Shown here: one piece after another, positions 1 through 64,000 of the stretch
Layout: the number at the start of each line of letters is the position of its first letter
Numbering within the stretch: the first letter of the stretch is position 1
NCBI GenBank assembly: GCA_002448475.1
Contig: DJYI01000049.1
Span: 5,475 to 69,474 of the forward strand
From: Verrucomicrobia bacterium UBA6982
Lineage (GTDB): Bacteria; Verrucomicrobiota; Kiritimatiellia; RFP12; UBA3636
Reading direction: 5' to 3'
Length of the DNA: 64,000 nt
The notes under the pieces: generated by a model
Seen by the model: only the letters and a program-made list of their open reading frames with translations
The model's database searches: none
What the model was told of the DNA's origin: nothing
Position numbers and translations under genes: made by a program

Positions 1-224
1 GCATCCGTTTCGACGACTCCGAAGTCGATTTTTCCAAGGACACCGTCGCCCTGTATCGATATGACGGCTCGATGTGGCGGCGCGTTGGCAAGGCCACAAG
101 CGGCATCCACGTCGAAACCAACGAGCTTCAGCCGCGCTACGATTCCGAGTCCGACAACTGGAACATCGGCTGGCTCGCCGTCGTCCGCAAGCGCATCAAT
201 CCCTTTGTGCTGGTTGTCCGGTAA
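1..224 (+). CDS. 3' end of an upstream gene truncated by the window edge. The encoded C-terminus is ...NWNIGWLAVVRKRINPFVLVVR*.
   Basis: Open frame from the window edge to TAA at about 222-224, with GC3-biased codons. It ends in the same hydrophobic-x4-5 plus Arg C-terminal motif seen on four other secreted proteins in this window. Confidence 0.45.
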   Translation, partial: IRFDDSEVDFSKDTVALYRYDGSMWRRVGKATSGIHVETNELQPRYDSESDNWNIGWLAVVRKRINPFVLVVR

Positions 225-232
225 ATGAAGCG

Positions 233-2659
233 ATGAACATGCCCCGTTTGCATTCCCTTTGCGCCTCTCTCTGCGTCCTTTGCGCCGGTTCCGCCGCCGG
301 CGGCATCAAATGCGTCGCGCACCGCGGCGACTATCCCGACGCGCCGGAACATTCGATGGCCGCTTACCGCAACGCGGTGGAGCGCGGCAGCGAGGTGCTG
401 AAGCTCGACGTTCATCCGTCCAGGGACGGCGTGATCGTCCTTTCCCACGACCCTACCTTCAAGCGCACGATGGGCTGGGACGTCCGGATCCGCGATGTCA
501 CATGGGACGAAATCCGGCGGCACACCTATCTCCTGGGCGGGCAACCCACGCAGGAGCGCGCCATATCGCTCCCGGAGGCGCTTGAAGTCGTGAAGTCGAT
601 CCCGGAGTTTTGGATTGACTTCAAGTCCTTTGATCCGGACTTTGCCGAACGGGTGCTCGCGACCTTCGCGCAGTTTGGAATCGGCCAGGACCGCCTCATG
701 GTGGCGACCTACAATGGCGACGCCCTGCAATACTTTCGCAAGGCACACCCATCGATCCGCCGCATCGTCCACATCGACTTTTGCGAACAGGACGGCAAAT
801 GGTCCCTTTCCTTTGAGAGGCACTTGGGAATCCTGTGCCGAAAAGCCGCCGACGGCGAGCCGTATTCGCCGGAAGTGGCCGAACACATTCTCGAATGCGC
901 CCGGACGCTCGACCTCTGGGGCGTGAATCTAGGCGCCGTGCCGCAGGTCGTCACGCCGGGACTCGTTGCGCGGCTGCACGGCGAAGGGCTGGCCGTCTCG
1001 CTCGCGCTCGTCCACGATGCCGCGACGGCGCGCGTTTTCGCCAATCACGGCGGGGACTTCGTCGTGACGCGCGACCGCCGCGTTGTAGCGCCGATCATAT
1101 GCGCTGGACAAAGAAAGGAACTTTGCTGGCAATGCGGGCCCAACGCCCGCATCGAGGGGAATCTGCTCATTGCCGAAGTTCCGCCAGGCGAGGAGAAGAC
1201 CGGCGGTCTCGCCACGGCCGAGATCGACCTTTCGGCGTGGGATGGCAAGCCCGTCGGGGCGGAGATCGTCGCGAGCGGCGAGCGCATCGCGAAGCCGCTC
1301 CACTGGTACACCGGCCTCAAGTTCCAGTTCGAATACGAGGATTCGCTCTCCGGCGAGTGGAGCTACCCGAACACGCCCGGACGCCTCGGCGACTTCCCGG
1401 AGCAGACGATTCGCGTCTCCGACCTCGCCTCCGGCGTGTCGCGCACGAAGGCGCGCATGATGATCGGCCTCCAGGAGACGAGCGGCCGCGCCGTCTTCGA
1501 CCTCTCCACCCTCCGCATAGGCGACCCCGTGCCTCTCTGGCCCATCACGAACCAGAACCACCGGTGCGCGTACACTGGAAGTCTTAACGCGGAGGCGCAG
1601 AGACGCGGAGAAACGCAGAGTGACAATCTTGCAATCCTGTCTACTCAATCTTCGGGCGAAAACGCCTCTGCGCCTCTGTGTCTCTGCGTTAAAAAATTGC
1701 GCGGCGTCATGTCCCCGTCGCGGAAGGAGCCGCCGTTCATGACGGAGGCCGACTTCGACACGCTTCAGTCGTGGGGCGTCACCCTGATCCGCTACCAGAT
1801 GTCGAGCAACGACGTGCGGCCCGACGGCGAAGACGCCGTCGCGTGGTTCGACCGCTGGCTGGCACCCAAGCTCGACCACTTCGATTCGTTCCTCCTTCCC
1901 GAAGCGGTGAAACGCGGCATGAAGGTCGTCCTCGACCTCCACGAGCCCCCTGGCAGCAGGGACGAGTCAAACGAAATGCGGATGTTCCACGACGAGCGCC
2001 TGGCCACACATTTCGTCGAAACGTGGCGCCGCATCGCCGAGCGCTTCAAGGGGCGCGAGGGAATCTACGGCTACGACCTCGTCAACGAGCCGATGCAGAT
2101 CTCGGAGGCGGCGCCGGACTGCGATTTCTGGACGGTCCAGAAACGCGCCGCCGAGGCCATCCGCGAAATTGACCCGGACATTCCGATCCTCGTGGAATGC
2201 AACTCCCAGGACGACCCGGCGGCGTTTGCGTCCTTCTCGCCGCTGGACCTGACGAACATCATTTACGAAGTCCACATGTACAAGCCGCTCGCCTACACGC
2301 ACCAGGGCGTCATGTGGAAGCAGGGCGAACTGCGCACGTATCCCGACGAATCGAAAGGCTGGAACAAGGACTACCTGCGGGCGTGCCTCAAGCCGGTGCG
2401 CGACTTCCAGCTGCGGCACGGCGCGAAGATCTACGCGGGCGAGTTCAGCGCCGTCGCATGGGCCCCGGGGGCGGACCAATACCTGCGCGACTGCATCGAC
2501 CTCTTCGAGGAATACGGCTGGGACTGGACCTACCACGCCTTCCGCGAATCCGGCGTCTGGAACGTCGAATGGGAGGGACCGGACCGCGACTCCCTCGGCC
2601 CCGCGAAAGGCGACACCCCGCGCAAGAAGGCGCTGCTCGACGGCTTGCGGCGGGAGTGA
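233..2659 (+). CDS. Secreted fusion protein: N-terminal glycerophosphodiester phosphodiesterase (GDPD) domain, a beta-sandwich (CBM-like) middle domain, and a C-terminal GH5 (cellulase-family) glycoside hydrolase.
   Basis: Signal peptide MNMPRLHSLCASLCVLCAGSAAG. GDPD motif HRGDYPD...ENS-type (VAHRGDYPDAPEHSMAAYRNAVERG). GH5 acid/base motif GYDLVNEP and nucleophile motif YAGEFSA. The C-terminal two thirds are paralogous to CDS 8058..9761. The ORF track begins at 74 (GTG), but the signal peptide starts at Met 233/239. Confidence 0.8.
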   Translation: MNMPRLHSLCASLCVLCAGSAAGGIKCVAHRGDYPDAPEHSMAAYRNAVERGSEVLKLDVHPSRDGVIVLSHDPTFKRTMGWDVRIRDVTWDEIRRHTYLLGGQPTQERAISLPEALEVVKSIPEFWIDFKSFDPDFAERVLATFAQFGIGQDRLMVATYNGDALQYFRKAHPSIRRIVHIDFCEQDGKWSLSFERHLGILCRKAADGEPYSPEVAEHILECARTLDLWGVNLGAVPQVVTPGLVARLHGEGLAVSLALVHDAATARVFANHGGDFVVTRDRRVVAPIICAGQRKELCWQCGPNARIEGNLLIAEVPPGEEKTGGLATAEIDLSAWDGKPVGAEIVASGERIAKPLHWYTGLKFQFEYEDSLSGEWSYPNTPGRLGDFPEQTIRVSDLASGVSRTKARMMIGLQETSGRAVFDLSTLRIGDPVPLWPITNQNHRCAYTGSLNAEAQRRGETQSDNLAILSTQSSGENASAPLCLCVKKLRGVMSPSRKEPPFMTEADFDTLQSWGVTLIRYQMSSNDVRPDGEDAVAWFDRWLAPKLDHFDSFLLPEAVKRGMKVVLDLHEPPGSRDESNEMRMFHDERLATHFVETWRRIAERFKGREGIYGYDLVNEPMQISEAAPDCDFWTVQKRAAEAIREIDPDIPILVECNSQDDPAAFASFSPLDLTNIIYEVHMYKPLAYTHQGVMWKQGELRTYPDESKGWNKDYLRACLKPVRDFQLRHGAKIYAGEFSAVAWAPGADQYLRDCIDLFEEYGWDWTYHAFRESGVWNVEWEGPDRDSLGPAKGDTPRKKALLDGLRRE
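1584..1696. repeat. GC-rich palindromic (hairpin) element of about 113 bp inserted in frame in the linker of the GDPD-GH5 gene.
   Basis: Inverted repeats TTAACGCGGAGGCGCAGAGACGCGGAGAAACGCAGAG ... CTCTGCGCCTCTGTGTCTCTGCGTTAAAAAA. It encodes a roughly 40-aa segment (TGSLNAEAQRRGETQSDNLAILSTQSSGENASAPLCLCVK) that is absent from the paralog. Confidence 0.7.
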
Positions 2660-2769
2660 TGTTCGAGAATCCGAATGCAGTCGAATGCCGTCGATAGCGG
2701 TCGATGGCAATCGATTGCAGCCGGTAGCAGTCGATTGGGCTCATTGCCAGTTTTCCTTCCAACACCGTC

Positions 2770-5472
2770 ATGTCATGCATCCCCGTCGGCCTCGTCGCCG
2801 AATTCCTTGAAAATCCGATATGCCTTGAAACCCCGACGCCGCGCCTGTCGTGGCGTCTTGACGATTCGCGCACCGGCGCGAGGCAGACTGCATATCGCAT
2901 CGTCGCCGCGTCGTCCGCCGCCAGACTCGAAGCGGAGCATTGCGACATCTGGGACTCGGGCAAGGTTCGGAGCGAAAACACGCTGGACATCGTGTGGGGT
3001 GCAGGGCCGCTGCGTTCGCGCGCTTCCGTCTTCTGGCGCGTAATGGTCTGGGACAAGGACGGCAAGCCTTCGCCGTGGAGCGCCATCGCGCATTTCGAGA
3101 TCGGGCCGTTTGCGCCGGGCGACATCGCGGCATCGTGGATTGGCTCCGCGCGGCCCCGCACGAAGTCCGACATGCCCGTGCCGATGTTCCGCAAGGCGTT
3201 TTGCCTGCCCGCCGCGCCGGTCCGTGCGCGGCTCTACGCCACGGCCTTCGGAGATCTCGCAATGTCCGTCAACGGCCGCCCCTCCGGCGATGACCTCTTC
3301 GTGCCCGGATGGACCGACTACGGCAAGCGCGTCCCACTCGTCGCATGGGACGTGACGCCGCATTTGCGCGCGGGCGAAAACGTCCTTGGCGCGATGCTCG
3401 CAGACGGCTGGTTCGCCGGGACGATGGTCTGGCCGGACCACCGCAACCATTACGGGAGGCACACCGCCTTCATGGCGCAGCTGGAGGTCGAGTTCGCCGA
3501 CGGAACGCGGCAGGTCGTCGTCTCGGATGCCTCCTGGCACTGCACGGAGCGCGGCCCCATCCGCGCTTCGGACCACTACAACGGCGAAACCTACGACGCG
3601 AGGCTTGAAATGCCCGGATGGGACGCGCCTGGCTTCGCCGCGCGCGGCTGGCGTCGCGCCGCCGTCATCGAGGACCGCCCCAACGCGGCGCTCTGCGGCC
3701 GCATCGCCGGCCCGGTGCGCCGGCAGGAGGTCCTTGCGGCCCGGCGCCGCACCGAGCCGCAGCCGGGGCGCTATGTCTTTGACTTCGGACAGAATATGGT
3801 CGGCGTGCCGCGCATAGCCCTGAGCGGCAGCCCCGGAGCGAAAATCACGATCCGCTACGCCGAGATGCTCAATCCCGACGGCACGCTCTACACCGCCAAC
3901 TACCGCACGGCCAAATCGACGGACGTTTACATCTGCGGCTTGGCAGCCACAAAGAACACAAAGAGGCACAAAGGTTTTGCGGACTCCGTGTCCTCTGTGC
4001 CTGGAAATGAAACCTACGAGCCGCGCTTCACCTACCACGGCTTTCGTTATATCGAGCTTTCCGGCGATTTTTCCGCGCCGCCGGAATGCGGCGACGTCGT
4101 AGGCGTCGTTATCCATTCCGACATGGCGCAGACCGGCGCATTCGAATGTTCCGACCCTCTCGCCAACCGGCTCTTCTCCAACATCAACTGGGGGCAGCGC
4201 GGCAACTACTTCGAAGTGCCGACCGACTGCCCGCAGCGCGACGAACGTCTCGGCTGGCTCGGCGACGCGCAGGTCTTTATCCGCACCGCCGCCTACAATC
4301 GCGACATCGCGGCCTTCATGGAAAAGTGGATGCGCGACATCTCCGACGCGCAGCACGCCGACGGCGCCTTCACGGACATCGCGCCGGATGTCTTTCCCTT
4401 CGAGAACCACGGGCACTGCGGCTACGCCGACGCCGGCGTGGTCGTCCCGTGGACGATGTACCAGTTCTACGGCGATCTCGAAATCCTCCGGCGGCACTTC
4501 GACGCCATGGCGCGCTGGGTCGGCTGGTGGGAGCGCATCGCCGGGCCGGGGCTCGTCATCCCCTACAGGGGCGAAGGCAGCTGGCACTACGGCGACTGGC
4601 TCGCGGTCGATTGCCCCGTGGACGAAGACGGCCATCCGATCCGGGAAGGCGCCCCGACCCCGACCGACCTCCTCGCGACCGCGTATTTCGCGCGTTCCGC
4701 CGGCATCGTGGCCGACGCGGCGCGCGCCCTCGGGCGCAAGGCCGACGCGCGGCGGTTCGACGCGCTCCGCCGCCGCGTGGCAGCCGCCTACCGCCGGCAG
4801 TTCGTGACGCCCGGCGGACGTGTCGCGGGCGACACGCAGACCGGGTATCTCGTCACGCTCGGATTCGGGCTCGTGGACGACAGACAAACCGTGGCCCGCA
4901 TGGTGGACAGGCTTGCGTTCCTCGTCGAGTCGCGCGACTGCTCGCTCACGACGGGATTCCTCGGGACGCCGCTCGTCTGTCCCGTGCTGACGCGATTCGG
5001 CCGCGCCGATCTGGCCTACAGGATCTTCCAGCGCCGCAAGTATCCGTCATGGTATTTCCAGATACTCGACGGCGACGCCACGACGATGTGGGAGCGCTGG
5101 AACAGCTATTCCTCCAAGTCGGGCTTCGGCGACGCGAACATGAATTCCTTCAACCACTACGCCTACGGCGCGATAGGGGAATGGATGTTCGAAACGCTCG
5201 CCGGCATCTCTCCCATGGAGCCGGGCTTCCGTAAAATACGGTTCTCGCCCATCCCGGGAGGGGATGTGACCTGGGCAAGGGCATCGATCGCAACCAGACA
5301 CGGAACGGCGTCGATCCATTGGCGCAAACAGAAGGGCGGCCGCATCGCCGTCGATCTCGTCGTTCCGCCGTGCACAACCGCCGTGCTGGAACTGCCCGGC
5401 GCCGCGCCGCGCGAACTACAGGCGGGGCACCACCACATGACCGTCCAGGGCCTTCCGGGAAACTTCGCATAG
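2770..5472 (+). CDS. alpha-L-rhamnosidase, GH78, cytoplasmic (no signal peptide).
   Basis: N-terminal PRLSWRL motif and the GH78 catalytic-region signature EVPTDCPQRDERLGWLGDAQVF. Length 900 aa. Confidence 0.85.
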   Translation: MSCIPVGLVAEFLENPICLETPTPRLSWRLDDSRTGARQTAYRIVAASSAARLEAEHCDIWDSGKVRSENTLDIVWGAGPLRSRASVFWRVMVWDKDGKPSPWSAIAHFEIGPFAPGDIAASWIGSARPRTKSDMPVPMFRKAFCLPAAPVRARLYATAFGDLAMSVNGRPSGDDLFVPGWTDYGKRVPLVAWDVTPHLRAGENVLGAMLADGWFAGTMVWPDHRNHYGRHTAFMAQLEVEFADGTRQVVVSDASWHCTERGPIRASDHYNGETYDARLEMPGWDAPGFAARGWRRAAVIEDRPNAALCGRIAGPVRRQEVLAARRRTEPQPGRYVFDFGQNMVGVPRIALSGSPGAKITIRYAEMLNPDGTLYTANYRTAKSTDVYICGLAATKNTKRHKGFADSVSSVPGNETYEPRFTYHGFRYIELSGDFSAPPECGDVVGVVIHSDMAQTGAFECSDPLANRLFSNINWGQRGNYFEVPTDCPQRDERLGWLGDAQVFIRTAAYNRDIAAFMEKWMRDISDAQHADGAFTDIAPDVFPFENHGHCGYADAGVVVPWTMYQFYGDLEILRRHFDAMARWVGWWERIAGPGLVIPYRGEGSWHYGDWLAVDCPVDEDGHPIREGAPTPTDLLATAYFARSAGIVADAARALGRKADARRFDALRRRVAAAYRRQFVTPGGRVAGDTQTGYLVTLGFGLVDDRQTVARMVDRLAFLVESRDCSLTTGFLGTPLVCPVLTRFGRADLAYRIFQRRKYPSWYFQILDGDATTMWERWNSYSSKSGFGDANMNSFNHYAYGAIGEWMFETLAGISPMEPGFRKIRFSPIPGGDVTWARASIATRHGTASIHWRKQKGGRIAVDLVVPPCTTAVLELPGAAPRELQAGHHHMTVQGLPGNFA
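3946..4003. repeat. Short palindromic element of the CACAAAG-repeat family, inserted in frame in the rhamnosidase gene.
   Basis: GCCACAAAGAACACAAAGAGGCACAAAGG....CCGTGTCCTCTGTGCCTGG. Its 5' arm matches the intergenic element at 63825..63945. It encodes ...AATKNTKRHKGFADSVSSVPG.... Confidence 0.5.
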
Positions 5473-5547
5473 GCCACTTCACATTGGCCAAACAATACAG
5501 CGTGCTATTTTTTTCCAACGAATCGAGAGCAATCGGGTATTCTCCAG

Positions 5548-6606
5548 TTGAGGGCGCTGCACGCCCGTCCCCGAATGATCTCGATCGTCGAAGAACTCCG
5601 CACGAACCGCGAAAGCGGCGCAAAACGGCTTGAAGCCGAATACAAGGCCGGTCTCATGACTCTGGCCCGGCGCTTCCACGCCGACGAAGGCGACGCCGAG
5701 GAACTCGTCAACCGCACGCTGGCCGAAGTCATCGCGGGCATCGACGCCTATCTGGAGCAATCCGCCTTTTTCGGCTGGATGTGCAAGATCCTCGAAAACC
5801 AATACTCCAAGGACGTGCGTCGCAAGTCGAACAGGACAATTGTCGAGGCACCCGAAGCATTGGACGCGGCGGACGACGCGGATGCGGCCAACCGGATTTT
5901 CCGCGAAGTCGATGCGGCGATTCTCCGCGACGCCATCGCCACGCTTCCCGACGACATGAAGGACGCGCTCATGCTCCGCTATTTCATGGACATGCCCGTC
6001 GGGCGCGTGGCGAAAATCCTGTCGGTCCCGGAGGGCACCGTGAAGTGGCGCCTGCATTGCGCCCGGCTCACGCTCTCCGCCAAGCTCGGCGCCGCCGCGA
6101 AGAAGCCGGGCGGCAGGTCCGTCCTCCTCGCGCTGGCGCTCTGCGGCTTCGCGGCACTTGGCGCGGCGGTGTGGAACCTCGGGTGGGGCGAGCCGTCCCG
6201 GCGAGCCGACGCCCCCGCCTGGGCCTACGGCGAGGGGACGGGCGGGACCGGCGGGACGGGCGGGACCGGCGGGACGGGCGGGACCGGCCTTCAACCTTTC
6301 AACTTTTCATCCGAACAATCAACTGAACAACCCCAACAGGAAACCTCCTCTATGACCATACGCACACGTTCCGCGGCGCTGGGCGCCGCCTCCGCGCTGG
6401 CGCTTGCCAGTGCGCCTTCCGCCGCCTCCGGCGACGAATACCAGTTCATCGTCTCCGGCGATCCGGCCGCCGCCGCGACGGCGGGCGTCGTCGAGGCGGA
6501 ATCGACGGCCGGCCCGCTGGACGTCCGCCACCATGCCGTCGCCGAATCGCGCGCGATGGCCCTTTCGTCGATCAAAAACGGCAGTTTCGTCATTGTCGTC
6601 AGGTAG
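5548..6606 (+). CDS. ECF-type sigma-70 factor (regions 2 and 4) whose ORF continues, with no stop codon, through a TM segment, a GTGG tandem repeat and an intergenic-type octamer array into a small secreted-protein coding segment.
   Basis: Sigma region 4 helix-turn-helix LMLRYFMDMPVGRVAKILSVPEGTVKWRLHCAR. It is followed by the TM-like segment SVLLALALCGFAALGAAVW, then EGTGGTGGTGGTGGTGGTG, then LQPFNF (from the CTTTCAAC array), then MTIRTRS.... Confidence 0.6.
   Translation: MRALHARPRMISIVEELRTNRESGAKRLEAEYKAGLMTLARRFHADEGDAEELVNRTLAEVIAGIDAYLEQSAFFGWMCKILENQYSKDVRRKSNRTIVEAPEALDAADDADAANRIFREVDAAILRDAIATLPDDMKDALMLRYFMDMPVGRVAKILSVPEGTVKWRLHCARLTLSAKLGAAAKKPGGRSVLLALALCGFAALGAAVWNLGWGEPSRRADAPAWAYGEGTGGTGGTGGTGGTGGTGLQPFNFSSEQSTEQPQQETSSMTIRTRSAALGAASALALASAPSAASGDEYQFIVSGDPAAAATAGVVEAESTAGPLDVRHHAVAESRAMALSSIKNGSFVIVVR
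6232..6290. repeat. Tandem repeat of an 18-bp unit (GGGACGGGCGGGACCGGC), about 3 copies, encoding (GTGG)n.
   Basis: Direct reading of the sequence 6232-6290. Confidence 0.8.
6291..6320. repeat. CTTTCAAC octamer array (CCTTCAACCTTTCAACTTTTCA).
   Basis: The same motif array is found at 9781-9803, 9893-9920 and, reverse-complemented, at 63740-63773. Confidence 0.7.
6352..6606 (+). CDS. Possible separate small secreted protein (85 aa) with a signal peptide and a C-terminal ...NGSFVIVVR.
   Basis: ATG at 6352 is followed by the signal-peptide-like MTIRTRSAALGAASALALASAPSAASG. It is in the same frame as the sigma ORF with no intervening stop. The C-terminal motif is shared with four other secreted proteins. 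Confidence 0.4.
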   Translation: MTIRTRSAALGAASALALASAPSAASGDEYQFIVSGDPAAAATAGVVEAESTAGPLDVRHHAVAESRAMALSSIKNGSFVIVVR

Positions 6607-6638
6607 CAAACTCGCCCAAAAACAAAGGAGAACACACC

Positions 6639-8009
6639 ATGAACCTCGCAAAACGTCTTTCGCTTCTCGCCTGCCTGTCCGCCGCGTCGGCCGCCACGGC
6701 CGTTGACGTGACCAACGTCAAGATGACCCAGAACACCGTCAACTGCAAGGTGACCATCACCTACGAACTCTCGGGACCGGCCGTCGTCACGCTCGACATC
6801 CTCACGAACGCCATTCCGAATGCTACGACCGGGTGGACATCCATTGGCGGCCAATACATCTCCAGCGCAACGGGCGCCGTATGGCGCAAGGTGACGGACG
6901 CCGACGCCGCGAACGGCGTCTGCACGATCACATGGAAGCCGGCCGATTCGTGGCTCGACGAGAGCGGCGAAGGCTTCAAGGTGGGCGACGGCTGCGCCAA
7001 GGCCGTCGTCTCGGCCTGGCCGCTCGACAATCCGCCCGACTACATGGTGGTGGACCTCTCCGCCTCAGCGCAGCCGAACACGCAACGCTACTACCCGGCC
7101 GTCGATTTCCTCCCCGGCGGGTTGCTCGACAACGGCGACTACCGCGAATCCTCGCTCGTGATGCGCAAGGTCCCCGCCGCCGGCGTCGAGTGGACGATGG
7201 GCAGCGTCGCCGAGCTTGGCCGCATCACTGCCAAAGAGGCGACGCACAAGGTGCGACTTGACGCCAACTACTACCTCGGCGTATTTCCCGTGACGCAGTC
7301 GCAGTGGGCACTCGTCCAGCCGAGCCGCCCGAATCCGTCATGCTTCCAATACGAGGCCGACAAAAAGTGGCGCCCCGTCGAATATGTCTGCTACAATGAG
7401 CTACGCCTCAGCAATTCAGAAACAAGCGGAGCGGCGACCTACTACTGGCCGAACCCTCCGCACGCCAACTCCTTCATTGGTCGTCTGCGCACGAAGACCG
7501 GCATCGCGTTCGACCTGCCGTCTGAGGCGCAGTGGGAGTTCGCCTGCCGCGCAGGGAACGGAGAGGGCAAGTGGGGCGACGGTTCGGACTACCTGTCCAA
7601 CACGACCGACGCCAACCTTGCGGCCCTGGCCTGCTACGGGCGCGCAGACATCCAGAACCAGGTGTCCGAGGGCAACACGACCTGGTCCGCCGCCGACGGC
7701 GGCACGATGCCGGTTGGCACCCACGCCCCGAACGCATGGGGCTTCTACGACATGAACGGCAATGTATTCGAGCCGTGCAACGACTGGTTCGAGAACAATC
7801 CGTCCGCGCATGGGGGAGCCGTGAACGTGGATCCCGCCAATCCCGCGAAAGACCTCACCGGCAACGCTGGCACATATCGTGTCTGGCGTGGAGGCTCGTA
7901 TCGCCACTCCGCCGCATCGTGCCGTAGCGCCTTTCGCACAGAGGGAATTTCCAACGGCCGCTACAACATCGCAGGCGTCCGCGTAGCGTGCCCCGCAAGC
8001 GCGGAATAA
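6639..8009 (+). CDS. Secreted protein with a C-terminal formylglycine-generating-enzyme (FGE/SUMF1)-like domain.
   Basis: Signal peptide. Motifs HKVRLDANYYLGVFPVTQSQW, WEFACRAG, YDMNGNVFEPCNDW and RVWRGGSYRHSAASCRSAFR are typical of the FGE-sulfatase domain family. A good RBS (AAAGGAG) lies upstream. Confidence 0.8.
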   Translation: MNLAKRLSLLACLSAASAATAVDVTNVKMTQNTVNCKVTITYELSGPAVVTLDILTNAIPNATTGWTSIGGQYISSATGAVWRKVTDADAANGVCTITWKPADSWLDESGEGFKVGDGCAKAVVSAWPLDNPPDYMVVDLSASAQPNTQRYYPAVDFLPGGLLDNGDYRESSLVMRKVPAAGVEWTMGSVAELGRITAKEATHKVRLDANYYLGVFPVTQSQWALVQPSRPNPSCFQYEADKKWRPVEYVCYNELRLSNSETSGAATYYWPNPPHANSFIGRLRTKTGIAFDLPSEAQWEFACRAGNGEGKWGDGSDYLSNTTDANLAALACYGRADIQNQVSEGNTTWSAADGGTMPVGTHAPNAWGFYDMNGNVFEPCNDWFENNPSAHGGAVNVDPANPAKDLTGNAGTYRVWRGGSYRHSAASCRSAFRTEGISNGRYNIAGVRVACPASAE

Positions 8010-8057
8010 GGCTGAAAGGCTTTCGAAGCCCCTGCGGCGATCATCCGAACCCAAGAC

Positions 8058-9761
8058 ATGAAAACAATATTCCTTCTCGCCGCCGGCTTCTCCCTGGCGG
8101 CGGGCGCCCCGGCGTGCGCCGCCGGGCAGGATACCCGCCTCGCCGAACACGGCGGCCGCGTCTGGCGGCTCTCGCCGGGCTGCCGCATCGACGGCGACCA
8201 GCTCACGGTCTCGATCCCGGAGGGCCTTTACCCGCAGACCCAGTGGGCGCGGACGGACATCGACCTCTCGCCGTGGGAGGGGCGCGGCTTCGAGGCGCAC
8301 GTCCGGGTCCGCGGCGAGGACATCGCCACGCCGACGCAGCCGTGGCTCGGCTTCAAGTTCATGCTCAGCTGGCGCGACCGGTTCACGGGCGCCATGCGCT
8401 ATCCCGGCGCCGGCGCGCCGCTCGGCGCGTTTCCGTGGCAGGACGTCTCGTTTCGCCAAATGGGCTGGTTCCGCGGTGCGGATGGCCCCGGCACACTCCA
8501 TCTCGGGCTTCAGGGAACATCCGGCACCGTCGTCTTCGACCTCTCGTCGCTCCGCATCGGCGATCTCGCGCCGATCTGGCCCGTCACGAACCAGAACCAC
8601 CGGTGCGAGTATTTCGCACCGAAGGGAATGTTCACAAATCTCAAGTGTTCACAAATCGACAATGCCACAAATAACAATTGCGGCGCGCCCGGCGGTCGCG
8701 CCCTACCGGTAGGGGCCGACCGCCGGGCGGCCCGCAATTTTGATTCGCCATTTATGAACAATGATGAACAATTGTCATTTGTGAACAATGCCGCCAAGCG
8801 GCTCGCTCCCCTAAGGGGCGTGATGTCGCCAAGCGGCCGCGACATGAACGAGGACGACTTCGCGACGCTCGCCTCGTGGGGCGCGACGCTTCTGCGCTAC
8901 CAGATGGTGCGCGACTGGCACGGCGTGGGAACCAACGCCGACCTCGAAGACTACGACCGCTGGCTGGACGGCAAGCTCGACCATGTCGAGGGCGTCGTGC
9001 TGCCGCTCGCCCGGAAATACGGGCTGAAGGTCGCCATCGACCTGCACGTCACGCCCGGGGGACGCGACGCCTCGCACGAAATGAACATGTTCCACGACGC
9101 GACATTCGCCGGCCATTTCGTCGAATGCTGGCGACGCATCGCGCGGCGCTTCAAGGGCAACGGCGACGCGATCTACGGCTACGACCTCTGCAACGAGCCG
9201 CAGCAGCAGCGCGCGGCGCCGCCGGGAATGGACGGCTGGAACCTCCAGCGCCGCGCCGCCGAGGCGATCCGGGAAATCGACCCGGAAACGCCGATCATCG
9301 TGGAATGCAACGCCAACGACGCGCCGGACGGCTACCGCAACCTCTCGCCGCTCACCCTGACGAACGTCATCTACGAAGTCCACATGTATGGGCCCGGCGA
9401 CTTCACGCACCAGGGGATCCAGGGGATGTCGATGGCGCGCTGCCGCTGGCCGGACGCGTCGCGCGGATGGGATGCTGGCTTCCTGCGCTCCGCGCTCGCG
9501 CCAGTGCGCCAGTTCCAGCTGCGCCACGGCGCGAAAATCTACGTTGGCGAGTTCAGCGCCGTCGCGTGGGCGGAGGGCGCGGACATCTGGCTCCGCGACA
9601 TCATTTCCGTTTTCGGGGAATACGGCTGGGACTGGACCTACCACGCCTTTCGCGAATGGCGCGGATGGAGCGTCGAGCACGAAGGCCCGGACATCGACCA
9701 CATGGCGCCGTCCGCCGACAACCCGCGCAAGCGCGCCCTTCTGGAGGGCCTGCGGCGCTGA
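8058..9761 (+). CDS. Secreted CBM-like plus GH5 glycoside hydrolase, paralog of the C-terminal part of 233..2659.
   Basis: Signal peptide MKTIFLLAAGFSLAAGAPA. GH5 motifs GYDLCNEP and VGEFSAV. Alignable to ORF1 across the beta-sandwich and the TIM barrel. Confidence 0.8.
   Translation: MKTIFLLAAGFSLAAGAPACAAGQDTRLAEHGGRVWRLSPGCRIDGDQLTVSIPEGLYPQTQWARTDIDLSPWEGRGFEAHVRVRGEDIATPTQPWLGFKFMLSWRDRFTGAMRYPGAGAPLGAFPWQDVSFRQMGWFRGADGPGTLHLGLQGTSGTVVFDLSSLRIGDLAPIWPVTNQNHRCEYFAPKGMFTNLKCSQIDNATNNNCGAPGGRALPVGADRRAARNFDSPFMNNDEQLSFVNNAAKRLAPLRGVMSPSGRDMNEDDFATLASWGATLLRYQMVRDWHGVGTNADLEDYDRWLDGKLDHVEGVVLPLARKYGLKVAIDLHVTPGGRDASHEMNMFHDATFAGHFVECWRRIARRFKGNGDAIYGYDLCNEPQQQRAAPPGMDGWNLQRRAAEAIREIDPETPIIVECNANDAPDGYRNLSPLTLTNVIYEVHMYGPGDFTHQGIQGMSMARCRWPDASRGWDAGFLRSALAPVRQFQLRHGAKIYVGEFSAVAWAEGADIWLRDIISVFGEYGWDWTYHAFREWRGWSVEHEGPDIDHMAPSADNPRKRALLEGLRR
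8626..8790. mobile_element. MITE-like element (TGTTCACAAAT-TIR family, about 165 bp) inserted in frame in the GH5 paralog linker.
   Basis: 5' end ATGTTCACAAATCTCAAGTGTTCACAAATCGACAATG. 3' end ATGAACAATGATGAACAATTGTCATTTGTGAACAAT (inverted). GC-rich palindromic core GCGCGCCCGGCGGTCGCGCCCTACCGGTAGGGGCCGACCGCCGGGCGGCCCGC. The ends are similar to the TIRs of the composite element at 10876..11380. It encodes 61 extra aa at the same linker position where ORF1 carries a different element. Confidence 0.7.
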
Positions 9762-9780
9762 CGTAGAGGCCTGCGCCCCA

Positions 9781-9920
9781 TGCGCCGACAACCTTTCAAC
9801 CGTTCAACCGGATTTATTGGGACAGACCCCGTAGATTCAAAAATGTTGCCAGTGTGAGACTGTTGCCAATTGCCAATCCCAATTCCAATTGGCCTTTCAA
9901 CTTTTCAACCTTTCAACTGT
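9781..9920. repeat. Intergenic region, relatively AT-rich, bounded by CTTTCAAC octamer arrays (CAACCTTTCAACCGTTCAACC at the 5' end; CCTTTCAACTTTTCAACCTTTCAACTG at the 3' end). Internally it has CCAATTG repeats.
   Basis: Direct reading. The 27-mer at 9893-9919 is identical to the reverse complement of 63740-63773. Confidence 0.7.
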
Positions 9921-9923
9921 TTA

Positions 9924-10733
9924 ATGTTTTCCATCGACCACGACCTGCATTGCCACACGCACCTCTCCGGTTGCTCCAACGACCCGGAGCAGACGCCGGA
10001 AAATCTCCTCGCGTTCGCCACGGCGCATGGCTACGCCGCGATGGCCTTCACCGACCACTTCTGGGACGCGCCGGCCGTTCCGGGGTCGGAAGGCACCTAC
10101 CTCGACGGCTGCGGTCTGGAACACGTGTCGGCCGATCTGCCCCTGCCCGACGGCGGTCCGGTGCGTCTTGTCTTCGGCTGCGAGACGGAACTTTCGTCTG
10201 CGAGGGTTCTCGGCCTTGCTCCGGAACATTGCGACCGCTTCGGATTCATCGTCATTCCCCCCAACCATTTCCACATGACGGGATTCGTCCGCCCGGCGGA
10301 GTGCGCGACGGCGGAACGGCGCGCCGAACTTCTGGTCTCTCGCCTGGAAACCGTGCTTGGCATGTCTCTGCCCTGGGAGAAAGTCGGGATCGCGCACCTC
10401 AACTGCGGACTCATGTTCGCCGACGGCGACCTCGGGGCGGTGCTTCGCGCCGTTCCGGAGGACCGCTTCCGCGACGCCATGCGCGGCTTTGCCGAACGTG
10501 GCGCCGGGATCGAACTCAACATGGCGAGCTTTGACGCGAACCGCCGGCGCGGCGTCTCGCCGGAAGACGCCCTGCGCCTCTTCCGCTTCGCCCGGGACGA
10601 AGGCTGCCGCTTCTATCTGGCAAGCGACGCCCACCACCCGGCCGGACTCGAACTCGTCCCCGGCATCGCGTCAGAGATCGTGGACGCGCTTGATCTTGAC
10701 GCCCGCCACGTTTACAGGCTGCCCGAGCCCTGA
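9924..10733 (+). CDS. PHP-domain (polymerase/histidinol-phosphatase family) metal-dependent phosphoesterase.
   Basis: N-terminal MFSIDHDLHCHTHLSGCS...AFTDHF is the PHP-domain His motif. The ORF track starts at 9870 within the repeat; the Met at 9924 is the likely start. Confidence 0.7.
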   Translation: MFSIDHDLHCHTHLSGCSNDPEQTPENLLAFATAHGYAAMAFTDHFWDAPAVPGSEGTYLDGCGLEHVSADLPLPDGGPVRLVFGCETELSSARVLGLAPEHCDRFGFIVIPPNHFHMTGFVRPAECATAERRAELLVSRLETVLGMSLPWEKVGIAHLNCGLMFADGDLGAVLRAVPEDRFRDAMRGFAERGAGIELNMASFDANRRRGVSPEDALRLFRFARDEGCRFYLASDAHHPAGLELVPGIASEIVDALDLDARHVYRLPEP

Positions 10734-10768
10734 TATCCGATTGTGTCGCGCGCTTCCGCTCGTCGTCG

Positions 10769-10875
10769 CTACAGCCCGACGACGTGAATCGTCTTGCCGC
10801 CAAAAGCCACGTCGCGGGTGAAAAGCCGCTCGTCCCAGGACTTGCCGGAGTCGTCGTCGAAGACCGGCATCCAGC
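10769..10875 (-). pseudogene. 3' fragment (last ~35 codons) of a second copy of the AAA-ATPase/PD-(D/E)XK gene (paralog of 18658..20232).
   Basis: About 105 bp are roughly 90% identical to 18658-18765, including the stop codon. Homology ends abruptly at the left TIR of the inserted element. Confidence 0.7.
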
Positions 10876-11380
10876 TCGAAGAATTGTTCACAATTGACAA
10901 TTGAGACAAATGTTCACAAATGGGAAATGACAAATTCATCTTCTGTCCTGTTCGTTAAGATTTCGCCGGGCCGTTGTCACGCTTGCGTAGAAAATCTTTA
11001 TCAATTCTTCGGTTTCCTGCAATACGTGCGACACGAGATTTTGATCGGCATAATTCCTCATCGCGATGATACGAAGCCACATTCTGGTTTCAATGAGTTC
11101 CTTGAGCGCGATATTTGTCTTGTGGGCGAAATCTTTGCGCGATTCCGGAACGCACGCCTCGGCATAATTGGCTGCAACCGACGTGGCTGCTCGAAACAAT
11201 TGGTCCTGGAGGTGCGCTTTCCCGATTTTGGAAACCATGGATTCGCAAACATCGATGGCCGCTGCTGCAAAAGCCGCTACCCGGAATTCAATTTCGGAAG
11301 ACGTTAGCATGGCAAATTGCGTTTTGTTATTTGTGAACAATTGTTTCAATTGAAAATTGTGAACACTCTAGCAGAGCGCG
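10876..11380. mobile_element. AT-rich (about 45-48% GC) ~0.5-kb element with ~50-bp imperfect terminal inverted repeats of the TGTTCACAA family. It carries a four-helix-bundle gene and replaces the middle of an AAA-ATPase gene copy.
   Basis: Left TIR ATTGTTCACAATTGACAATTGAGACAAATGTTCACAAAT. Reverse complement of the right TIR AGTGTTCACAATTTTCAATTGAAACAATTGTTCACAAAT. Low GC compared with the flanks. Flanked by the N- and C-terminal fragments of the ATPase paralog. Confidence 0.7.
10936..11310 (-). CDS. Four-helix-bundle protein of the 23S rRNA intervening-sequence / DGR Avd-like family (PF05635/TIGR02436-like).
   Basis: Motifs LQDQLFRAATSVAANYAEACVPESRKDFAHKTNIALKELIETRMWL match the family consensus (L..Q..RAA.S...NIAEG ... 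S.K.F..........E....L). Length about 124 aa from ATG 11310; the ORF track's TTG at 11349 lies inside the TIR. Confidence 0.75.
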   Translation of the reverse strand: MLTSSEIEFRVAAFAAAAIDVCESMVSKIGKAHLQDQLFRAATSVAANYAEACVPESRKDFAHKTNIALKELIETRMWLRIIAMRNYADQNLVSHVLQETEELIKIFYASVTTARRNLNEQDRR

Positions 11381-11577
11381 ACTGCGTCGCCCTTGGCGTT
11401 GATTTCGCGGACGAGCGCCTTGACGGTTGTCGTCTTGCCCGTCTGTCGCGGCGCGTGGATGACGAAATACGTCTCCTGCTCGACAAGGCGCCGAATTTCC
11501 GGCATCCGGTCGAGAGCGGGCAGCATGTAATGCTTGGCGGGAAAGCAGGGGCCCGCGACGTTGAAGAACTTTTCCAT
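11378..11577 (-). pseudogene. 5' fragment (first ~66 codons) of the second AAA-ATPase/PD-(D/E)XK gene copy, ending at the element junction.
   Basis: Encodes MEKFFNVAGPCFPAKHYMLPALDRMPEIRRLVEQETYFVIHAPRQTGKTTTVKALVREINAKGDAVALC*, near-identical to the N-terminus of 18658..20232. The upstream region also shares the TGGTAGCAT -10 element. Confidence 0.7.
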
Positions 11578-11743
11578 TTGAACATCCGTGTCGCCGACAC
11601 GGAGAATGCTACCATAATGCCACCCCCGGGACAACAGGCCGCACGCGGGCGCGCTGTTGGCGAAGGCCGCAGCGGTTGGCGGCGGCCGTCGAAGTCGTTG
11701 CCGGAGGCGTTGCGGACGCGGGCGCCGAGGTCGCTGAAGGGTG

Positions 11744-11932
11744 TCAGAGGCATCCGAGAAGGATGCCGGAAATGCCGAGGACGAAACCCGCCGCCTGCCT
11801 CGCATCAAGGCGCTCCCGAAGAACGAGCGCACCGTAGGGGAAGTATCCGGCGATGCAGGCGGCGACGAAGACGCGCCCGTCAAGCCAGCATGTGAGCGTT
11901 CCGTGCAAATCCTCGGCGTCGAGTTCTTTCAT
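11744..11932 (-). CDS. Small (62 aa) membrane protein with two hydrophobic segments, translationally coupled (ATGA overlap) to the upstream GH gene.
   Basis: Strong GC3 bias. The start ATG overlaps the stop of 11929..13710 by 2 nt. No recognisable family. Confidence 0.4.
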   Translation of the reverse strand: MKELDAEDLHGTLTCWLDGRVFVAACIAGYFPYGALVLRERLDARQAAGFVLGISGILLGCL

Positions 11933-13710
11933 TTTCCGACTGGCGATGCGGCGGCGCGGCGCGGATACATGTCGGCGGCGGTTTCGCGGCAGGCGCCAAC
12001 GAGTTCTGCATGCGGCACGTCGCAGACGCTGGTGAGGCCGCAGGCGAAGTTTTCGCCGTCGAAACGGCCGCTCGCCGGCTGGTCGTGGTACTGGAACCAG
12101 TGGCAGCCGACGTAGCGAGGATGGTCAAGACACGCGCCGGCGTATTCGCGGAACAGGCGCGCCTGTTCCGCCGCGTTGAAGGCGGAGACAAGCCCGCCGT
12201 TGAGGTTGCCGCCCCCCTTGTGGCCGAAGTGGAACTCGCCAATGAGGATCGGCTTGTCGTCGGCGCCGGCGGGAAGGTCGTGGGACGGCAGAAAGTCGTA
12301 GTGGTTGTTGCTCACCACATCGCAGTGGCGCGAGGCGGCGATCCACACGGCGGGAATTTCACCGAAGTCGTTGTGGAGGCGCGATCCGAGGTAGAGGTGG
12401 TTCGGAAGCGACTTTTTCAGCACGGCGCGAACGGCAGCGTAGTACTTCTCCGCCACCTCCCCGGCCTTCTCGCCGCATCCGTCCCAGCCGAGTTCGTTGT
12501 CGACGAAGACTCCGACGCACCACGGATCGTCCCTCATCCTGGCCGCCCAATGTTCGGCCTGGGCCGCCAGGTCGGCGGCAAACTGCGGCGAATCCACGTC
12601 AGGCACGGCGCGCCCGTGAGCCTTGCTTCCGTCCCACGCGGGCGAGACGGTTCGCGACGAGAAGTCGATGCAGAGGCAATAGGGGGTGCGGCGCAGGGCG
12701 TAGATGAATTCGTTGTTCCAGTTGCCGATGGTGTTGAGCCCCCATGCGCGGAAGCGCCGCTGCGTGGTCTCGGCGTAGCGCGCCCGCCAGTCCTCGCCGT
12801 ACTTGCGGACGATATTTTCCCGGACGACCCAGAAATCGGAGCTGTCGGCGCGATTCTCGAAGTAGTTCTCGCGTCCGGCAACCTTCGTCGATAGCCCCGG
12901 ATATACGCTGCACACGCCGAGCGACCAGAAGAGGTGGCCTTCGGGATCGACGAACCACCACTTGCCACCGACCTTCTCGGTGCGGAAATAGCCGGTGGCG
13001 GCGAGCTGCGGACCGCCCGCCCAGCCGCCGAAGCGGTCGGCGTCGGGGATCGGACCGCCGGCGTGGGCGTCGAGCCACGCTTCCTCCCGGGCGCGAGCGA
13101 CGGCGAAATCGGCGTCTGAGTGGATCTTGCCCGGCCAGTCGTCGTGCCTGAACTGGCCGTAGCGGTCGATGAACGGGAAGAACGAAGCAGCGGGGAGGAC
13201 GATTGGCTTGCGGGCCGGAAGGGCGGTCTCAATGCCCAAGATGGCAAGGGGAGGGTCAATAGGGGGTGTCCCCCACACCTCGATTCTCCCCACTTTCCCG
13301 AAATCGGGCAGCTCCTTCAGCGCCGGGGGCTTCCCCAGCATTCCAGTGAGCGTCACGGGTTCGTCGGTGGCGTATGGGGTGTCGTTGAGCGGGATGGCGA
13401 TTGTGCGGACGGCGTGTGGCGGGATGCGTGAGCCGCGCTGCGCGGCTCTGGGCGCGGCTTCGAGCGACATCCCCTCGTCGAAGACGGCGACGCTGACGCG
13501 CCTGGGTTGGTCGCTCTCGTTGCGCACGGCGACCCGCACCTCGCCAACGCCGGAGAAATCCCAGGTCTCCGCGCCGACGGGCGTCAGCATGATTCCCGCC
13601 CGTTTGGACGCCTCGAAGCCACGCGCGGCAAACGGCAGCGATTCCGCCGCCGCATTCAGCACGGCGGCAGACAAGGCAGCGGCAAGGATGTTCAAGTTCG
13701 CGAAACGCAT
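11929..13710 (-). CDS. Secreted clan GH-A (beta/alpha)8 glycoside hydrolase, family uncertain (GH50/agarase-like or related); paralog of 21251..23344.
   Basis: Signal peptide. NEL acid/base-like motif (VFVDNELGW) and nucleophile-like motif ILIGEFHFG. Shared block WWFVDPEGHLF and C-terminal HWFQYHDQP..GR.DGENF. The family assignment is inference from the motif pattern only. Confidence 0.65.
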   Translation of the reverse strand: MRFANLNILAAALSAAVLNAAAESLPFAARGFEASKRAGIMLTPVGAETWDFSGVGEVRVAVRNESDQPRRVSVAVFDEGMSLEAAPRAAQRGSRIPPHAVRTIAIPLNDTPYATDEPVTLTGMLGKPPALKELPDFGKVGRIEVWGTPPIDPPLAILGIETALPARKPIVLPAASFFPFIDRYGQFRHDDWPGKIHSDADFAVARAREEAWLDAHAGGPIPDADRFGGWAGGPQLAATGYFRTEKVGGKWWFVDPEGHLFWSLGVCSVYPGLSTKVAGRENYFENRADSSDFWVVRENIVRKYGEDWRARYAETTQRRFRAWGLNTIGNWNNEFIYALRRTPYCLCIDFSSRTVSPAWDGSKAHGRAVPDVDSPQFAADLAAQAEHWAARMRDDPWCVGVFVDNELGWDGCGEKAGEVAEKYYAAVRAVLKKSLPNHLYLGSRLHNDFGEIPAVWIAASRHCDVVSNNHYDFLPSHDLPAGADDKPILIGEFHFGHKGGGNLNGGLVSAFNAAEQARLFREYAGACLDHPRYVGCHWFQYHDQPASGRFDGENFACGLTSVCDVPHAELVGACRETAADMYPRRAAASPVGK

Positions 13711-13721
13711 CAGGCTTTATT

Positions 13722-15071
13722 CTATTGTCCCTGCGCGACGTCATCAAGTTCCAGTAGCGTCGCTGCGGAGGAACCCATGCAGTTGAGCCAGTCGTAAAGC
13801 GGCGAACTGAGCGCCTCGTGTGTCCAGAATGTCGGGATGCGCCCTTCCGGCGTCTGGACGCGGGTGATGGTGTCGCCGAGCGCCCGCGCCTTGGCCAGCA
13901 GCTCCGGCTCGCCGGTTGCCCGCCAAAGCGCCAGGTAGGCGCGGATCATCTTCGCCGCCGATGCGTCGATCGGCACGAAGCAACTGTATTGCTCAAGCAC
14001 CGACGGGGTATCCCACAGCGGGTGGTTGGCCGGCGTCTCCCAGCAGACGAAGCGCTTTTCACAGAAACGCAGGATGCGGCGGCACTGCTCAAGGCGAGCG
14101 GAATCGCCTGGGAAACGACGCAGAATCTCAAACATCACCTCGACGGCGTTGTGCTTTGTCGGGTTGGCGTAGGGCGGGCGCGGCTGGATGTCCTCAAACT
14201 GCCCATCCCAGTTCCAGTCGGTGAGCGGATGCGCCTCCAGCCACGCGAAGCAGCCGTCGGCCGCCTCGGCCCAGCGCTTTTCCCCGGTCGCGTCGGCGAG
14301 GGCGTTGAAGAGGGCGAGCGGGCGCGTCGGGACAAGCGTGTTCTCGCCGATGGGCTCGCCGGTTGCGAGCCGCATCTTGAGTGACCAGCTGCCGTCTGGG
14401 CGGCGGGTTTTGAGGTAGGTCTCGCCGATGCCGCGCGCGGCGTCGAGGAAGCGGCGGTCGCCTGTCTCGCGGAAGAATGCGACGAACGCCGTGCCCACGT
14501 CGGCCGGGTAGAGGAGCATGACCTCGCCCCGGTACTTGACGGCGCCCTCCGGCTCGTTGCCGATCATCGACGGACGGTTTTCGCCGCCATCGTTCGGGTC
14601 GCGACGCAGCGGCGTCCGGCCGTAGGTCGGCGGCCACCACGCGAGCGGGGCGTCCTTCGGCTCCAGCTGCGTGAGGAGGTATTCGGCGGACGCCGCGGCG
14701 AAGCGCATCGCCTCGTCGCGCCGGGCCGGCTCGCGCCGCGCCCATTCCAGCATCCAATTGATGTGCGCCGCGTGGGTTTTGGAGACGTAGGCGTTGTGCT
14801 GGTAGGTCTGCTCCGGTTCGCCCTTTTCGACAAGCGTCCGCATGGCGGGGAGCGAGACCATGTAGGCGAACGCCTTCAGTGCGGCCTCGCGGTAAGGGCG
14901 CGCCGCCGGGGGATAGGCACCCGCCTTGAATGCCGCCGCCGTCTCCGGGCGCGGCGGGCAGAGCCTGTCCACGTCCGCCTCGGAGAGTTCAGCCGCCACG
15001 CAGGGACGCGGCAAGGACATTGAGGCTGCGGCCAGCGCCGCGCCCACGAGAAGGTTGCATCCGGGATTCAT
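13722..15071 (-). CDS. Secreted hypothetical protein, possibly an alpha/alpha-toroid glycoside hydrolase/lyase-like protein.
   Basis: Signal peptide MNPGCNLLVGAALAAASMS (the start was trimmed from the ORF-track 15227 to Met 15071). 450 aa, no confident family motif. Confidence 0.45.
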   Translation of the reverse strand: MNPGCNLLVGAALAAASMSLPRPCVAAELSEADVDRLCPPRPETAAAFKAGAYPPAARPYREAALKAFAYMVSLPAMRTLVEKGEPEQTYQHNAYVSKTHAAHINWMLEWARREPARRDEAMRFAAASAEYLLTQLEPKDAPLAWWPPTYGRTPLRRDPNDGGENRPSMIGNEPEGAVKYRGEVMLLYPADVGTAFVAFFRETGDRRFLDAARGIGETYLKTRRPDGSWSLKMRLATGEPIGENTLVPTRPLALFNALADATGEKRWAEAADGCFAWLEAHPLTDWNWDGQFEDIQPRPPYANPTKHNAVEVMFEILRRFPGDSARLEQCRRILRFCEKRFVCWETPANHPLWDTPSVLEQYSCFVPIDASAAKMIRAYLALWRATGEPELLAKARALGDTITRVQTPEGRIPTFWTHEALSSPLYDWLNCMGSSAATLLELDDVAQGQ

Positions 15072-15085
15072 GTCCGTAGATCCGA

Positions 15086-17005
15086 TCACCGGATGACCAT
15101 GGTGAAGGCCAGCCCCCCGGCGCATTCCAGGGCTCCCATGTCCACGCCGCTGTATTTCACGCGCTTGTTGCCGAGGATGTCTGTCTCGTTCTGTTGCCCG
15201 TCGAGCAATAAGCCACTGTCGCGGCAAGGCGAACCCGGCTTGATAGCAAACGCCGACGGGGAAAATCCAACAATTACCGTAGGATGATCAGTAACCGTCA
15301 CGCCCTCGAACTTCGGGTCCTTGTCCTCGCCGCTGATGCAGCCTGTCTGGTTTTCAACCGTCCCGATGCGCCAGAAAGAGTTGACTGCGGAGGGGATGTA
15401 TTCCACGCTCCCGGCAATGCAGTTCGTCATATAGGTGCGGGAAACCTGTGCCGAGCTGTTGTCGTTGCCCCAGACCGTGCAGTTGACGGCAACCGCTTCA
15501 GCTTCCCCGGCATCCGCGCCGATGCCGCTCGCCGCGAGCGGGTTAATCAACTCGTTGCGGTTCCCGTACACAAGCGTTCCGTAGTGGGAACCCTTGCAGA
15601 TCGCGTAATACATTGCCGCACGATTTCCGACGGCGATGCAGTTGCGGGTGTTGGCGTTGTATGTCGCGCCACCCTCGGCGGCGTATGCGTAGTTGTTCGT
15701 CATCACGCAGTTCTCCAGATATCCGCTGAACGCGGCGCCGCCGTATTTGGCGCTGTTCCCGGCGAAAACGCAGTTCGTCGCAAGAGATCCGAATGCGCCG
15801 CCGCCAAAGACACGGTAGTCTTCGCCGCTGGCGGCGTTGTTCAGGATCTCGCATCCCGTCAGGCTGCTGCACGCCGCGCCAGCGCCGCCGTTGTAGCTGG
15901 TGTTGCCCTCGATGACCGAATCGACGACCTCGCAATCCATCACGCCGCCGCCCGCGCCGACGCTATAGTCGTGACCGTAGTTCTCAAACACGAACGCTGT
16001 CGGTCGCGTGGATGCATTGCCCCTGACGTCGCAGTTGGAGACGACACACTGGTAGGCGCCGCCACCCAGCCCGCCTCCTTCGGGGTCGGTGTAGGCGGCC
16101 GTGTTTCCGACGAGTGTGCAATCAAAGAGCTGGCAGTAATCGCGAGTGCCGTAGATTGGCGCCGCGCCCGCCCCGCCGCCGTATGTTGAGCGGTTCCAGC
16201 CAATCAGGCAGTTGTATGCCTTGGTCACGCACACCGGCAGGTCAAGGGTGCCATTCTGCCTGCCGCCGGCGATGCCGCCGCCGCAGAAGCCCGCATAGTT
16301 GTTGGTGACCACGCAATCGTGGAGAACGGCGTGGAAGACTCCGCCGCCCGACCCCTCGACTTTCAAATACCATTCCGGGTCGTCATAGCCCGGAGTCCCC
16401 ATGTTGTGGCGAACCTCGTTGTTGCGAATCACGCAGTCGAGCCACAGGCCGCCGAAGTTCGCCCCCGTGTAGAGCGCCGAGCAATTCTCCACCACGCAGT
16501 TGGAGGCTGTGAACGCAGCTTCGGGATTGCCGATGAAACCGCCATCCATGCAGAAGCCCGCGCCCTGGTAGTCCGTGTAGCCGCCGGAAACAGTCAGGTC
16601 GCGGATGACGTGCCCTCCTACGGATGGTAAGCAGTAAAAGATGCGCATCCCGTCCGTTGCGGGAGACCCGACAAGTCGCACGTCCTCAGGGTTGCCGCTT
16701 TCGCCAACGAACGTCACGCCGCTGACCTGCGGAACGAGGTAGACACCTGAACCATAAGAGGGATAGGGGCTCTTGCTCTTGTCGAGGTTGTATGTTCCGA
16801 CGGCAAGATGGATGGTGTCGCCACTGGCGACCTGGCCGTTGTAGAGGACATTCATGACGTCGCCCCGATCCGAGGGTGATGTGCCGTTGCCGGTGCCGCC
16901 GGGGGCGACATACCAGTCGGAGGCGGTGGCAGTGAGCGTGAACGACGCGGTGGTGACGGCCAGCGACGCGAGCCGCGTCGATAGTGGATGACGATTCGAG
17001 TTCAT
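15086..17005 (-). CDS. Secreted right-handed parallel beta-helix repeat protein (pectate-lyase-superfamily-like), C-terminus ...GGLAFTMVIR*.
   Basis: Signal peptide MNSNRHPLSTRLASLAVTTASFTLTATA. More than 10 repeats of the type C..NN..(x)GGA (NCVFAGNSAKYGGAAF, ENCVMTNNYAYAAEGGATY, and so on). Confidence 0.7.
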   Translation of the reverse strand: MNSNRHPLSTRLASLAVTTASFTLTATASDWYVAPGGTGNGTSPSDRGDVMNVLYNGQVASGDTIHLAVGTYNLDKSKSPYPSYGSGVYLVPQVSGVTFVGESGNPEDVRLVGSPATDGMRIFYCLPSVGGHVIRDLTVSGGYTDYQGAGFCMDGGFIGNPEAAFTASNCVVENCSALYTGANFGGLWLDCVIRNNEVRHNMGTPGYDDPEWYLKVEGSGGGVFHAVLHDCVVTNNYAGFCGGGIAGGRQNGTLDLPVCVTKAYNCLIGWNRSTYGGGAGAAPIYGTRDYCQLFDCTLVGNTAAYTDPEGGGLGGGAYQCVVSNCDVRGNASTRPTAFVFENYGHDYSVGAGGGVMDCEVVDSVIEGNTSYNGGAGAACSSLTGCEILNNAASGEDYRVFGGGAFGSLATNCVFAGNSAKYGGAAFSGYLENCVMTNNYAYAAEGGATYNANTRNCIAVGNRAAMYYAICKGSHYGTLVYGNRNELINPLAASGIGADAGEAEAVAVNCTVWGNDNSSAQVSRTYMTNCIAGSVEYIPSAVNSFWRIGTVENQTGCISGEDKDPKFEGVTVTDHPTVIVGFSPSAFAIKPGSPCRDSGLLLDGQQNETDILGNKRVKYSGVDMGALECAGGLAFTMVIR

Positions 17006-17181
17006 GGTGTTTTGCCTTCTGTTCGCACCGGAGCCGGAATGGCCCCACACCTGCGTGACGGGGGCAATGATAGCACTCCGCAACGGTAGAAGTGTTCATT
17101 TCGGGAAAAATAGTTTTGAGGTGGTGATTCGGTGTTGCGACGCGGGCGACCGTCAAATACAATGGAGGCGTTCCGGCGCTG

Positions 17182-17352
17182 ATGTCGCTTTACATGGAGA
17201 AATACAAGGACGCCAACGAATACGCGGCTCTGCGCAGCATGACGTATTTCGAAGACGCCGAGAAGCAGCCTCTTCCCAACATGCTCATGCCGTTCGACTG
17301 GGAGGAGGCGAAGGCCACGATTCGCGAGGCCGTCCGGGCGTATGCCCGATAG
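17182..17352 (+). CDS. Unannotated small ORF (56 aa): MSLYMEKYKDANEYAALRSMTYFEDAEKQPLPNMLMPFDWEEAKATIREAVRAYAR.
   Basis: Not in the ORF track (below 60 aa). Strong GC3 codon bias, GGAGG 8-12 nt upstream of ATG, located in a divergent intergenic region. Confidence 0.4.
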   Translation: MSLYMEKYKDANEYAALRSMTYFEDAEKQPLPNMLMPFDWEEAKATIREAVRAYAR

Positions 17353-17371
17353 GGGCGCCCGAGTTCCCCCC

Positions 17372-18577
17372 CTATGTGTGAGAATTCTCCTTCCTCCACT
17401 CCCGCAGGGACTTTCCCATGCGAGCGCGGAAGACGCGCCGGAGTTCCACGCCGGAGCCGAAGCCGCAGAAGTCGGCGATGGCCCCGATGGCCGTGTCGGT
17501 GCCGGAGAGAAGCGCGAAGACCTTCTCCAGGCGGACGTACTGGATTTCGTCGAGGACGGAATGCCCCGTCGCCTCGCGGAAGCGCAGGTTGAAGAGTCGG
17601 CGCGAGCAGCGGAAGCGCCTGGCAAGCGTCATGGCCGTGAGGCCGTCGCACGCCTCGCGCCGGATCATCTCGACCGCCTCCAGGACGAACTTCTCGCGCC
17701 GCCCCGCGCCGCCGGTGGAGCGTCGACGCACGGCGAGGAGCGGGGCGATGAAAAAGGTTTTTGGATCACACGGAGCCACAGAGACACGGAGATTTGCATT
17801 TCGGCTCCGTGTCTCCGTGTCTCTGTGTGAGGTCTTGTTCCCGATCATCCTCGCCGCGACATATCCGGCGCGCTCATGGTCGAGCTGGATGCTTGAAATG
17901 GCCGGTTCGGACGTCTCGCAGACCGTGAGGTCGTTGTCGACACCAAGCAGCGTCAGTTCACGCGGGATGTCGCGCCGGGAAGCCTTCGCGGCGGCCACGA
18001 CTTCGGTGGCAATGCGGTCGTTGACGGCGAAGATGGCGGTCTTTTGCGGCAGTTCCTCCACGAATCGGGCAAGACGTTCCATCCTCTTGATCTCCGGCTC
18101 TTCGCGGAACGGGAACGTGTGGCACGACATTCCGGCTTCCCCGCAAAGTGCGGAGAAGGCGTCGATCCGCTTTCCAGCCCATTCGACATCCCAGCAAGCG
18201 CCGACCACCGCATACGCGGCGGGGCGCCCGGCGGAGAGTTCTTGGAAGGCAGCGCGCGCGACGGCCTCGTTGTCGGCCGAGACGCGGACGATCCGGCCTC
18301 CGTAGAGCGACGGTGCGGCGTGGAGATAGACGACCGGAACGCGCCCGAACAGGCGCGGCGGGAGATGCGAGTTGCCGTCCGAGCACTCGACCACGCAGCC
18401 CGCGACGGGGCGGTGCGCCCCGAGCAGCGGGGCGATGTCCTCCGGGCGCGATTCCTGCCACGGCACGGATCGAACCTCCCATCCCAGCGCTCCGGCGTAG
18501 CGCCGGATGCCGGCGAGCGTTATCGCCTGGATGCGGTCGCCTTTGGCGGTGTTGAGGTATAGGATGGTCGAAGGCAT
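17372..18577 (-). CDS. XylR-like transcriptional regulator: periplasmic-binding-protein-fold sugar-sensing N-domain plus C-terminal AraC-family helix-turn-helix.
   Basis: C-terminal AraC signature ...LTAMTLARRFRCSRRLFNLRFREATGHSVLDEIQYVRLEKV...FCGFGS..LRRVFRARMGKS. Paralog of 27021..28220. The start was trimmed to MPSTILYLN (18577). Confidence 0.75.
   Translation of the reverse strand: MPSTILYLNTAKGDRIQAITLAGIRRYAGALGWEVRSVPWQESRPEDIAPLLGAHRPVAGCVVECSDGNSHLPPRLFGRVPVVYLHAAPSLYGGRIVRVSADNEAVARAAFQELSAGRPAAYAVVGACWDVEWAGKRIDAFSALCGEAGMSCHTFPFREEPEIKRMERLARFVEELPQKTAIFAVNDRIATEVVAAAKASRRDIPRELTLLGVDNDLTVCETSEPAISSIQLDHERAGYVAARMIGNKTSHRDTETRSRNANLRVSVAPCDPKTFFIAPLLAVRRRSTGGAGRREKFVLEAVEMIRREACDGLTAMTLARRFRCSRRLFNLRFREATGHSVLDEIQYVRLEKVFALLSGTDTAIGAIADFCGFGSGVELRRVFRARMGKSLREWRKENSHT
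17766..17830. repeat. 65-bp perfect-stem palindromic element inserted in frame in the XylR-like gene (interdomain region).
   Basis: CACACGGAGCCACAGAGACACGGAG atttgcattt CGGCTCCGTGTCTCCGTGTCTCTGTGTG. It shares the CAGAGAC(G/A)CGGAG motif with the element at 1584..1696. It encodes ...SHRDTETRSRNANLRVSVAP.... Confidence 0.7.
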
Positions 18578-18657
18578 CGTCACATCGCATGGCGAATGAC
18601 TGGCGGAAGAGTCATCTTGGGTAGTCCTGGCCGCAAAACCGACGGAGTCCGCCGTCG

Positions 18658-20232
18658 CTACAGCCCGACGACGTGGATGGTCTTGCCGCCGAACGCCACG
18701 TCGCGGTTGAAGAGCTTTTCGTCCCAGGACTTGCCGGAGTCGTCGTCGAAGACCGGCATCCAGCCTTCGGCGAGACCGAGGGAACCGAGGTAGTCGGCGA
18801 GCTGCGCGTAGGACTTCTCCCCGGCGAAGTTCTTCGAGGTCTTGACCTCGATCGCGTAGCGCTTGCCCCGATACTCCACGCAGAGGTCGAGGCGGCGGGA
18901 CCCCAGCGCCATTTCGCGCAGGATGTGCCCGTCGCCGTTCGTGACGCGCTGCAGGAACGCCATGAGGACGAGGTGCGGCAGCGCCTCCTGGTAGTCGTGA
19001 GGGTTGCGGAGGACGCCGCTGTTTTCGCGCCAGAACGCCTGGAACGCCGCCATGAGTCCGGGCATGTCGAGACCGTCGGGCAACGCCCAAGGCGTCTGCG
19101 GAACGGACTTCACCATGTCGTCCTGCGTATCGCGGGTGAGATAGCGCCCGATGATTTCCGCATACATCCGGTTGGACGGGACGAGTTCGCGCAAGTCGTT
19201 TTCCCGCATGAGGCCAAGGTCGATGACGAACCGGTAGTCCTCGCTGTCACGGGATACCGGGCTGGCGCCGCCGAAGATGACGGGTTCGACCACACGCCGG
19301 ACGCGCGGCTCGCGGAGGCGCTCCATGAGGCTGTCCACGTGCGTGTCGCGGCGTCGAATGATCGTCTCCTTGGCCGTTTCCACGTCGGCCGCGGTAATCG
19401 GGGCCGCGTAGTCGAAGGAGTGGATTTCCTCGACGCACTCGCGGGCGATGGCATTGACGAGCCAAGGTTGGCCGCGCGTGAACTCCCAGACCCGATCGAG
19501 CGCTTCCTTTTCGAAGACCTGCCCCGTCGCCACGGTGTGCTGCGCGTAGAGGGCGGCGATCTCAGCCTCCGTGAAGTTGCGAAGCATCAGGTCCTTGGTG
19601 ATGATGTTGAAGGGGCTGATCTGGCCGCGCGACTCCCCGTCGGGGCGAATCTGGGCCTTGTAGTCGCGCACGTCCAGCATCCCGATCAGGGCGATGGAGG
19701 CTGGGAACGGAACAGAATCGCGGTTTACGTATCCGTCGCGAAGCTGGCGCAGGAAGGAGATCAGCACATTTCCCGCGAGGCAGTCCGCCTCGTCAAAGAA
19801 CACCACGAGCGGCTTCCTTACGCGGCGGCAAAGCGAGGTCAAAACCTCCCTGACGGCGAGGGACTCGGCGGCATACGTCGGGCCGGATTCCTCGACGCGC
19901 GGCAGTTCGCCGGATTCGGGAAAGTATTCCGGGAGCGTGTTCCGGGCCGCGAAAAGGAGCAGCCCGCGGATGGCGTCGGCGGAGCGGGCCGAATCCGTGG
20001 CGTTCTGGAGCGTTTCCAGCGTGCAGTAGAGCGCAACCCTTTCCCCCTTGGCGTTGATTTCGCGGACGAGCGCCTTGACGGTTGTCGTCTTGCCCGTCTG
20101 CCGCGGTGCGTGGATGACGAAATACGTCTCCTGCTCGACAAGGCGCCGAATTTCCGGCATCCGGTCGAGAGCGGGCAGCATGTAATGCTTGGCGGGGAAG
20201 CAGGGGCCCGCAACGTTGAAGTATTTTTCCAT
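18658..20232 (-). CDS. AAA-ATPase (PF09820-like) with a C-terminal PD-(D/E)XK nuclease-like domain (PDDEXK_9-like).
   Basis: Walker A HAPRQTGKTTTV. C-terminal RLDLCVEYRGKRYAIEVKTS (D...E.K). 524 aa. Confidence 0.8.
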   Translation of the reverse strand: MEKYFNVAGPCFPAKHYMLPALDRMPEIRRLVEQETYFVIHAPRQTGKTTTVKALVREINAKGERVALYCTLETLQNATDSARSADAIRGLLLFAARNTLPEYFPESGELPRVEESGPTYAAESLAVREVLTSLCRRVRKPLVVFFDEADCLAGNVLISFLRQLRDGYVNRDSVPFPASIALIGMLDVRDYKAQIRPDGESRGQISPFNIITKDLMLRNFTEAEIAALYAQHTVATGQVFEKEALDRVWEFTRGQPWLVNAIARECVEEIHSFDYAAPITAADVETAKETIIRRRDTHVDSLMERLREPRVRRVVEPVIFGGASPVSRDSEDYRFVIDLGLMRENDLRELVPSNRMYAEIIGRYLTRDTQDDMVKSVPQTPWALPDGLDMPGLMAAFQAFWRENSGVLRNPHDYQEALPHLVLMAFLQRVTNGDGHILREMALGSRRLDLCVEYRGKRYAIEVKTSKNFAGEKSYAQLADYLGSLGLAEGWMPVFDDDSGKSWDEKLFNRDVAFGGKTIHVVGL

Positions 20233-20259
20233 GTTGGCCTCCGTGTCGTGACGCCGCCA

Positions 20260-20288
20260 ATGCTACCACAACGTCGGCCGAGTGGCAA
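20260..20288 (-). promoter_or_regulatory. Putative sigma70 promoter for the AAA-ATPase gene: -35 TTGCCA, 17-bp spacer, extended -10 TGGTAGCAT.
   Basis: Read on the minus strand. The same TGGTAGCAT/TGGTAGAAT element is found upstream of the fragmented ATPase copy (about 11606) and of the ABC operon (63619). Confidence 0.4.
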
Positions 20289-20327
20289 AGCCGCCCGGGC
20301 GAATTTGCCGGAATCAGCGATTCGGCG

Positions 20328-21260
20328 TCAATGATCCGGCCGCAGAATCCAAGGGTCGCCGATCTGCGCGTCGTTCACGAAATCGCGACGAAGGATTTCG
20401 ATGCGGCCGGGAAACACATCGACGAGCAGTCCCTGCGCGAACGGAACGCCGCCCTCCCAGCCCAGCACGGCGGCGCGAGAGGCCGCAGTTTTCTCCGGCT
20501 CTCCCGGCCAGAAGCCGTAGCTCAGCGAGGCCGTCGCGATGGATGTGAACGCGCCGCGCCAGACGGCGTCCGCGCCTGTGATCGGGATGTGCGAATGGCC
20601 TGAAAAGGCGACGGCGTTCGGGAATCGGGACAGGATGCGCGTGGAAGTCCCGTCGTCGCATCCCGGCGCACCGGGCCCGTAAACCGTGTCCCTGGGGTGG
20701 GGGTGCTGGACGTAGAAGAAGGGCCTGTCCGACGGGAGGGTGGCGGCGTTTTCGGCAAACCACGCTTCGAGGCCGTCGGGACTCCGCCACGCGCTGTGGC
20801 CGCCAATGAAGTCGAATCCCTTCACGCGCTTGCGCCAGATCGGCGCGAACGGTTCGCCGAAGCACCGCTCCCATGCCTTGTCAAAGCCGACGTTCCGGAT
20901 GCGCAGCGGTTCCGCCTCCTCGCGCGAAACGCCGTGGAAGTCGAAGGCCGCGTCCATCCACTTGTCGCGGTAGTCGAGGCCGTCGTAGTCGTGGTTGCCG
21001 TAGATGAAAAGCTTTTCGACGTGACGGCCGTCCGGGGCGCGGTCGCCGGGGAACACGTCGCGCCAGGTGGCGGCGGCGTTCTCAAGCTGCGGCAATAGGC
21101 CGTGGTCGGTGAGATCGCCGGCGATCAGGACGGCGTCGACTCTCTGGTCACGATACCAGAGAAGCGCCTTCCTGAACGTGGACGCGGACGCGAGGTCGGT
21201 CAGGTGCAGGTCGCTGATGGCGGCAAAACGAAGAAGAGGGGAAGTTTCGTTCATTTGCAT
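20328..21260 (-). CDS. Calcineurin-like metallophosphoesterase.
   Basis: Motifs ISDLHL, AGDLTDHG, GNHD and GHSH. Confidence 0.75.
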   Translation of the reverse strand: MQMNETSPLLRFAAISDLHLTDLASASTFRKALLWYRDQRVDAVLIAGDLTDHGLLPQLENAAATWRDVFPGDRAPDGRHVEKLFIYGNHDYDGLDYRDKWMDAAFDFHGVSREEAEPLRIRNVGFDKAWERCFGEPFAPIWRKRVKGFDFIGGHSAWRSPDGLEAWFAENAATLPSDRPFFYVQHPHPRDTVYGPGAPGCDDGTSTRILSRFPNAVAFSGHSHIPITGADAVWRGAFTSIATASLSYGFWPGEPEKTAASRAAVLGWEGGVPFAQGLLVDVFPGRIEILRRDFVNDAQIGDPWILRPDH

Positions 21261-23344
21261 TCAAAGCGGCGCCGATACATCGTGGCGGCGACGTCGCGCG
21301 CCGCCTGCACGAGTTCGGGATACGGGGAATCGGCCACGGAAACGAATCCAACCTGGTAGTTTTCGCCGTCGGGGCGCCCGGTAAGCGCCTGGTCCATCCA
21401 CTGGAACCAGTGGGTCCCGACGTATCGCGGGTGGTCGAGGCATGCGCCGACGTAGGCGCGATAGCAGTCCGCGCGTTCGTCCTGGTCGCGCGTGGCGACG
21501 AGTCCGGTGTGGAACATCCCGCGATCCAGCGCGCCGAAGTGGAATTCGCCGCTGAGCATGGGCCTGTCCTCGGCGGCGGGCGGCAGGTCGCGCATTGGGG
21601 GGAAACCGTAGGCGTTGACGCTCACCACGTCGGCGTAGCGGGAGCACTCCTCGTAAACCACGGCGCGCCCCCAGGCGATGCGGCAGCCGAGGTAGAGGCG
21701 GTGGGGCGCGACGGACTTGATGGCGTCGCGCACGGTGCGGAAGTACTGCGCCACGACGGCGCGGTGGATGGCGGCGAGATCCGCGCCGGATCGCGTCTCG
21801 TCCGGCACGTCGGTGGCGGCGAGGAAGGCGTCCCACGAGGCGTAGCCCGTTCCCCACGCCGCGTTCAGCGCCTCGACGGCGCCGTATTTTTCCTCCAGCA
21901 GGCCGCGCGTGGCGACCTTGGCCGGCTGCGCCGCCGGCGAGCGCAGCACGGCGCGGCCGATTTCGAAGTCGTCGCTTCCCCAGCTCAGTTCGTTGTCGAC
22001 GAACCAGCCGACGCACCACGGATCATCGCCGGACGTCGCGGCCACTTCGGCGACTCCTGCGTGGCAGCTTTCGGCGAACGCCGGCGCAAAGGGATCGCGC
22101 AGCTTGCCCCACCAGCCGGTCGAGCCCTCGATCGCGGGACCTCGCGTGTTGAACTTGGCCGTGTAGGGCGTCCGGCGCATTTCGCGGATGGAAAGGTCGC
22201 TCCAGCACGCGATCGTATTGAGGCCCCAGGCGCGCATCCGCGCGTGCGCCCGCTCCGCGCACTGCGTCTTCCAGTCCGGGCCGTATTTGCGCCGGGCGTT
22301 CGCCTTTGCGAAATCGAAGAGGGCGAACGGGACGTGCGCGGAGTCCCTGTAGAATCCGTGCGCGGCTGGCCGGTCCTGGACGGACCAGAATTCGCCGAAG
22401 TCCGGATCGTCCTTCGGCGGCAGATGGGAAAAATAGTTTTCGCGAAAACTATAACCCGTCGCCGCGCCAGTGGCGACGGCATTCACGCCATGCGAAAAGA
22501 AGAGATGTCCTTCGGGATCGACGAACCACCACTTGCCATTGACCTTCTCCGTGCGAAAGAAGCCCGTCGCCGCGAGCTGGGGTCCTCCGGCCCAGCCGCC
22601 ATACTGGTCAAGGTCCCGCGCCGGGCCCTCCGCGTTCGCCGCCAGCCACGCATCCTCGGCTTCGCGCGCGGCGGCGAGATCGGCGTCGCCGTGGACTTTC
22701 CCCGGCCAGTCGTCGTGGGCGAACTGGCCGTAGCGGTCGACGAAAGGCAGGAACGTCGCGGCGGGAAGGATCTTCTGCTCCGCGCCGTCGTCCGATACGG
22801 CGACGCCGCGAACGGCGAAGCCGCCCGGATTGCCATCCTGCTTGAGGAAGATGTGGAAGGAGCAAACGCGGCGCAAGTCGAACGTGCTGCCCTGGCCTGG
22901 CGCCTTCGGGAAGCCGCGCATTCCGACAAGTTCCAGCGGGGCGTCGAGCGCCCACGGCATATTCTTGAGATCGACGCGCAATTCGCCGGCGGCATGCGGC
23001 GCGAGGTTGACGCTACCGCCGGGGGTCTGGCCCTGCACGGTCTCGCCCTTGACGCTGAGCTGCACCTTTTCGGCGCGGTCGGTGATGTTGCTCACCGAAA
23101 CGACAACGCTCCCGTAGGAGGAAAGGTCGCGTTCGCCGGCGAGAAAGTCCATGCGGACTCCGGGAAACGCGGCTTCCACGCCAGTGCGCACCTCGGCCGC
23201 GCCATCCGCCGACATCACAAGGGCCGAATCGGGCTGCGCGCGCAATTCCGTTTCGCCGGACGGCCACAGGACGACACCATCCGCCGCCGCCGCCGACAAC
23301 GCGGCGGCGGCGAGCGTGGTCGCTGCTGGCATGGCAAGGTTCAT
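21251..23344 (-). CDS. Secreted clan GH-A glycoside hydrolase, paralog of 11929..13710, with an extra N-terminal beta-sandwich.
   Basis: Signal peptide. WWFVDPEGHLFFSHGVN, VDNELSWG, LSGEFHFG, and HWFQWMDQ..GRPDGENYQ. Confidence 0.65.
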   Translation of the reverse strand: MNLAMPAATTLAAAALSAAAADGVVLWPSGETELRAQPDSALVMSADGAAEVRTGVEAAFPGVRMDFLAGERDLSSYGSVVVSVSNITDRAEKVQLSVKGETVQGQTPGGSVNLAPHAAGELRVDLKNMPWALDAPLELVGMRGFPKAPGQGSTFDLRRVCSFHIFLKQDGNPGGFAVRGVAVSDDGAEQKILPAATFLPFVDRYGQFAHDDWPGKVHGDADLAAAREAEDAWLAANAEGPARDLDQYGGWAGGPQLAATGFFRTEKVNGKWWFVDPEGHLFFSHGVNAVATGAATGYSFRENYFSHLPPKDDPDFGEFWSVQDRPAAHGFYRDSAHVPFALFDFAKANARRKYGPDWKTQCAERAHARMRAWGLNTIACWSDLSIREMRRTPYTAKFNTRGPAIEGSTGWWGKLRDPFAPAFAESCHAGVAEVAATSGDDPWCVGWFVDNELSWGSDDFEIGRAVLRSPAAQPAKVATRGLLEEKYGAVEALNAAWGTGYASWDAFLAATDVPDETRSGADLAAIHRAVVAQYFRTVRDAIKSVAPHRLYLGCRIAWGRAVVYEECSRYADVVSVNAYGFPPMRDLPPAAEDRPMLSGEFHFGALDRGMFHTGLVATRDQDERADCYRAYVGACLDHPRYVGTHWFQWMDQALTGRPDGENYQVGFVSVADSPYPELVQAARDVAATMYRRRFECK

Positions 23345-23371
23345 CTGGACCCGATTCTAGCGCACGACCAT

Positions 23372-26008
23372 CTAGCGCACAACCATCACAAACGGGGGCG
23401 AGACGAGTTCATCGGTTTCCGGGCCCACGGCGCTGAATGCCGCATAGCCGCCGGAAGCCGATTTCGGGAGATGCGCCTTTTTGTCAATGGAGTCCCAAAG
23501 CGCAACGAGGCCGTTCTTGAGGCGGACTGGCTGGAAACGGCGGACAGGCTCGCCGTCCTGCCTGAGTTTGAGCCAATAGAGACGCGATTTTGCGAACGAT
23601 GCGGCCGTGCCGTTCTGGTTGTTTGCGAAGAGGTATAGATTCTTTCCGGTGTTGATGTCGTCGGCAAGCGACCGGGATGAAACGACCGTCGAGGTCTTCG
23701 CCTCGTCGTCGATGATCGTGATGACTTGCGATCCTGCCGAAAACGAAACGCGCGCGTGGTTGGTCGCGTTGCAATACAGGCGATAGACGTCCGCGTAGCC
23801 CGCGCCCCACTGCGATGCGGGCGTGGCGGGATCGCTCAGGCTGGGACGCCAATACGAGTCGGCGTAGCCGAAGGCGAGCGTGTCCAGGGCACCGTGATAC
23901 CACATGTAGAACCGGGAATTGGCGTCGCTGCCGAGCGATCCGAGGAAGCACTCCTCGCCGCCGCCGTTCGGGCGCAGGTTCGTCTCGATGAATTCGGCGG
24001 TCGTCCCAGCCTTGCCAATGACGCCCGTATCGACATACTGCGTCCCGTCAGTTTCGACATATTCGAGAAAGGCATCGACGGAAGAGCGGGCCGATTCTTC
24101 CGTCACCTCTCCCGTGTTGCCTTCGGCGGGAATGGCGGGAATCGGGTAGAAAATGCGCTGCGAGACGGTATCGTAGAGCGCGGCCTGGCCGTCCTTCACG
24201 CACGGCTTGAAATCGCGCACCGGCGTCTCGCCGCCTTGGTAGATCGCGAGCCCGTAGCAACGCGCGGCGGAACGGTAGATCGGCTTGCCGTTCTTCGTGT
24301 CGTTGCAGGCGAAGAGGTAGAGGTTGCCTTTGCCGGAGGCTTCGCCGGACCAGGTCTGGGGTGTCGTCGTGGGCGAACCGCCCTCCGGCGTCAGCGTGAC
24401 GGACTGCGCCCCTGCGGCGAACGACACGTCGAAGGAGTATTTCGTTCCAGCTTCATACGCAGAGCCGAAGGACTTGGTGTTGTTGCCATATCCGATCCAC
24501 GGCTTCTGCGCGGTCTGGTCGATCATGTAAAAGCGGTTGGCGTCAGAACCGCTGTTGTAGCATCCGCAGGCGAGATAGGAATGGTGGTTTTCGTCGAGAT
24601 ACTGGTTCTCTTCGTCCGACGTGCGCATCTGCGTCCACGCCATCTCGCCCGTCGCGCGCGTCGGAGAGCTGGCGTCCACCTGCGTGTCGAGGTGCGTGAA
24701 GCCGTCGGACTCGATGTAATCCACGAACACGACATCGTCCGGGGAGGCCGCGACCGAGTTGTCGAACTTGAGCGGATCGCCTTCCGGATAGAAGATGGTC
24801 TTCGAGACGTCGTCGTAGAGCGCTGCCTGGCCGTATTTGAGGCACGGGCGGAAGTCGCGGACCATCACGCCGTCCTGGAAGAGCTTGAGCCAATAAACGC
24901 GCGCCTTGCCCCAATACTGCTTGGCGAGCGCACTGCCGCTCTGGTTGCAGCAGAAGAGATACAGGCTGCGACCGGTGTCGATGGAGGTCGTGCCAGTTCC
25001 CGCGTAGCTTCCCACGACGCTTCCCTCGGGACCTCCTTCGCGAACCGTGATCGCCTGGTTTCCGACGGCGAACGACGCATCGACATGGTATCGCTCGCCG
25101 GGCGTGAAGGTGCCGAACGTTCCATACGAGCCATAGCCCCAGAGCCATTTGTCGCCCGTGTTGCGGTGGACGAGGTAGAAGCGCTTGTTCGTTCCGTCGC
25201 GTGAATCCAGCAGCGCCTGGTCGGAGCTCGTTCCGATCCAGGCCATTTCCATCTGCGCGGCGGTCCCGGAGCGACCGGTCACCTTTGTGTCGATGTAGGA
25301 ATTGCCCTCAGACTCCACGTAGTCGATGAAGGCGTCGGGGACGTCGCAATTGGTGTCGTAGGTCAGGTCCGTGCCGGAAGCGGAGTAGTAGATTTTGTCG
25401 TTCTGGGAGTCGTAGAGACCGGCGCGACCGCCGTGGACGCAGGGGCGGAAGTCGCGGACGAGCGCTCCGTCCTGCCAGATCTTGAGACCATAGCAGCGCG
25501 TCTTGGAGAAGCCCGCCGCCGTTCCGTTCTGGTTGTTGGCGAAGACGTAGAGGTTCAGCCCGGTATCGAGCGCGGTGTAGTCCTTTGAAAACACCTTCGT
25601 GCCGTCGATGATGACCGTATTCGTCGAATAGTTGTTCGCGTCTGCGGCGGAGAAGTCCGTCGCGTAGGTGTAAACGCGCTTTTTCTCAAACAGCAGATCC
25701 TGCCCGTTGTTGACCTTGTCGCCCTTTCCTTGCGCCGTGAACATGTTGCCGGACGTCGAACTGCACCAGCAGGCGTAGAAGCGGGTGTCGCTCGACCAGT
25801 ATCCGGAGGCGAGGAATGCGGAGTCGGCGAGGTTCATCCACTCGACCTTGCATTCGGCCTTGGTTCCGTGGCGTCCGACGACGCCGGTGTCGATCCATTG
25901 CGAACCGGTCGATTCGACGTAGCGGACGAACTTGTCCGGCGTTCCCGCCGAAGTTGTCAAAATCGCGGCGGAAGCCACGAAGACGGACAAGAGAAGATTG
26001 CGATTCAT
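23372..26008 (-). CDS. Large secreted protein built from about 5 tandem ~150-aa beta-sandwich (ConA/LamG-like?) repeats, C-terminus ...PPFVMVVR*.
   Basis: Signal peptide MNRNLLLSVFVASAAILTTSAG. Repeat hallmark (F)IDYVES.G..YIDTGV.G.....(A)LYD.....IFYP occurs five times. Confidence 0.6.
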   Translation of the reverse strand: MNRNLLLSVFVASAAILTTSAGTPDKFVRYVESTGSQWIDTGVVGRHGTKAECKVEWMNLADSAFLASGYWSSDTRFYACWCSSTSGNMFTAQGKGDKVNNGQDLLFEKKRVYTYATDFSAADANNYSTNTVIIDGTKVFSKDYTALDTGLNLYVFANNQNGTAAGFSKTRCYGLKIWQDGALVRDFRPCVHGGRAGLYDSQNDKIYYSASGTDLTYDTNCDVPDAFIDYVESEGNSYIDTKVTGRSGTAAQMEMAWIGTSSDQALLDSRDGTNKRFYLVHRNTGDKWLWGYGSYGTFGTFTPGERYHVDASFAVGNQAITVREGGPEGSVVGSYAGTGTTSIDTGRSLYLFCCNQSGSALAKQYWGKARVYWLKLFQDGVMVRDFRPCLKYGQAALYDDVSKTIFYPEGDPLKFDNSVAASPDDVVFVDYIESDGFTHLDTQVDASSPTRATGEMAWTQMRTSDEENQYLDENHHSYLACGCYNSGSDANRFYMIDQTAQKPWIGYGNNTKSFGSAYEAGTKYSFDVSFAAGAQSVTLTPEGGSPTTTPQTWSGEASGKGNLYLFACNDTKNGKPIYRSAARCYGLAIYQGGETPVRDFKPCVKDGQAALYDTVSQRIFYPIPAIPAEGNTGEVTEESARSSVDAFLEYVETDGTQYVDTGVIGKAGTTAEFIETNLRPNGGGEECFLGSLGSDANSRFYMWYHGALDTLAFGYADSYWRPSLSDPATPASQWGAGYADVYRLYCNATNHARVSFSAGSQVITIIDDEAKTSTVVSSRSLADDINTGKNLYLFANNQNGTAASFAKSRLYWLKLRQDGEPVRRFQPVRLKNGLVALWDSIDKKAHLPKSASGGYAAFSAVGPETDELVSPPFVMVVR

Positions 26009-26207
26009 CGTTTTGTTCCCTGTTGTTGACCATGTCGCCCGGCATCCGCCCCGTCCGGGGCGAACTGCGCGGCAACGGGAACGATGATAACGCATCTCCT
26101 TGCAAAAAGCGTTGATTTTGGAGCAAAACTTATTTCGACGAAAAACATTCCACTTCGACGGCCCGACGCGCTCGCCAACAAACCCGACGCCGAACGTTTC
26201 AATTCCA

Positions 26208-26236
26208 TTGACATCAAATCGGCTGTGATGTAGAAT
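26208..26236 (+). promoter_or_regulatory. Canonical sigma70 promoter: TTGACA, 17-bp spacer, TAGAAT, 7 nt upstream of the vapB ATG (near-leaderless).
   Basis: Direct reading: cattgacatcaaatcggctgtgatgtagaatttgtggcATG. Confidence 0.6.
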
Positions 26237-26243
26237 TTGTGGC

Positions 26244-26498
26244 ATGATACGCACGCAAATCCAACTCCCAGACGCCCTCTACGCCCATACCCGGCGCTTC
26301 GCCGCAATCCGCGAAATCAGCATGGCGGAACTTTGCCGCAACTCGCTGGAACTCTTTCTGGCGATCCATCCCCTCGCCGAAGACGGGCCGCCGAGTCGGC
26401 GCTGGGAGCCACCGGTCTGCCGATCCACGGGACTCAAGGCCGATCCGTTCTCCGCCGAGGACTGGCGCGAGCGCATCTATGCCGCCGACCAGGAATGA
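26244..26498 (+). CDS. vapB: Antitoxin of a type II TA pair (ribbon-helix-helix/VapB-like), 84 aa.
   Basis: Small ORF immediately upstream of and adjacent to the PIN gene. N-terminal MIRTQIQLPDALYA has beta-strand-then-helix character. Confidence 0.55.
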   Translation: MIRTQIQLPDALYAHTRRFAAIREISMAELCRNSLELFLAIHPLAEDGPPSRRWEPPVCRSTGLKADPFSAEDWRERIYAADQE

Positions 26499-26511
26499 GG
26501 GGGCGTTCGCC

Positions 26512-26949
26512 ATGGTCTCCTGCGACACCAACATTCTGTTCGCCGCATCCAACCCGGACGATCCGAACCACGCCGCCGCCGCCGCGTTCGTTTCCAAGCA
26601 TGCCGAAGACCAGCGTTTCGTGATTGCCGAGCAGGTGCTGGTCGAATTGTACTGCCTGCTTCGGAACCCAGTCGTGCAGACTCGGCCGCTCACTGCGCCC
26701 GAGGCCGTGTCCGTCGTCTCCGCGTATCGAAGCAACCCCGCATGGGCGGTCGTGGACATCCCCTCCGGCCCGGACGCGATGAACGCCGTCTGGAGCCGGG
26801 CCGCCGCTCCCGGTTTCGCCCGCCGCCGAATACACGACATGCGTCTGGCCGAGACGCTTCGGCACTGGGGGGTGGACGAATTCCACACCCGGAACGTCCG
26901 CGATTTCGTAGACGCCGGCTTTCGCGTCCTCTCGAATCCTCTGGACTGA
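26512..26949 (+). CDS. vapC: PIN-domain toxin (VapC family).
   Basis: MVSCDTNILF (first acidic D), IAEQVLVEL, and RRIHDMRLAETLRHWGVDEFHTRNVRDF. An AGGGGG RBS lies 8 nt upstream of ATG 26512. Confidence 0.75.
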   Translation: MVSCDTNILFAASNPDDPNHAAAAAFVSKHAEDQRFVIAEQVLVELYCLLRNPVVQTRPLTAPEAVSVVSAYRSNPAWAVVDIPSGPDAMNAVWSRAAAPGFARRRIHDMRLAETLRHWGVDEFHTRNVRDFVDAGFRVLSNPLD

Positions 26950-27020
26950 ACGGTCGCTGGCCGTTCGTGAAGCGCCGCTCGGGCGAACCGTGCGAACGCA
27001 TGAAAGTTCGCCCTGTCGCG

Positions 27021-28220
27021 CTATCCGAGATGGTTCTTGCGCCACTGGCGCATCGACATGCCCGTGCGAGCCCGAAAGGCGATGCGCAGCTCGACCTGCG
27101 AGCCGAAGCCGCAGAAGTCGGCGATGGCACCGATGGGCGGCTGAGGTCTGGCAAGCAGGTCCTTCACCGCCTGGAGGCGCACATGCATGATCTCGTCCAT
27201 CACCGAGTGGCCCATTGCCTCGCGGAACCGGCGTTCGAAATGCTTGCGGGAGCCGGGAATCCGCGCGGCGAGACCTGCCGCCGTGATCCCTCCGCAGGCC
27301 TCCTTCCGGATGATCTCGACGGCCTTGAGGACATGCGGGTCGCGGCGACCGCGGCCAAGCGTGGACTCGCGCCGCAGGATGCACAGCGGACCGAAGCGCG
27401 CCGAGAGGTCGTCCGTCGCGGCATCCTTGCAACCGCCAGAAGCCCCCGCGTCCACGAGTCGGGCCAGGAGGCGGGCTGCCAAATAGCCCGCAAGCTCGAA
27501 GTCAAGCTGTGCGGACGACACGCCCGCGATGGCCGTTTCGCCGTCGGAGTCGCCCCATCCGTCGACGCCGACAAGCGTCAGATCGCGCGGAAGGGAGCGC
27601 CCGGCGGCGCGGGCGGCGAAGGCGACGTCCTGCGCCGAGAAGTCGTTCGCGGCGAAGACGGCGCAGCCTCTTGGCAGGGTCGCGACCCATTCCGCGAGAC
27701 GGCGGCGGCGGCGCACCAGGTCGTCGGTGACGTGGCCCGGCCTCACGCGGATCGCGGTAAAAAGGTGGCACGCGGCGCCAGCGCCGTCGCAGAGTTCCCG
27801 AAACGCATCGATGCGCTCCGCGCTCCACAGCTGCATTCCGTGGCTCGGGACCGCGGCATAGCATGGCGGAAGCCCCGCCGCGAGTTCGCGGAAAGCGGTC
27901 TTCGCGACGGCGGCGTTGTCGCACGCGACACATGCCGCGCCGCCCAGGGAACGCGGCTCGGGCGGATCCAGCCACACGGCGGGGACGCAGCCGAAAAGGG
28001 CCGGTCTGGGAAATCGCCGCACAGAGGAGCTCTCCACGATGCAGCCGACGGGACGGCGGTCCTTCAGAAGCCTGCGAACGTTTTCCGGCCGCGACTCCGA
28101 GGATTTCAGCGCCGCGACTTCCCAGCCGCGCATCCTCGCAAAGCGGAGGATGCCGGCCAGCTTGCGCCGCCGCGTGTTGTTCTCCCCGCTGCCGTTCAGA
28201 AACAGGACCGTTCCAGCCAT
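27021..28220 (-). CDS. XylR-like regulator (PBP-fold sensor plus AraC helix-turn-helix), paralog of 17372..18577.
   Basis: C-terminal ...ITAAGLAARIPGSRKHFERRFREAMGHSVMDEIMHVRLQAVKDLL...FCGFGSQVELRIAFRARTGMS. Confidence 0.75.
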   Translation of the reverse strand: MAGTVLFLNGSGENNTRRRKLAGILRFARMRGWEVAALKSSESRPENVRRLLKDRRPVGCIVESSSVRRFPRPALFGCVPAVWLDPPEPRSLGGAACVACDNAAVAKTAFRELAAGLPPCYAAVPSHGMQLWSAERIDAFRELCDGAGAACHLFTAIRVRPGHVTDDLVRRRRRLAEWVATLPRGCAVFAANDFSAQDVAFAARAAGRSLPRDLTLVGVDGWGDSDGETAIAGVSSAQLDFELAGYLAARLLARLVDAGASGGCKDAATDDLSARFGPLCILRRESTLGRGRRDPHVLKAVEIIRKEACGGITAAGLAARIPGSRKHFERRFREAMGHSVMDEIMHVRLQAVKDLLARPQPPIGAIADFCGFGSQVELRIAFRARTGMSMRQWRKNHLG

Positions 28221-28255
28221 TGTCTTTCCCCCGCGATGGCGAGCGTCGGTGCCGT

Positions 28256-30412
28256 CTATCGAATGCGCTTCACGGGGAAGCGCTCACCGGAAAGGGCGCG
28301 GCGGACGTATGCGCCCCAGAATGGTGTCGGCGTGTAGTCCCAATCGAGCAGAAGACGCGGCGTGGAACCGGTGTGCATGCACCAGCCGGTCCAGTGAAGC
28401 CTGTGCTTTTGGATGAAGCCCAGCAGATCCGGGCAGAAGGTGTTCGGGTCCTCCTGGTCGGAGTGCTTGATGAAGTCCATCTTCTTCTCGTCGCCGCCGC
28501 ATTCGCCAACGAATACCGGATGCTTCTCCGCTATTGGCAGGACACGCGCCCAGCCCGGATGCCAGTTGTAGGTGTGCCACGAGTAGATGATCCCGTCGCC
28601 GTCGGGGTCGTCCATCGCCCAGCCCTGGTCCCAGCCTGTGAGGTCGTTGGTCCAGAACACGCCTGAGACTATGGCCGGATTGCGCGCGCCGGTCGAGCGC
28701 GCCGCCGCGAGAAGCCCCTTGAGGCCGACGCTTTCAAAGCCCGCGTTCGCCTTTTTCTCGGCATCGGTCAGGAAGGCCGATTCGTCATGCTGCCCCGCTT
28801 CGCCGACCCAGCCGCCGTTCACCAGCACGTCCCAGCCGATGCCGTGCGGCTCGTTGAAGAGTTCGAAAAGGACGGCAGGGTGGTTCCTGAAATGCGCGGC
28901 GGCGTCCTTCCAGAACTCCGCGTGCTCTGGCTTAGGCGCCCTGAACCTGTGCAGGTCGAGCACGACGTATGCGCCCCTGTTCGCGGCAAGCGTCACGATC
29001 CTGTCAATCAGCGCCCGGTATTCTTTTCCGCCGTCATTCTGGTAGCCGGTCTTACCAAACCAGAAGTCGTCCTTTACCGGAACGCGAATGCAGTTTGCGC
29101 CCCAATCCTCGATAGCGACGAGTGTCGATTTCTCGGCCTGCCTGTCGTGCGCGACGCTCTCGGTCCCCGAGAGGCTCACCCCCTGGAGCCAGACTTCATT
29201 TCCGGCGTCGTCAAGCAGCTTCGGGCCTTCGACATGCAGCGGACGCGGGAACTTGGCTGGATTTGGCTCCTCCGGCGGCACGTAGCGCGCGGCCTCCTGA
29301 CGTGCGCGCATCTCGGCGGCCTGGCGCGGGCCTTCGGCGTCCGTCGGGGCCAGAACGAGGTTTTCAATTTCGTAATGCCCGGCCTTCACTTGGAAGAGGC
29401 TTGGCATCACCGCAATCGCCGTCGCGCCTTCCGGCACGAGGAATTCGAGCTTTCGTTCAAACCATTCGGGCCTGTCCTTCTGCGAGTAGGCGGGCTGCGG
29501 ATGCCGGACGCCGCTCATTTTCTTGCCGTCCGGGCCGAGAAATTCTGCAATGACCCGCGCGTCAAACCACGGTTTCTCGCCCTTGACGAGTCCGGTGATC
29601 TTCTCGCGCCACGAGAGGCGCAGCGCTTCCGTGCCTTCGGGGATGTAGGCCACAAGGTATTTGCAGAGCATTTTGCCTGGCTCGGTCTGTTCGAGGACGA
29701 TCGTGCCATCTCCGGGGAGGAGGCTGCCGGTCTTTTCAAGACGGGCCGCGCACTTGGCGCGGCGCTTCGCGAGTTCGGCCTTCGCCTTGGCGGCCGCTTC
29801 TGCCGCGCGTTTCTCCGCAGCCGCACGCAAATCGGCCGGGTCGGTTGGTTCAAGTGAAATGTCGTCGATGTCGAGCGTCCCGGCCGTTACATTGAGGAGC
29901 GACGGCATGAACTTCAGAATCCGGGCCTCGGGCGGCACAAGGAAATCCTTCGCTCCCTGCTCCCAGCCGTCGGTGTCCTTGCCGCGGTTCGGCGCTCCAG
30001 GCGCCCCGCCCACCTTTCTGCGCGCGCCGTCCATGAACTCCATCATGATCCGCGCGTCGAACCAGGGCTTGTCGCCCTTCCTGAGGCCCGTGACGCGCCA
30101 GCGCCACGCGAGGCGCAGAGCCTCGACGCTTTCGGGAATCGCGATTTCGCGGTAGATCATCGCCGTGCCGCCGTCCGAGTGGATGCGCGCGAAGCGGTTG
30201 CCGTCCTCGGTCTCGTATGTTATGCCCTTGCCCGGATTTGGCGCCGGCCAGCCGTCGGGCGCCGTCGCAGCGCCATCGAATCCGGGGTTCTCGATCAAGT
30301 TGCCACTGGAAGCGGAGAGGGCCAGGAGGACGAACAATCCGATGGTGAAGCCTCGGACACGGAACCGGCTGCGCGACCGGACCGGGGAAAGGGCGTTGAA
30401 AATCCGTTTCAT
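28256..30412 (-). CDS. Secreted GH5 glycoside hydrolase with two N-terminal CBM-like beta-sandwich repeats and a coiled-coil linker.
   Basis: Signal/TM MKRIFNALSPVRSRSRFRVRGFTIGLFVLLALSA. Duplicated ~150-aa domain (..ALRL.WR..(V/I)TGL.KG(D/E)KPWFDAR..). GH5 motifs LFELFNEPHG and FVGECGG. The start was trimmed to 30412. Confidence 0.8.
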   Translation of the reverse strand: MKRIFNALSPVRSRSRFRVRGFTIGLFVLLALSASSGNLIENPGFDGAATAPDGWPAPNPGKGITYETEDGNRFARIHSDGGTAMIYREIAIPESVEALRLAWRWRVTGLRKGDKPWFDARIMMEFMDGARRKVGGAPGAPNRGKDTDGWEQGAKDFLVPPEARILKFMPSLLNVTAGTLDIDDISLEPTDPADLRAAAEKRAAEAAAKAKAELAKRRAKCAARLEKTGSLLPGDGTIVLEQTEPGKMLCKYLVAYIPEGTEALRLSWREKITGLVKGEKPWFDARVIAEFLGPDGKKMSGVRHPQPAYSQKDRPEWFERKLEFLVPEGATAIAVMPSLFQVKAGHYEIENLVLAPTDAEGPRQAAEMRARQEAARYVPPEEPNPAKFPRPLHVEGPKLLDDAGNEVWLQGVSLSGTESVAHDRQAEKSTLVAIEDWGANCIRVPVKDDFWFGKTGYQNDGGKEYRALIDRIVTLAANRGAYVVLDLHRFRAPKPEHAEFWKDAAAHFRNHPAVLFELFNEPHGIGWDVLVNGGWVGEAGQHDESAFLTDAEKKANAGFESVGLKGLLAAARSTGARNPAIVSGVFWTNDLTGWDQGWAMDDPDGDGIIYSWHTYNWHPGWARVLPIAEKHPVFVGECGGDEKKMDFIKHSDQEDPNTFCPDLLGFIQKHRLHWTGWCMHTGSTPRLLLDWDYTPTPFWGAYVRRALSGERFPVKRIR

Positions 30413-30465
30413 GGTTGGGGGTTCCGAAGATTGCGCGTCGCGAAGTCTGTTTTGCGCGCCGGGCT

Positions 30466-31449
30466 TCAGCCAAGAGGCGCGCAGAGCGAGAGCAGTTCCC
30501 CGACGTCGGCGGTGGCGAGGCATTCGACCGTGTCGGCGGCGCCGTAGTAGATCTTCACCTCGCCGGAGTCTTCGAGGATCATGCCGCCGGGGAAGATCAC
30601 GTTGCCGCGAAAGCCCGAGGTCTCGTAGCGCTCGACGGGCGGTAGGATCGGCTCGCGCGAGAGGCCGATGACCTTCGACGGGTCGTCGAGGTCGAGCAGC
30701 ATAAGTCCCGCGCAGTATTCCTTGTGCCAGCTGCCTTCCCACGAGGCAAGTTCGCGATCGACGACGCGCACGGCGTGGAACGTGGCAAGCCAGCCCTTCG
30801 TGGTGCGGATCGGCGGCGCGGCCGGGCCGATCTTCGTGGTGGCGTAGGGCACGCTTTCGGCGCCGATGACGAGCCGGGATTCGCCCCAGAAGCGAAGGTC
30901 GGGCGACTCTGAGAGCCAGATGTCGAACGCCTCGGTTTTCCCGTAGCGGGAATAGACCGGCATCGGACGCTCGAGCCGAACGTAGCGCCCGCCGATTTTC
31001 TCCGGAAAGACAGCCATGTTGCGGTCGTCCGGAACGGAGAGCGACCGGATTTCAAAGTGCTCGAAGTCCTCCGTGGTCGCCACGCCGCCGCGCAGGCCAT
31101 GCCGGGTGTCCATCGCGAAGCAGAGCACGACGCGACCCTCGACCACGGTAAGGCGCGGATCATAGACGCGCAGTATCTCGTCGTCGTGCAATTCAAGGAC
31201 TGGCTTGGGCCCGACTGTCCAGCGCACGCCGTCCCGGCTGCGGGCGATGCCGAGGTTTGTTGACAAACCGGGGAACGGAAGCCCCCTGGAGGCCGCTTCA
31301 CGCCACTGCGACTCCGTCGATCCGTAGTCGTTGCGGAAGAGCATCACGTATTCTCCCTGCCACTTGCAAACGCCGGCGTTGAAAACCAGCGATGCGTCGA
31401 AGGGGACGTCCTTCGCGGAGAGGACGGGGTTGAGGGGGGAGCGGACCAT
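30466..31449 (-). CDS. GH130 family glycoside phosphorylase/hydrolase (beta-mannoside phosphorylase-like).
   Basis: Five-bladed beta-propeller family hallmarks including KIYYGAADTV near the C-terminus. 327 aa, no signal peptide. Confidence 0.75.
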   Translation of the reverse strand: MVRSPLNPVLSAKDVPFDASLVFNAGVCKWQGEYVMLFRNDYGSTESQWREAASRGLPFPGLSTNLGIARSRDGVRWTVGPKPVLELHDDEILRVYDPRLTVVEGRVVLCFAMDTRHGLRGGVATTEDFEHFEIRSLSVPDDRNMAVFPEKIGGRYVRLERPMPVYSRYGKTEAFDIWLSESPDLRFWGESRLVIGAESVPYATTKIGPAAPPIRTTKGWLATFHAVRVVDRELASWEGSWHKEYCAGLMLLDLDDPSKVIGLSREPILPPVERYETSGFRGNVIFPGGMILEDSGEVKIYYGAADTVECLATADVGELLSLCAPLG

Positions 31450-31507
31450 GGGAGGGGAGAGGTAAGAGGTGAGAGGTGAGAGGGAAGAGGTGAGAGGGAA
31501 GCCGCCT

Positions 31508-33661
31508 CTACCGGAACACGATCACTGTGGAGGAGTCCGGCTTGACAACCCAGAGCTCGGTGTTGTTGACGCGCTTTTCCAGGCGAATCCTGCTGGACGT
31601 GGCGGTGAAGGTCGCGGCAATCGGCGAATCCGAACGGAGAATGCAGGCGGAAGTACCGTCGCGGAGTTCCCCGGAGACGACCACGCCCGCGGAGCCCGTC
31701 ACCTCGCCGTTCACTGTGAGGCACGGCACGGCGCCGTCGGTAACCGCCACCGCCAGCGATGAGCCTTCCGCGAAGGTGATGTTGCCGGTGATCAAGCCGG
31801 CGCCGCCCAGCGCCGCCCCGGCGGCGACGGATGGCGATGTGCCGGTGACATCGCCATCAAGCAGAAGAGTCCCTTTCTCGACGGCAAGGGTGCCGTTGAG
31901 CGTGATCGAGCCACCGATGCGCTGCGTTCCTTCGCCGATCTTCCGAAATGCCAGCGTGCCGCCGGTGCGGTTGATGTTACCTTCGAAATCGGCGTCGGAA
32001 TCGTTGTCGCCGACGACGATGGAAGAGTTAAAGCTGTTGTTGAGGGTGATCGTTCCGCGGCCGCGGAGTCCGTTCATCGTGAACGCCGGGGCATTGCCGA
32101 TACGGAGGTTTCCGTCCACGACGGTGTCGCCCGTGCGATTGCCGGAAGGCAGGAACGAGTCGCTCTGGAGCCAGACGTTCCCGACAATGGTCACATCACC
32201 GGTGAAGGTTCCCGTCGAATAGACCGAGAGGCTGCCTTGGCCGGGGTAGGTGGCCGGGACCTGCGGAGTACCCAACGGAATGGATCCGAACGTGATGCCG
32301 GACGATCCGGCAACCGATCCGTGCAGTTCGGAATACTTTCCCGGGCGATTCGTGAAGTAGCCCCGGCGCCCGCCGAAGTCGAGGTTCGCGCGAAGACAGA
32401 CGCGCTGGTTGCTGTCGAGCATGACCGCTCCGGACGTGACGACGAGCGTTCCGTTCGTGGCGACGACTTCCTGCGCGACGGTCGCGTAGCCGGTCGCGAG
32501 GCTGTTCACGACCGTCCGCTGCCCGGTGAACTCGACTTTCGAGACCCCGGACGCGATGTAGACGTTTTCGCCTTCGGTTTCGAGTTCGCCCTCGAACGCT
32601 TCGGAAATGGTTCGGCGCTCCGTGTCGGCCGACAGCGCGCGGAAGCCGTTTGCCGCATCGTAGACGGCAAACCCGGTTTCGGCGATGCGGGCCCACGGGA
32701 CGATCGCGCAGGAGGTCGTGCCGGCGCTGCCGCCGACCGTTTCGACGCCATCTTCGACGAGCAGCCGAACCGCGTTGGCCGCTTCGGCGCTGCCCAGAAG
32801 GGTGTAGTTGTTGGCCGAGATGTCCAGAAGCGTGTCGTGCACCCTGTCGAAAGTTCCGACGCGAACGGTCAACGGCTTGCTCGAACTCCGGAACGAAAAC
32901 ACCGGATACCCTCCTTGGTAGTCGCCCGGAGCGGTTTTCGGCGACGATGCGAGCTGGACCGTGCCGAAGGAATCCTCCGCGCCGCTGCCGTTTTTCCGGG
33001 CGTAGAACTGGACGGTTCCCGCCTCCAGCCGGAGCGTGGACGCGATGCGGCGCCCGGCGTCCGAACCGCTTTCTTCGCCGATGCGGAGAATCGGCATGGC
33101 CGTGTTGCCGGCGGACTTGCGCAGCGTGATCGTCCCCGTTCCGGCGAGGGCTGACGCGCCATAAAAACCGAAGGGATTGGCCGTTCCCTCCAGCATGAGG
33201 TCTCCGTTGGAGAGGGTGTTGTAGAAGGACACGGGAAAGGTCGAGGAGAGTGTGCGCGTCCCGCCGCCCAGATCGATGTCCAGGTGCTGCCCGGCAGTCG
33301 CCGAGCCGAACACCAGGTTTCCTTTGGTCGCCGGCGGAGCCCAGGCCATGTCGGATGCGAACGTGGCCGTACGGTCCGTTCCGTAGCCGCGAAGGATGAA
33401 CGTCACCTCTCCGGGATGAGCGAACGAAAGTCCGTTCTCGCCAAAGGTCCAGTCTCGATCAAAGGTTAGGTTCAACGTGACCTTGGACGTCAGATTGTCT
33501 CCAAAGAGGCCGGAGACGATGCCGTCCTGCCAGTTTTCGATATCGGTGAAGGAGTAGGTTCCCGCTGTCGTCTGAAGCCAGCCGGTGTCGGCGTGTACGG
33601 GGCAGAGTCCTGCCGACAGAAGGGCGAGCGAGGTGAGGGTGAGGAGGGCGTGTGGTTTCAT
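31508..33661 (-). CDS. Secreted beta-helical protein with autotransporter-associated beta-strand-type repeats, C-terminus ...DSSTVIVFR*.
   Basis: Signal peptide MKPHALLTLTSLALLSAGLCPVHA. Repeats such as GGTLAFRKIGEGTQRIGGSITLNGTLAVEKGTLLLDGDVTG. No PEP-CTERM tail. Confidence 0.65.
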   Translation of the reverse strand: MKPHALLTLTSLALLSAGLCPVHADTGWLQTTAGTYSFTDIENWQDGIVSGLFGDNLTSKVTLNLTFDRDWTFGENGLSFAHPGEVTFILRGYGTDRTATFASDMAWAPPATKGNLVFGSATAGQHLDIDLGGGTRTLSSTFPVSFYNTLSNGDLMLEGTANPFGFYGASALAGTGTITLRKSAGNTAMPILRIGEESGSDAGRRIASTLRLEAGTVQFYARKNGSGAEDSFGTVQLASSPKTAPGDYQGGYPVFSFRSSSKPLTVRVGTFDRVHDTLLDISANNYTLLGSAEAANAVRLLVEDGVETVGGSAGTTSCAIVPWARIAETGFAVYDAANGFRALSADTERRTISEAFEGELETEGENVYIASGVSKVEFTGQRTVVNSLATGYATVAQEVVATNGTLVVTSGAVMLDSNQRVCLRANLDFGGRRGYFTNRPGKYSELHGSVAGSSGITFGSIPLGTPQVPATYPGQGSLSVYSTGTFTGDVTIVGNVWLQSDSFLPSGNRTGDTVVDGNLRIGNAPAFTMNGLRGRGTITLNNSFNSSIVVGDNDSDADFEGNINRTGGTLAFRKIGEGTQRIGGSITLNGTLAVEKGTLLLDGDVTGTSPSVAAGAALGGAGLITGNITFAEGSSLAVAVTDGAVPCLTVNGEVTGSAGVVVSGELRDGTSACILRSDSPIAATFTATSSRIRLEKRVNNTELWVVKPDSSTVIVFR

Positions 33662-33716
33662 GGTGTTTGCGTGTTTGTTTTGGTGAATGTCGGTTGCTGT
33701 CGATTGCGATGGATGG

Positions 33717-34862
33717 CTACCGATCGCAATGGAGTTCGCGTGAAAAAACGGCAAGGGCGGCCGGGCGGCGGCGCCGCGGGGACGCGATGGAGGCGCGCTC
33801 GACGAGCGCGACGGGGACGGCGATGTGCAGGTCGTCTCCGTCCGGGTGGTCGGAGGTCTTCCCCGTCGCCTTCCCGAGTTCGGCGGCGAGGGCGGCGAGG
33901 GCGCGGCGGCCCATTTCGGAAAAGTCCTGCCGGACGGTCGTGAGGGCCGGCGAGGACCATTCGGCGATGGGGTCGTCGTCGAAGCCCGTGACGCTCACGT
34001 CGCGCGGGACGGCGAGCCCGGCGTCGGAGAAGGCGCGGATCGCGTGGAGCGCCACGGCGTCGCAACTGCACGCGAGCGCCGTCGGGCGCGGACGCATGCG
34101 GAGCATCTCCGCGATGCGCTCGCGGATGACCGGCTCCCAGTTGGCGAAGCGCTGGCCGGGGATGTTGAAGACAACGGGCGGCGGCACGAGCGCGGCGGCG
34201 CAGGCGTCGGCCACGCCCTGCGCGCGCTCCGCCGTCGTGTCCGCCGCGAGGTCCCCCAGGAACGCGAGGCGGCGGTGCCCGGCGGCGAGCAGCGCCTCGG
34301 CCGCGAGCCGCCCGCCCGCGCGGTTGTCCGACGAAACGGACGCGCCCGGCAGGTCGGCGAGAGTCTGATCTACGACTACGAACGGGAATTCTGCCTCTGC
34401 CAGCGCCTTGAGCGCGCTGTCGAACGCGGAATCGTGCTGGGACATGACAATCGCACCTGCGGCACCGGAGGTTGGCAACTCAAGAATCGCCGTGACGACG
34501 ACGTCCAGGTCGCCGCGACCGTCGAAGACCGAAACATCCAAACCTTCCGCAGCCGCGCCTTCCTGCACCGCGTGCGCCACGCGCACTGCTGGCGCCCAGA
34601 GCAGGTTGCCGGCAATGAAGCGCACCGTGCGCGCCGTCCCCCTTTCGTCGCGGACGAACACGCCGCGCCCGGCACGACGTTCGACGAGACCTTCGTTCAG
34701 GAGTGACTGCACCGCCCGACGGGCTGTCATGCGCGAGACGCCGTTCTCCTCCGCGAACTTCACCTCGGTGCCAAGCCATGAGCCAGGCGGCAGGTGCTGT
34801 TCCTCTATGAGCCCGCGGAGTCGGGCGGCCAGTCTGGCGTATGGTGGAAGATGCTTTCTCAT
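33717..34862 (-). CDS. AraR-like regulator: N-terminal GntR-family winged helix-turn-helix plus C-terminal LacI/PBP-type sugar-binding domain.
   Basis: N-terminal ...KFAEENGVSRMTARRAVQSLLNEGLVERRAGRGVFV (GntR helix-turn-helix). C-terminal PBP type-1 fold blocks. Divergent from the GRE operon. Confidence 0.7.
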   Translation of the reverse strand: MRKHLPPYARLAARLRGLIEEQHLPPGSWLGTEVKFAEENGVSRMTARRAVQSLLNEGLVERRAGRGVFVRDERGTARTVRFIAGNLLWAPAVRVAHAVQEGAAAEGLDVSVFDGRGDLDVVVTAILELPTSGAAGAIVMSQHDSAFDSALKALAEAEFPFVVVDQTLADLPGASVSSDNRAGGRLAAEALLAAGHRRLAFLGDLAADTTAERAQGVADACAAALVPPPVVFNIPGQRFANWEPVIRERIAEMLRMRPRPTALACSCDAVALHAIRAFSDAGLAVPRDVSVTGFDDDPIAEWSSPALTTVRQDFSEMGRRALAALAAELGKATGKTSDHPDGDDLHIAVPVALVERASIASPRRRRPAALAVFSRELHCDR

Positions 34863-35216
34863 TTAAAGCGGCCCTTAGGACCTTTGATCACGGACTCGTC
34901 GCAGAAGTCAGCGCCGGCTTCCGTGAATCGTCGCGGTGTCGCGTGACGGGAGGCAGAATAAGCATCCCCCCGAGTAAAGTCAACAAAAATTTATACATGT
35001 ATCAGTTCTCGCCCGCAAAAACATGCAGGCGAAAGCGTCGCGAACGGCGAGAGAGGCCGTTCCAGATCAAACGGCTTCGCGTGGCGGAGCCACTGCAAGT
35101 CCAGTGCGCCTTCGCAAAAATCGCGTTTTTATTTTTCGCACAAGTCACGATGCGGAGCGCGGGGAGTCGGATAATCTTCCGCGTTTGAAATTCCGGAATC
35201 CGAAATTCGCGACGAC

Positions 35217-37508
35217 ATGGCAACCGACGAATCGAACTATCCAGCGCGCATGGCGCGCCTCACCGCGCGCAAGATCGAACAGACGAAGGCGAAACTCGCC
35301 GCGCTCGGCACGCGCGACGAGGACGACTACGGGCTCGTCCTGCCCCCGGCGTCGTTCAAGGTCGAGCTTCCGGCACGCGACGCGACGGGCCAATGGTCCG
35401 GCCCGCGCGCCTGGGCCGCGAACTTCCGCTGGCTCATGGAGAACCACCCGTGCTACATCGACCCAGACGACGCCATCGCCGGGCGCTGGATGTTCATGCT
35501 TTCCCGAATGCGCCTCGGATACCAGCTTTCGCGCTCCAACTTCGCCTTCGACTACTCGCATCTGGAGCCGGAGCAGAAAAAATACGACATCACGCCGGGC
35601 ATCGGCAAGGACGCCCATTTCGCCCCGGACTACCAGATCGGCCTCGACCTCGGCTGGGGCGGGCTGCTCGCGAAGGTGCGAGCTTCGCGGCGAACGATCG
35701 CCGCCAAGCCAGTGTTCACAAATGACAATCGTTCGCAAGTCTCAAATGGCACAAATGTCAATATTGAACCCAAAATCGCCGGCAGTTCGTCCGTCCTGAC
35801 GCAAGGGCGAGCGCAAAGCGCCGCGCTTGCGGATTCCGCCTACGCGCTTGAACTCCTCGACTCCGAAGAGCAGGCGATCCTCGGCGTGCAGACCTGGATC
35901 CGGCATCTAGCCGCGGCGGCGGACGATCGCGCGATGTCGGAGGACGACCCCGCGCGCCGCGCCAACCTTGAAGAGACGGCACGCACGTGCTACGCGATCG
36001 TGGACGCCCCGCCCCGCACCTTCCGCGAGGCGGTGCAGTGGATCGCGGTCTTCAACATGGCCTCGCGCACCTACAACCGCGACGGCGCCGGCGGGCAGCT
36101 CGACGAGCTGCTGCGCCCCTACTACGAGCGCGACAAGGCCGCGGGACTTCTCACCGACGAAGACGCGGAGTTTCTCGTCTTCTGCCTCCTGCTCAACGAC
36201 CCGCACTACTACCAGATCGGCGGACCGGACGCGGATGGCCGCGACCAAACGTCGCCTCTCTCATACCTCATCCTCGAAGCGGCCGGCAAGCTCAAGGCGT
36301 CGTGCAACCTCACGATCCGCGTCTGGGACGGCATGGACCGCCGTCTTTTCCGGCGCGGCGTGGAGATACTTCTCGCCAACCGGCAGGGCTGTCCGCGCTT
36401 TTCCGGCGACAAGGCGCTCGTCGAGGGCTTCATGCGCAGCGGCTACTCCGCCGAGCTCGCGCGCCGCCGCATCGCCGTCGGCTGCAACTGGATGAGCCTT
36501 CCCGGGCTCGAATACACGCTCAACGACGTCGTGAAGATCAACGTCGCCAAGGTCTTCGAGGTCGCGTTCGCCGAGACGGAGCGTCCGGAGGATCTCGAGA
36601 AAAACTACGTCCGGCACTTCCGCGCCGCAGTGGACGTCACCGCGCGCGGCATCGACTTCCATCTCGCGCACCAGTATCTTAACGAGCCTGAGCTGATGCT
36701 CAACCTCCTCTCGCACGGCCCGATCGAAAAGGGCATGGACGTTTCGCACGGCGGAGCGACCTACTACAACATGGCGATCGACGGCGCGGGGCTGGCCGTG
36801 GTGGCGGACAGCTTCGGCGCGATCGAGGAGCGGGTCGTGAAGGAGAAGGCGCTTTCGTTCGCCGCGCTCAAGGCCGCCGTCGCCGCCAACTTCGAAGGCG
36901 AGGAGGGGGCACGCATCCGGGCGCTCGTCCAGGGCGCGGGCCGATACGGAGCGGGCGGCACCGCCGCAGACCGCTGGGCGGTGCGCCTTACGGAAATCCT
37001 CCGCGCCGAAGTCGCCGGCCGCACGACCCCGAACGGCTTCAAGCTCATCCCGGGCTGGTTCTCGTGGGCGGACACCATCCGCTTCGGCAAAGCCGTTGGC
37101 GCCACGCCGAACGGCCGCCTCGCCGGGGAGCCGATTTCGCACGGCGCCAACCCGCTGCCGGGCTTCCGCAAGGACGGCGCGCTCACGGCCATGGCCGCCG
37201 CCATCGCCTCCGTGCAACCGGGCTACGGCAACACCGCGCCATGGCAGCTGGAAGTGGACATCGGGCTGGCAAACGACCCGGACGCGGCCGAGAAGGTCAT
37301 GGCGCTCATCGAGGGGCACTTCGCGCTCGGAGGGACGCTCGTCAACATCAACGTCGTCGACGCGAAGAAAATCCTCGAAGCGCACAGGGATCCGTCCAAG
37401 CACCCGGACCTCGTCGTGCGCGTGACGGGCTTCACGGCCTACTTCAACTCCCTGTCGCCCGCGTTCCGGCAGCTCGTCGTGGACAGGCTCATCCGGGAAG
37501 CCGTTTGA
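35217..37508 (+). CDS. Glycyl radical enzyme of the PFL2/glycerol-dehydratase (DhaB1) family; the substrate is unknown.
   Basis: C-terminal glycyl radical motif VVRVTGFTAYFNSL. Catalytic-loop Cys block IAVGCNWMSLPG. Alignable to DhaB1 blocks (IRVWDG...; FGKAVGATPNGRLAGEPISHGANP). 763 aa. Confidence 0.85.
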   Translation: MATDESNYPARMARLTARKIEQTKAKLAALGTRDEDDYGLVLPPASFKVELPARDATGQWSGPRAWAANFRWLMENHPCYIDPDDAIAGRWMFMLSRMRLGYQLSRSNFAFDYSHLEPEQKKYDITPGIGKDAHFAPDYQIGLDLGWGGLLAKVRASRRTIAAKPVFTNDNRSQVSNGTNVNIEPKIAGSSSVLTQGRAQSAALADSAYALELLDSEEQAILGVQTWIRHLAAAADDRAMSEDDPARRANLEETARTCYAIVDAPPRTFREAVQWIAVFNMASRTYNRDGAGGQLDELLRPYYERDKAAGLLTDEDAEFLVFCLLLNDPHYYQIGGPDADGRDQTSPLSYLILEAAGKLKASCNLTIRVWDGMDRRLFRRGVEILLANRQGCPRFSGDKALVEGFMRSGYSAELARRRIAVGCNWMSLPGLEYTLNDVVKINVAKVFEVAFAETERPEDLEKNYVRHFRAAVDVTARGIDFHLAHQYLNEPELMLNLLSHGPIEKGMDVSHGGATYYNMAIDGAGLAVVADSFGAIEERVVKEKALSFAALKAAVAANFEGEEGARIRALVQGAGRYGAGGTAADRWAVRLTEILRAEVAGRTTPNGFKLIPGWFSWADTIRFGKAVGATPNGRLAGEPISHGANPLPGFRKDGALTAMAAAIASVQPGYGNTAPWQLEVDIGLANDPDAAEKVMALIEGHFALGGTLVNINVVDAKKILEAHRDPSKHPDLVVRVTGFTAYFNSLSPAFRQLVVDRLIREAV
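35712..35770. repeat. Solo TGTTCACAAAT-family element remnant inserted in frame in the GRE gene.
   Basis: GTGTTCACAAATGACAATCGTTCGCAAGTCTCAAATGGCACAAATGTCAATATTGAAC. It matches the TIR motif of the elements at 8626 and 10876 and encodes ...PVFTNDNRSQVSNGTNVNIEP.... Confidence 0.55.
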
Positions 37509-37532
37509 CCGTTTGACCGTTTGACCGTTTTG
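37501..37532. repeat. Tandem octamer CCGTTTGA, about 3.5 copies, in the GRE-activase spacer.
   Basis: ccgtttgaccgtttgaccgtttgaccgttttgaatg. The array overlaps the GRE stop codon. Confidence 0.7.
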
Positions 37533-38318
37533 AATGTTCGGGCAAGGAACGTGGATAATCCACAGGGAATAAGAGGCGTCGTCTTCGACATCAAGCGGGG
37601 AGTCGCGAAAGACGGACCAGGACTGCGCACGAGCGTGTTTCTGAAGGGGTGCCCGCTGCGCTGCCGCTGGTGCCACAACCCGGAATCCCAGGAATTCGAG
37701 CCGGAGCGCGCCGTCACGACCGGGGAACTCTGCGGAATGGAAACCACGGTCGAAACGGTCATGGAAGAAGTCCGCAGAGACAAGGTCTTCTACGCGGCGT
37801 CCGGTGGCGGGCTCACCATCACCGGCGGCGAACCGCTCGCGCAGCCTGCCTTTACCACCGCACTCGCGGCGGCGGCGCTCGCCGAAGGCATCGGCGTCGC
37901 AATCGACACGAGCGGCTTCGCGCCATGGAGCGTGTTCGAGGCGGTGCTGGCCGCCGCAGACGCAGTAGCCCGGACTGAGCAGGATTCTCCCCATGCGGCA
38001 GACGGCACCGTTCGCAGCAAACTTCTTTTCCTTTACGACCTCAAATGCATGGATGGTGCAAGGCATAAGGTACTCACGGGCGTTGATAATGCACGAATTC
38101 TCGACAATCTCCGTCGTCTCGATGCCGCTGGCGCTCGCATCTGGATCCGCTGCCCCGTCGTGCCTGGACTCAACGACTCGGACACAGACCTCGCGGCAAT
38201 TCGGGCGTTCGTCGCCCAGCTTCGCCACGTCGAGCGAATCGACTGGCTCCCATATCACCCCCTTGGAGTGGAAAAATACGCCAAGTTCGGAAAACCTGTG
38301 CCGCCAGGCCTCCCCTGA
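37521..38318 (+). CDS. Glycyl-radical enzyme activating enzyme (radical SAM).
   Basis: CPLRCRWCHNPES contains the CxxxCxxC radical-SAM cluster motif. 265 aa, immediately downstream of the GRE. Confidence 0.85.
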   Translation: MTVLNVRARNVDNPQGIRGVVFDIKRGVAKDGPGLRTSVFLKGCPLRCRWCHNPESQEFEPERAVTTGELCGMETTVETVMEEVRRDKVFYAASGGGLTITGGEPLAQPAFTTALAAAALAEGIGVAIDTSGFAPWSVFEAVLAAADAVARTEQDSPHAADGTVRSKLLFLYDLKCMDGARHKVLTGVDNARILDNLRRLDAAGARIWIRCPVVPGLNDSDTDLAAIRAFVAQLRHVERIDWLPYHPLGVEKYAKFGKPVPPGLP

Positions 38319-38402
38319 CAGCCATTGTGGCAAGCCGGAGCGGAAGCGGGCCGGTTGGCATTTGTCCTGAAAGGGGCGCTTAACAGTTCCTTCGACGTGC
38401 CC

Positions 38403-39182
38403 TTACTTTTCGGCGTAGCGCACGGGGGAAACCGAGCGGCAGCGCCTGGAGTCTGGATCAATGTCGAAAATTGCGCCGCAGAGAGCTGCCGGCCCCTTTG
38501 CTATCTCGTATTTCTGAGGCATGCCGGTGATGAACTTCCTTTCGACGGCGGCGATCTCCCGGCCAATCACGGAATCCACGGGCCCCGTCATTCCGAGGTC
38601 AGTCAGATAGCCGGTTCCACCGGGCAGCACAGTCGCGTCGGCGGTCTGGACATGGGTGTGAGTGCCGAACACCGCCGAGACGCGTCCGTCAAGGTGCCTC
38701 CCGAGGCAAATCTTTTCGCTTGTTGCCTCCGCGTGGATGTCCACGACAATCGGCACGTCCCGAGGAACGGGGCCGGAAAGAAGGGCGTCAAGCGCCGCGA
38801 ACGGATCGTCCACCGGATTCATGAACACGCGCCCGAGAGCGCAGGCCACGACTAGGCGCCCAACCGGGGTCTGGACGAGAGTCCAGGCGCGTCCCGGGCA
38901 TGAGGACGGATAGTTGGCCGGGCGGACGACACGCCTGTCGGAGGAAATCCACGCCGCAGTTTCCTTCTGGTCCCACGTGTGATCGCCGAGCGTGATGGCG
39001 TCGGCGCCAGCGGCGTAGAGTTCCTCGGCAATCGCGGCAGTGCATCCGCGTCCGCCTGCGGCGTTCTCTGCGTTGACAACCACGGCATTGACTTCGCCGC
39101 TGGTTCGCAGTCCTGCGACGACTGATTTGAAGACACGCCGCCCGGGTTCCCCGACAACGTCTCCGACGCAGAGGACTTTCAT
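38403..39182 (-). CDS. YmdB-like metallophosphoesterase (TIGR00282 family).
   Basis: MKVLCVGDVVGEPGR....VVNAENAAGGRG...ITLGDHTWD resembles the YmdB N-terminus. The start was trimmed to 39182. Confidence 0.8.
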   Translation of the reverse strand: MKVLCVGDVVGEPGRRVFKSVVAGLRTSGEVNAVVVNAENAAGGRGCTAAIAEELYAAGADAITLGDHTWDQKETAAWISSDRRVVRPANYPSSCPGRAWTLVQTPVGRLVVACALGRVFMNPVDDPFAALDALLSGPVPRDVPIVVDIHAEATSEKICLGRHLDGRVSAVFGTHTHVQTADATVLPGGTGYLTDLGMTGPVDSVIGREIAAVERKFITGMPQKYEIAKGPAALCGAIFDIDPDSRRCRSVSPVRYAEK

Positions 39183-40461
39183 TTGCGCTTGCCGCGGTAG
39201 ATGACGTCGTTGCGGCCTGGCCCCGTGGAGAAAAACGTGATCGGGACGCCGAGCATCTTTTCGATCCAGAGCACGTAGCGTTGTGCCGCCTCGGGGATGG
39301 CGTCCCAGTCGCGCGCGCCGCGTATGTCGCACTTCCAGCCTGGGAACTTTTCAACAATCGGCTTGGCATCCTCAAGCCAGGGCGTGGGCGGGAACGAATC
39401 GACGCGCTTTCCGTTGATTTCGTAGGCCACGCAGACCGGAACCTCGTCCAGATATCCGAGGGCGTCAACGAGCGTGAGCGCGATCTCCGTCGCTCCCTGC
39501 ATCTCGCATCCGTAGCGCGTTGCCACGAGGTCGAACCATCCGACGCGCCGGGGACGCCCCGTCGTGGCGCCGTATTCGCCCTTGTCGCCGCCGCGGCGGC
39601 GAAGCTCCTCGGCCTCGTCGCCGAATATCTCCGAAACGAACGGACCTGCGCCCACGGCGCTGGAATACGCCTTCACGACTGTCACGACGTCCGTGATCGC
39701 GTAAGGCGGGATGCCGGCGCCGATGGAGGCGTATCCGGCAAGCGGCGACGAGCTCGTCACCATCGGGTAGATTCCGTGGTCGGGATCCTTGAGAGTGCCG
39801 AGCTGCCCCTCAAGCAGGATGTTTTTCCCTTCCCGGATGGCGTCGTGGAGCAGCTTGTTCGTGTCCGTTGCGTAGGGGCGGACGATCTCCGCCAGTTCCG
39901 CCAGTTCCGCCTCCACGGCGGCCGGATCGAGCGGCGGCCTGCCGTAAACGCCGACGAGCAGCGGGTTTTTCCGGTCGCAGAAGAGCTTTATGCGGTCCTT
40001 CATGCGCGGCAGGTGGAAGAGCTCGCACACCTGAAAGCCGATCTTCGAGAACTTGTCCGCGTAGAAGGGGGCTATGCCGCTTCTGGTCGAGCCGAACGAC
40101 GCCTTGCCCAGTCGAATCTCCTCAAGCGCGTCAAGTTCCTTGTGAACGTCGAGGAGAACCTGCGCCCTGTATGAAACGGCGATGCGCGGATCGATTCCGG
40201 CGGAGTGAAGATCGTCCAGCTCCTTTTTGAACGCGCGCACGTTGAGCGCGACTCCCGGCCCGATGACGTTGAGAGTTCTCGGATTGAAGCACCCGGAAGG
40301 GAGCAGATGCAGGGCGAAGCGCCCCTTGTCGTTTATGATGGTGTGACCCGCGTTTGCGCCGCCCTGAAACCGGACGACCACGTCCGCGTCGCGGGCCAGC
40401 AGGTCCGTCATTTTGCCCTTGCCTTCGTCGCCCCAGTTGGCGCCAACGATCGCCGTTGCCA
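39179..40461 (-). CDS. purA: Adenylosuccinate synthetase.
   Basis: GANWGDEGKGK P-loop, GGANAGHT, TTGRPRR, and so on. 427 aa. The ORF-track N-terminal extension to 42007 is spurious antisense. Confidence 0.9.
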
Positions 40462-40542
40462 TTTTAGTGAAACCTCCACGAAAGGAACGGCCGGGCATTC
40501 TGCCACAATCCCCGTCCAAAAGCAAAAAACCGACTTGTTGAT

Positions 40543-40571
40543 TCCGGGTCCGTTTTCGCGTAGAATCCGGG
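40543..40571 (+). promoter_or_regulatory. Putative sigma70 promoter (TTGATT, 17-bp spacer, TAGAAT) for the proteolipid-exosortase-EpsI operon.
   Basis: gacTTGTTGATTccgggtccgttttcgcgTAGAATcc. About 60 nt further downstream an RBS AGGAAG lies ahead of ATG 40634. Confidence 0.5.
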
Positions 40572-40633
40572 GCCGTCGGGTCCACAGCGGCCCGCTTAAC
40601 CGCAGTTTCGCAACAAACAGGAAGAGACAAGAA

Positions 40634-41107
40634 ATGCAATACGACACCGCTCTGTGCGTCGCAAGCGCGATCGCAGTCGTCGGCATCAGCGCCGTGGGTT
40701 CGGCAATCGGCATCGGCAAGGCGGCATGCGCCACAATCGGAGCATGGAAGAAGTGCTACGCCCAGAACAAGCCCGCGCCATACACGCTCTTCACGTTCGT
40801 CGGCGCGCCGCTCACGCAGACTCTTTACGGCATGATCCTCATGTCGATGCTGCTCAATGTGGCTTCGAAGCCGATCCCCGGAGCCGGAGTCGCCTCTCTC
40901 GTTCTGGCTCTTCTTGCCGGTTCGGGCATCTGCGCCTCGGCGATTTTCCAGGGCCAGGCCGCCGCCGCCGGTGCCGACGCCCAGGCCGAAACGGGCAAGG
41001 GCTTTACGAACTACCTCGCCGCGATCGGCGTCATCGAAACCGTCGCGATCTTCGTGATGGTGTTCGCCATCTTCGGCATTCTCCGCCTCGGCGCCGCCGC
41101 GGCGTAG
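40634..41107 (+). CDS. V-type/A-type ATPase proteolipid (K/c subunit)-like four-TM protein, an orphan with no other V-ATPase genes nearby.
   Basis: 157 aa, duplicated hairpin. Resembles NtpK: PLTQTLYGMILM (compare LPGTQGLYGFVIA) and ICASAIFQGQAAAAGADAQAETGKGF....IGVIETVAIF with a Glu in TM4 at the ion-binding position. Confidence 0.6.
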   Translation: MQYDTALCVASAIAVVGISAVGSAIGIGKAACATIGAWKKCYAQNKPAPYTLFTFVGAPLTQTLYGMILMSMLLNVASKPIPGAGVASLVLALLAGSGICASAIFQGQAAAAGADAQAETGKGFTNYLAAIGVIETVAIFVMVFAIFGILRLGAAAA

Positions 41108-41113
41108 TGATCC

Positions 41114-42061
41114 ATGTCCGGCGCCGCCTCCTTCCGGCTCCGCGCCGGCAATCCCGAAACCGTCGCGCGCAGGTGTCTTTTCCTGCTCGCGACGGTCGCG
41201 GCCTACTGCCTCTTTTCGTTCTACGGCAACGATTCGGCCAAGGAGGGCGTGTCGGTGTTCTCTTGGGTCGCCATGCACTGGCGGCTCGACGCCCATGACT
41301 TCGGCGCCATTCCCTGGACGATGCTGGCGGTGGGCGCCCTTGTGACGTGGCGCGAGCGCGGGGCCCTCGCTGCCGCTCCCGTTTCGCCCTCGTGGCGGGG
41401 CGTGGCGATGGTCGCCATCGGGCTTCTTCTGCATGTGGCCGGCTATAGGTCGCAACTGGCCAGGCTGTCGCTTGCGGCGTGCGTCGCCGTGTTCTGGGGT
41501 ATTCCGTGGGCGATATGGGGCGGCGAGGTGGCGCGGCTGCTGCGCTTTCCCGCCGCGTATGCGCTGCTTTGCCTGTGCGGCTCGATTCTTGTCGATCTCA
41601 CGATGCCGCTGCGCCTGCTTTCCAGCGCCCTGGCCGCGTTTCTCCTCAAGGGGATAGGCATAGCCGCCTCGTGCGACGGCACTGTCGTCTATTCTGCGGC
41701 CGGCGGCGGATTCCAGTTCGACGTCGCGGACGCATGCTCCGGTCTTCGCTCGCTCATTACCATGACCGCCCTTGCGGCGCCGTATGCGTATTTCACGATG
41801 GGGACGACCGGCAAGAGGCTCCTTCTCTTCGCCCTTTCCGTTCCGCTCGCGATGGTTGCCAACGCCCTCCGCATCTTCACCCTCGGCGTAGTAGCGGAGT
41901 GGATCGGGATGCGTCTGGCGATGCAACTTTACCACGATCTTTCCGGATACATCGTTTTCTTCCTGTCGATCATGCTGCTTATGGCGGCCGGAACGGCAAT
42001 CAACCAAGACTGGGGGGCCAGGCTATGCTCGCTCAAGCAAAGAAGGCGCTACCGGGTCTGA
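41114..42061 (+). CDS. Exosortase (EpsH/Xrt family transpeptidase).
   Basis: Polytopic membrane protein with the catalytic-region motifs DVADACSGLRSL (Cys-Ser-Gly) and ANALRI (Asn...Arg). Confidence 0.8.
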   Translation: MSGAASFRLRAGNPETVARRCLFLLATVAAYCLFSFYGNDSAKEGVSVFSWVAMHWRLDAHDFGAIPWTMLAVGALVTWRERGALAAAPVSPSWRGVAMVAIGLLLHVAGYRSQLARLSLAACVAVFWGIPWAIWGGEVARLLRFPAAYALLCLCGSILVDLTMPLRLLSSALAAFLLKGIGIAASCDGTVVYSAAGGGFQFDVADACSGLRSLITMTALAAPYAYFTMGTTGKRLLLFALSVPLAMVANALRIFTLGVVAEWIGMRLAMQLYHDLSGYIVFFLSIMLLMAAGTAINQDWGARLCSLKQRRRYRV

Positions 42062-42945
42062 CGGCGCTGGCGCTTGTCCTTGCCACCATTGCGGCCCTGT
42101 CCGGCGACAGGGTGATATATGGCGACCCAACCGGTCCCGTGCCGCTCGAAATGCCCGCGACGCTTGGGCCGTGGAGCGGCGAGAAGGTCCGTTTTTGCCA
42201 GAGCGACCAGTGCGCGGCCTCGTTTCTGGTTTCGACGCTCCCCCCCGACGCCGCCGAATGCCCGATGTGCGGCGCTCCTCTCGGCGACATTTCCGTGGGT
42301 GAAATGTCCCTTCTGCCGGAGAACACGCCGATTTTCCGCAGCGCCTACCGCCGCGCCGGGCATCCGGACGTAATGGCCACGTTCGTGTTTTCTGGCATGG
42401 AGCGCCGTTCAATCCACAAGCCCCAGCGCTGTCTTGTCGCCCAGGGTAACCGCATTACCGACGAATACACTCTCCACGTGCCGAACGACGTTTCCGACCC
42501 CGACTCGCGCATGTCGGTGCGCGTGCTGGAAATCTCGCACCCGGTGCGCGGCGCCGACGGCAAGGTGACCGGGCAGAACGCGAGCGTTTACGTTTACTGG
42601 CTTTTCAATCCGGAGCGGGAGACGGTCCATCACTGGGTGCGGCTCGGATGGATGCTTTTCGACAACGCCTTCCGCTCCTACCGTCCGCGCTGGGGATACG
42701 CCTCGATCACGATTCCCCGCGATCCAGAGTCTCCCGACGCCTGGAGGGCGGAACTGGAGGACTTCCTTCCCCGCCTGTATCCGACCGTCACGGCGCTTCG
42801 CCGCGATCTTGATTCGCGGCGCGACCGGGTGTTCAGGCTCTCAGGCCATTCCTGGGACTCCAACGTTTACGAAGGCGACAACGCGGCTCTGACGCGCCAC
42901 ATCAGGCCCGGTCCCGCCAAGCCGGCCCCCAAAAAAGAGAAATGA
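42025..42945 (+). CDS. Exosortase-associated EpsI-like protein with an N-terminal TM anchor and a Cys4 zinc-ribbon insertion.
   Basis: Overlaps the exosortase 3' end. TM segment LPGLTALALVLATIAAL. CQSDQC...CPMCG. The position and size fit EpsI-family partners of exosortases; similarity is weak, so this is inference. Confidence 0.5.
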   Translation: MLAQAKKALPGLTALALVLATIAALSGDRVIYGDPTGPVPLEMPATLGPWSGEKVRFCQSDQCAASFLVSTLPPDAAECPMCGAPLGDISVGEMSLLPENTPIFRSAYRRAGHPDVMATFVFSGMERRSIHKPQRCLVAQGNRITDEYTLHVPNDVSDPDSRMSVRVLEISHPVRGADGKVTGQNASVYVYWLFNPERETVHHWVRLGWMLFDNAFRSYRPRWGYASITIPRDPESPDAWRAELEDFLPRLYPTVTALRRDLDSRRDRVFRLSGHSWDSNVYEGDNAALTRHIRPGPAKPAPKKEK

Positions 42946-42978
42946 CGTTCCGGGCCGCCATGGCCGGGAACGTCATTT
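42940..42978. terminator. Bidirectional intrinsic terminator hairpin between convergent genes.
   Basis: AAATGACGTTCCGGGCC-gccat-GGCCGGGAACGTCATTT (16/17 bp stem), with an A-tract upstream for the reverse direction. Confidence 0.5.
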
Positions 42979-43002
42979 GCGGGCGGATTTGCTGGTCCGC
43001 CG

Positions 43003-43956
43003 CTATTTTGCTGATGGCTCCGCAGCCTTTTTGAGGTCGCGGATTGCGGCGAACATCACGCTTGGATAGTCGGAGGAGAATCCGTCGCATCCGAGATCGA
43101 AGAGGTCGAAATACGTCTGCTCCCGCTCGCCGCCCTCGAAGGGGATGGAGCAGACAGGGATGCCATGCTCGTGAAACTCCTTCACGAGAGATTCGACGTA
43201 GGATGCGCGCGGAACGAATTTCTCGGCAGCGTCCGGGTTGCAATACGTGTGAAGCGAGACGGCTGAAATTCCCGCGAAGCCGCCGGCTCTGACTTCCGAC
43301 ATGATTTTCTCGAAATGCGACTCGAATCGCGCAATGTCCGCCTCGTTGTGGTCAGGGGCGGGCACCGGCCAGGTGCCGATCCACAGCAGCGTCTTTCCGC
43401 CTGGGAGGATTCTGGTCCATTCAACGGCCTTGGAATAGTCCTGCCCGGTGTAGTAAACCTGGTCCTGGACTCCGGCCTCCACCGCCTTTCGCGCGATCTC
43501 CGCGGGGCCGATGCCCTTTTCGTCAACCATGCACAGCCAGGTGGGGTGGCCCTTCATCGCGCCAAACACCTCGTCGATGGTCGGAATGCGGTGGTGAGAA
43601 AATTCCGGCGAGAGATATGAGCCGACGTCGATGTCCTTGATGCTGTCCCAGTCCAGCTGCGTGGAGACGTCCATCGAGGCGAGTTCCTCGGATATGCCGC
43701 GCGCAGTGCGGCGCAGAGTGGCGTCGTGCAGCATGATTCCCACCCCGTCGCGGGTGCGTCGGCAGTCGCATTCGAGAGCGGAGCCGTTGCGCCAGCACCA
43801 GAGAAAAGTCTCCAGCGTGTTGTCGGGACGCTCGAACTTCCCGCCGCCGCGGTGGACGTGGGAGATATGCATGAGGGATACGCGCTCGGCGGGAACCGGC
43901 GCATGGACAAGCCCGCCCTGCGAGGAGGACGGCTTCGTGGATTCTGTGTTGTTCAT
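43003..43956 (-). CDS. Glycerophosphodiester phosphodiesterase (GDPD) family protein.
   Basis: HISHVHRGGGKF..ENTLETF...LECD.R.TRDGV.IMLHD. Confidence 0.8.
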   Translation of the reverse strand: MNNTESTKPSSSQGGLVHAPVPAERVSLMHISHVHRGGGKFERPDNTLETFLWCWRNGSALECDCRRTRDGVGIMLHDATLRRTARGISEELASMDVSTQLDWDSIKDIDVGSYLSPEFSHHRIPTIDEVFGAMKGHPTWLCMVDEKGIGPAEIARKAVEAGVQDQVYYTGQDYSKAVEWTRILPGGKTLLWIGTWPVPAPDHNEADIARFESHFEKIMSEVRAGGFAGISAVSLHTYCNPDAAEKFVPRASYVESLVKEFHEHGIPVCSIPFEGGEREQTYFDLFDLGCDGFSSDYPSVMFAAIRDLKKAAEPSAK

Positions 43957-43960
43957 TTGC

Positions 43961-45355
43961 TCAGACGACCTTGCCCGGATTCAGAATTCCTTTGGGGTCG
44001 AATACGGATTTGATGCCGCGCATCACGGCGCGCAGCGTCGGAGGCAGGGATTCGGCCAGATACGGCCTCTTCGCGCAGCCGATGCCGTGTTCGCCGCTGA
44101 CCTGACCGCGCAGCTGGCGAGCCTTGGCGTAGAGGTCCTCGAACACGGCGGAGAGGGTTTTCCTCCACTGCTCGTCGCCCAACGAGTCGCGAAGCACGTA
44201 GATGTGGATGTTGCCGTCGCCGGCGTGGCCGAAGGACTGAATGCGCACGCCGTGCTTTTCCTGAAGCCGGTGCGAGTAGAGGACGAATTCGGCAAAGTTG
44301 GAGCGCGGGACGACGACGTCGCACTCGTCCATTTCCGTCGTGGACGCCTTGATGGCCTCCAGAAAAGCCCCGCGAGCGGACCAGATTGACTCGTTGCGTT
44401 CCTGCGTGTCCGAGATGAACACGTCAAGCGCCCCGGCGCCGAGGCACGTCTTGGCCGCAGTCTCCCAGGCCAGATCGACTTCCTGCCTGCTTGCGCCGTC
44501 AAAGGTCAGCAGCAGATACGCGTCCGCCGAGTTGTCGGGGAATTTTCTGGCCTGGAAGCGTTCCGCCGCCAGTATGACTTCGCGCTCCATGAACTCCACG
44601 GCGGTCGGGACGGACGACGCCTTGATGACATCCGGTATCGCCCTGATGGCCGCTTCGACGCCGGGGAAGGGGACAAGCAGCGATATTTTCGCCTTGGGCA
44701 TCGGGACGAGCCTCAGAATCGCCTTGGCTATCACGCACAACGTGCCCTCGGAGCCGACGACCAGATCCTTCAGCGCGTAGCCGGAGGAGTTCTTGACGAC
44801 CTTGCCGCCGAGCTGCACGACGTCCCCGTTCGGCATGACGACTTCAAGCCCGCGCACGTAGTCGCGCGTGACGCCGTATTTCACGGCGCGCATGCCGCCC
44901 GCGTTCGTGGAGATGTTTCCGCCGATGGTCGCCGTCTTTTCGCCCGGATCCGGCGGGTAGAAGAGGCCGTGCTCCTCGACGTATTTCGCCACGTCCATGA
45001 GCAGGACGCCCGGTTCGAGCGTCAGCGTCATGTTGCGCTCGTCAAGTTCCAGAATGTTCGTCATCATGCTCGTGTCGAGCAGAATGCCGCCTTCAAGAGG
45101 AACAGCGCCGCCGACGAGACCAGTGCCGCCGCCGCGCACGGTGACGGGGATGTTGCGCTCGAACGCGTAGCGCATGACGGCCGAGATTTCGGCGGTGGAG
45201 AGCGGGCACACTCGCGCGTCGGGCCGGCTGTATGCGCCGCCAAGTTCGTCGTGGCAGAAGTCTTCCCCTATTTCGTCGCGAGGGGTGACGCGCGCCTCGC
45301 CGCAGATGGCGCGGAGCGCCTCGAGATCTGATTCCCGCATTTTTTCGAAGTTCAT
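43961..45355 (-). CDS. FAD-linked oxidase (GlcD / D-lactate dehydrogenase family).
   Basis: FAD-binding PCMH domain [26 protein letters not shown]. 464 aa from Met 45355. Confidence 0.8.
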
Positions 45356-46548
45356 TTCGCAGCCTCCTTCTTTGCCTTGATTTTCGCCACGAGTTCGGGG
45401 ACGATCGTGTAGAGGTCGCCGACAAGGCCGACATGCGCGACCTTGAAGATCGGTGCCTTGGGATCGGTGTTGATCGCTACGATGGTCTCCGATCCGCCCA
45501 TTCCGGCCACGAACTGGATCGCGCCGGAGACGCCGCAGGTTATCATGAGCTTGGGCTTCACGGTGCGGCCGGAGAGTCCGATCTGGAACTTTGAGTCGAT
45601 CCATCCGGCCTCGACGACCGCGCGCGTGGCTGCCACGCGCCCGCCGAGTTGCGCCGCGAGCGACTCAAGAAGCGCGATGTCGCCTGGATTTCTGACGCCG
45701 CGCCCGCACACGACCAGAACCTCTGCCTCTTCGATTCCCTTTTCGGCGGCCTTGGGACGGCACTCAAGGATTTCGATTCTGGAGGCAAGCTTTTCCGGAG
45801 GGAGCTCGTGGCGGACGATCTTTCCGCGCGTGGCGGATTTGAACGGGATCGAAAACACCTTGTAGCGGACGGTCGCGAACTGCGGGCGGTGGCGCGGCGT
45901 GTTGATGTGCGCCATGATGTTGCCGCCGTAGGCGGGCCGTATCTGGTCAAGGTCGGTCGAAGGCGACATTCCAAGCACCGTGCAGTCGGCGGTAAGCCCC
46001 GTGCGGAAGCGCGCGGCCACGCGCGGCGCGAGGGAGCGGCCGTTGGCCGTGCCGCCGACAAGCACGGACGAGGGGCGGACGGACCGGATGAAGTCCTCCA
46101 GCGCGTTCGCGTATGGCTCGATGCGGAAAAACTCCAGCGCCGGGTCTTCGTAAACGTGGACTTCGTCGGCGCCGTAGCCAAGGAGTGTCCGGGCGGCCTC
46201 GGCCGTGTGAGCGCCCATGGCGACGGCCAGCACCGGGTGTCCGATGGCGGCCGCCAGTTCGCGCGCCTTTCCGAGCAGTTCCAGGGCGACAGGGTGGACT
46301 TTGCCTTCCGGCGAAAGTTCCGCGACAACAGCGATGCCACGCCAGGCCGACTTGTCAACGCCGGGCGCGGAGTCGTCAACGAATTCAAACGCGCCGCCGC
46401 CGCCGCGCACGCAGGCCCGGCACATCCTGCATCCGGCGCCGATGGCGAGTCCGCCGCCGGGTTCCTCTTCGATCGCGCCGAACGGGCAGAGGGCCTTCGC
46501 CGCCGCCGTGTCGGCGATTTTGTCCATGTGTATTCTGATGTGGCTCAT
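45352..46548 (-). CDS. etfA: Electron transfer flavoprotein alpha subunit with an N-terminal ferredoxin-like [4Fe-4S] domain (FixB/LctC-like).
   Basis: N-terminal Cys cluster CPFGAI...CRMCRACV, then Etf alpha domains. Confidence 0.85.
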
Positions 46549-47342
46549 CGCAGAAACTTCCTTTCTTCAAGCAGGTCCGCAAGCGCGGCGGCCTTCTTCT
46601 TGTCGTCGCCGCCAAGCGCGATGCGTTCGACGCGCAGTTCGGGCGGGAAAATCCTCTTGACCTGCGTGGGGGATCCGTTGAGTCCGTAGTGGCGCGGATC
46701 CTTGTCCGGCATGTCGGCGAGCGCAAGCCAGAGAATTTCGCGTCCCTCCGTGGCGCAGCGAAGCTTGTAGGACGGCAGTCGCGGCTCGAAAATTCCCTTT
46801 TCGACGGTCATGAGGAAGGGGAATGGAATGCGCTGGGCCACTTCGCAGTCCGGAAGATCCACCGTGAGGTCGATGTGGTCGGCAGCGACGTCGTCCACGG
46901 ACTTGACGTTTGTGACGTGCGGTATGCCAAGCCACTCCGCGAGCTCCGCTCCGACCTGCGCGGTGTCGCCGTCCGTTGTCTGCTTGCCGCAGACGACGAG
47001 GTCGTATGGCCCTGTCTTGCGCGCCCCCTGCGAGAGAGTGTAGGAGGTGGCAAGCACGTCGGCGCCGCCGAATGCGCGGTCGGAGAGAATCGCTCCCTTG
47101 TCGGCGCCCATCATGAACGCCTCCCGGACAACCTGTTCGCACTGGGGCGGACCCATGGTCAGGACGGTCACTTCGGAGTCTGGTCCGGCGGCCGCCTTCA
47201 CGCGCATCGCCGTTTCAAGGGCGTAGAGGTCGAACGGATTCATTTTGGCGGCTACGCCGTCGCGCCTCAATGTGCCGGTTTTTTCGTCGATCTCGACTTG
47301 GGTCGTGCCCGGCACCTGTTTTATGCAAACAAGAATTCTCAT
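46545..47342 (-). CDS. etfB: Electron transfer flavoprotein beta subunit (FixA/LctB-like).
   Basis: MRILVCIKQVPGTTQVEIDEKTGTLRRDGVAAKMNPFDLYALETA. The start was trimmed to 47342. Confidence 0.85.
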   Translation of the reverse strand: MRILVCIKQVPGTTQVEIDEKTGTLRRDGVAAKMNPFDLYALETAMRVKAAAGPDSEVTVLTMGPPQCEQVVREAFMMGADKGAILSDRAFGGADVLATSYTLSQGARKTGPYDLVVCGKQTTDGDTAQVGAELAEWLGIPHVTNVKSVDDVAADHIDLTVDLPDCEVAQRIPFPFLMTVEKGIFEPRLPSYKLRCATEGREILWLALADMPDKDPRHYGLNGSPTQVKRIFPPELRVERIALGGDDKKKAAALADLLEERKFLR

Positions 47343-49474
47343 TGATTTACGTGTTTGGTTGAAGCTGTGGTTGCCGTTGAAGCTGTGGTTGCCGTGTTCG
47401 CGTCTTCCGCCTCCGCCGCGGCGGCCAGAAGCGCCAGTTCTGCGGCCTTGAATTGTGCCGGTGCGTCTCTTTGCGGGTTGCCGGAGGCGACGGCGGCGAA
47501 GATGTCGGCAAGGTTGTCGCATGCGTCGCCCCATGCCGCGCCGCGTCCCGCGGCTGCAACTCTGACGCGGCGCTCAAGAGCGGCGGCGACGGGGCGGGCC
47601 CAGTCGGCGTTTTCCGGCAGGAAGATCGCTTCCGGCGGCAGGAAGCTGGCGCCTTGTCCAGTTTCGGAGAGCGCGTCGGCGCCCCGTGGCGAGCCGGAGG
47701 GCGGCAAGGTCGAAGCGGACGGAGCCGCCGCGCCCTGCGGCACGCCGTCGCGCCCCGGCACGAGGCGGAGCGAGGCGAGCAGCGCCTCGGCTCCGGCCGC
47801 GGAGGTCGATCCGGGCGTGAGGACCTTTCCGGCGCGCTCCTTCATGAATTTGGCGAAGGCGTCCGCCCCGCGCTCTTCCGATTCCACGCCAATGCCGTGC
47901 AGGAGAAAGAGCGATGGCGACCACGGAACTCCGGACGCAAGCGCGCCGCCGATCGCCGCGAATCGGGCCTGGCGATCGGGGCGGGAGAGCCAGAAGGCGA
48001 CAAGCTGGGCCGCGATTGCGGGATCCGAACATGCGGCTGGAGAGTCGGCGGCAATTAGTTCGGCAAGAGGCGGAAGCGACCCGACTGCGGCCTTGGCCGC
48101 CACTTCGTCGTAGTCGCTTTGCCGCAGCGCGGTGTCGGTCAGTCTTGCAAGTCCGAGCGCGAACCATCGCGGGAAGGGGCGTGGCCGCGCGGCGGCCGCG
48201 GACGGGACTCCGGCCGCGATGGCGTCGCGCGCGGCGGCCAGGACTCTAAGTCGCAGCAGTCCGTCGGCGATTTCCACCCCGAGCGCGTGCGAGTCGAGCT
48301 CGGACACCGGTCCGGAGACCGAAACAATCAGCGACGTGTGCGGAGGTTCGCCGACGACGCGCGGCAAAAGGCTCGAACGAAGGCTGGCGGGAGCGTCAGG
48401 GGCGTCGGAGCGAACCAAGATGCGGTAGTCGTCGGTTCTGAATGAATTTGGACCCGGAACGGGTCCGGATGTTCCGAAGAGTTCCTTTTCCAGCGCCGTG
48501 CGAAAATCTTCAACGAATCCCAGAATCACCGACCTGTCGGCGTAGGTGAACGCCTCGCCGGAAACGGCGACGGAACCGTCGGACGACGCCGTTCGCGACG
48601 CCTCCGCCCTGCGAAGCGCCTCCAGAGGACTCGCCGGGCGGGACGGGGTGGGGGAGGGGGCGGCCACGGCTGGAGGCGCAAGCAGCAGCGCCAGGGCGGC
48701 GAGAACGCCCGCCTTTGCTCCAGCCTTCATGGCCGCTGCCGCGCCGTTTCGCGCGGTGCCGCTCCTTGCGGCGCCTGAATTCGTCGCCGCGCCGGGACTC
48801 GCGGATCCGCTGGCGGGGCGGCGCGGAACAGCGCGGAGCGCGCGGATTCCGCCCATCGTGAAGGCGCAGATCTCGCGCACGAAATGCTCCGCCTCCGCCT
48901 CCGTCGGGGCGTCGTTGCGGAAAATGGCGCGGCGAACCGCTCGGTTGAGCGCGAGCGCCGTGAACTGGGAATTGATCGCGAAAACGCAGCAACCGATCTG
49001 CCACGCGGTGGCGTCAGGTCCGAGCATTCGGCGCAGCCTCGCCGCCAGCTCCGTGCGGCGGGGGGCGAGATGCTCGGCGAGAACCTCCTCGGAAACGGGG
49101 GAGGGGTCCACGGCCTCGTTTGCCATGAGTCGGCGCAGGAAGCCGCCGGTGCCTGTGTCGAACACGCTCCGGACGCAGGCGCGCACGTATTCGTAGAGCC
49201 ATTCGCGGTCGGCGTCCGCGGAGAGGGGGCCGGAAATGGCCGCGTCCTCGGCCACGGCATGCTCGAGGGCATGGTCCCAGACCGCTTTGTAAAGCCCCTC
49301 CTTGCCGCCAAAGTGGTAGTTGACGGCGGCGATGTTGGCGTTGGCCGCGGCGCAGATCTCCTGAATGCGCGTGTTCCGATAGCCGCGTTCGGCGAAGATC
49401 CTGCAGGCCTCGTTCAAAAGCCGTTCGCGCGTGTTGCCGGACGGCGGCTTTCTGGCCTGATGCTTCCTCTCCAT
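47339..49474 (-). CDS. TetR-family helix-turn-helix N-domain, then a TM segment, then a large extracytoplasmic domain (membrane-anchored regulator?). The C-terminus carries a (TATTAS)n repeat.
   Basis: TetR helix-turn-helix RERLLNEACRIFAERGYRNTRIQEICAAANANIAAVNYHFGGKEGLY. There is no stop before the signal/TM-like MKAGAKAGVLAALALLLAPPAVAAP. It could instead be two genes fused by an error. Confidence 0.5.
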   Translation of the reverse strand: MERKHQARKPPSGNTRERLLNEACRIFAERGYRNTRIQEICAAANANIAAVNYHFGGKEGLYKAVWDHALEHAVAEDAAISGPLSADADREWLYEYVRACVRSVFDTGTGGFLRRLMANEAVDPSPVSEEVLAEHLAPRRTELAARLRRMLGPDATAWQIGCCVFAINSQFTALALNRAVRRAIFRNDAPTEAEAEHFVREICAFTMGGIRALRAVPRRPASGSASPGAATNSGAARSGTARNGAAAAMKAGAKAGVLAALALLLAPPAVAAPSPTPSRPASPLEALRRAEASRTASSDGSVAVSGEAFTYADRSVILGFVEDFRTALEKELFGTSGPVPGPNSFRTDDYRILVRSDAPDAPASLRSSLLPRVVGEPPHTSLIVSVSGPVSELDSHALGVEIADGLLRLRVLAAARDAIAAGVPSAAAARPRPFPRWFALGLARLTDTALRQSDYDEVAAKAAVGSLPPLAELIAADSPAACSDPAIAAQLVAFWLSRPDRQARFAAIGGALASGVPWSPSLFLLHGIGVESEERGADAFAKFMKERAGKVLTPGSTSAAGAEALLASLRLVPGRDGVPQGAAAPSASTLPPSGSPRGADALSETGQGASFLPPEAIFLPENADWARPVAAALERRVRVAAAGRGAAWGDACDNLADIFAAVASGNPQRDAPAQFKAAELALLAAAAEAEDANTATTASTATTASTKHVNQ
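47360..47398. repeat. 19-bp direct repeat x2 (GTTGAAGCTGTGGTTGCCG) at the 3' end of the TetR-like gene's coding region.
   Basis: Direct reading. Confidence 0.7.
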
Positions 49475-49500
49475 CGAACGCCTCGTTCCTGCCAGGGACG

Positions 49501-49974
49501 TCAGTCCCCGCAAAGGACGGCCCATAGCGACTTGCCCTCGGTGATCGGCGAACAATATAGGCCGAGAAGGAACGCCGCGCACATGAAAGCGCCTATGCCT
49601 AGAACCGCGAAACGGAGAGACGAGATGGATTTTTCAAGTTGTCCGGCGTTCCAGTCTCGCATGATCAGCTTTACCCCACCCCAGGCCAGCCAGATCGTGA
49701 GGGCGGCGATGACCATTGTGAACGCGACGATCGAGACGAGAAGGTTCGTCGAGTCCGGCCCGCCGTATGTCAGCAGCGAGTCCATTGGCGACATGGCCTG
49801 CCAGCAGATCCACGTGACGCGGGCCACAAGCGCCACGATGAAAAGCATCGCCGGGCGCCACAGGGGCATGAATATCCTGTCGAGCCGATAGAGGGTCTGC
49901 TCGAGCCCGACTGCGGCGAGAAAACCGACGAATGGCGGGACGGAGGCTTTCAGAATGGCGAAAAAAGTGATCAT
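49501..49974 (-). CDS. Small integral membrane protein (about 157 aa, 4 TM), unknown function.
   Basis: Hydrophobic segments. The start was trimmed to MITFFAILK. ATGA overlap with the upstream fucU-like gene. Confidence 0.5.
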   Translation of the reverse strand: MITFFAILKASVPPFVGFLAAVGLEQTLYRLDRIFMPLWRPAMLFIVALVARVTWICWQAMSPMDSLLTYGGPDSTNLLVSIVAFTMVIAALTIWLAWGGVKLIMRDWNAGQLEKSISSLRFAVLGIGAFMCAAFLLGLYCSPITEGKSLWAVLCGD

Positions 49975-50408
49975 GACGGCGTCACTCCCTTTCTCAAGAT
50001 CAAATTGCCGTATTTTCGGGTCTCCCCGGTCTGGATGATCAAAAATGCCCTTTTCGCGCGTTCGTAGAAGGCGAAGCGCTCCATGCGCTCCATCTTCGCC
50101 CATGCGTATCCCGCCTTGTCCGCCGCGGCGCGATAGGACTCCTCGACGTCCGGATCGAGCGCATCGCCCGGAACGGCCTCCATTGTCACCATCGGGGCCC
50201 CGCCGTAGGAGTCGAGCTCGAAAAGCGGCAGAATCGCGTCGAGAAGCCGGGCGACGGAAATCCCGTCGGCGCGCAGGACAACGGCGCCGCGGCCAAAGGT
50301 CTCGGCCGGAAAATGCGCGTCCGCGAGGACTAGTTCGTCGCCATGCCCCATGCGCGAAAGCGCGGATAGCATGTCGGGCGAGACGAGTGGCGAGATTCCC
50401 TTCAGCAT
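49971..50408 (-). CDS. RbsD/FucU-family sugar mutarotase (L-fucose mutarotase / D-ribose pyranase family).
   Basis: MLKGISPLVSPDMLSALSRMGHGDELVLADAHFP matches the family N-terminal signature. Confidence 0.75.
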   Translation of the reverse strand: MLKGISPLVSPDMLSALSRMGHGDELVLADAHFPAETFGRGAVVLRADGISVARLLDAILPLFELDSYGGAPMVTMEAVPGDALDPDVEESYRAAADKAGYAWAKMERMERFAFYERAKRAFLIIQTGETRKYGNLILRKGVTPS

Positions 50409-50409
50409 T

Positions 50410-51258
50410 TCAGTTTTTCACCTTTCCGAGAAAATCGCGAGTTCGCGCGTTCTTGGGGGATCCGAACAGCTCCGTCGGGGTGCCTTCCTCCAGAATGTTT
50501 CCGCCTTCGAGGAAGAGGATGCGGTCGGCCACGTCGCGGGCGAAGTTCATCTCATGGGTCACCACCACCATCGTCATGTGGTTGGCGGCGAGCTCCTTCA
50601 TCACGGCGAGGACCTCCCCGACCATTTCCGGGTCGAGAGCCGACGTGGGTTCGTCGAAGAGCATCACGCGCGGCTCCATGGCCAGCGCCCTTGCGATCGC
50701 GATGCGCTGCATCTGCCCGCCGGAGAGCTGCTGCGGGTAGGCGTTCGCCTTGTCTGGCAGGCCGACGCGGTCCAGCAATTCCATCGCCTTGCGCCTGGCG
50801 GCGTCGGCGGAAACGCGGCGCACCATGCGCGGCGCCATCGTCACGTTGTCGATCACCGTCATGTGCGGAAACAGGTTGAAGCGCTGGAACACCATCCCCA
50901 TGTCGGAGCGGTAGCGGTTTAGGTTGCGCTCGCGCTCGCGGTGGGAGAGGTTCGCGTCCGTTCCGTCACGGCGAAGGGATCCCCCGGAGACTATTTCCTC
51001 CCCGCCGAACCAAATGCGGCCGGATGTCGGGACTTCAAGGAGATTGAGGCAGCGCAGGAACGTTGACTTGCCGCCGCCGGACGGGCCGATGACCACGACC
51101 ACTTCGCCCTTGCGGATCGTCGTCGTAATTCCACGGAGCACGTGAAGGGATCCGAAGCTCTTGTGCAGATTCTCGACCTCTAGAAGCGGCCGGCCCGGGG
51201 CGACGACGGGGCGGTCAGAAAGGAACGGGTCGGATTTTGCCTGTGCGGGTGTCGTCAT
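50410..51258 (-). CDS. Polar amino-acid ABC transporter ATP-binding protein.
   Basis: Walker [10 protein letters not shown], signature [15 protein letters not shown], Walker [11 protein letters not shown]. Confidence 0.85.
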
Positions 51259-51267
51259 GGCTGTCTC

Positions 51268-52005
51268 CTATTTCCCGCCCGTGCGCCGGAGGTGGCGCTC
51301 CAGCCTTGCGAGAAGCTTTGAGAATATCATCACCATGACCAGATATATGGCGGCCACGGCGAGGAATGGGATGTATGCCTGATACGTCTGGGAGCGAATG
51401 ATCGAGCCGCCGCGAGCGAGGTCGTCCAGCCCGATGAAGGATGCAATCGACGTGTCCTTGAGCATCACGATGAACTCGTTGCCAAGCGCAGGCAGGATGT
51501 TGCGAATCGCCTGGGGAAGCACGACGCGGCACATTCCCTGCGTGTAGGAAAGTCCCAGGGAGCGGGCGGCTTCCATCTGCCCGTCGTCAATGGACGTGAT
51601 TCCCGCGCGAATGATTTCCGCAACGTATGCGCCGGAGTTGAAGCCGAAGGCCAGAATCGCGACGAGAACCTTGTCGTTGAGGTTTGAGAATACGATGAAG
51701 TAGGCGATGAGCAATTGCACGGTCATTGGCGTCCCTCTAATGACCGTGATGTAAATTTTCGCAATGGCGTTCAGGAATCCGAATCGCCCATGCTTGTCGT
51801 GCGTCGAGCGCACGACCGCCACCAGAAAGCCGAGAATGGCGCCTAGAACAACGGCGCAGAGCGCGACTTCAAGCGTCCGCCACAGACCGTTGGTGATGTA
51901 TTGCCAGCGGTCGTTCTTGACGAAGCAGATGTAGAAGTTCTCCGACTGCGCGCTCCACCATGATGACAGGGAGGCGAGGGAGGCTGCGAATGTCAGCGGA
52001 TGCAT
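51268..52005 (-). CDS. Polar amino-acid ABC transporter permease (His/Glu/Gln/Arg/opine family).
   Basis: EAARSLGLS....LP.A.....P....EF..LLKDTSL-type EAA loop block. Confidence 0.85.
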   Translation of the reverse strand: MHPLTFAASLASLSSWWSAQSENFYICFVKNDRWQYITNGLWRTLEVALCAVVLGAILGFLVAVVRSTHDKHGRFGFLNAIAKIYITVIRGTPMTVQLLIAYFIVFSNLNDKVLVAILAFGFNSGAYVAEIIRAGITSIDDGQMEAARSLGLSYTQGMCRVVLPQAIRNILPALGNEFIVMLKDTSIASFIGLDDLARGGSIIRSQTYQAYIPFLAVAAIYLVMVMIFSKLLARLERHLRRTGGK

Positions 52006-52077
52006 GTGGGACGTGGTGGTGGAAACTGGCGCGGCGCGCCGTCGGCGAAAAAGCCGCCGGCGCGCCGCCGCGCAAGG

Positions 52078-52917
52078 CTATTTCGCGCAGGGGCAGGCGG
52101 ATTTGTCGCAGGCCGCGTTCGGGCACGACTCGCCGCAGGCGCAGGCGCCGGAACCGGCGGCGAGGGCGTCGGCCTTGGCCTTGAATTCCTCGAAAATCGC
52201 AGCCAGGCGGCCGGAAGCCTTCATCTCTCCGATCACCTTGTTGATCGTGGCGAGCAGTTCCGGCTGGCCCTTCTTGATCGCGATGGCGTAGCACTCGGAC
52301 GTGAGGAACCGGGGCTCGGAGGTGATGGCGTAGTCGGCGTCACCCTTGACGAGGTTCTCCGCCGGATCGACGTCGGCGATGACGAGATCGATCTTGCCGG
52401 CCTTCAGGGCCGCGAACGCGCTCGCCGGGGAGTCGAAGCGGTCCGGCTCCTGGCCAAGCTGCTCGACGCAGTAGTCGGCGGAGGTCGTTCCGTTCTGGAC
52501 TCCGATGCGCTTGCCCTTCGCGTCCGCGGCGCCTTTGACAGGGGCGGACTTGGCGGAGATGACGACTATCCCGGTCTCCACGTATGGATCGGAGAAATCG
52601 ACCATCTTCTTGCGGTCTTCGTTGACCGTGATGCCGGCGGCGGCGAGCTCGGCCTTGTTGGCGATGAGGGAGGGGAGAACGGAGTCGAATTCAACGTCCT
52701 CAACCGCAAGCTCCTTGCCCAGTTCGGCGGCAATCGCCTTGCATATCTCCACGTCGATGCCGACGACTTCGGAGCCCTGGCGGAACTCGTATGGGGGGAA
52801 GGTGGCTTCTGTGATCATGCGGATTTTGCCCGAATCGGAGGCTTTGCCGCAACCGGAGAGAAGGGCAGCTGTAGCCAAAGAGGCCAGAGCCGCGCTTGAA
52901 AGGAACTTGCTTTTCAT
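52078..52917 (-). CDS. Lipoprotein, family-3 solute-binding protein for the ABC transporter, with a Cys-rich C-terminal tail.
   Basis: Lipobox LLSGC. SBP_bac_3-like core. Tail AAGSGACACGESCPNAACDKSACPCAK. The start was trimmed to 52917. Confidence 0.75.
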   Translation of the reverse strand: MKSKFLSSAALASLATAALLSGCGKASDSGKIRMITEATFPPYEFRQGSEVVGIDVEICKAIAAELGKELAVEDVEFDSVLPSLIANKAELAAAGITVNEDRKKMVDFSDPYVETGIVVISAKSAPVKGAADAKGKRIGVQNGTTSADYCVEQLGQEPDRFDSPASAFAALKAGKIDLVIADVDPAENLVKGDADYAITSEPRFLTSECYAIAIKKGQPELLATINKVIGEMKASGRLAAIFEEFKAKADALAAGSGACACGESCPNAACDKSACPCAK

Positions 52918-53043
52918 GGCGTTTTGGAATGTTGGTTGGAACGCAAACGCGCGTTCGCCGTCGATTCTAGGGTATTTCCCCTTGAGGCGCAACAAAGAAA
53001 TTGTGGTTGCCAAAGCAGGGCGCTTGTGGCAGAATCAACGCCC

Positions 53044-53556
53044 GTGAAATGCGAAATCTGCCATTTGAACGACGCGACACGCGCCATCAACCGCAAGGTT
53101 GACGGCGAGATGCGCGAGCTGTTTGTCTGCGATTCCTGCGCGGCGACCGCCGCCTCACCCGCTTCCGGCGGTCCTGGCCCCTCGCTTCCGCGCTCCATCA
53201 CCGACATCCTTTTCTCCGTCGGTCTGCGCCTGCCCGGCGCACATGGGGTGGAGGACGCCACGTGTCCGGTCTGCGGCATGGATCGCGGCGAGGTTCGCGC
53301 GACGCACCGTCTCGGCTGCCCGCGTTGCTACTCCGTTTTCGGGGCCGACATCAGGACTTTTCTTTCCGAGCAGGTTCCCGCCGAGCCGCGTTCGCGCGAG
53401 GATCCGGGGCTGGCGATGCACAAGCGCGAACTGCGGCAGCTGCGCGCCGAGCTTGGGCGCGCGGTCGCGGAGGAGCGCTACGAGGACGCCGCCGCAATCT
53501 CCGCGCGCATCGCGATGGCGCGCCGCGCGGCGGGCATTGAAAAGGCCGGGGACTAG
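53044..53556 (+). CDS. McsA-like protein (zinc-finger CxxC pairs plus C-terminal UVR domain).
   Basis: CEICHL...CDSC and CPVCG...CPRCY. UVR-like LRQLRAELGRAVAEERYEDAAAISARIA. GTG start assumed at 53044. Confidence 0.55.
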   Translation: MKCEICHLNDATRAINRKVDGEMRELFVCDSCAATAASPASGGPGPSLPRSITDILFSVGLRLPGAHGVEDATCPVCGMDRGEVRATHRLGCPRCYSVFGADIRTFLSEQVPAEPRSREDPGLAMHKRELRQLRAELGRAVAEERYEDAAAISARIAMARRAAGIEKAGD

Positions 53557-53560
53557 CGTC

Positions 53561-54700
53561 ATGGAAGGGCCACGCACCCGGAACGGGGCGCCGCGCCGTT
53601 CCCGCGACTGGCGGGGCGATTTGCCGTTCCGGACTGTTTTGCTGCACCGCGCTGTCGGGCTGTATCGCAATCTGGCCGACACGATTTTCCCTCCGCGCTC
53701 GTCTCCGGAGGGCGACGCGGTCGTTCGCCAGCGCGTCGTGGAGGCCGTTCGCAAGTCTTCCGGTCTTTCCGCTCCGCGCCATCTTGAGAATCCCGATTCC
53801 TTTTTGGTGGAGAGCGCCCCTCTGCGCTTCGTCGAGCGCGTCCTTGACCCGTTTCCGCTTCCTCCTCGCGACGGCGGCGGCGCTTCGGAACAAGGTGCCG
53901 GGGACGGCGGCGCAACAAGGCGCCCATCCGTCATGGTTCTCAAGCGCGGACAGGTTCTGGCGCTTGTGGGCGGCGAGGATCATTTGACGCTGTTCTGCCG
54001 CACGGACGGTCCGTTCTCCGCCCAGTTCAAGACGCTTTCCTCTCTGGCGGATTCCATCGGCAAGGTGTCTCCGTTCGCCCGTTCGGACGAATACGGGTGG
54101 CTCGCCTCAGATCCCGACCACGCCGGCGCCGGAATGGTTCTTTCCTGCGACGTGTGTCTGATGGGCCTTTGCGTTTCCCGGACTCTCGACCAGTCGCTAC
54201 GCGCGCTTGATCGCCTTGGCTTTGACGTCTATCCGATATATGGCCCGTTCCCGGCCGAGGACAATCCGCTCGATGCCCCGGGGTGCCTCTATCGCGTCGC
54301 GTCTGTTCGCAACGCCGGTTCGGCGCGCGACATTGTCGGGCGCATGGACGCCGTGTGCCGCGAACTGGCGCGTCAGGAGCAAAACGCCCGTCTCACGCTC
54401 CTGCGCCGCCACTCGCCGGATCTTTTCGACTTCGTCCGGCGCGCCATCGCCTCCGGCGCATGGTGTTCATCCCTGCAGCTGAGCGAGGCGCTGGAAATCG
54501 CGCAGGTCGTCTTTTTCGCCGCCGATCTCGGCCTTGTCCGGATTTCCGCCAAGGACGCGTCCGACCTGGCGCGCACTCCGTTCGCGCTGACCGACGAAGC
54601 GGTTTCGCGCGATTTGCCGGCGGGCTACGAGGCGCGCCATGCCCGCGCTGCGCTTGCGGCCCCGCTTTTCCGGCGGATTCTCAAGCAGTTTCAAGCCTAG
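53561..54700 (+). CDS. McsB-like ATP:guanido phosphotransferase (protein arginine kinase) homolog with a non-canonical active-site loop.
   Basis: Blocks LLHRAVGLYRNLADTIFPP, GGEDHLTLFC and YGWLASDPDHAGAGM correspond to McsB RIRLARN..FP, EEDHIRIQ and GYLTSCPTNVGTGL, but the Cys-Pro-Thr-Asn core is replaced by Asp-Pro-Asp-His. Confidence 0.55.
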   Translation: MEGPRTRNGAPRRSRDWRGDLPFRTVLLHRAVGLYRNLADTIFPPRSSPEGDAVVRQRVVEAVRKSSGLSAPRHLENPDSFLVESAPLRFVERVLDPFPLPPRDGGGASEQGAGDGGATRRPSVMVLKRGQVLALVGGEDHLTLFCRTDGPFSAQFKTLSSLADSIGKVSPFARSDEYGWLASDPDHAGAGMVLSCDVCLMGLCVSRTLDQSLRALDRLGFDVYPIYGPFPAEDNPLDAPGCLYRVASVRNAGSARDIVGRMDAVCRELARQEQNARLTLLRRHSPDLFDFVRRAIASGAWCSSLQLSEALEIAQVVFFAADLGLVRISAKDASDLARTPFALTDEAVSRDLPAGYEARHARAALAAPLFRRILKQFQA

Positions 54701-54772
54701 CATGTTGTTTTCACGTTGGAGACCGCCACGCGGTTGCCAGCAAAAACGAGTCAGAAGGAGCAGAAAAACGCA

Positions 54773-56221
54773 ATGAAGAACGAGGGGCCACTTTCCGCCG
54801 CCTACTACGGGCGCTGGAATGCCGAAGAGCAGGCGCGCATCGACGCCGACATTGAGAAATACCGCAAGGCGGACGCCTCGATTCCCGTTGGGGCGCCTGC
54901 CGGCGCAGAGGTGAAGGTCGAGCAGGTTTCTCACGCTTTCCGTTTCGGCGCGCATCTCTTCAACTTCAACCAGCTCGGCTCGCACGAGGCCAACGAGCGC
55001 CACAAGGCGTGCTGGAACTCCACGTTCGCCGACGGCGCGCTCTTCAATTCCGGCACCATCGCCTTCTACTGGCGTCCGTTCGAGCCGGTCGAGGGCAGGA
55101 TGCGCTTTGACGAGGGGCCGGAGGACACCGAGGCATGGTGGAACGCCTGCCGCGAGCCGAAGCTCCAGCGCTTCTGGCGCCGCCCGCCAAGCGAGCCGGT
55201 CGTCCGCTTCTGCGAGGAGAAGGGAGTCTGGAAGCACGGTCATCCCATAGTCTGGTCAAACACCCAGTGGCACTACCCGGACTGGCTCATGGCGAAGCTG
55301 CCGCACGCCATCCTCGCCGAGATGCTGACCGACGACCGCAGCGGAGTCTCGATCCTGAAGCAGCCCATGGAGACGGTTCTGAAACGTCTGCCGCCGGACT
55401 TCCCGGCGGTGGTCGAATCGACGCTGCGCCGCCGCATCGACGCTCTCGCCGCGCGCTATGGCGAGCGCATGAACAGCTGGGACGTCTGCAACGAAAGCGC
55501 GGTGGACTGGCGAGTTGGATGCCTTGGGCGCGGCGCCGTTCTCTCTCGCAGCTGCCGCAAGTCGTGGATGCCCGGCGACTACTGCCACTGGGCCTTCCGC
55601 GAGTGCATGCGGGCGTTCCCGGCAAAGACCGTGCTTTCGATCAACGACTACGAACTCCAGGAGTCGTACGCGGAGCAGACGCGCGACCAGCTCGCGCGCG
55701 GCGACAAGATCGACATGCAGGGCATGCAGATGCACCTGTTCAATCCCGACGACGTCAACCGCATCGCGGAGGGTTCCGAACTTCGCTCCCCGACGCAGGT
55801 GCGCTCGCAGATCGCCGCCGCGCACGCCCGCGATGGCCTTCCCATCCACCTCTCCGAGATCACAGTCTCGTCGCCCGGCGGCGACGAGCGCGGGGAAGTC
55901 ATCCAGGCCGAAGTCACGCGCAATCTGTATCGTCTGTGGTTCTCGCTTCCGGACATGACTGCCATCACCTGGTGGAACATCGTTGACGACTGCGGCGCTC
56001 CAGGCGAGCCTTCGGTCTCCGGCATCTTCAATCGTGACATGACGCCGAAGAAGGCGTATTTCGCGCTGGATGAACTGATCAACTCCGAGTGGCGCACCCG
56101 CGCCACCGTGAAGGCCGACGCCTCCGGCACCGTGTCCTTCCGCGGCTTCAAGGGGCGCTATCGCCTGTCCTGGCGCGATGCGTCGGGCGAGGCGCGCTCT
56201 GTCGAAGCTCAGGTTCGCTGA
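54773..56221 (+). CDS. GH10 endo-beta-1,4-xylanase family protein, cytoplasmic.
   Basis: SWDVCNE (acid/base) and IHLSEITV (nucleophile, ITE). An AAGGAG RBS lies 8 nt upstream of ATG 54773. Confidence 0.8.
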   Translation: MKNEGPLSAAYYGRWNAEEQARIDADIEKYRKADASIPVGAPAGAEVKVEQVSHAFRFGAHLFNFNQLGSHEANERHKACWNSTFADGALFNSGTIAFYWRPFEPVEGRMRFDEGPEDTEAWWNACREPKLQRFWRRPPSEPVVRFCEEKGVWKHGHPIVWSNTQWHYPDWLMAKLPHAILAEMLTDDRSGVSILKQPMETVLKRLPPDFPAVVESTLRRRIDALAARYGERMNSWDVCNESAVDWRVGCLGRGAVLSRSCRKSWMPGDYCHWAFRECMRAFPAKTVLSINDYELQESYAEQTRDQLARGDKIDMQGMQMHLFNPDDVNRIAEGSELRSPTQVRSQIAAAHARDGLPIHLSEITVSSPGGDERGEVIQAEVTRNLYRLWFSLPDMTAITWWNIVDDCGAPGEPSVSGIFNRDMTPKKAYFALDELINSEWRTRATVKADASGTVSFRGFKGRYRLSWRDASGEARSVEAQVR

Positions 56222-56314
56222 CGCATCGCGACTACCGCCGATTGTTGACTGGGCGGCGCCACGGCGGCCGTCTGGACGCTCCGTCTCGATTGGTATCCGC
56301 AACAGAACAATTCA

Positions 56315-59074
56315 ATGGACAATCCGATGAAGACCAATCCGACTTTTCCTTTTTTTCTGTCCGCCGCGCTTTGCATGCTGCCATGCGCCGCCACCGCCAC
56401 CGAGGCGACGCTGGCCCCGGTCTGGGGGACTTCGCTTTCCATCTCCGACCCGATCGACACGTTCTTCCGGGTCGGAGCATACACTGAAGGGTGGAAGTTT
56501 CGCGGCGCCGCCGGAGGGGCGCGCGTAGGCGGCGACTCTTCCGGTCAAAGGATATTCTCGATAGACATGGGCGGCAGCGGGGGCGCCAACGTCGCCGCCG
56601 GGGCGCTTCGCTTTGACGGTTCCGCGACCTTCTCGGAAACCTCCGACGGCGGAGTTCGCGCAGAATGGAAGATCGTCCCCGATCGAGACGGTTTCGTCCA
56701 GGAGGCCATGGCCGAGGCTCGCATTCCCATCGGAAAGGTCGCGGGCGGATTCATCGTTGACGGCCGCCATGTTCCGATTCCCGAGACGACACCGGAAAAG
56801 CCGCACTTGTTCCGCGGACTGGTTTCGCGCGTGGAGGCACTGGGGCAGGACGGATCCCCGTGGCTGCGCATTGACCTGCCGGAATCGGCCGGAATTCTGA
56901 TCCAGGACAACCGGTGCTGGGGCAGTTCCGTCGTTGCCACTTTGCGGCTGTTTTTCGTCATTGGGAAGGTCGAGGCCGGGCGCGAGTATCGCCTTTCCGC
57001 CGAATTTCGCGCTCCTGGCGGCTCCATAGGCCTCGCGCAGGACAATCAGGTTGTCATTTCGGCCGGAGCGGAGTGGATTCCGTTCCGTCCGGCACCTCGC
57101 GGGGAGGACTGGATAGAGCCTGGATCCGCGCTGGATTTCTCGCAGTCGATCCGTCGCCACGCTCCGGCGGGCGCTTTCGGCCGCGTCGTCGCGGTTGGCG
57201 ACCATTTTGAGCTTGAGGGCCGTCCAGGCGAGGAATTCCGCCTCTGCGGCGTCAATCTCGTGCATGGCGCCAACGCGCCATCTGTCGAGTCCGCCGACCG
57301 TTTCGCTGCGAATCTTGCGCGGATGGGCTTCAATTCCGTGCGAATACACCACCACGAGCGCCCGCTTCTTGCCAAGGGCGACGGAGCCGCGCTTGCGCTC
57401 GATCCCGACGCGCAGGACCGCTTCGACGCCCTTTGCGCCGCCTGCATTCGCCACGGTCTCTACATCACGACGGATCTTTACGTCTCCCGCGCACCGATAT
57501 CCTGGCGCTCCGTTGGCGTGGACCGCGACGGCGCGATGAACAAGGACGAGTTCAAGATGCTCGCGCTTTTCCATGAAGGAGCGTATTCAAACCTCGTCGC
57601 ATGGACGCGCCAGTTCCTCGGCCACGTGAATCCATACACCGGACGGAGCCTTGCCGAAGAACCCGCGCTTGCCACGCTCGCCCTTGTGAACGAGGGCAAT
57701 CTCGGAAACTACGGCCGCAATGCGCTGCTAGCCATCCCGGGAGTGGAGGATGCCTGGCGCGAGTGGCGCGCCGCGCGCGGCCTGGAGCCGGCGTCGCTAG
57801 ACGCGCTTCCGGCCGATCTGTATCAGGGGGCTGGCGAATCAAAGGCGCTGTCGGACGAATTCGCGTTGTTTCTTGCCGACAGGGAGACGCTTGTCTTTCG
57901 GCGTCTGACCGAACTTCTGCGCGGCGAACTCGGCTGCCACGCGCTGGTTTCCTCCCTTTCGTCGTGGTATAACCCGGCGTCGTATTGTCTGCCGCGCGCG
58001 GAATTCGACTACGACGACGACCACGGCTATGTCGATCACCCGTATTTCCTTGGAAAGTCTTGGGGGCTGCCTTCGTCGCACCCAGGCGCCAATCCGCTTC
58101 TTGGCGGCGATGGGGTGCCCGGTTTCGCCTGGCGTCGCCTTTTCGGCAAGCCGTTCTGCGTGACGGAGTGGAACTGGGCCGCGCCGGGGGAATACCGCAT
58201 GGCATACGGTCTGGTGATGGGCGCGCTCGCGGCGCGGCAGGGCTGGTCCGGACTGTGGCGCTTCGCCTGGAGCCACGACCGGGACGGTGTGGAGGCGCCG
58301 GGGAGCGTCCGGATGCGCTATTTCGACCTGCACGCCGATCCTGCGCTATGCGCTTCGGAGCGCGCGACCCTCAGCCTCTTCCTGCGCGGAGACCTGACCC
58401 CGTTGCCGACAGAAAACGAGGCGCCGATAGTGTTCGACGAAGCTTCGCTTCGCGCGGGCAGGGACGCGGCCCGCCGCCTTGCGCCGCCCAAGGCATCTCC
58501 GTCCGGATGGGAAACTCGCGTCGGAGTGCGCCTGGCGACTGCGGAAACGGCGAAGACGCCGGGCGCGAGTGCGCGGCTTTCGGAGTCTTCGCTCCCAGAC
58601 CGGGCCGAGCCCGACTCCGCGCGCGGCGCTTTCGTCGTCGATTCGCCACGCACGGCCGGAGGTTTCGCGCTGGAGGGCAAGATTGCGACTTCGGCGCTGA
58701 CTTTCACGCTCGACGGAACTCCCGCCGCCGTGTGGGCGACGTCCGTTGACGGTCTTCCGCTTCGAGACAGCTCTCGAATCCTTGTTTCCCATGTCACCGA
58801 CGCGAAGAACACCGGCGCAAGATTCGACGATGCCGCGTGCCGCGTCTGGCTCGAATACGGAACCACTCCCGCTCTCGTGCGGCGAGGCGAGGCGAAGATC
58901 GAGATGTCCATCGCACCCGGTGGAAGAGCCGAAGTCTGGCGGCTCTCTGCGTCAGGCCGTCGCTTGGCGACCATCCCTTCTGAATTCGATGCGGAATCGG
59001 GACTTCTGCGCTTCACGGCCCGGACAGATTTCGACCCGGACAGCGCCACTTTGTGCTACGAGGTGGCCAGATAG
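56315..59074 (+). CDS. Large secreted clan GH-A (TIM-barrel) glycoside hydrolase, family uncertain.
   Basis: Signal peptide MKTNPTFPFFLSAALCMLPCAATA. LALVNEGNLG (acid/base-like) and FCVTEWNW (nucleophile-like). Confidence 0.55.
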   Translation: MDNPMKTNPTFPFFLSAALCMLPCAATATEATLAPVWGTSLSISDPIDTFFRVGAYTEGWKFRGAAGGARVGGDSSGQRIFSIDMGGSGGANVAAGALRFDGSATFSETSDGGVRAEWKIVPDRDGFVQEAMAEARIPIGKVAGGFIVDGRHVPIPETTPEKPHLFRGLVSRVEALGQDGSPWLRIDLPESAGILIQDNRCWGSSVVATLRLFFVIGKVEAGREYRLSAEFRAPGGSIGLAQDNQVVISAGAEWIPFRPAPRGEDWIEPGSALDFSQSIRRHAPAGAFGRVVAVGDHFELEGRPGEEFRLCGVNLVHGANAPSVESADRFAANLARMGFNSVRIHHHERPLLAKGDGAALALDPDAQDRFDALCAACIRHGLYITTDLYVSRAPISWRSVGVDRDGAMNKDEFKMLALFHEGAYSNLVAWTRQFLGHVNPYTGRSLAEEPALATLALVNEGNLGNYGRNALLAIPGVEDAWREWRAARGLEPASLDALPADLYQGAGESKALSDEFALFLADRETLVFRRLTELLRGELGCHALVSSLSSWYNPASYCLPRAEFDYDDDHGYVDHPYFLGKSWGLPSSHPGANPLLGGDGVPGFAWRRLFGKPFCVTEWNWAAPGEYRMAYGLVMGALAARQGWSGLWRFAWSHDRDGVEAPGSVRMRYFDLHADPALCASERATLSLFLRGDLTPLPTENEAPIVFDEASLRAGRDAARRLAPPKASPSGWETRVGVRLATAETAKTPGASARLSESSLPDRAEPDSARGAFVVDSPRTAGGFALEGKIATSALTFTLDGTPAAVWATSVDGLPLRDSSRILVSHVTDAKNTGARFDDAACRVWLEYGTTPALVRRGEAKIEMSIAPGGRAEVWRLSASGRRLATIPSEFDAESGLLRFTARTDFDPDSATLCYEVAR

Positions 59075-59088
59075 GGAGGCGGCTCAAT

Positions 59089-59126
59089 AGGCGCGGGGAG
59101 GCTGGCGCTTTGCGCCCGCCTCCCCG
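59089..59126. terminator. Strong GC hairpin between convergent genes, probably a terminator.
   Basis: GCGGGGAGGC-tggcgctttgcgccc-GCCTCCCCGC (10-bp stem). Confidence 0.45.
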
Positions 59127-59157
59127 CTCTGTTGAAAACGGCTGTGCCGCTTTGCCG

Positions 59158-60195
59158 CTATGATTCCGCGACGGGTGGGGTAGTCTGTTCTGACTGGCTC
59201 GGCTTCGTAGCGGGAGCTTCCGGCTCCGTTGCGGGTTCCGTCTCAGCAGCGGGAGTTTCCGGTTCCGTTGCAGGGGCTAGCTCAGCAGCGGGAGGTTCCG
59301 GTTCCGTTGCAGGGGCTGGCTCAGCAGCTGGAGTTTCCGGCTCCGTTGCGGGGGCTGGTTCGGCAGCGGGAGTTTCCGGTTCCGTTGCAGGGGCTGGTTC
59401 GGCAGCTGGAGTTTCCGGTTCCGTTGCAGGGGCTGGTTCGGCAGCGGGAGTTTCTGGCTCCGTTGTGGTTTCCGGCTTTGGAATGAGTCGTTCGGCGGAA
59501 TACGATGGCACGACGAAAATCCACGGCTCGCCTTCAATCCGCAGATACCGGCCGGAACCATCCGGCAGGGGGTTCCCGACGGTGACAAGACGATTGGTGT
59601 CCGAACCGATTGTGACTCGCGCAACGGCGCCAGTCGCGAATCCGGTGGCATCCTCCGACGTGGTTGGGTCTGCCACAGAGGAGAATGAAATCCACGGCGA
59701 ATCCACGATCTTGGTTTCGCACCAGCGCTTCGGGTCGCCGTCGAAGGCTTCGAGCGCGTCGGCCACGAGAACGGTTTCGCCGTTGAACTCGGCGTAGCGG
59801 CCGAAGTCCCATCTCGGATGTCGCTCTCCGAGTGTGACTGAGGCGAGGGTTTTTCCCTCGGCGTCCTTGAGCGCAACCGGAGTCTGGTTGGCAATTTTGC
59901 GTCCCTTGGCCGTCTGCCCGACTTTGATGTCGAGCAGACGGCGGAGGTTTTCGAGGATTTTGGATCTGTCGGCCGGATAGCCGTGCATTGATTCCACGAC
60001 CCATCCGCCGTCGCCGGCGGCGATGGCAAGCGTTCCGGCCTCGATCCGCGAAACATCGGCGATCGAGACGTCCGGAAGGATTTTTCGCCCGTTCAGCTTC
60101 GGGGCTGAGTGCCTGGACTGTCCGTTGAGGAAGAAGGCCGCTGCGGAAACAACCGCTGCGACGGCGGCGAGAGTGGCGAGATTTTTAGCGTTCAT
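59158..60195 (-). CDS. DUF4340-like protein of the GldG-type ABC operon with a C-terminal tandem (PATEPETPAAEPA)n repeat.
   Basis: N-terminal TM segment. Located downstream of the ABC-2/GldG fusion as in gliding-motility-type ABC operons. About 6 repeat copies. Confidence 0.55.
   Translation of the reverse strand: MNAKNLATLAAVAAVVSAAAFFLNGQSRHSAPKLNGRKILPDVSIADVSRIEAGTLAIAAGDGGWVVESMHGYPADRSKILENLRRLLDIKVGQTAKGRKIANQTPVALKDAEGKTLASVTLGERHPRWDFGRYAEFNGETVLVADALEAFDGDPKRWCETKIVDSPWISFSSVADPTTSEDATGFATGAVARVTIGSDTNRLVTVGNPLPDGSGRYLRIEGEPWIFVVPSYSAERLIPKPETTTEPETPAAEPAPATEPETPAAEPAPATEPETPAAEPAPATEPETPAAEPAPATEPEPPAAELAPATEPETPAAETEPATEPEAPATKPSQSEQTTPPVAES
59222..59462. repeat. 39-bp coding tandem repeat, about 6 copies (GGAGTTTCCGGTTCCGTTGCAGGGGCTGGTTCGGCAGCG).
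   Basis: Direct reading. Confidence 0.8.
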
Positions 60196-60230
60196 TTGCT
60201 GTCTCCGTCAAAATCGTTTCGCATCATGTT

Positions 60231-62816
60231 TCAGGAGCGTCTGCGGCGTATGCCTCTGATAATGCCGAACAGCGCCACGAGAGCCGGGACAAGCGCGATG
60301 TTCAGGCATTTCACGCGGAGCCCGAGCGCGTCGATGTCGGCCGTCAGTTCCTTGCGGACGTTTTTGAGCTGGCGGCGGGTGTCCGCCTGAGTTTGACGGA
60401 ACTTCGCGATCTCGCTTTGCTGTTCGGGCGAGAGAAGCCGGCGCTCGGATCCGCTCTTCTGCCGTTCGAGTTCCGAAAGGCGGCGTTGCGTATCCTCAAG
60501 CGCCGCGCGCAGCTCCTCCTCCTTGCTTTGCCAGCGCGCAAGGGCGCGCGTCTCAAGCGCATCGACCTTCTCGAACGGCCTGTCGGAAGCGCCGCGAGTG
60601 CGGATGCCGATCAGCTCCTCGCGTCCTGCGAACTGCTCGATCATGTTTGAAAAGAGCGAGAGATTGTCGTTCAGCGGCTGAAGCATCGCGCCGAATGGCG
60701 TCTGGAGGACGCGCACGCAGAAGTCGTCCGAGACGAAGTCGGAGTCGCCGACGAGCAGAACGGATCCGCTTCCCGAAGAGAGCGCGCCTTCGACGGCGTT
60801 CGTGCCGTCCGGGCCCGACGGAAACGCCGTCGGGAACGAACCGGAAAGACGGGCCGCCACGACGCGCGAGGTTCCGTCCGGCTTCATCGCGCCGCGAAGC
60901 GCCGACATTCCGCCGAGAGCCGCCATGCGATCGATGTCGCAGGAATGGTCCGTCGAGGTCGAGGCCACCGGTTCGAAGACAAGTCCTGGCGCCTTGCTCT
61001 CGAACGAGAACGAACCGGCGAATGGCAGAAGCAGCCGCGAGAGGCCGGTAACGAGGACGTCATCCTTTTTGAGATTGTCAGCGCCGAGCGTCAGAAAGGC
61101 GGGGTTTTCGTCAACGCCGCCCATGCCGTCGTTGAGGGCCGTTGACGCGGCGAGGTCGCAGACGACGGACGACAGCTCGAAGCGGACGCCCCATGCGTCG
61201 AAGAGCGCGCCCAGGGTCGAGGGGCCGTCGCCGCCGCCCGGGCCGCCGAACTGGTTCGCGCCCGACGCGACGAAATCGGCGACGCTGAGCGGATCGACGC
61301 AGGCGATAAGGCGCCCGCCGCGCAGAACGAACTGGTCGATGGCGTAGAGCGTCTTTGCGGAGAGATCCTTGGCGTGGAGGACGACAAGCGTCTTCACCTC
61401 CGGATCGATCGACTCGGCGTCAGTCGCCACCGGGCGCACGTCGTAGTCCTTCGCAAGCTCCGCGAACGCCGCCCAACCGCGCGGGGCGCGCCGCCTCCGC
61501 ATCGCGGTCATCGGATCTTCGTCGGCGCCAAGAACCCCCTTGAGCGACGTCATCACGCCCACGACGGGGCGCTCCGGCCACGCGACGCGGGTCACGAGGC
61601 GCGTGATGTCGTATTCGAGCGTCGATTCAGTCCGGCGGGAAATGACGCCAAGCGTCTCCTCCCTGTCGCCGCTGACGGCGACGAGCCCGAAATACACGGG
61701 GGAGCCAAACGGCGTGACGGTCTGCGGCTCCACGCCGTAGCGCTGCGCCCATTCCTCCGCGTCGGAATCCGGTTCGGGATCGTAGATTTCCAATTCAAGG
61801 CGACCGCCGGCCGCGCGTTCGTATTCGCGAAGGAGATTGCGGACCTGGCGTGCGTATGACTTCATGTCCGACGGCATTTCCGGGGAGCGCGAACTCACGT
61901 AGAACTTGAGAGCCACGTCGGTGTCGAGCTTGCCCAGCACTGCGCGCGAGCCGTCTGAAAGCGTGTAGAGTCGGCCCTGCGTGAGATCCGCCCGCAACGG
62001 AACGGCGGACAGGAGGGCGACCGCCGAGACGGCGATCACGCCGACGCAGGCGAGGGCCGCGACGCCGCCGGCGGCGCCGCGACGCCCGTCAACGACCGTC
62101 TTGGCCGCGAAGACGAAGAATGCCATCGCTGCGATGTAGAAACCGACATCGGAGGCATCGACAACCCCGCGCCCAAGCGCCTCGAAGTGCGACAGCAGCG
62201 AACACGCCGCGACGGCGTCAACGAGGCCGATCGGCACGCCCAGCCGCGCAAGCGCTCCGCTTACGGGTTCAAATCCGGCGACGAGCATGAGGAAGAGCAG
62301 GGCGAAGGCTATGACAAAGCCGACCACGCCGGACTTCGACAGCGTCGAGGCGAAGAGGCCCACGGCCGCTGCAGCGCCGAGCAGCAGCAGCGAGCCGGCG
62401 TAGCCGCACGCGACGGCGCCCCAGTCCGGGGAGCCGAGGTAGCCGACAGTCGCCGCCACGGGGAACGTCAGTGCAAGCGCGATGGCGAGAAATGCCCAGG
62501 CCGCAAGAAACTTTCCGGCAAGCGCTTCAAGGGCCGTGATGGGAAATGTCAGGAGCTGCTCGATCGTGCCGCTTCGGCGCTCGTCGGCCCAGAGTCCCAT
62601 CGTCGCGGACGGCACCAGCAGCAGGCAGACCCATGGAATCCAGAAGAAGAACGACGAAAGGTCGGCTTGGCGGCGCTCGTAGAGCATCGCCACGCAAAAG
62701 GTCAGGAATCCGGTCAGCACCAGAAAGGCGGTTAGAAACACGTATGCCACCGGAGAATCGAAATATGAGCGGAATTCGCGCCGGAACACGGCGCGCGTTC
62801 TGTCGAACGCCTTCAT
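60231..62816 (-). CDS. ABC-2 type permease fused to a GldG-like auxiliary domain.
   Basis: Six N-terminal TM segments (the ABC-2 permease) are followed by a large periplasmic domain and a C-terminal TM segment, typical of GldF/GldG fusions. Confidence 0.7.
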   Translation of the reverse strand: MKAFDRTRAVFRREFRSYFDSPVAYVFLTAFLVLTGFLTFCVAMLYERRQADLSSFFFWIPWVCLLLVPSATMGLWADERRSGTIEQLLTFPITALEALAGKFLAAWAFLAIALALTFPVAATVGYLGSPDWGAVACGYAGSLLLLGAAAAVGLFASTLSKSGVVGFVIAFALLFLMLVAGFEPVSGALARLGVPIGLVDAVAACSLLSHFEALGRGVVDASDVGFYIAAMAFFVFAAKTVVDGRRGAAGGVAALACVGVIAVSAVALLSAVPLRADLTQGRLYTLSDGSRAVLGKLDTDVALKFYVSSRSPEMPSDMKSYARQVRNLLREYERAAGGRLELEIYDPEPDSDAEEWAQRYGVEPQTVTPFGSPVYFGLVAVSGDREETLGVISRRTESTLEYDITRLVTRVAWPERPVVGVMTSLKGVLGADEDPMTAMRRRRAPRGWAAFAELAKDYDVRPVATDAESIDPEVKTLVVLHAKDLSAKTLYAIDQFVLRGGRLIACVDPLSVADFVASGANQFGGPGGGDGPSTLGALFDAWGVRFELSSVVCDLAASTALNDGMGGVDENPAFLTLGADNLKKDDVLVTGLSRLLLPFAGSFSFESKAPGLVFEPVASTSTDHSCDIDRMAALGGMSALRGAMKPDGTSRVVAARLSGSFPTAFPSGPDGTNAVEGALSSGSGSVLLVGDSDFVSDDFCVRVLQTPFGAMLQPLNDNLSLFSNMIEQFAGREELIGIRTRGASDRPFEKVDALETRALARWQSKEEELRAALEDTQRRLSELERQKSGSERRLLSPEQQSEIAKFRQTQADTRRQLKNVRKELTADIDALGLRVKCLNIALVPALVALFGIIRGIRRRRS

Positions 62817-63539
62817 CTACTTTTCCTCCTTCATCGTAAGTTTGCGGAACACGACGTCGAGCCTGCCCGACGGATCCATCGCGCGCAGCTGCGCCGGCGT
62901 TCCGTCGGCGCGGATTTCGCCGTCGGCGATGACTATCGCGCGAGTGCAGACGGCGTCAACCTCTTCGAGAATGTGCGTCGAGACGACGATCGTCTTTTCC
63001 GCTGCCATTTCGCGGATCATCTCGCGGACCGTGAATTTCTGGTTGGGGTCAAGCCCGTCCGTGGGTTCGTCCATCACGAGAACCGGCGGGTCGTGCAGGA
63101 TCGCCTGCGCGAAGCATGTGCGCTGGCGGTAGCCCTTCGACAGCGTTTCGATCGTCTTGCGCGCGACTGATCCCAGCCTCGCCTTTTCAATTGCCGCGGC
63201 GACGCGGTCGCCGGCCTCGCTCCCCTTGTAGCCGCGGATTTCGGCCACGAAGCGGAGATAGTCCGCCACGGTCATCGCGCGGTAGCTCGGAGCGGATTCT
63301 GGCAGGTATCCGATGTTCTTTTTCGCCTCAACCGGTTCCCTTGCCACATCGTGGCCGCACACGACGGCGGTCCCGTCAGTCGGTGGAAGGAATCCGGTGA
63401 TCATTCGCATTGTAGTCGATTTCCCGGCCCCGTTCGGACCGAGAAAGCCCAGCACTTCGCCCTTGCCGGCGCTGAAGGATATCCCCTTCACGGCCTCGAA
63501 GGAGCCGAAGCGCTTTTTCAGGTTCTTTACTTCCAGCAT
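62817..63539 (-). CDS. ABC transporter ATP-binding protein (GldA-like).
   Basis: Walker A GPNGAGKST, signature LSKGYRQR, Walker B VLVMDEPTDGLD. The start was trimmed to MLEVKNL. Confidence 0.85.
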   Translation of the reverse strand: MLEVKNLKKRFGSFEAVKGISFSAGKGEVLGFLGPNGAGKSTTMRMITGFLPPTDGTAVVCGHDVAREPVEAKKNIGYLPESAPSYRAMTVADYLRFVAEIRGYKGSEAGDRVAAAIEKARLGSVARKTIETLSKGYRQRTCFAQAILHDPPVLVMDEPTDGLDPNQKFTVREMIREMAAEKTIVVSTHILEEVDAVCTRAIVIADGEIRADGTPAQLRAMDPSGRLDVVFRKLTMKEEK

Positions 63540-63618
63540 TGTTGTTCCTCTCTTTTCCACCTCTAAGCGGTGGCGGACGGAGCCGGTGAAATGCCTCCCC
63601 GGCAACCCGTGCCCACGG

Positions 63619-63647
63619 ATTCTACCACAATGTCATGATTGTGTCGC
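63619..63647 (-). promoter_or_regulatory. Putative promoter of the ABC operon: -35 GCGACA, 17-bp spacer, extended -10 TGGTAGAAT.
   Basis: Reverse complement of 63619-63647: tGCGACAcaatcatgacattgTGGTAGAAT. Confidence 0.4.
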
Positions 63648-63739
63648 ATTCCCGTGTTTGCCTCCCCGCATGGGTGTGACCAAACTTTGTCAGAACGCAA
63701 AGGACGCAATCGCGCGGGCCGATGTGTCCGGGGCTTTGC

Positions 63740-63773
63740 CCAGTTGAAAGGTTGAAAAGTTGAAAGGTTGATA
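63740..63773. repeat. CTTTCAAC octamer array on the minus strand, identical to 9893-9919.
   Basis: Reverse complement: CCTTTCAACTTTTCAACCTTTCAACTG. Confidence 0.7.
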
Positions 63774-63824
63774 AGTCTGATGCCGAATATCTGTGGATGG
63801 GATGTCGAATGGTCAAGTTGTTTT

Positions 63825-63945
63825 AGCCACAAAGAACGCAAAGAACACAAAGTTTCTGGAAAATGGCGGCTTGTGGCATAGCCGCCACGGCGGCGTCCGA
63901 TGCCACGGCCACCATTTTCCTAGCGCTCTTTGCGTTCCGCTGCAT
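63825..63945. repeat. Intergenic nested-palindrome element of the CACAAAG-repeat family.
   Basis: GCCACAAAGAACGCAAAGAACACAAAG ... GGAAAATGG[CGGC..GTGGCAT..ATGCCAC..]CCATTTTCC ... CTCTTTGCGTTCCGC. The 5' arm matches the rhamnosidase insert at 3946. Confidence 0.6.
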
Positions 63946-64000
63946 GGACAGTTTCTGGTCGCGCCCGGCAACATTTTCCAACTTGGCTTTCTTCCCGCGT

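Follow-up and report, generated by a model that had tools for sequence, protein, structure and literature searches.

The C-terminal signals closest to the tail described here are those of the PEP-CTERM/exosortase, PGF-CTERM, GlyGly-CTERM and LPXTG systems, which stand at the extreme C-terminus of signal-peptide-bearing proteins of surface type, are restricted to particular lineages, occur on many unrelated architectures and, in PEP-CTERM and its kin, combine a small-residue motif, a hydrophobic run and a basic end. All of this is also true of a tail that recurs in a 64,000-nucleotide stretch of contig DJYI01000049.1 of Verrucomicrobia bacterium UBA6982 (hereafter the window), yet this tail measures seven residues rather than 25-35, has a five-residue hydrophobic run and hence no transmembrane helix, carries one basic residue, and lacks both an invariant cleavage motif and a match to the corresponding models. 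A run of 15-20 hydrophobic residues is required to span the membrane and reach the exosortase active site. Like the C-terminal domain of type IX secretion (T9SS) in Bacteroidota, the tail marks adhesins and polysaccharide-degrading surface proteins and not periplasmic enzymes, and in T9SS C-terminal domains, too, the final strand closes with hydrophobic residues followed by Lys or Arg; the T9SS signal, however, folds into a domain of 70-100 aa and has conserved upstream motifs, whereas the tail is conserved over seven residues and matches no domain model, and T9SS is not known in this phylum. A few residues, a free C-terminus and portability across unrelated proteins are shared with signals that are read end-on: PTS1 (SKL) and KDEL in eukaryotes, and in bacteria the ssrA/Tsp ligands and the YxF tails of OMPs sensed by the DegS PDZ domain. 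The tail differs from these in its beta-branched hydrophobic run, terminal Arg and putative receptor, and whereas the bacterial ssrA/Tsp and YxF signals belong to quality control and stress, the tail marks a functional class of exported proteins.

Many tail carriers are fused to an ECF sigma factor, with a layout similar to that of the Clostridium RsgI anti-sigma factors with polysaccharide-sensing modules. Like IutY/ECF243 and the ECF52 protein SCO4117, with its Pro-rich spacer and carbohydrate-binding domain, these fusions consist of sigma factor, transmembrane (TM) segment, spacer and extracytoplasmic module (PMC8999054). Prc, a C-terminal processing protease, acts with RseP to release the sigma/anti-sigma hybrid IutY, and activation of ECF52-type fused sigma factors is thought to run in the same way (PMC8999054). 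Unlike IutY and ECF52, the Kiritimatiellae fusions have no detected zinc-finger or FecR-like anti-sigma domain, their ectodomain is separately translatable from its own Shine-Dalgarno (SD)-like sequence, ATG and signal peptide, and their members share the seven-residue tail; unlike the hosts of IutY, ECF52 and RsgI, their host is a PVC-group diderm. The phylum is absent from the ECF reclassification paper.

Results

The initial annotation had proposed that five secreted proteins of the window, here A to E, end in the same motif, and all five ends are present as claimed: A ...NPFVLVVR, B ...GSFVIVVR, C ...AFTMVIR, D ...PPFVMVVR and E ...STVIVFR, each directly before the stop. Among the called window proteins the pattern [FILVMT]2[FILVM]3R occurs once internally in 20,145 residues and at the C-terminus of 4 of the 48 complete proteins, in addition to the partial gene A, a terminal enrichment far beyond chance (binomial p ~1e-8 to 1e-11). 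When the window and related loci were scanned together (~0.9 Mb of contigs, 292,636 residues, 674 ORFs), a strict 7-mer was found 65 times at termini, where 0.04 occurrences were expected, and 18 times internally, an enrichment at C-termini of more than 1000-fold. The unit can be written [G/A/P/S]-[F/T/L/M]-four hydrophobic-[R/K]-stop. Although tails were chosen without using position -7, this position is G, A, P or S in 93% of them (2.3 bits); from position -8 outward the information stays below 1 bit, and conservation between unrelated carriers is limited to positions -7 to -1. Identical tail peptides are written with differing codons in different copies and the DNA past the stop is unrelated, so the motif is one of protein and not a DNA repeat. 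The tail is selected at the protein level, and chance is excluded.

No Pfam or NCBIfam model matched the tail at E<=10, isolated tails included, nor did the PEP-CTERM models; the seven-residue tail corresponds to no described signal. It is also independent of folded domains, being joined directly, with no conserved linker or domain between, to carriers of unrelated fold (beta-helix, LamG, LRR, PATR repeats and a 50-aa mini-domain), whose domain types (LamG, PATR, LRR_5, DUF2341, Gly_rich_2 and beta-helix) are of the kind usual for surface proteins. All full-length carriers that were checked bear either a signal peptide or a sigma-TM anchor; within the window the predicted export of all five proteins was confirmed, by an N-terminal signal peptide in A (full gene), C, D and E and by an internal one in B. 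The motif is absent from the GH5, GH78, GH130 and FGE-like proteins of the window, as had been noted. In the data seen, which comprise MAGs and metagenome contigs weighted toward polysaccharide loci and sigma genes, with ORFs called and signal peptides predicted by our own heuristics, the tail occurs only in gut and rumen Kiritimatiellae and in a few MAGs labelled Lentisphaerales.

Protein C (15086..17005, minus strand, 639 aa; tail AFTMVIR at 15089-15109) has a signal peptide followed by a right-handed beta-helix resembling polysaccharide lyases and glycosidases. Its AlphaFold2 model has a mean pLDDT of 91.6; the tail comes directly after the beta-helix, and its last six residues fall below 50 and are unpacked. 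Nearly all of ~78 orthologues (35-80% identity) retain the tail, regardless of the fact that 73 of them have no sigma fusion. Directly upstream lies an AraC-type regulator with a periplasmic-binding-protein-like domain (17372..18577, minus strand), which stands where some orthologues have the fused sigma factor. Protein E (31508..33661, minus strand, 717 aa; tail STVIVFR at 31511-31531), an autotransporter-associated beta-strand repeat protein with a signal peptide, lies directly downstream of a GntR/LacI-type regulator (33717..34862, minus strand); the tail is retained in 22 of 22 orthologues, and none of those seen has a sigma fusion. In the orthologues of both proteins the tail is kept while the preceding residues vary, and the tail sequence itself varies (FTMVIR, TYFLFR, NTIFIR, LIILLR, FCIIIR, LAVFIR), ending mostly in R and occasionally in K, H, Q or Y. 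A homologue of E (P0143, 31% identity) ends in VIPEP...ILRRRR, a canonical PEP-CTERM at the position of the tail, and in C a near-threshold choice-of-anchor Q match (aa 587-629) directly precedes the tail; the tail occupies a slot used for anchors in other lineages, PEP-CTERM among them.

Protein D (23372..26008, minus strand, 878 aa; tail PFVMVVR at 23375-23395) consists of a signal peptide and four ~200-aa repeats that have no family match, and an AraC-type regulator lies upstream (27021..28220, minus strand). A 15-bp tandem duplication at 23356-23387 repeats its MVVR and stop. Only the 3' end of gene A lies in the window (1..224, plus strand; tail PFVLVVR at 201-221, stop at 222-224); the full gene, recovered from the source contig (L100, 2809-4650), encodes a 613-aa protein that has autotransporter-like beta-strand repeats and a signal peptide and whose C-terminus is 43% identical over 70 aa to that of the sigma-fused P0175.

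Protein B had been taken for a small secreted protein (6352..6606, plus strand), and this had to be revised. There is no stop codon between the start of an ECF sigma factor at 5575 and the reading frame at 6352-6606, so that B is the C-terminal end of a 343-aa protein (5575..6606, plus strand), which the public assembly annotates as a single gene. On the plus strand it comprises the sigma factor (~5575-6099), a transmembrane helix (~6118-6171), a low-complexity linker to 6351 that contains an 18-bp x3 repeat (6235-6288), an internal Met and signal peptide (6352-6432), an ectodomain of ~50 aa and the tail SFVIVVR (6583-6603, stop at 6604-6606). The signal peptide, small ectodomain and tail thus form a short ORF nested in frame, preceded by a weak Shine-Dalgarno-like CAGGAA. 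A promoter-like motif, CCAACG-N16-GGGTATTCT (5515..5543, plus strand), lies 32 nt upstream of the B start codon; motifs of the type xxAAC-N15-19-GGTAT recur 5' of sigma-fused genes, and the strict pattern is found upstream of 20 of 83 sigma genes versus 9 of 367 other genes.

The same order of ECF sigma factor, TM helix, low-complexity linker, internal Met with signal peptide, ectodomain and tail defines a Kiritimatiellae family. Its extracytoplasmic modules are glycan-binding or enzyme-like, and its genes are the first of polysaccharide-degradation operons. The tail ends 53 of the 58 complete sigma ORFs from metagenome contigs and 78 of 115 sigma representatives (~88 if tail-like ends with another last residue are included). 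An internal Met with signal peptide is present in 65 of 67 sigma ORFs, and 54 of these 65 have GGAG, GAGG or AGGA 4-17 nt before the internal ATG, against a background of 10%; each fused gene can therefore yield two products, a long form that is tethered and a short form that is secreted free. The linker, with a median of 72 aa, would be long enough when extended to cross the periplasm. Membrane-tethered ECF sigma factors are the strongest association of the tail, one that the initial annotation overlooked.

Discussion

Tail carriers are Sec-exported and adhesin-like or glycan-binding (beta-helix, LamG/ConA-like, autotransporter-repeat or LRR), and their genes are placed first in polysaccharide-utilisation operons, just after the regulator, while the glycoside hydrolases of the same operons have no tail. 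No recurrent protease, sortase-like or secretion gene was found beside the tail genes, whose neighbours are glycoside hydrolases, FGE-like proteins and regulators. We tentatively favour, at somewhat short of an even chance, a shared recognition handle read by one envelope component for surface sorting or anchoring and reused as the end of a sigma tether; several other readings have to be weighed against it.

It is conceivable, though in our judgement unlikely, that a PDZ-type C-terminal protease (Prc/Tsp, Ctp or DegS) recognises the tail as a ligand or degron, which would control proteolysis of the membrane-tethered sigma factor. PDZ domains bind ligands as hydrophobic strands, and the tail is such a strand, obligatorily at the extreme C-terminus and present on nearly all sigma-TM fusions, from which release of sigma needs proteolysis; the terminal Arg might serve as a cap, and once it is removed the hydrophobic end would suit a PDZ domain ideally, while the free tail proteins might act as competitors or co-substrates or be relics of evolution. 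The known PDZ domains of Tsp and DegS, however, bind poorly to an end with a charged last residue, none of the genes seen adjoining the tail genes was of the S41 or PDZ type, and the 73 C orthologues noted above and all E orthologues seen are unfused to sigma yet tailed. A general degron would also leave unexplained why only adhesin- and lectin-like proteins are tagged and the neighbouring glycoside hydrolases spared, even if release of IutY by Prc and RseP offers a precedent (PMC8999054). We regard as rather improbable a mimic of the TonB box, adding as a strand to TonB or, on the periplasmic side, to an outer-membrane transporter and so serving trans-envelope signalling or energised handling and not sorting. 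The tail consensus GTVIIVR does resemble the short T/V/I-rich strand of the TonB box, as in the GTVVVEG of the local receptor; that receptor (box DLGTVVVEGS), the single TonB-dependent receptor found in the tail-clade loci, is encoded directly upstream of a sigma-fused gene. The long form, moreover, has a TonB-like topology of N-terminal TM helix, long low-complexity spacer and distal interacting end, and anti-sigma factors are reportedly bound and protected by TonB-dependent transducers (PMC11637429). Yet there is one such receptor, with none recurring beside sigma-fused genes, the likeness is no greater than any beta-branched hydrophobic strand would show, and known TonB boxes are internal, N-proximal, without a terminal basic residue and independent of a free carboxylate. 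The same receptor, the one found in this lineage, ends in an ordinary ...LGLRATF, and on this the earlier idea of an outer-membrane beta-signal fails.

The initial annotation had looked to the exosortase (EpsH family; 41114..42061, plus strand), which is followed by an EpsI/DUF3485 protein (the pair spanning 41114-42945). As a reading of the tail, a miniaturised signal of PEP-CTERM/PGF-CTERM type that this enzyme processes seems to us very improbable, despite the tripartite-like order of small or Pro/Gly residue, hydrophobic run and basic end, some tails that read P-G-F-hydrophobic-...-R, the PEP-CTERM in the tail position of the E homologue, the presence of the exosortase and its partner, and the absence of canonical PEP-CTERM ends from ~690 ORFs of tail-clade loci. 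A five-residue run falls well below the length needed, the tails have neither a PEP motif nor the invariant cleavage motif, PEP-CTERM models do not match them, and the exosortase, a generic XrtA-like enzyme under subtype cut-offs, adjoins no tail gene; we found no connection to it. Least probable of all is a purely structural element, whether last hairpin strand, cap or aggregation-prone self-assembly strand, that spread unread with one expanding paralogous superfamily. A strand and short loop often precede the tail (as in ...AVYLQHLGATVISLR and ...VVIIRWSIPPPGTIIIVR), in a low-confidence model of B it closes a small beta-meander as the final strand, and A, C and D have sigma-fused homologues, which with B makes four of the five window proteins, so that shared ancestry explains part of the recurrence. 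But the tail occurs on unrelated folds and is unpacked in the sole confident model, that of C, and its strict terminal position, conserved basic end and conserved small residue at -7 resemble those of a recognition motif.

The tail thus stands as an independent tag on exported proteins, while sorting, the role first proposed for it, is something that we infer. It probably acts as a recognition handle for a cell-envelope machine. In the favoured reading of a shared handle, it would be a free beta-strand with a turn-former at one edge and an Arg-COOH cap at the other, read end-on, probably by beta-strand addition, by a single putative envelope component that would bring tail proteins to the outer membrane or cell surface or keep them there. 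The tail of the long form would fix the far end of a periplasm-spanning sigma tether and would thereby link the state of the surface protein to the proteolysis that frees the sigma factor. Against this we count that the long form is tethered in the inner membrane, from which surface transfer is hard to picture. Because the tail ends nearly all of the sigma-fused proteins, it could serve primarily in signalling or proteolysis and not in sorting. It is common to many exported proteins that handle sugar polymers and to a large membrane-tethered sigma family in gut and rumen Kiritimatiellae.

A heptapeptide at the C-termini of exported proteins

Five proteins encoded in the window end in tails whose sequences are exactly as the initial annotation described them: A (3' end at 1..224, forward strand), B (5575..6606, forward), the beta-helix protein C (15086..17005, reverse), the repeat protein D (23372..26008, reverse) and the autotransporter-like protein E (31508..33661, reverse). 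In this stretch of 65% G+C, five hydrophobic residues followed by Arg were found at 4 of the 48 complete C-termini, and the partial gene A ends in them too, with a single internal match in the 20,145 residues of called proteins (p about 1e-8 to 1e-11). A strict 7-mer pattern, applied to the window and to related loci totalling about 0.9 Mb, had 65 C-terminal matches, compared to 0.04 expected by chance, and 18 internal matches in 292,636 residues. The tail is carried by an estimated 4–8% of the ORFs in the sampled loci, a sample skewed towards polysaccharide loci and sigma genes; all of the data are MAGs and metagenome contigs, and genes were called and signal peptides detected with simple scripts. 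The tail is missing, as had been claimed, from the GH5, GH78, GH130, GH42-like and FGE-like proteins encoded in the window.

An origin of the tail in a DNA repeat or terminator was ruled out, as the Arg codons at the five ends differ (CGG, AGG, CGG, CGC and CGG), the DNA 3' of the stop codons is unrelated between the five genes, and the same tail peptide can have different codons. Translation past the stop into a hidden anchor was also rejected, the in-frame sequence there being short and unrelated between genes. The stop codon itself is TAG in 66 of 93 tail genes, versus 134 of the 376 other ORFs in these loci that have 150 aa or more (Fisher p 1e-9); this preference could reflect shared ancestry or selection, and no conservation was seen past the TAG. 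At the end of D, the final four codons and the stop are doubled (…MVVR-stop-MVVR-stop) by a 15-bp tandem duplication (23356-23387).

A consensus drawn from 200 non-redundant tails (orthologues, paralogues and related contigs) defines a conserved unit of seven residues. The last residue, -1, is R in 79%, K in 11%, and H or Q in 4% each; positions -5 to -2 hold V, I, L, M or F, with T common at -5; position -6 is F (39%), T (31%), L (10%) or M (8%); and position -7 is G (50%), A (25%), P (12%) or S (6%). Position -7 carries 2.3 bits although it was absent from the pattern used to collect the tails, and positions upstream of it carry less than 1 bit each.

Almost all of the roughly 78 orthologues of C (35–80% identity) end in a tail whose sequence drifts (FTMVIR, TYFLFR, NTIFIR, LIILLR), and 22 orthologues of E keep it with similar drift (FCIIIR, LAVFIR, MLIVVK). 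More distant beta-helix homologues, from Limisphaerales and elsewhere, have a different end (...FYRVGVQ), and a 31%-identical homologue of E has a textbook PEP-CTERM end (VIPEP...ILRRRR); the tail occupies the slot where other lineages put sorting signals. FYRVGVQ is one instance of an end that recurs among distant C homologues from Limisphaerales and other Verrucomicrobiota (P0079-P0120), ...(F/Y)(F/Y)R(V/L)xV(x)(x), which may form the final strand of a different C-terminal module. The close relatives of the window are labelled by NCBI as Kiritimatiellae bacterium MAGs and come from rumen and gut. Tails also occur beyond MAGs so labelled, as GTVLFMR and GTMLTLR in a MAG labelled Lentisphaerales (L016 460-3819); one of these two is on a 97-aa fragment that resembles the truncated C-terminal end of a beta-helix protein.

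The initial annotation proposed that the tail is not part of a known domain, and this is borne out by Pfam and NCBIfam, which gave no match even to isolated tails at E<=10. In C, a match to choice-of-anchor Q (NF041518) that is just under threshold (24.5 bits, cut-off 25, E=2.4e-5, aa 587-629) stops 11 residues short of the stop codon. The AlphaFold2 model of C, the one confident model, is a right-handed beta-helix (mean pLDDT 91.6) resembling polysaccharide lyases and glycosidases, and its last six residues are predicted to be unpacked, with pLDDT below 50. Given the lack of a domain match, the unpacked end and the drifting sequence, the tail is an independent terminal tag: a strictly terminal, conserved and portable heptapeptide on exported proteins of one functional class.

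Sigma factors fused to tail-bearing proteins

B had been taken for a small secreted protein encoded by a short ORF at 6352..6606, but no stop codon intervenes between the ECF sigma start at 5575 and 6606, and public gene calls have one 343-aa protein. Its sigma domain scores 67 bits against TIGR02937 (cut-off 42.9) and above the cut-offs of PF04542, PF04545 and PF08281, with ECF-type sigma-70 regions 2 and 4 present. A hydrophobic 18-mer at aa 182-199, preceded by KKPGG, is a predicted transmembrane (TM) helix, a layout kept in more than 100 representatives, so that the same polypeptide has a TM helix and an extracytoplasmic region in its predicted topology. Pfam and NCBIfam searches of B and nine long relatives gave the sigma domains only, with neither a zinc-finger anti-sigma domain, as in ECF52, nor a FecR-like domain, as in IutY, after sigma region 4. 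With 31 homologues, AlphaFold2 modelled the sigma domain of B, and the ectodomain had a pLDDT of about 30, too low to be informative.

An exhaustive phmmer search with B returned 131 representative clusters at E<1e-30 with one common architecture, here called sigma-fused: an ECF sigma domain, a KKPGGK motif and TM helix, a low-complexity linker of 14–111 aa (median 72), an internal Met with a signal peptide, a variable ectodomain of 50 to about 1600 aa, and the tail. Linkers in the family are generally repetitive and of variable length, and the GTGGTGG... stretch of the B linker is encoded by a perfect 18-bp sequence repeated three times (GGGACGGGCGGGACCGGC; 6235-6288). The tail ends 78 of the 115 representatives of at least 330 aa, and about ten more have a tail-like strand with another last residue; many of the remaining tail-less representatives look truncated. 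In 80 metagenome contigs for which only the sigma domain had served as the query, 58 sigma ORFs run to a stop codon, and 53 of these carry the tail. It is near-universal at the exported end of the tethered sigma factors.

The internal Met and signal peptide are present in 65 of 67 sigma ORFs, and in 54 of these 65 GGAG, GAGG or AGGA lies 4–17 nt 5' of the internal ATG, compared to 10% at random in-frame positions. Together, the internal ATG, the signal peptide and the Shine-Dalgarno-like sequence argue that sigma-fused genes are nested in-frame genes. As judged from sequence, the long form would be a membrane-tethered sigma factor bearing the whole exported protein, and the short form only the exported protein, with a signal peptide and a ribosome-binding site of its own. 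This nested architecture is found in the window at 5575-6606 and in the related loci L005, L006, L013 and L020-L099.

Carrier proteins and their genomic surroundings

The window matches a 69.5-kb metagenome contig (NODE_400 of ERZ12302817). When its upstream part is recovered from this contig, A is a 613-aa protein with a signal peptide and autotransporter-like repeats, and a divergent AraC-type regulator lies in front of it. N-terminal signal peptides are predicted for C, D and E, in keeping with the export originally assigned to them, and all full-length carriers checked have either such a signal peptide or a sigma-TM anchor. In the window, the non-fused genes A, C, D and E take the leading place that sigma-fused genes hold in their operons, and sit behind AraC- or LacI-type regulators. 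Sigma-fused homologues exist for A, B, C and D, and for E there are none in the set searched; fused orthologues of C are P0016, P0017, P0028, P0029, P0034 and L013 9116-11743. The fused ectodomains are of LamG/ConA-like, DUF2341, BspA-type LRR, PATR repeat, Gly_rich_2 and beta-helix types.

Sigma-fused genes are the first in their operons and are followed by GH5, a 750-aa glycoside-hydrolase-like family, an alpha/alpha-barrel-like family, or FGE-like proteins. The recurrent neighbours of tail genes are glycoside hydrolases, FGE-like proteins and AraC regulators, and no recurrent protease, sortase or secretion gene was found among them. Directly 3' of the B-like small sigma-fused genes, 8 loci encode an FGE-sulfatase-like protein of about 440-456 aa; FGE-sulfatase-like neighbours lie in the window at 6639-8009, at L069 2549-3871 and at seven other loci. 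A hint of a T9SS in the FGE-like neighbours and a GldFG-like transporter was discarded, as the GldK/GldJ matches (60 bits, cut-off 350) reflect generic FGE-fold similarity; GldK/PvdO matches of the FGE-like neighbour are also far under cut-off.

A promoter-like motif, xxAAC-N15-19-G(G/C)TAT.AT, often with a T-run before it, was seen 5' of sigma-fused genes (20 of 83 by the strict pattern, versus 9 of 367 other genes). It occurs at 5515-5543 and 5' of the non-fused C (about 17090-17125) and D (26084-26115), and may be an autoregulated ECF-type promoter.

Several further features of these loci were recorded. Between D and its AraC regulator, a VapC-type PIN toxin and a small upstream partner gene are encoded at 26244-26949. 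In all relatives, C is followed by two conserved proteins without a Pfam or NCBIfam match (11929-15071 in the window), a 449-aa protein that by eye is alpha/alpha-barrel-like and a 593-aa protein that by eye is TIM-barrel glycosidase-like; in P0012 the former and the beta-helix form one fusion protein. The interval from E to the GH130 gene has, directly 3' of the E stop codon, GA/CT-rich repeats of 7, 14 and 21 bp (31452-31501). A PFL-like glycyl-radical enzyme and its activase are encoded at 35217-38318, and the best matches of the activase are the activases of sulfopropanediol and hydroxyproline dehydratases.

Comparison with known C-terminal signals

The tail does not match the described PEP-CTERM, LPXTG, T9SS C-terminal domain, outer-membrane beta-signal or type I signals. 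The PEP motif, which in exosortase substrates lies about 25-30 residues from the C-terminus, is absent from all five tails, and neither the full proteins nor the isolated tails (E<=10) gave a TIGR02595/PF07589-type match; a TM helix of about 15-20 hydrophobic residues and an Arg/Lys cluster would be expected of a PEP-CTERM, whereas the tail has 4-5 hydrophobic residues and a single R or K. A scan of tail-clade ORFs for a TM stretch with a basic end found none. The protein at 60231-62816, suspected of being a PEP-CTERM protein from its ...IRGIRRRRS end, is instead a GldF/GldG-like ABC permease. An LPXTG-like pentapeptide followed by a TM stretch and basic tail is absent from the five sequences, and no model matched.

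The T9SS signal is a folded, conserved domain of 70-100 aa. No TIGR04183-type model matched, and conservation upstream of -7 is less than 1 bit; in C the beta-helix and choice-of-anchor region reach the tail. Nor does the outer-membrane beta-signal fit: the known beta-signal is the last strand of a barrel, with a terminal aromatic and alternating hydrophobics, whereas the tail ends in R or K after contiguous hydrophobics, its carriers are not barrels, and a TonB-dependent receptor of the lineage ends in ...LGLRATF. Type I signals are uncleaved and found on proteins with no N-terminal signal peptide, whereas carriers of the tail have such a peptide or a sigma-TM anchor. The likeness of GFT... 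tails to the prepilin-like G|FTLIE was judged superficial: half of the tails read G-T-..., and prepilin peptidase, which works at the cytoplasmic face, requires a TM helix to follow.

In the libraries searched, neither the tail nor the nested sigma fusion is described by any model or paper. The literature searched on Kiritimatiellae had nothing of relevance on sorting signals or ECF sigma factors, and the phylum is absent from the ECF reclassification paper. C-terminal sorting tags are already known as a concept, and so are fusions of sigma factors with membrane sensors. Because the tail falls outside the established classes and nothing corresponding was found in models or literature, we regard the signal class and the gene architecture as previously undescribed, with a function that we can only infer.

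Possible roles of the tail

We tentatively favour a role in which one shared envelope component reads the tail and places or holds its carriers at the outer membrane or cell surface. The tail would be a free beta-strand with a turn-forming residue at one bound and an Arg-COOH cap, recognized by a reader common to all carriers. In the long form, it would fix the distal end of a tether whose linker and signal-peptide-like segment, about 80-130 residues, would when extended be long enough to cross the periplasm, and proteolysis coupled to the state of the surface protein would release the sigma factor. Clostridial RsgI sensors are among the closest analogues of the tether part. So are IutY and the ECF52 protein SCO4117 (PMC8999054).

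Ligands of PDZ domains and tail-specific proteases have a free C-terminus whose hydrophobic last residues are bound as a beta-strand. The tail is terminal and a hydrophobic strand, and with Prc as a precedent for IutY, it might control sigma release in this way. We consider this unlikely: orthologues that are not fused retain the tail, tagging is confined to one class of protein, and 90% of tails have a basic last residue, unusual for such ligands. It is less probable again that the tail is a docking strand similar to a TonB box: the TonB box of a local receptor contains GTVVVEG, but this is a single example. That receptor (L097 7590-9764), which has a canonical ...LGLRATF end, is encoded directly 5' of a sigma-fused gene; DLGTVVVEGS, its TonB box, is similar to the consensus of the tail.

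The contig that encodes the tails also has an exosortase, and no PEP-CTERM substrate was found in the window or among about 690 related ORFs, as might be expected if the tail were a miniature exosortase signal. A run of five hydrophobic residues is too short to cross a membrane, however, the tail lacks a cleavage motif, and we regard this reading as very improbable. At 40205-42945, the exosortase (XrtA-like, under subtype cut-offs) and its EpsI/DUF3485 partner adjoin a V-ATPase subunit-K-like protein. Least probable of all, to a similar degree, is that the tail is a purely structural strand.

Beyond the shared reader that we favour lies a bolder and more doubtful possibility, that gut Kiritimatiellae have an undescribed envelope system in which a seven-residue tag both sorts or anchors surface glycan-binding proteins and moors a one-polypeptide trans-envelope sensor.

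Significance

The discoveries of LPXTG, PEP-CTERM and the T9SS C-terminal domain each led to a dedicated envelope machine, and C-terminal sorting signals also serve the prediction of surface proteomes. The organisms here are abundant, uncultured, fibre- and mucin-degrading bacteria of gut and rumen. Because the tail is easily recognized, it offers a direct handle to list their likely surface glycan-binding proteins, to find the reader by phylogenetic profiling, and to approach a new link from polysaccharide sensing to transcription, in which a sigma factor and a secreted protein with an internal start share one reading frame. If portable, the tag might be of use in surface display. Should the envelope system exist as outlined, the tail would be the first such short sorting or anchoring signal in bacteria, nested genes would yield a free surface protein together with a second copy joined to an ECF sigma factor by a linker across the periplasm, and each polysaccharide operon would be controlled by a sensor made from its own first product.

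Follow-up and report, generated by a model that had tools for sequence, protein, structure and literature searches.

We found that short hairpin-forming DNA repeats lie in frame inside genes of a Kiritimatiellae bacterium, where they are inferred to be read through as extra flexible protein loops. Within the 64-kb stretch of DNA that was analyzed (hereafter the window), four hairpin repeats, E1 (1584-1692), E2 (17766-17830), E3 (3946-4003) and E4 (63825-63945), were built from arms of about three tandem 8-nt units (heptamer CRCRRAG plus one spacer base). E1, E2 and E3 lie inside continuous ORFs, and orthologs carry no insert, or a different hairpin element, at exactly the same sites. Together with an element of a second repeat family in a paralogous GH5 linker, this places in-frame elements in four genes within 18 kb. 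These data support the proposal of the first-pass annotation that palindromic repeats resembling Rickettsia palindromic elements (RPE) have colonized coding sequence in this genome. The element class appears to be undescribed, and how it moves is inferred.

To determine whether the repeats were real and non-random, we compared motif counts with those in shuffled sequence. CRCRRAGNCRCRRAG matched 9 times in the window against 0.14 expected from shuffles, and the 2-nt-spacer version matched 5 times against 0.25. The domains flanking all three genic elements were recognized by Pfam: GDPD and Cellulase in the E1 host (236..2659, plus strand), a secreted GDPD, beta-sandwich and GH5 protein; Peripla_BP_3 and the AraC-type HTH_18 in the E2 host (17372..18577, minus strand), a regulator; and alpha-L-rhamnosidase (GH78) in the E3 host (2770..5472, plus strand). 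Predicted RNA folds were far more stable than shuffles for E1 (−53.9 kcal/mol, z −5.4), E2 on the mRNA strand (−39.9, z −7.4) and E4 (−68.5, z −7.1). E3 folded well only on the antisense strand (−31.8, z −4.5), and its hairpin was weak on its mRNA strand (−19.1, z −1.0).

We next delimited each element. E1 is a TTAA-ended hairpin with a left arm of TTAA followed by CGCGGAG/CGCAGAG/CGCGGAG/CGCAGAG (1584-1620), a loop (1621-1665) and a right arm of CTCTGCG/CTCTGTG/CTCTGCG followed by TTAA (1666-1692). Its arms are 27 nt, not 35 nt as first annotated, and pair at 22 of 27 positions by Watson-Crick pairing; all 5 mismatches are transitions, 4 of them G.U on the mRNA strand. The conceptual translation is ..LNAEAQRRGETQS..SAPLCLCVK.. 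in the linker before the GH5 domain, with peptides such as AQRRGETQSDNLAILSTQSSGENASAPLCLCVK. E2 is a canonical TCAC-ended hairpin with arms at 17766-17791 and 17805-17830 and a 13-nt loop. It had been described as a perfect stem, but 23 of 26 arm positions are complementary. It is translated on the minus strand as SHRDTETRSRNANLRVSVAPCD in the hinge of the regulator, with peptides such as DTETRSRNANLR. E3 has three CACAAAG heptamers in its left arm and two heptamers (CTCCGTG/CTCTGTG) in its right arm, and lies in frame in a beta-turn of the concanavalin-like domain of the rhamnosidase (..LAATKNTKRHKGFADSVSSVP..). E4 is a CACAAAG/CGCAAAG hairpin with a 70-nt structured loop and a right arm decayed to about 1.5 heptamers. 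It lies outside the long ORFs and is apparently intergenic, at the window edge.

As first delimited, the E1 and E2 segments (113 and 65 nt) are not multiples of 3. The reading frame is preserved because the true inserted lengths are. The GH5 linker is 126 nt in the window compared to 24 nt in the shortest ortholog, an insertion of 102 nt or 34 aa rather than the 40 residues first proposed. The regulator hinge is 40 aa compared to 18-21 aa in homologs without an insert. In the AlphaFold model of the regulator (mean pLDDT 85.4), residues 251-271, corresponding to the E2 peptide, were the only stretch of 3 or more residues with pLDDT below 50, and are presumably disordered.

To assess whether the segments were conserved, we compared orthologs (loci retrieved in this study are designated L followed by a number). 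The GH5 linker was 24, 27, 72, 102, 111 or 126 nt long, with four different contents. It was 24-27 nt in L249 and L122, held E1 in the window and L243, a shorter E1-like copy in L247, a canonical TCAC-type copy in L248, and a different repeat family in L121 and L246. E3 was a 19-20 aa insertion relative to three solved rhamnosidases (3w5m, 6i60 and 6gsz). The regulator hinge ranged from 16 to 107 aa across 99 homologs, with at least six recognizable palindromic-element translations, and colonization of this hinge appears to recur in about two thirds of this large regulator family. We sought a clean pair of filled and empty sites at high identity, but L122 and L247, and likewise the window and L121, differed by replacement rather than by simple insertion. 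E1 and E3 were stable across relatives at 88-94% identity, and no movement event was observed.

The repeats were not unique to these loci. The same 23-nt arm pattern occurred in more than 360 unrelated loci across phyla, and the hairpin family is present in most bacterial phyla and in viral contigs. The CAGAGAC/CGGAG and CACAAAG repeats, annotated at first as two families, are variants of one heptamer superfamily, and E3 mixes both kinds in its two arms. The superfamily consensus is TTCAC or TTAA, then (CRCRGAG-N)x3, a loop, and the inverse arm. The commonest arrangement was 3+3 heptamers (83 of 145), the period was 8 nt in 185 of 222 steps, and terminal pairing extended only 5 nt beyond the heptamers. 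The left arm contains no T and the right arm almost no A, and 99 of 106 elements had arms free of stop triplets. Element lengths were not biased to multiples of 3 in the family at large (30/41/35 for the three residue classes).

Elsewhere, copies were mostly intergenic (tandem 26, convergent 9, divergent 3) and lay a median of 18.5 nt from a stop codon, just 3′ of genes. Family-wide, the left flank was A-rich and the right flank T-rich. Genic calls outside the window relied on an ORF plus GC3 heuristic that gave mostly spurious Arg-rich ORFs, and only L351 and L361 looked real. We found no target-site duplication at any offset: across 107 elements, direct repeats of 3-8 nt were no more frequent than in shuffled flank pairs, although TTAA ends cannot be told apart from the inverted repeat itself. 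Some elements were nested at hairpin tips (L048, L118, L127, L194 and L123), and the E2 ortholog in L376 had the same arms with exactly 42 additional nt in the loop. Searches against Rfam, at gathering score on the window and by E-value on three loci, gave only sub-threshold matches to miRNA hairpins. Full-text literature searches with 13-15-mers of the arms retrieved only primers, and we found no description of bracketing repeats in literature on GxxExxY, PDDEXK_3 or STRR.

These data suggest that E1-E4 are cargo-less (“solo”) copies of a very widespread hairpin element, an explanation we consider likely. In most genomes these elements lie just downstream of genes, whereas in this Kiritimatiellae lineage several have landed, or been kept, at the few places that tolerate 19-40 extra residues: an inter-domain linker, a regulator hinge and a surface beta-turn. 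Genes would tolerate them because the arms offer almost no stop codons in any frame, and because the 8-nt period means that every reading frame gives the same kind of peptide, a polar HR/TE/QR-type stretch followed by an LC/SV/LR-type stretch. Selection would then keep only copies whose total length is a multiple of 3. Occupation of the same sites by different elements in different lineages is attributed to the rarity of permissive sites and, we infer, to a preference of new elements for the tips of existing hairpins. Translation through the hairpins is inferred from frame and stop-codon preservation only.

Unexpectedly, the same arms bracket GxxExxY genes (PF13366/TIGR04256), a very large family of unknown function with a predicted PDDEXK_3 nuclease fold. 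GxxExxY was an infrequent neighbor in the first 243 loci (2 hits), and a search for related GxxExxY loci in viral contigs gave a single locus. The association became clear when we asked whether GxxExxY genes are bracketed by the arms. In addition to 7 loci found through their arms, 6 of 6 genes sampled without reference to the arms were bracketed: 5 of 5 plasmid genes from 4 phyla, and a gene of Sorangium So ce726 with TTAA-(CGCAAAG-G)x4 arms (77 nt, 95% complementary). The GxxExxY model has a PD-(D/E)XK, Cas4/lambda-exonuclease-like fold. We infer that movement occurs by a cut-and-copy process that leaves no target duplication, driven in trans by the GxxExxY nuclease that full-length copies carry between the same arms. 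However, no GxxExxY gene is present in the 64-kb window, and GxxExxY could simply be cargo, because other small genes are also bracketed (a membrane protein in L015) and 23S_rRNA_IVP genes are bracketed by other tandem-repeat arms. A tentative extension, which we regard as possible but less likely than not, is that the hairpins are the non-autonomous form of a previously unrecognized, pan-bacterial mobile element whose autonomous form is TTCAC/TTAA-(CRCRRAG-N)x3-4, a GxxExxY gene and the inverse arm. In this scenario, the ~125-aa nuclease would recognize the tandem heptamers and drive copying into hairpin tips and 3′ gene ends without a target-site duplication. The stop-free, frame-independent arms would let the element colonize coding sequence, and possibly structured RNA genes in the manner of rRNA intervening sequences. 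If the link is causal, it would give a testable function to GxxExxY in culturable hosts such as Bacteroides finegoldii, Sorangium, Sphingomonas and Gemmatirosa.

We considered whether the hairpins are instead selected host features that pause ribosomes at domain boundaries to help co-translational folding or secretion, or serve as RNase III sites that tune expression, making the family a reusable regulatory module. The very stable mRNA-strand hairpins of E1 and E2, the position of all genic copies at domain boundaries or loops, and the occupation of the site by one hairpin or another in many lineages are consistent with this view. Even the minimal 27-nt linker of L122 can form a 12-bp hairpin, by our reading of the sequence. 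We nevertheless consider it unlikely. Orthologs and about a third of regulator homologs do well with no hairpin (L249, L377 and the homologs P0089 and P0098), E3 is weak on its own mRNA strand, the same elements are mostly intergenic in other phyla, and their contents are swapped between close relatives with no conservation of sequence.

It is also doubtful that these are ordinary MITE or REP-type elements moved by a DDE transposase, a RAYT or an IS200/IS605 Y1 transposase encoded elsewhere, with GxxExxY and the other small genes as passengers or as preferential insertions into hairpin loops. Terminal inverted repeats, high copy number and the location 3′ of genes fit this view, the lack of target-site duplication fits HUH enzymes, and non-nuclease genes are bracketed in the same style. 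However, there is no GTAG or CGTC tag, the arms are tandem repeats rather than palindromes, and no transposase-carrying full-length copy was seen among the paired arms examined. In those more than 300 nt apart, the ORFs found were GxxExxY, a small membrane protein and ordinary genes. The CRCRRA(G/T) arms go specifically with GxxExxY (13 of 13 genes) and not with 23S_rRNA_IVP genes (0 of 5), even in low-GC hosts such as Bacteroides finegoldii. Native linker sequence that evolved in place, with a coincidental or locally duplicated palindrome, would fit the stable inheritance of E1 and E3 within the clade, but is contradicted by the recurrence of the arm pattern, by absence from orthologs and solved homologs, and by the excess of matches over shuffles. 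An assembly or sequencing artifact is similarly contradicted. Although many related contigs are short and repeats break assemblies, E1 and E3 recur with point differences in independent assemblies from different samples (L243, L244, L245, L121 and L246), and the family is present in finished genomes of isolates (Sorangium, Gemmatirosa and Bacteroides finegoldii).

In-frame insertion of short palindromic repeats is best known from Rickettsia and a few other host-associated bacteria, where RPEs (Ogata et al. 2000) likewise add tens of residues at surface or linker positions without destroying the protein, with several families per genome. RPEs appear to be AT-rich and confined to Rickettsia and relatives, and we know of no sequence relationship to them. 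The elements described here are GC-rich, occur in most bacterial phyla, are mostly intergenic outside this lineage, have full-length relatives carrying a GxxExxY gene, and colonize genes in a free-living or gut-associated polysaccharide degrader of the phylum Kiritimatiellota. REP/REPIN elements (PMC3733652; Bertels & Rainey 2011) are also high-copy hairpins just 3′ of genes, without target-site duplications, and thought to be moved in trans by a single-copy enzyme. They are 20-40-nt imperfect palindromes tagged by GTAG or CGTC, whereas here each arm is a non-palindromic tandem repeat capped by TTCAC or TTAA and the associated gene encodes a predicted PD-(D/E)XK protein, not an HUH Y1 transposase. 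Bacterial MITEs found inside genes (Correia/NEMIS, ERIC/IRU and Coxiella QMITE; PMC2229807, PMC5896051, PMC10969869) are non-autonomous elements with inverted ends, some copies of which are read through in frame. They derive from DDE insertion sequences and make target-site duplications, which were not found here. Heptamer tandem repeats of cyanobacteria and others (STRR, apparently including copies inside the RNase P RNA P12 helix; TAACTGA repeats, PMC4679880) share 7-nt units, a horizontally scattered and mostly intergenic distribution, and occasional extension of structured RNA helices. Those are described as direct arrays; here the unit is 7+1 nt, almost always three per arm, and always paired with an inverted array.

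A separate family, TGTTCACAAAT, also colonizes coding sequence in the window. Its element E5 (8615..8800) has arms of TGTTCACAAAT repeats and a GC-rich palindrome nested at 8670-8745, and lies in frame in the equivalent linker of the paralogous GH5 gene 8058..9761. A cassette of the same family (10885..11365) has 52-nt inverted arms (79%) that bracket a four-helix-bundle/23S_rRNA_IVP gene (PF05635; 10936..11349, minus strand). This resembles 23S rRNA intervening sequences (Ralph & McClelland 1993), in which long inverted repeats appear to bracket either nothing or one small ORF and to be inserted at the tips of existing helices. Such sequences are defined by their location in rRNA and removal by RNase III. 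The elements here sit in mRNAs and intergenic DNA, and the heptamer family pairs with GxxExxY (PF13366), not with S23p. Finally, we observed an orphan right-arm-like run (CTTTGCG..CTCTGCG..CTTTGCG) at 257..284 (plus strand) that encodes the hydrophobic core (SLCASLCVLC) of the signal peptide of the GDPD-GH5 protein. In-frame colonization of genes in this lineage is a natural experiment on how selfish DNA supplies new linkers and perhaps signal peptides.

The window is about 64% GC, and its closest protein relatives come from Kiritimatiellae MAGs, largely in assemblies from samples that we take to be gut or rumen. We observed four hairpin elements (E1 to E4) whose arms are tandem runs of the heptamer C-R-C-R-R-A-G. 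E1 (1584-1692) reads TTAA-CGCGGAG-G-CGCAGAG-A-CGCGGAG-AAA-CGCAGAG, followed by a 45-nt loop and then CTCTGCG-C-CTCTGTG-T-CTCTGCG-TTAA. E2 (17766-17830) reads TCA-CACGGAG-C-CACAGAG-A-CACGGAG, followed by a 13-nt loop, the inverse arm and TGA. E3 (3946-4003) has CACAAAG x3 on the left and CTCCGTG/CTCTGTG on the right, and E4 (63825-63945) has CACAAAG/CGCAAAG x3, a long structured loop and a decayed right arm. The double-heptamer pattern occurred 9 times in the window compared to 0.14 expected, and 5 times compared to 0.25 when a 2-nt spacer was used. The folds were 4-7 standard deviations more stable than shuffles, with the exception of E3 on its own mRNA strand. The first-pass annotation had assigned 35-bp inverted repeats to E1 and a perfect stem to E2. 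We found that the arms of E1 are 27 nt and 22/27 complementary, with every mismatch a transition, and that E2 is 23/26.

To determine whether the elements are insertions that preserve the reading frame, we compared their host genes with orthologues and homologues. All three genic elements (E1, E2 and E3) lie in uninterrupted ORFs with recognizable domains on both sides. In the GDPD-GH5 protein that carries E1, the stretch between NQxHRCAY and RGVMSPS varies among orthologues while the flanks stay conserved. This linker is 126 nt and contains E1 in the window and in the orthologous locus L243. It is 102 nt in L247, with an E1-like copy that has a shorter loop, and 111 nt in L248, with a canonical TCACACAGAG... 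copy. In L121 and L246 it is 72 nt and contains an unrelated TGTTCACAAAT-type repeat, whereas in L122 (27 nt) and L249 (24 nt) it contains no element. One homologous protein (P0009) has the backbone of the window's clade (84-85% identity) but carries the linker element and the flanking TLKCAY motif of the more distant P0022 (alignment columns 440-520), which suggests exchange of the linker region between lineages, or a chimeric assembly. At the start of the same GDPD-GH5 gene, three right-arm-type heptamers (257-284; CTTTGCG/CTCTGCG/CTTTGCG) encode the hydrophobic core SLCASLCVLC of the signal peptide. Because other GDPD proteins have unrelated signal peptides, this may be an element remnant recruited as a signal peptide.

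E3 is a 19-20-residue insertion in a beta-turn relative to three solved rhamnosidases, and it is absent from L247. In the regulator that carries E2, the segment between the sugar-binding domain and PLLAVRRRSTGG ranged from 16 to 107 residues in 99 homologues, and about two thirds of these exceeded the 16-24-residue baseline. The translations revealed at least six kinds of palindromic element, including SHRGTETR..LCGSVALCD, ATKNTKGQKD..SVPF, IVHK..NC..IVNN and KGRAMRGMKG... An AlphaFold model of the window's regulator was confident overall (mean pLDDT 85.4). Its only stretch of 3 or more residues below pLDDT 50 was residues 251-271, which is exactly the E2 peptide.

We next assessed how widely the elements are distributed. 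They belong to one superfamily that is found almost everywhere. In one-genome-per-species bacterial contigs it appears in Acidobacteriota, Planctomycetota, Pseudomonadota, Cyanobacteriota, Chloroflexota, Bacteroidota, Gemmatimonadota, Actinomycetota, Nitrospirota, Kiritimatiellota, one Methanotrichaceae archaeon, and isolates such as Lewinella cohaerens and Magnetospirillum sulfuroxidans. The TTAA-ended form of E1 was likewise recovered from metagenome contigs. Across 145 paired elements, the commonest anatomy was three heptamers per arm (83 cases), and the period was 8 nt in 185 of 222 steps. The ends read TTYAC...GTRAA, complementarity stops 5 nt outside the heptamers, and loops run from 6 to about 280 nt. 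The CGGAG/CAGAG and CACAAAG elements, which the first-pass annotation had treated as separate families, are variants of this one design, and E3 mixes them.

Outside this lineage the copies are overwhelmingly intergenic, as judged from heuristic gene calls. Where the neighbors could be called, the copies lie between tandem (26) or convergent (9) genes and rarely between divergent ones (3), and the median distance from a stop codon is 18.5 nt. An exception may be the metagenome contig L351, where a membrane protein that by eye looks like a glycosyltransferase carries a TTAA-type hairpin in frame (2715-2785; SLTQRRRDAEV..LRVSALK), and where a second heptamer-like stretch (LETQRRKGREEE..) lies further upstream in the same ORF. 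We did not observe target-site duplications or a length bias to multiples of 3. The elements matched no Rfam family, and we found no paper containing the arm sequences.

The sequence of the arms suggests why genes tolerate these elements. The left arm has no T and the right arm almost no A. As a result, 99 of 106 elements have arms with no stop triplet in any frame and, because the element is palindromic, the same holds on the other strand. Because 8 is not divisible by 3, successive heptamers are read in all three frames, and any insertion phase therefore gives the same kind of peptide, which is polar and charged and then Leu/Cys/Ser/Val-rich. Only the loop, the TGA or TAA in the caps, and the total length remain to be filtered by selection. 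This is an inference from the sequence. It accounts for the in-frame survivors without any need for targeting.

Different elements occupy the same codon-level site in different lineages. In the window itself, the paralogous GH5 gene 8058..9761 (plus strand) carries E5, an element of a second palindromic family made of TGTTCACAAAT repeats, in the linker position equivalent to that of E1. E5 (8615-8800) is in frame and adds about 66 residues. A GC-rich palindrome is nested at its center (8670-8745), the middle of which reads CCCTACC/GGTAGGG and so contains the GTAG/CTAC tetranucleotide typical of REPs. The E2 orthologue in locus L376 has the same arms as E2 but exactly 42 extra nucleotides, a small palindrome, in the apical loop. 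“Russian-doll” copies also occur in five of the collected loci (L048, L118, L123, L127 and L194). Rare permissive sites explain part of this pattern, and the nesting suggests that hairpin tips are also preferred targets.

Some paired arms lie 400-500 nt apart and enclose one small gene. In locus L196 that gene encodes a GxxExxY protein (TIGR04256 / PF13366 PDDEXK_3). Six more GxxExxY ORFs in the collected loci have heptamer arms close by, on both sides of the gene in L276 and L302 and on at least one side in the rest. Because those loci had been chosen through their arms, we then sampled GxxExxY genes independently of the arms. On a Bacteroides finegoldii plasmid, the gene is bracketed by TTCAC-CACAGAG-GA-CGCAGAG-GA-CACGGAG and its inverse (30 nt, 90%, 412 nt apart). 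The genes on plasmids of Sphingomonas, Bernardetia and Treponema are bracketed by CRCRRA(G/T)-type inverted arms, and the gene on a Gemmatirosa plasmid has complete solo hairpins on both sides. On the Sorangium sp. So ce726 chromosome, the arms are TTAA-(CGCAAAG-G)x4 (77-nt arms, 95%), with the same ends as E1. Overall, 6 of 6 genes sampled in this way were bracketed. In L374 (the Sphingomonas parapaucimobilis plasmid), the GxxExxY cassette with its heptamer arms is inserted in the short spacer between fabD and fabG, inside a core fatty-acid synthesis operon, and the L217 cassette lies between what appear to be the same two genes.

GxxExxY is a very large and unusually conserved family. Of 8000 candidates, 7995 scored E<1e-10, and the 120 best hits were 71-100% identical, among them proteins named from Sorangium and a Wallbacteria MAG. 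Its structural model (pLDDT 91.5) has a predicted Cas4 / lambda-exonuclease-type PD-(D/E)XK fold, although the Foldseek scores were weak (best E 5.7e-3, TM 0.58). Its function is listed as unknown (PMC3424549), and it matched no defence or phage family. These data show an association between GxxExxY genes and the heptamer arms. That GxxExxY moves the hairpins is an inference. It might equally be cargo, and no transposition event was observed.

By contrast, five 23S_rRNA_IVP (four-helix-bundle) genes are bracketed by inverted arms made of other tandem 7-nt units, never CRCRRAG. One of these is in the window (10936..11349, minus strand), where it is bracketed by TGTTCACAAAT inverted arms (10885-10936 and 11314-11365). 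This cassette sits between the N-terminal (11368..11883) and C-terminal (10769..10939) remnants of a paralogue of the 524-aa protein encoded at 18658..20232, whose middle part is missing. In Nostoc punctiforme pNPUN01 (L378), a four-helix-bundle gene is bracketed by 44-nt inverted arms made of GTCGGAG/GTCGGAA heptamers and lies next to an XisH-family excision-factor gene.

Functionally, the elements work like Rickettsia palindromic elements, in that they are palindromic repeats read through in frame at permissive protein sites, although no transcript or peptide was observed here. They are not REPs, because there is no GTAG or CGTC tag and the arms are not themselves palindromic. They are not DDE-type MITEs, because we found no target-site duplication and no transposase-bearing parent among the paired arms examined. 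They share their architecture with rRNA intervening sequences, which have inverted arms with or without one small ORF and are inserted at helix tips. Their unit size matches heptamer tandem repeats such as STRR or TAACTGA (PMC4679880).

Within the window, E1, E2, E3 and E5 lie inside genes, whereas E4 and the 23S_rRNA_IVP cassette lie outside them. This ratio is striking, but it is a small sample drawn from only 64 kb of this genome. We also observed an imperfect inverted repeat at 6094-6163 (23-nt arms, 78%) that contains heptamer-like CTCTGCG-G-CTTCGCG-G-CACTTGGCG. It is conserved in the relative L246 (15825-15849) and may be a decayed element inside or next to ORF 5479..6294. A single isolated TGTTCACAAAT motif lies at 35713-35723, far from the other copies of that family. 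In the close relative L121, the region downstream of the rhamnosidase (9974-16212) holds phage genes (Portal_Mu and neighbors) instead of the genes seen in L243 and in another related locus, L244, and is a prophage or strain-specific island at the synteny break.

Follow-up and report, generated by a model that had tools for sequence, protein, structure and literature searches.

Introduction

Rickettsia palindromic elements (RPEs) and other in-frame intragenic MITEs are short palindromic repeats of several families that lie in frame in unrelated protein genes, where they are translated and tolerated in surface loops or linkers (PMC10969869). Intragenic in-frame REPs were described by Di Nocera et al. 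in 2013 and are most numerous in the PVC bacterium Opitutus terrae; in that study, different REPs were found at about one site of Xanthomonas recB, and neutrality in flexible linkers was suggested (PMC3733652). In-frame REPs and RPEs in linkers, PVC bacteria included, are already on record (PMC3733652, PMC10969869). The 23S rRNA IVS has an S23p/four-helix-bundle (PF05635) ORF between terminal inverted repeats, a GC content that is low compared with that of its host, and the look of a selfish element (PMC4990558). Template switching makes or corrects perfect short inverted repeats, one arm being copied from the other (PMC5941160).

Two paralogous GH5 genes, here called g1 and g2, carry hairpin inserts in an interdomain linker within a 64-kb stretch of DNA (the whole stretch that was analysed is referred to as the window). 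These inserts resemble RPEs in that several palindromic families are placed in frame in loops or linkers, their translation being probable in this case. They differ in the host phylum (here rumen Kiritimatiellae), in having no sequence relation to RPEs, in the re-use of one site by at least eight repeat classes with rapid turnover, and in borders with inverted copies of host codons, which were not found described for RPEs in the cited literature. Given that in-frame intragenic REPs are already known, the linker inserts are, by analogy, probably a variant of such repeats. All the data come from metagenome assemblies.

The inserts of g1 and g2

The proteins encoded by g1 and g2 (Table 1) are 48% identical across 541 aa, and Pfam recognises in them only GDPD (aa 30-190 of g1) and Cellulase (aa 501-769 of g1). 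A 69.5-kb metagenome contig carries an exact copy of the g1 protein. Similarity between the two genes stops directly after ...ACCAGAACCACCGGTGCG(C/A)GTA(C/T), which encodes NQNHRCxY, and resumes at LRGVMSPS, where RGVM is beta-strand 1 of the GH5 barrel. The DNA of the pair is best conserved in a stretch of 109 nt directly before the linker, where it reaches 81% with 23 identical bases, compared with 70-79% outside this stretch. In the AlphaFold model of g2 (mean pLDDT of 82), the insert residues 190-247 score below 50; a confidently modelled beta-sandwich (27-168) precedes them, and after them the GH5 barrel begins at residue 253. The GH5 gene at 28256..30742 on the minus strand is outside the linker-bearing GH5 family.

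Table 1. Location of the genes, inserts and hairpins in the window.
Feature	Position	Strand	Basis or remark
g1 gene, GDPD + beta-sandwich + GH5, 808 aa	233..2659	+	ORF, Pfam
g1 left border, NQNHRCAY codons + 10 nt	1550..1583	+	sequence
g1 insert, 109-nt imperfect palindrome TTAACGC...GCGTTAA	1584..1692	+	inverted repeat, folding
In-frame hairpin of CACAAAG units, loop of alpha-L-rhamnosidase gene	3943..4008	+	folding
g2 gene, beta-sandwich + GH5, 567 aa	8058..9761	+	ORF, Pfam, AF2
g2 left flank hairpin, CGGTGCGA-GTATT-TCGCACCG	8601..8621	+	sequence, folding
g2 insert, AT-rich palindromic element without ORF	8627..8789	+	inverted repeat, alignment
Nested core of g2 insert, head-to-head dimer of GTAG-tagged GC-rich REPs, ..GCGCCCTACC joined to GGTAGGGGCC..	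8670..8745	+	inverted repeat
g2 right border, mini-hairpin GCCGC-CAA-GCGGC	8790-8802	+	sequence, folding
g2 right flank hairpin, TCGCTCCCC-TAA-GGGGCGTGA	8803-8823	+	right arm = R-G-V codons
Full-size relative of g2 arms, 2 kb downstream of the g2 insert	10885..11365	-	inverted/direct repeats, Pfam
23S_rRNA_IVP (PF05635) gene, probable ATG 11310	10936..11349	-	Pfam E = 3.6e-19
In-frame hairpin of CACRGAG units, regulator gene, between Peripla_BP_3 and AraC-HTH	17766..17830	-	inverted repeat
Intergenic unit, AATGACG..CGTCATT family	42940..42978	.	inverted repeat

An earlier note on this DNA had claimed that two repeat families are inserted at exactly the homologous linker position of the two paralogs. 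The inserts, the domains and the paralogy are borne out, as is the placement between VTNQNHRC and LRGVMSPS in both genes, save that g1 reads ITNQNHRC. Between the conserved Tyr codon and the g1 element there are 10 nt, and 4 nt separate the end of this element from the Leu codon; for the g2 element these distances are 14 nt and 21 nt. An exactly homologous position is not demonstrable because the residues between the insert ends and the conserved codons cannot be aligned. The alignment of g1 with g2 that had been proposed for defining boundaries and target-site duplications places both inserts in the same linker but does not demonstrate identical nucleotide positions, and what holds is that they share one ancestral linker of 7-9 codons. 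None of the candidate target-site duplications of the two inserts is convincing. In g1, TTAA stands on either side, is itself palindromic and could belong to the stem; in g2, as in L015 and L017, AAT flanks both sides of GTTCAC..GTGAAC, which is not seen at the full-size element with the IVS-protein gene, and both cases are ambiguous.

The arms of the g1 insert are made of ACGCRGAG-type units. Three of its six frames are open, and the in-frame reading is LNAEAQRRGE...SAPLCLCV. The 151-nt stretch 1560-1710 folds with -63 kcal/mol. The hairpin reported earlier is therefore present, but the label of a GC-rich family does not suit it, given that its GC content is 54%, under the window mean of 64%, and that it has no second copy in the window, where only the hairpins of the rhamnosidase and regulator genes are similar in style. 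In the syntenic ortholog L098 (73% aa identity) the g1 hairpin is found at the identical nucleotide and frame, and in the 91%-identical g1 orthologs L097 and P0245-P0247 a TGTTCACAAAT half-element stands in its place. The left border of g1 has a vestigial flank hairpin, CCGGTG (1561-1566) with CACTGG (1573-1578), in which 5 of 6 bases are paired; at the homologous stretch, clear hairpins are seen in L098 (CATCGCTG..CAGCGGATG) and L097 (a 13-bp perfect stem).

The g2 insert is a palindrome of 163 nt (arms 8627-8669 and 8746-8789); its left side has two copies of TGTTCACAAAT, and its right side has the complement of this motif. Folding of 8600-8815 gives -105 kcal/mol, and only two of the six frames of the insert are open, the right-arm motifs with a potential TGA reading being mutated. 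The palindrome and its AT-rich arms agree with the AT-rich family that had been proposed, but the insert is two nested elements and not a single one: a GTAG core of two 38-nt arms, 0 nt apart, sits exactly at the tip of the AT-rich hairpin. At its junction (...GCGCCCTACC followed by GGTAGGGGCCGACCGCCGGGCGGCCC...), short GC-rich stem-loops with the GTAG tag meet head to head, as expected of GTAG REPs and REPINs. In L109, the host of which is 53% identical, an identical 34-nt GTAG core stands in the linker by itself, and CCCTACCGGTAGGG is also present in the rhamnosidase genes of L079 and L096, so that the core, found in both GH5 and rhamnosidase genes, belongs to a dispersed family. Like RPEs, both inserts are long hairpin palindromes in frame in a linker and belong to dispersed families, although dispersal into unrelated genes or sites is less clear for the g1 family, copies of which are seen in linkers only (L098, P0101, P0102, P0105). 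The core is like the GTAG/CGTC REPs in its head-to-head GC-rich stem-loops, each ending in GTAG, and arrays elsewhere in the GH5 linker are like them in having CGTC(ATT) followed by a GC mini-hairpin. It differs from the published family consensus in stem and loop sizes and in being nested inside another element; site re-use is far larger in the GH5 linker, and Pfam found no RAYT, the IS200/IS605-like tyrosine transposase associated with such REPs, near the copies here, nor any other transposase or a reverse transcriptase, among 36 ORFs scanned in the 64-kb window. The linker of L108 also carries the g2-type composite, colinear and equal in length with that of g2; the two composites are about 88% identical, versus 76-79% for the flanking gene DNA.

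The full-size element at 10885-11365 takes the place of 1260 nt of an AAA-ATPase gene and has 52-nt inverted ends with TGTTCACAA motifs; the identical IVS-protein unit is found in other genomic contexts. With at most one mismatch allowed, the window has 16 occurrences of TGTTCACAA, where 5.7 are expected and shuffles give no more than 11. Arms with this motif are shared by the IVS-protein element, three paralog lineages of GH5 and an intergenic site (L015:4586). The right arm of g2 aligns with an arm of the element over about 55 nt (score of 47 versus a shuffle maximum of 25). As judged from the homology of its arms to the ends of this element, the g2 insert, a stem without an ORF, is a miniature ORF-less relative of it. 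The element shares with the 23S rRNA IVS the anatomy (a PF05635 ORF within a long terminal stem), the low relative GC and the selfish look. The IVS is a feature of helix 25 or 45 of 23S rRNA, and RNase III removes it from the transcript. Here, both copies lie in protein-coding genes: the full one is in the AAA-ATPase gene, and the miniature stands in frame within the gene of an enzyme. An Rfam scan of the window gave no rRNA, and the cited literature does not describe miniature derivatives that lack an ORF and sit in protein genes. A classical MITE shares its terminal inverted repeats with an autonomous element that encodes a transposase; the element with which the g2 insert shares its ends encodes only the PF05635 four-helix-bundle protein and no transposase.

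The linker across the gene family

Of 84 homologs from rumen Kiritimatiellae, 35 have a short linker of 6-12 aa; in about 48 it measures 13-91 aa, and these long linkers comprise at least eight repeat or motif classes. The same pattern of inserts is seen among 120 database proteins. In the roughly 48 loci, the inserts are stop-free and a multiple of three in length, and none of 97 loci has a GH5 gene split at the linker. The insert peptides have in common only this stop-free state and predicted disorder, and are unlike in sequence, length and composition. A functional role for variable linker peptides, one of three explanations offered by the earlier note, is without support. The other two fared better: the low pLDDT over the insert and the number and variety of the filled linkers support a hot spot tolerated in an unstructured interdomain region, and the different occupants of the g1 linker in its orthologs support, in principle, the replacement of an ancestral element. 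The linker is a family-wide hot spot that is repeatedly filled, swapped and eroded. A coincidence of two insertions is ruled out by these family-wide data, and an assembly artefact by the recurrence of the inserts in independent assemblies, where they have diverged normally.

In a census of 533 kb, for which the thresholds were home-made and the genes only roughly called, the GH5 linker accounted for 32 of the 60 strong hairpins, which corresponds to about 14 per kb of ancestral linker target versus about 0.09 per kb of non-coding DNA. Similar behaviour is found at other permissive sites, namely the rhamnosidase loop, the regulator linker and signal-peptide ends. The rhamnosidase hairpin of the window is common to L097 and absent in L098, and L079 and L096 have different repeats at its position. 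The AATGACG..CGTCATT family is present in the window as an intergenic unit; in other lineages, its modules make up long arrays within GH5 linkers.

Decay and replacement are both visible. Orthologs of g2 keep one arm (L001, L002, L018) or only fused ends, AATG joined to GTGGACAAT (L017, P0002), and fossil insert arms are found in L035 and L029. VTSDE-type elements are 81-98% identical to each other versus 68-80% for their flanks, have no target-site duplications, and differ in their junctions between HRCAY-type and IVRYP-type genes. That these elements are more alike than their flanks speaks for mobility, as do the GTAG core common to distant hosts and the IVS-protein unit in different contexts. 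Turnover of the linker inserts is fast, as the half-element in g1 orthologs and the remnants in g2 orthologs show. In the closest MAG, a contig ends directly past the linker (L005, L004).

Flank hairpins made of host codons

It was unexpected that the conserved codons on each side of the linker are often adjoined by an exact copy of themselves in reverse complement. Stems of 7 bp or more, perfectly paired and with conserved codons as one arm, are found at 27% of the left and 27% of the right borders, compared with 0.8% at control positions; of the long linkers 27 of 47 have such stems, and of the short linkers 7 of 35. In g2, the reverse complement of the conserved R-C-E codons follows the Tyr as the codons F-A-P, and at the right border the homologous GCCGCGCAGCGGC of L108 is an inverted copy of that gene's own P-L-R-G codons. 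The centres of the hairpins vary between lineages. Many independent elements (L022, L061, L070) lie 0-4 nt from such a hairpin, and the same holds at the N-terminal sites of L032, L074 and L023. The inverted copies add new codons in frame, both at signal-peptide ends and where mobile hairpins border on the host sequence.

The two arms covary, with two-sided changes in 7 of 20 pairs, which none of 500 shuffles matches. This fits copying at the DNA level because the Watson-Crick double changes occur with almost no G-U intermediates, and could alternatively reflect selection for structure. Flank hairpins and covariation match template-switch (quasipalindrome) mutagenesis; here, the copied conserved coding stretch reaches up to at least 25 nt and is added as in-frame codons.

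Discussion

The explanation that we favour, and consider reasonably probable, is that REP/RPE-like selfish palindromes are kept in a permissive disordered linker, where hairpin-driven template switching causes local instability. The g1 and g2 inserts would be non-autonomous palindromic repeats (REP/REPIN-, RPE- or MITE-like) that are translated as inert, nearly neutral additional linker peptide, the linker presumably tolerating any stop-free peptide. They would escape the usual deletion bias because imprecise deletion would damage an essential reading frame. A hairpin, once present, would make the site unstable in replication: the fork may stall at the stem, and the nascent strand may fold back or switch template, leaving inverted copies of the flanking codons. 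Through the same events other hairpin repeats could be nested or swapped in, and the DNA between arms could be deleted. What counts against this explanation is that the 36 ORFs scanned in the window include no mobilising enzyme and that none of the target-site duplications is convincing.

The roughly 100-fold excess of hairpins over non-coding DNA is more than tolerance alone explains, and could alternatively be a sign of true site-specific targeting. A mobilising enzyme (an HUH or tyrosine transposase of the RAYT kind, or another factor) would then recognise the flank hairpin of conserved codons and insert elements beside it, the linker being a true integration site. RAYTs acting on hairpin DNA are believed to mobilise GTAG REPs (PMC3733652), and targeting would account for the close contact of elements with flank hairpins and for the short linkers that have such a hairpin and no element. 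Nonetheless, this is rather unlikely, given that the flank hairpins are secondary, with one arm an inverted copy of host codons, that their centres vary by lineage, that they are commoner where an element is present, and that g1 has only a vestige. Furthermore, at least eight unrelated repeat classes would need one target preference, and no RAYT was found among the scanned ORFs of the window.

The composite shared by g2 and L108 is better kept than its flanks, which hints at lateral exchange or at constraint on the insert, and not at pure neutrality. Homologous exchange, in which linker cassettes move between paralogs or co-resident lineages with the conserved flanks as anchors, would account for the presence of one family at one place in distant genes, and is in line with the colinear linkers of these two genes and with the high conservation of the DNA just upstream of the linker in g1 and g2. 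It is nevertheless improbable: the families of g1 and g2 differ, leaving this pair unexplained, the VTSDE-type junctions are not the same in the two gene types, and exchange cannot generate the diversity of families.

Another reading is an adaptive role, with linker length or composition tuning the enzyme, or with hairpins in mRNA or DNA regulating expression, for instance by making translation pause between the domains or, as in rRNA intervening sequences, by undergoing RNase III processing. In its favour are the reading frame, which all inserts preserve, the covarying arms of the left flank hairpin, the composite of g2 and L108 with its better conservation than that of the flanks, and the relatives in rRNA of the AT-rich element, on which RNase III acts (PMC4990558). 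Such a role is also hard to credit, given the heterogeneous peptides in linkers of 6 to 91 aa, the 35 of 84 homologs without any insert, the common decay remnants, and double changes of the kind expected from DNA copying; in addition, no Rfam family matches anywhere in the window at gathering thresholds, and an intrinsic terminator is rejected by the absence of a T run after either hairpin. An intron, intein or bypass is ruled out by stop-free inserts in multiples of three and the mutated TGA motifs of g2, a self-splicing intron, intein or known structured RNA by the empty Rfam scan and by host Pfam domains limited to GDPD and Cellulase, and an internal restart at the invariant Met by the conservation of RGVM in GH5-only homologs with their own signal peptide and by its place in beta-strand 1 of the barrel; the orientation bias (purine-rich arm first) is automatic for palindromes and uninformative.

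Beyond the favoured explanation of selfish palindromes in a permissive linker, a bolder possibility, to which we give little credence, is a hairpin-driven, undescribed route by which coding sequence is built and remodelled in rumen Kiritimatiellae, the repeats spreading by template switching or fold-back repair at existing hairpins and not by a classical transposase. The spreading repeats would include miniature ORF-less derivatives of 23S rRNA intervening-sequence elements, the signature would consist of host codons copied in inverted orientation on either border, and the product would be raw material for interdomain linkers and signal-peptide ends. A hairpin-binding helper could be supplied by the full-size element in its four-helix-bundle protein, which is Avd-like.

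For genome analysis, it matters that the linker inserts break assemblies, inflate the diversity of protein lengths and yield spurious low-complexity motifs in annotation. A single permissive site can document dozens of events of gain, swap and decay, and offers natural experiments on how hairpin repeats pick or make their sites, on how fold-back copying writes codons, and on whether the ORF-carrying rRNA intervening sequences fall within a broader class of mobile hairpins. In this abundant and little studied rumen lineage, selfish palindromic DNA can steadily supply linker sequence to secreted carbohydrate-active enzymes.

Paralogs interrupted in the same linker

Genes g1 and g2 are real paralogs, whose proteins are 48% identical across 541 residues. 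Their DNA can be aligned through ...ACGAACCAGAACCACCGGTGCG(C/A)GTA(C/T), the TNQNHRCxY codons, after which all similarity is lost, to be regained at the LRGVMSPS codons. Both genes carry an insert in the linker in between, which joins the beta-sandwich to the GH5 barrel and was ancestrally 7-9 codons long. An earlier note located the inserts correctly, and the observation is real. Its claim of an exactly homologous position is shown for the short linker but not for the nucleotide, given that the insert begins 10 nt (g1) or 14 nt (g2) after the conserved Tyr codon and stops 4 nt (g1) or 21 nt (g2) before the Leu codon. Nor is the g1 hairpin GC-rich, as had been stated, at 54% GC in a window of 64%, and the window holds no second copy of it.

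Coordinates and structure of the inserts, mobile element and border hairpins (unprefixed positions refer to the window)
Feature	Location	Strand	Description
g1	233..2659	+	GDPD, beta-sandwich, GH5
g2	8058..9761	+	beta-sandwich, GH5
g1 insert	1584-1692		109-nt imperfect palindrome TTAACGCGGAGGCGCAGAG...CTCTGCGCCTCTGTGTCTCTGCGTTAA
g2 insert	8627-8789		163-nt palindrome
Inverted ends, IVS-protein element	10885-10936 and 11314-11365		52 nt each, TGTTCACAA motif
ORF between these ends	10936..11349	-	Pfam 23S_rRNA_IVP, PF05635, E = 3.6e-19
AAA-ATPase_like association	10761-11593 vs 18650-20248; L100, L103, L105, L106, L107
Regulator hairpin	17766-17830, in ORF 17372..18601	-	CACRGAG units, in frame, peptide SHRDTETRSRNANLRVSVAPC
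Left flank hairpin	L087		AACCGGGACTGGATCGTCCG-CTACC-CGGACGATCCAGTCCCGGTT
Left flank hairpin	L014		TGGGTGGTGCGG-TAT-CCGCACCACCCA
Left flank hairpin	g2		CGGTGCGA-GTATT-TCGCACCG
Right flank hairpin	L055		CATGCAGCCGCGCGGCGGC-GGAC-GCCGCTGCGCGGCTGCATG
Post-signal-peptide hot spot	L032:2400-2500, L074:720-780, L023:1085-1130, L064:540-590
Signal-peptide inverted copy	L054:2542-2578, L039-L041:2520-2573, L046:531-574, L061:727-772

A linker re-used across the GH5 family

MAGs of rumen Kiritimatiellae, and metagenomes, contain many homologs of g2. From the stop-to-stop ORFs of 97 such loci (L-numbers), aligned to a profile of the family, the segment between NQxHRCxY and RGVM was cut out, yielding 82 linkers, to which those of L097 and L098 were added later. 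The linker has 6-12 residues in 35 loci and 13-91 in about 48, and the long linkers comprise at least eight motif classes: AATGAMG / CKTCATT module arrays alternating with GC mini-hairpins (14 loci), TGTTCACAA arms (10), GTGACGAG units with peptides VTSDERRVTSE...SLVTRHSSLVT (6), CACAGAG heptads, the g1 type, TCGACA and GTAG dimers (2 each) and CGCAAAGA (1), while 12 linkers were left unclassified. The same variety is found in the 120 best database proteins. One linker site has been re-used by many families, with gain, replacement and erosion within 10-15% protein divergence.

As dispersed palindromic repeats, the inserts keep the reading frame of a segment with predicted disorder. All are stop-free, and separate ORFs for the two domains were found in none of the loci examined. 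In the AlphaFold model of g2 (mean pLDDT 82) the insert, residues 190-247, has a pLDDT below 50 and lies between the confident beta-sandwich (27-168) and the GH5 barrel, which begins at residue 253. When strong hairpins were counted over 533 kb (the window and 96 loci), this linker was home to 32 of the 60, corresponding to about 14 per kb of ancestral linker target versus about 0.09 per kb of called non-coding and 0.04 per kb of other coding sequence, an excess of about two orders of magnitude with rough thresholds and gene calls.

History of the g1 and g2 inserts

The 151-nt stretch 1560-1710 around the g1 insert folds at -63 kcal/mol. The same hairpin, at the same nucleotide (10 nt past the Tyr codon) and in the same frame, is carried by L098, a syntenic g1 ortholog that is 73% identical and lacks the GDPD domain. 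The syntenic ortholog L097, 90.6% identical, has a different linker content, in which two TGTTCACAAAT motifs (half an element) stand between perfect 13-bp left and right flank hairpins, that is, stems at the linker border with one arm formed by host codons; in g1 only a vestige of the left one is seen (CCGGTG / CACTGG). The database proteins P0245-P0247 fall in one 90%-identity cluster with g1 and have the TGTTCACAAAT-type linker peptide of L097. From these sequences, the simplest history would be an old g1-type hairpin, later replaced in one sub-lineage. In a related MAG with L002 and L097 on one contig, both linkers differ from those of g1 and g2.

The g2 insert region (8600-8815) folds at -105 kcal/mol. 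The left outer arm of the insert holds two copies of TGTTCACAAAT and the right one its complement, while the core (8670-8745) forms a GC-rich palindrome of its own, whose 38-nt arms meet without a spacer. About 55 nt of the right arm align with an arm of the IVS-protein element (10885-11365) with a score of 47, where 500 shuffles reached at most 25; the g2 insert is thus a miniature, ORF-less relative of that element. The core, ...GCGCCCTACC|GGTAGGGGCCGACCGCCGGGCGGCCC..., consists of two GC-rich stem-loop units placed head to head with GTAG at the end of each, which is the layout of GTAG-tagged REP dimers (PMC3733652). Given that this core, over the same 34 nt, stands by itself in the L109 linker (GH5 protein only 53% identical to g2), that the full composite of arms and core is present in L108 (61%), and that the central CCCTACCGGTAGGG is also found inside the rhamnosidase genes of L079 and L096, the core is a mobile repeat that has nested in the tip of a second hairpin. 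The composite is identical in L005 (97% aa). Among orthologs at 84-87% identity, some retain one left motif (GGGAATGTTCACAAATCCCGATC...) and others have fused ends AATG|GTGGACAAT with the same downstream mini-hairpin, remnants that each derive from a g2-like element by a different internal deletion.

Recombination that exchanges linker cassettes may also play a part, given that the g2 and L108 linkers are colinear and about 88% identical with flanks at 76-79%, and that the DNA just upstream of the linker is the best conserved between g1 and g2. The assembly of the closest public MAG (CAMOSH, 94-97% aa identity) is interrupted no more than about 35 nt past the g2-type insert (end of the L005 contig, start of the L004 contig), which suggests that these repeats fragment assemblies.

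The IVS-protein element and other repeats

The IVS-protein element replaces 1260 nt of an AAA-ATPase gene, of which an intact paralog lies at 18658..20232. Its anatomy is that of the 23S rRNA intervening sequences, in which an S23p ORF sits in a long terminal stem and which are considered selfish and are excised by RNase III (PMC4990558); unlike these, the element resides in protein genes. It is multi-copy, with close protein homologs mainly on very short contigs; the identical protein P0186 stands behind two different upstream genes, and in L107 such an ATPase gene is again interrupted. The element is seen repeatedly, at differing positions, within or directly behind AAA-ATPase_like (PF09820 / AAA_16) genes, which may serve as its favoured home or repeatedly take part with it in deletions.

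An alpha-L-rhamnosidase gene carries an in-frame hairpin of CACAAAG units (3943-4008), also present in L097 and absent from L098. Its insertion point, YICG|ETYEPRF, is re-used in L079 (5360-5440) and L096 (5250-5330) by different repeats that include a GTAG head-to-head core. A further hairpin separates the Peripla_BP_3 and AraC-HTH domains of a regulator, and with g1 and g2 this makes four in-frame hairpins per 64 kb.

Other repeats were also observed in the window. Directly downstream of a GDPD gene, the intergenic palindrome 42940-42978 (AAATGACGTTCCGGGCC-GCCAT-GGCCGGGAACGTCATTT) is a lone member of the AATGACG / CGTCATT family, known as long arrays from the GH5 linkers of other lineages. 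At or close to intergenic regions there are short AT-rich repeats, CCTTTCAAC / GTTGAAAGG (6287-6313, 9784-9919, 50398-50424, 63741-63776), and the 27-nt stretch 9893-9919 is perfectly complementary to 63741-63767. At least seven copies of a 39-nt unit, 62-86% identical, form a tandem array (59162-59512) inside a DUF4340 ORF (59158..60195, -), and a GGGACSGGC repeat that encodes (GT)n-like GTGGTGGTGGTGGTG (6235-6290) lies close to the C-terminal part of the ORF for an ECF-type sigma factor (5548..6606).

Host-templated hairpins at the linker borders

At the linker borders, host codons have been copied in inverted, templated form. Directly after the conserved codons that end with Tyr, many loci have the exact reverse complement of these codons, so that mirror codons encode the residues with which the linker starts (PDDPVPV, PHHP, FAP). 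At the right border an inverted copy directly precedes the P-L-R-G-(C/V)-M codons, which accounts for the frequent AAQRRxP. Perfect stems of 7 bp or more in which conserved codons form one arm are found at 27% of left and 27% of right borders, compared with 0.8% of control positions in the same genes. Of the 47 long linkers 27 have such a stem, and of the 35 short linkers 7. The hairpin centre varies by lineage, being mostly the Tyr codon and 9 nt further in L061 and L070. In eight loci with a common downstream element, a 20-bp left hairpin covaries with its protein-constrained arm, such that W, Y and F codons are each mirrored on the opposite arm; both sides have changed in 7 of 20 pairs, which 0 of 500 shuffles equalled, slid controls collapse, and only 2 cells are G-U. 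L035 and L029 hold fossil right arms derived from older coding sequence, L064 and L014 have two flank hairpins and no element, and elsewhere elements adjoin the flank hairpins with a gap of 0-4 nt.

A second site, directly after the signal peptide (L032, L074, L023, L064), shows this architecture too; there, one-armed CACTCGTCACT arrays abut an inverted copy of the downstream host codons. In several GH5 homologs the last signal-peptide codons and the first codons of the mature domain are perfect reverse complements of each other (for example TSTLAV / AANVDV, encoded by GACATCGACGTTGGCGG-TTG-CCGCCAACGTCGATGTC), and part of the signal peptide thus looks like a templated inverted duplication.

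Origin of the hot spot

In-frame hairpin inserts are as such already known in kind, from the classic palindromic RPEs in protein genes of Rickettsia (PMC10969869) and from the intragenic GTAG and CGTC REPs of Di Nocera et al. (PMC3733652), who found them most numerous in the PVC bacterium Opitutus terrae, saw different REPs occupy roughly one position in Xanthomonas recB and proposed neutrality in flexible linkers. In the literature cited here no description was found of one site re-used at such scale across a protein family, of flank-templated inverted duplications and their covariation, or of a miniature PF05635 element derivative that lies in frame within an enzyme gene and bears a nested GTAG REP dimer at its tip. 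The earlier suggestion of a tolerated, unstructured insertion site, or of replacement in one copy, is supported in part by the family-wide re-use, the predicted disorder and the replacement in one g1 sub-lineage.

True structure-specific targeting by an unseen enzyme is possible, and there is little support for selection acting on linker length or mRNA structure. A combination of causes probably underlies the hot spot, namely tolerance, shelter from deletion and hairpin-induced replication trouble. The linker would tolerate any stop-free peptide, and inserts would be sheltered because their imprecise loss would break the enzyme gene. Replication would stall at the stem, and the nascent strand would fold back on itself or switch template, placing an inverted flank copy exactly at the element border; the same events would correct arms, delete between arms and import other hairpins. 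The creation and correction of inverted repeats by template switch is established (PMC5941160). For this GH5 family, we infer that the inserts are translated and nearly neutral.
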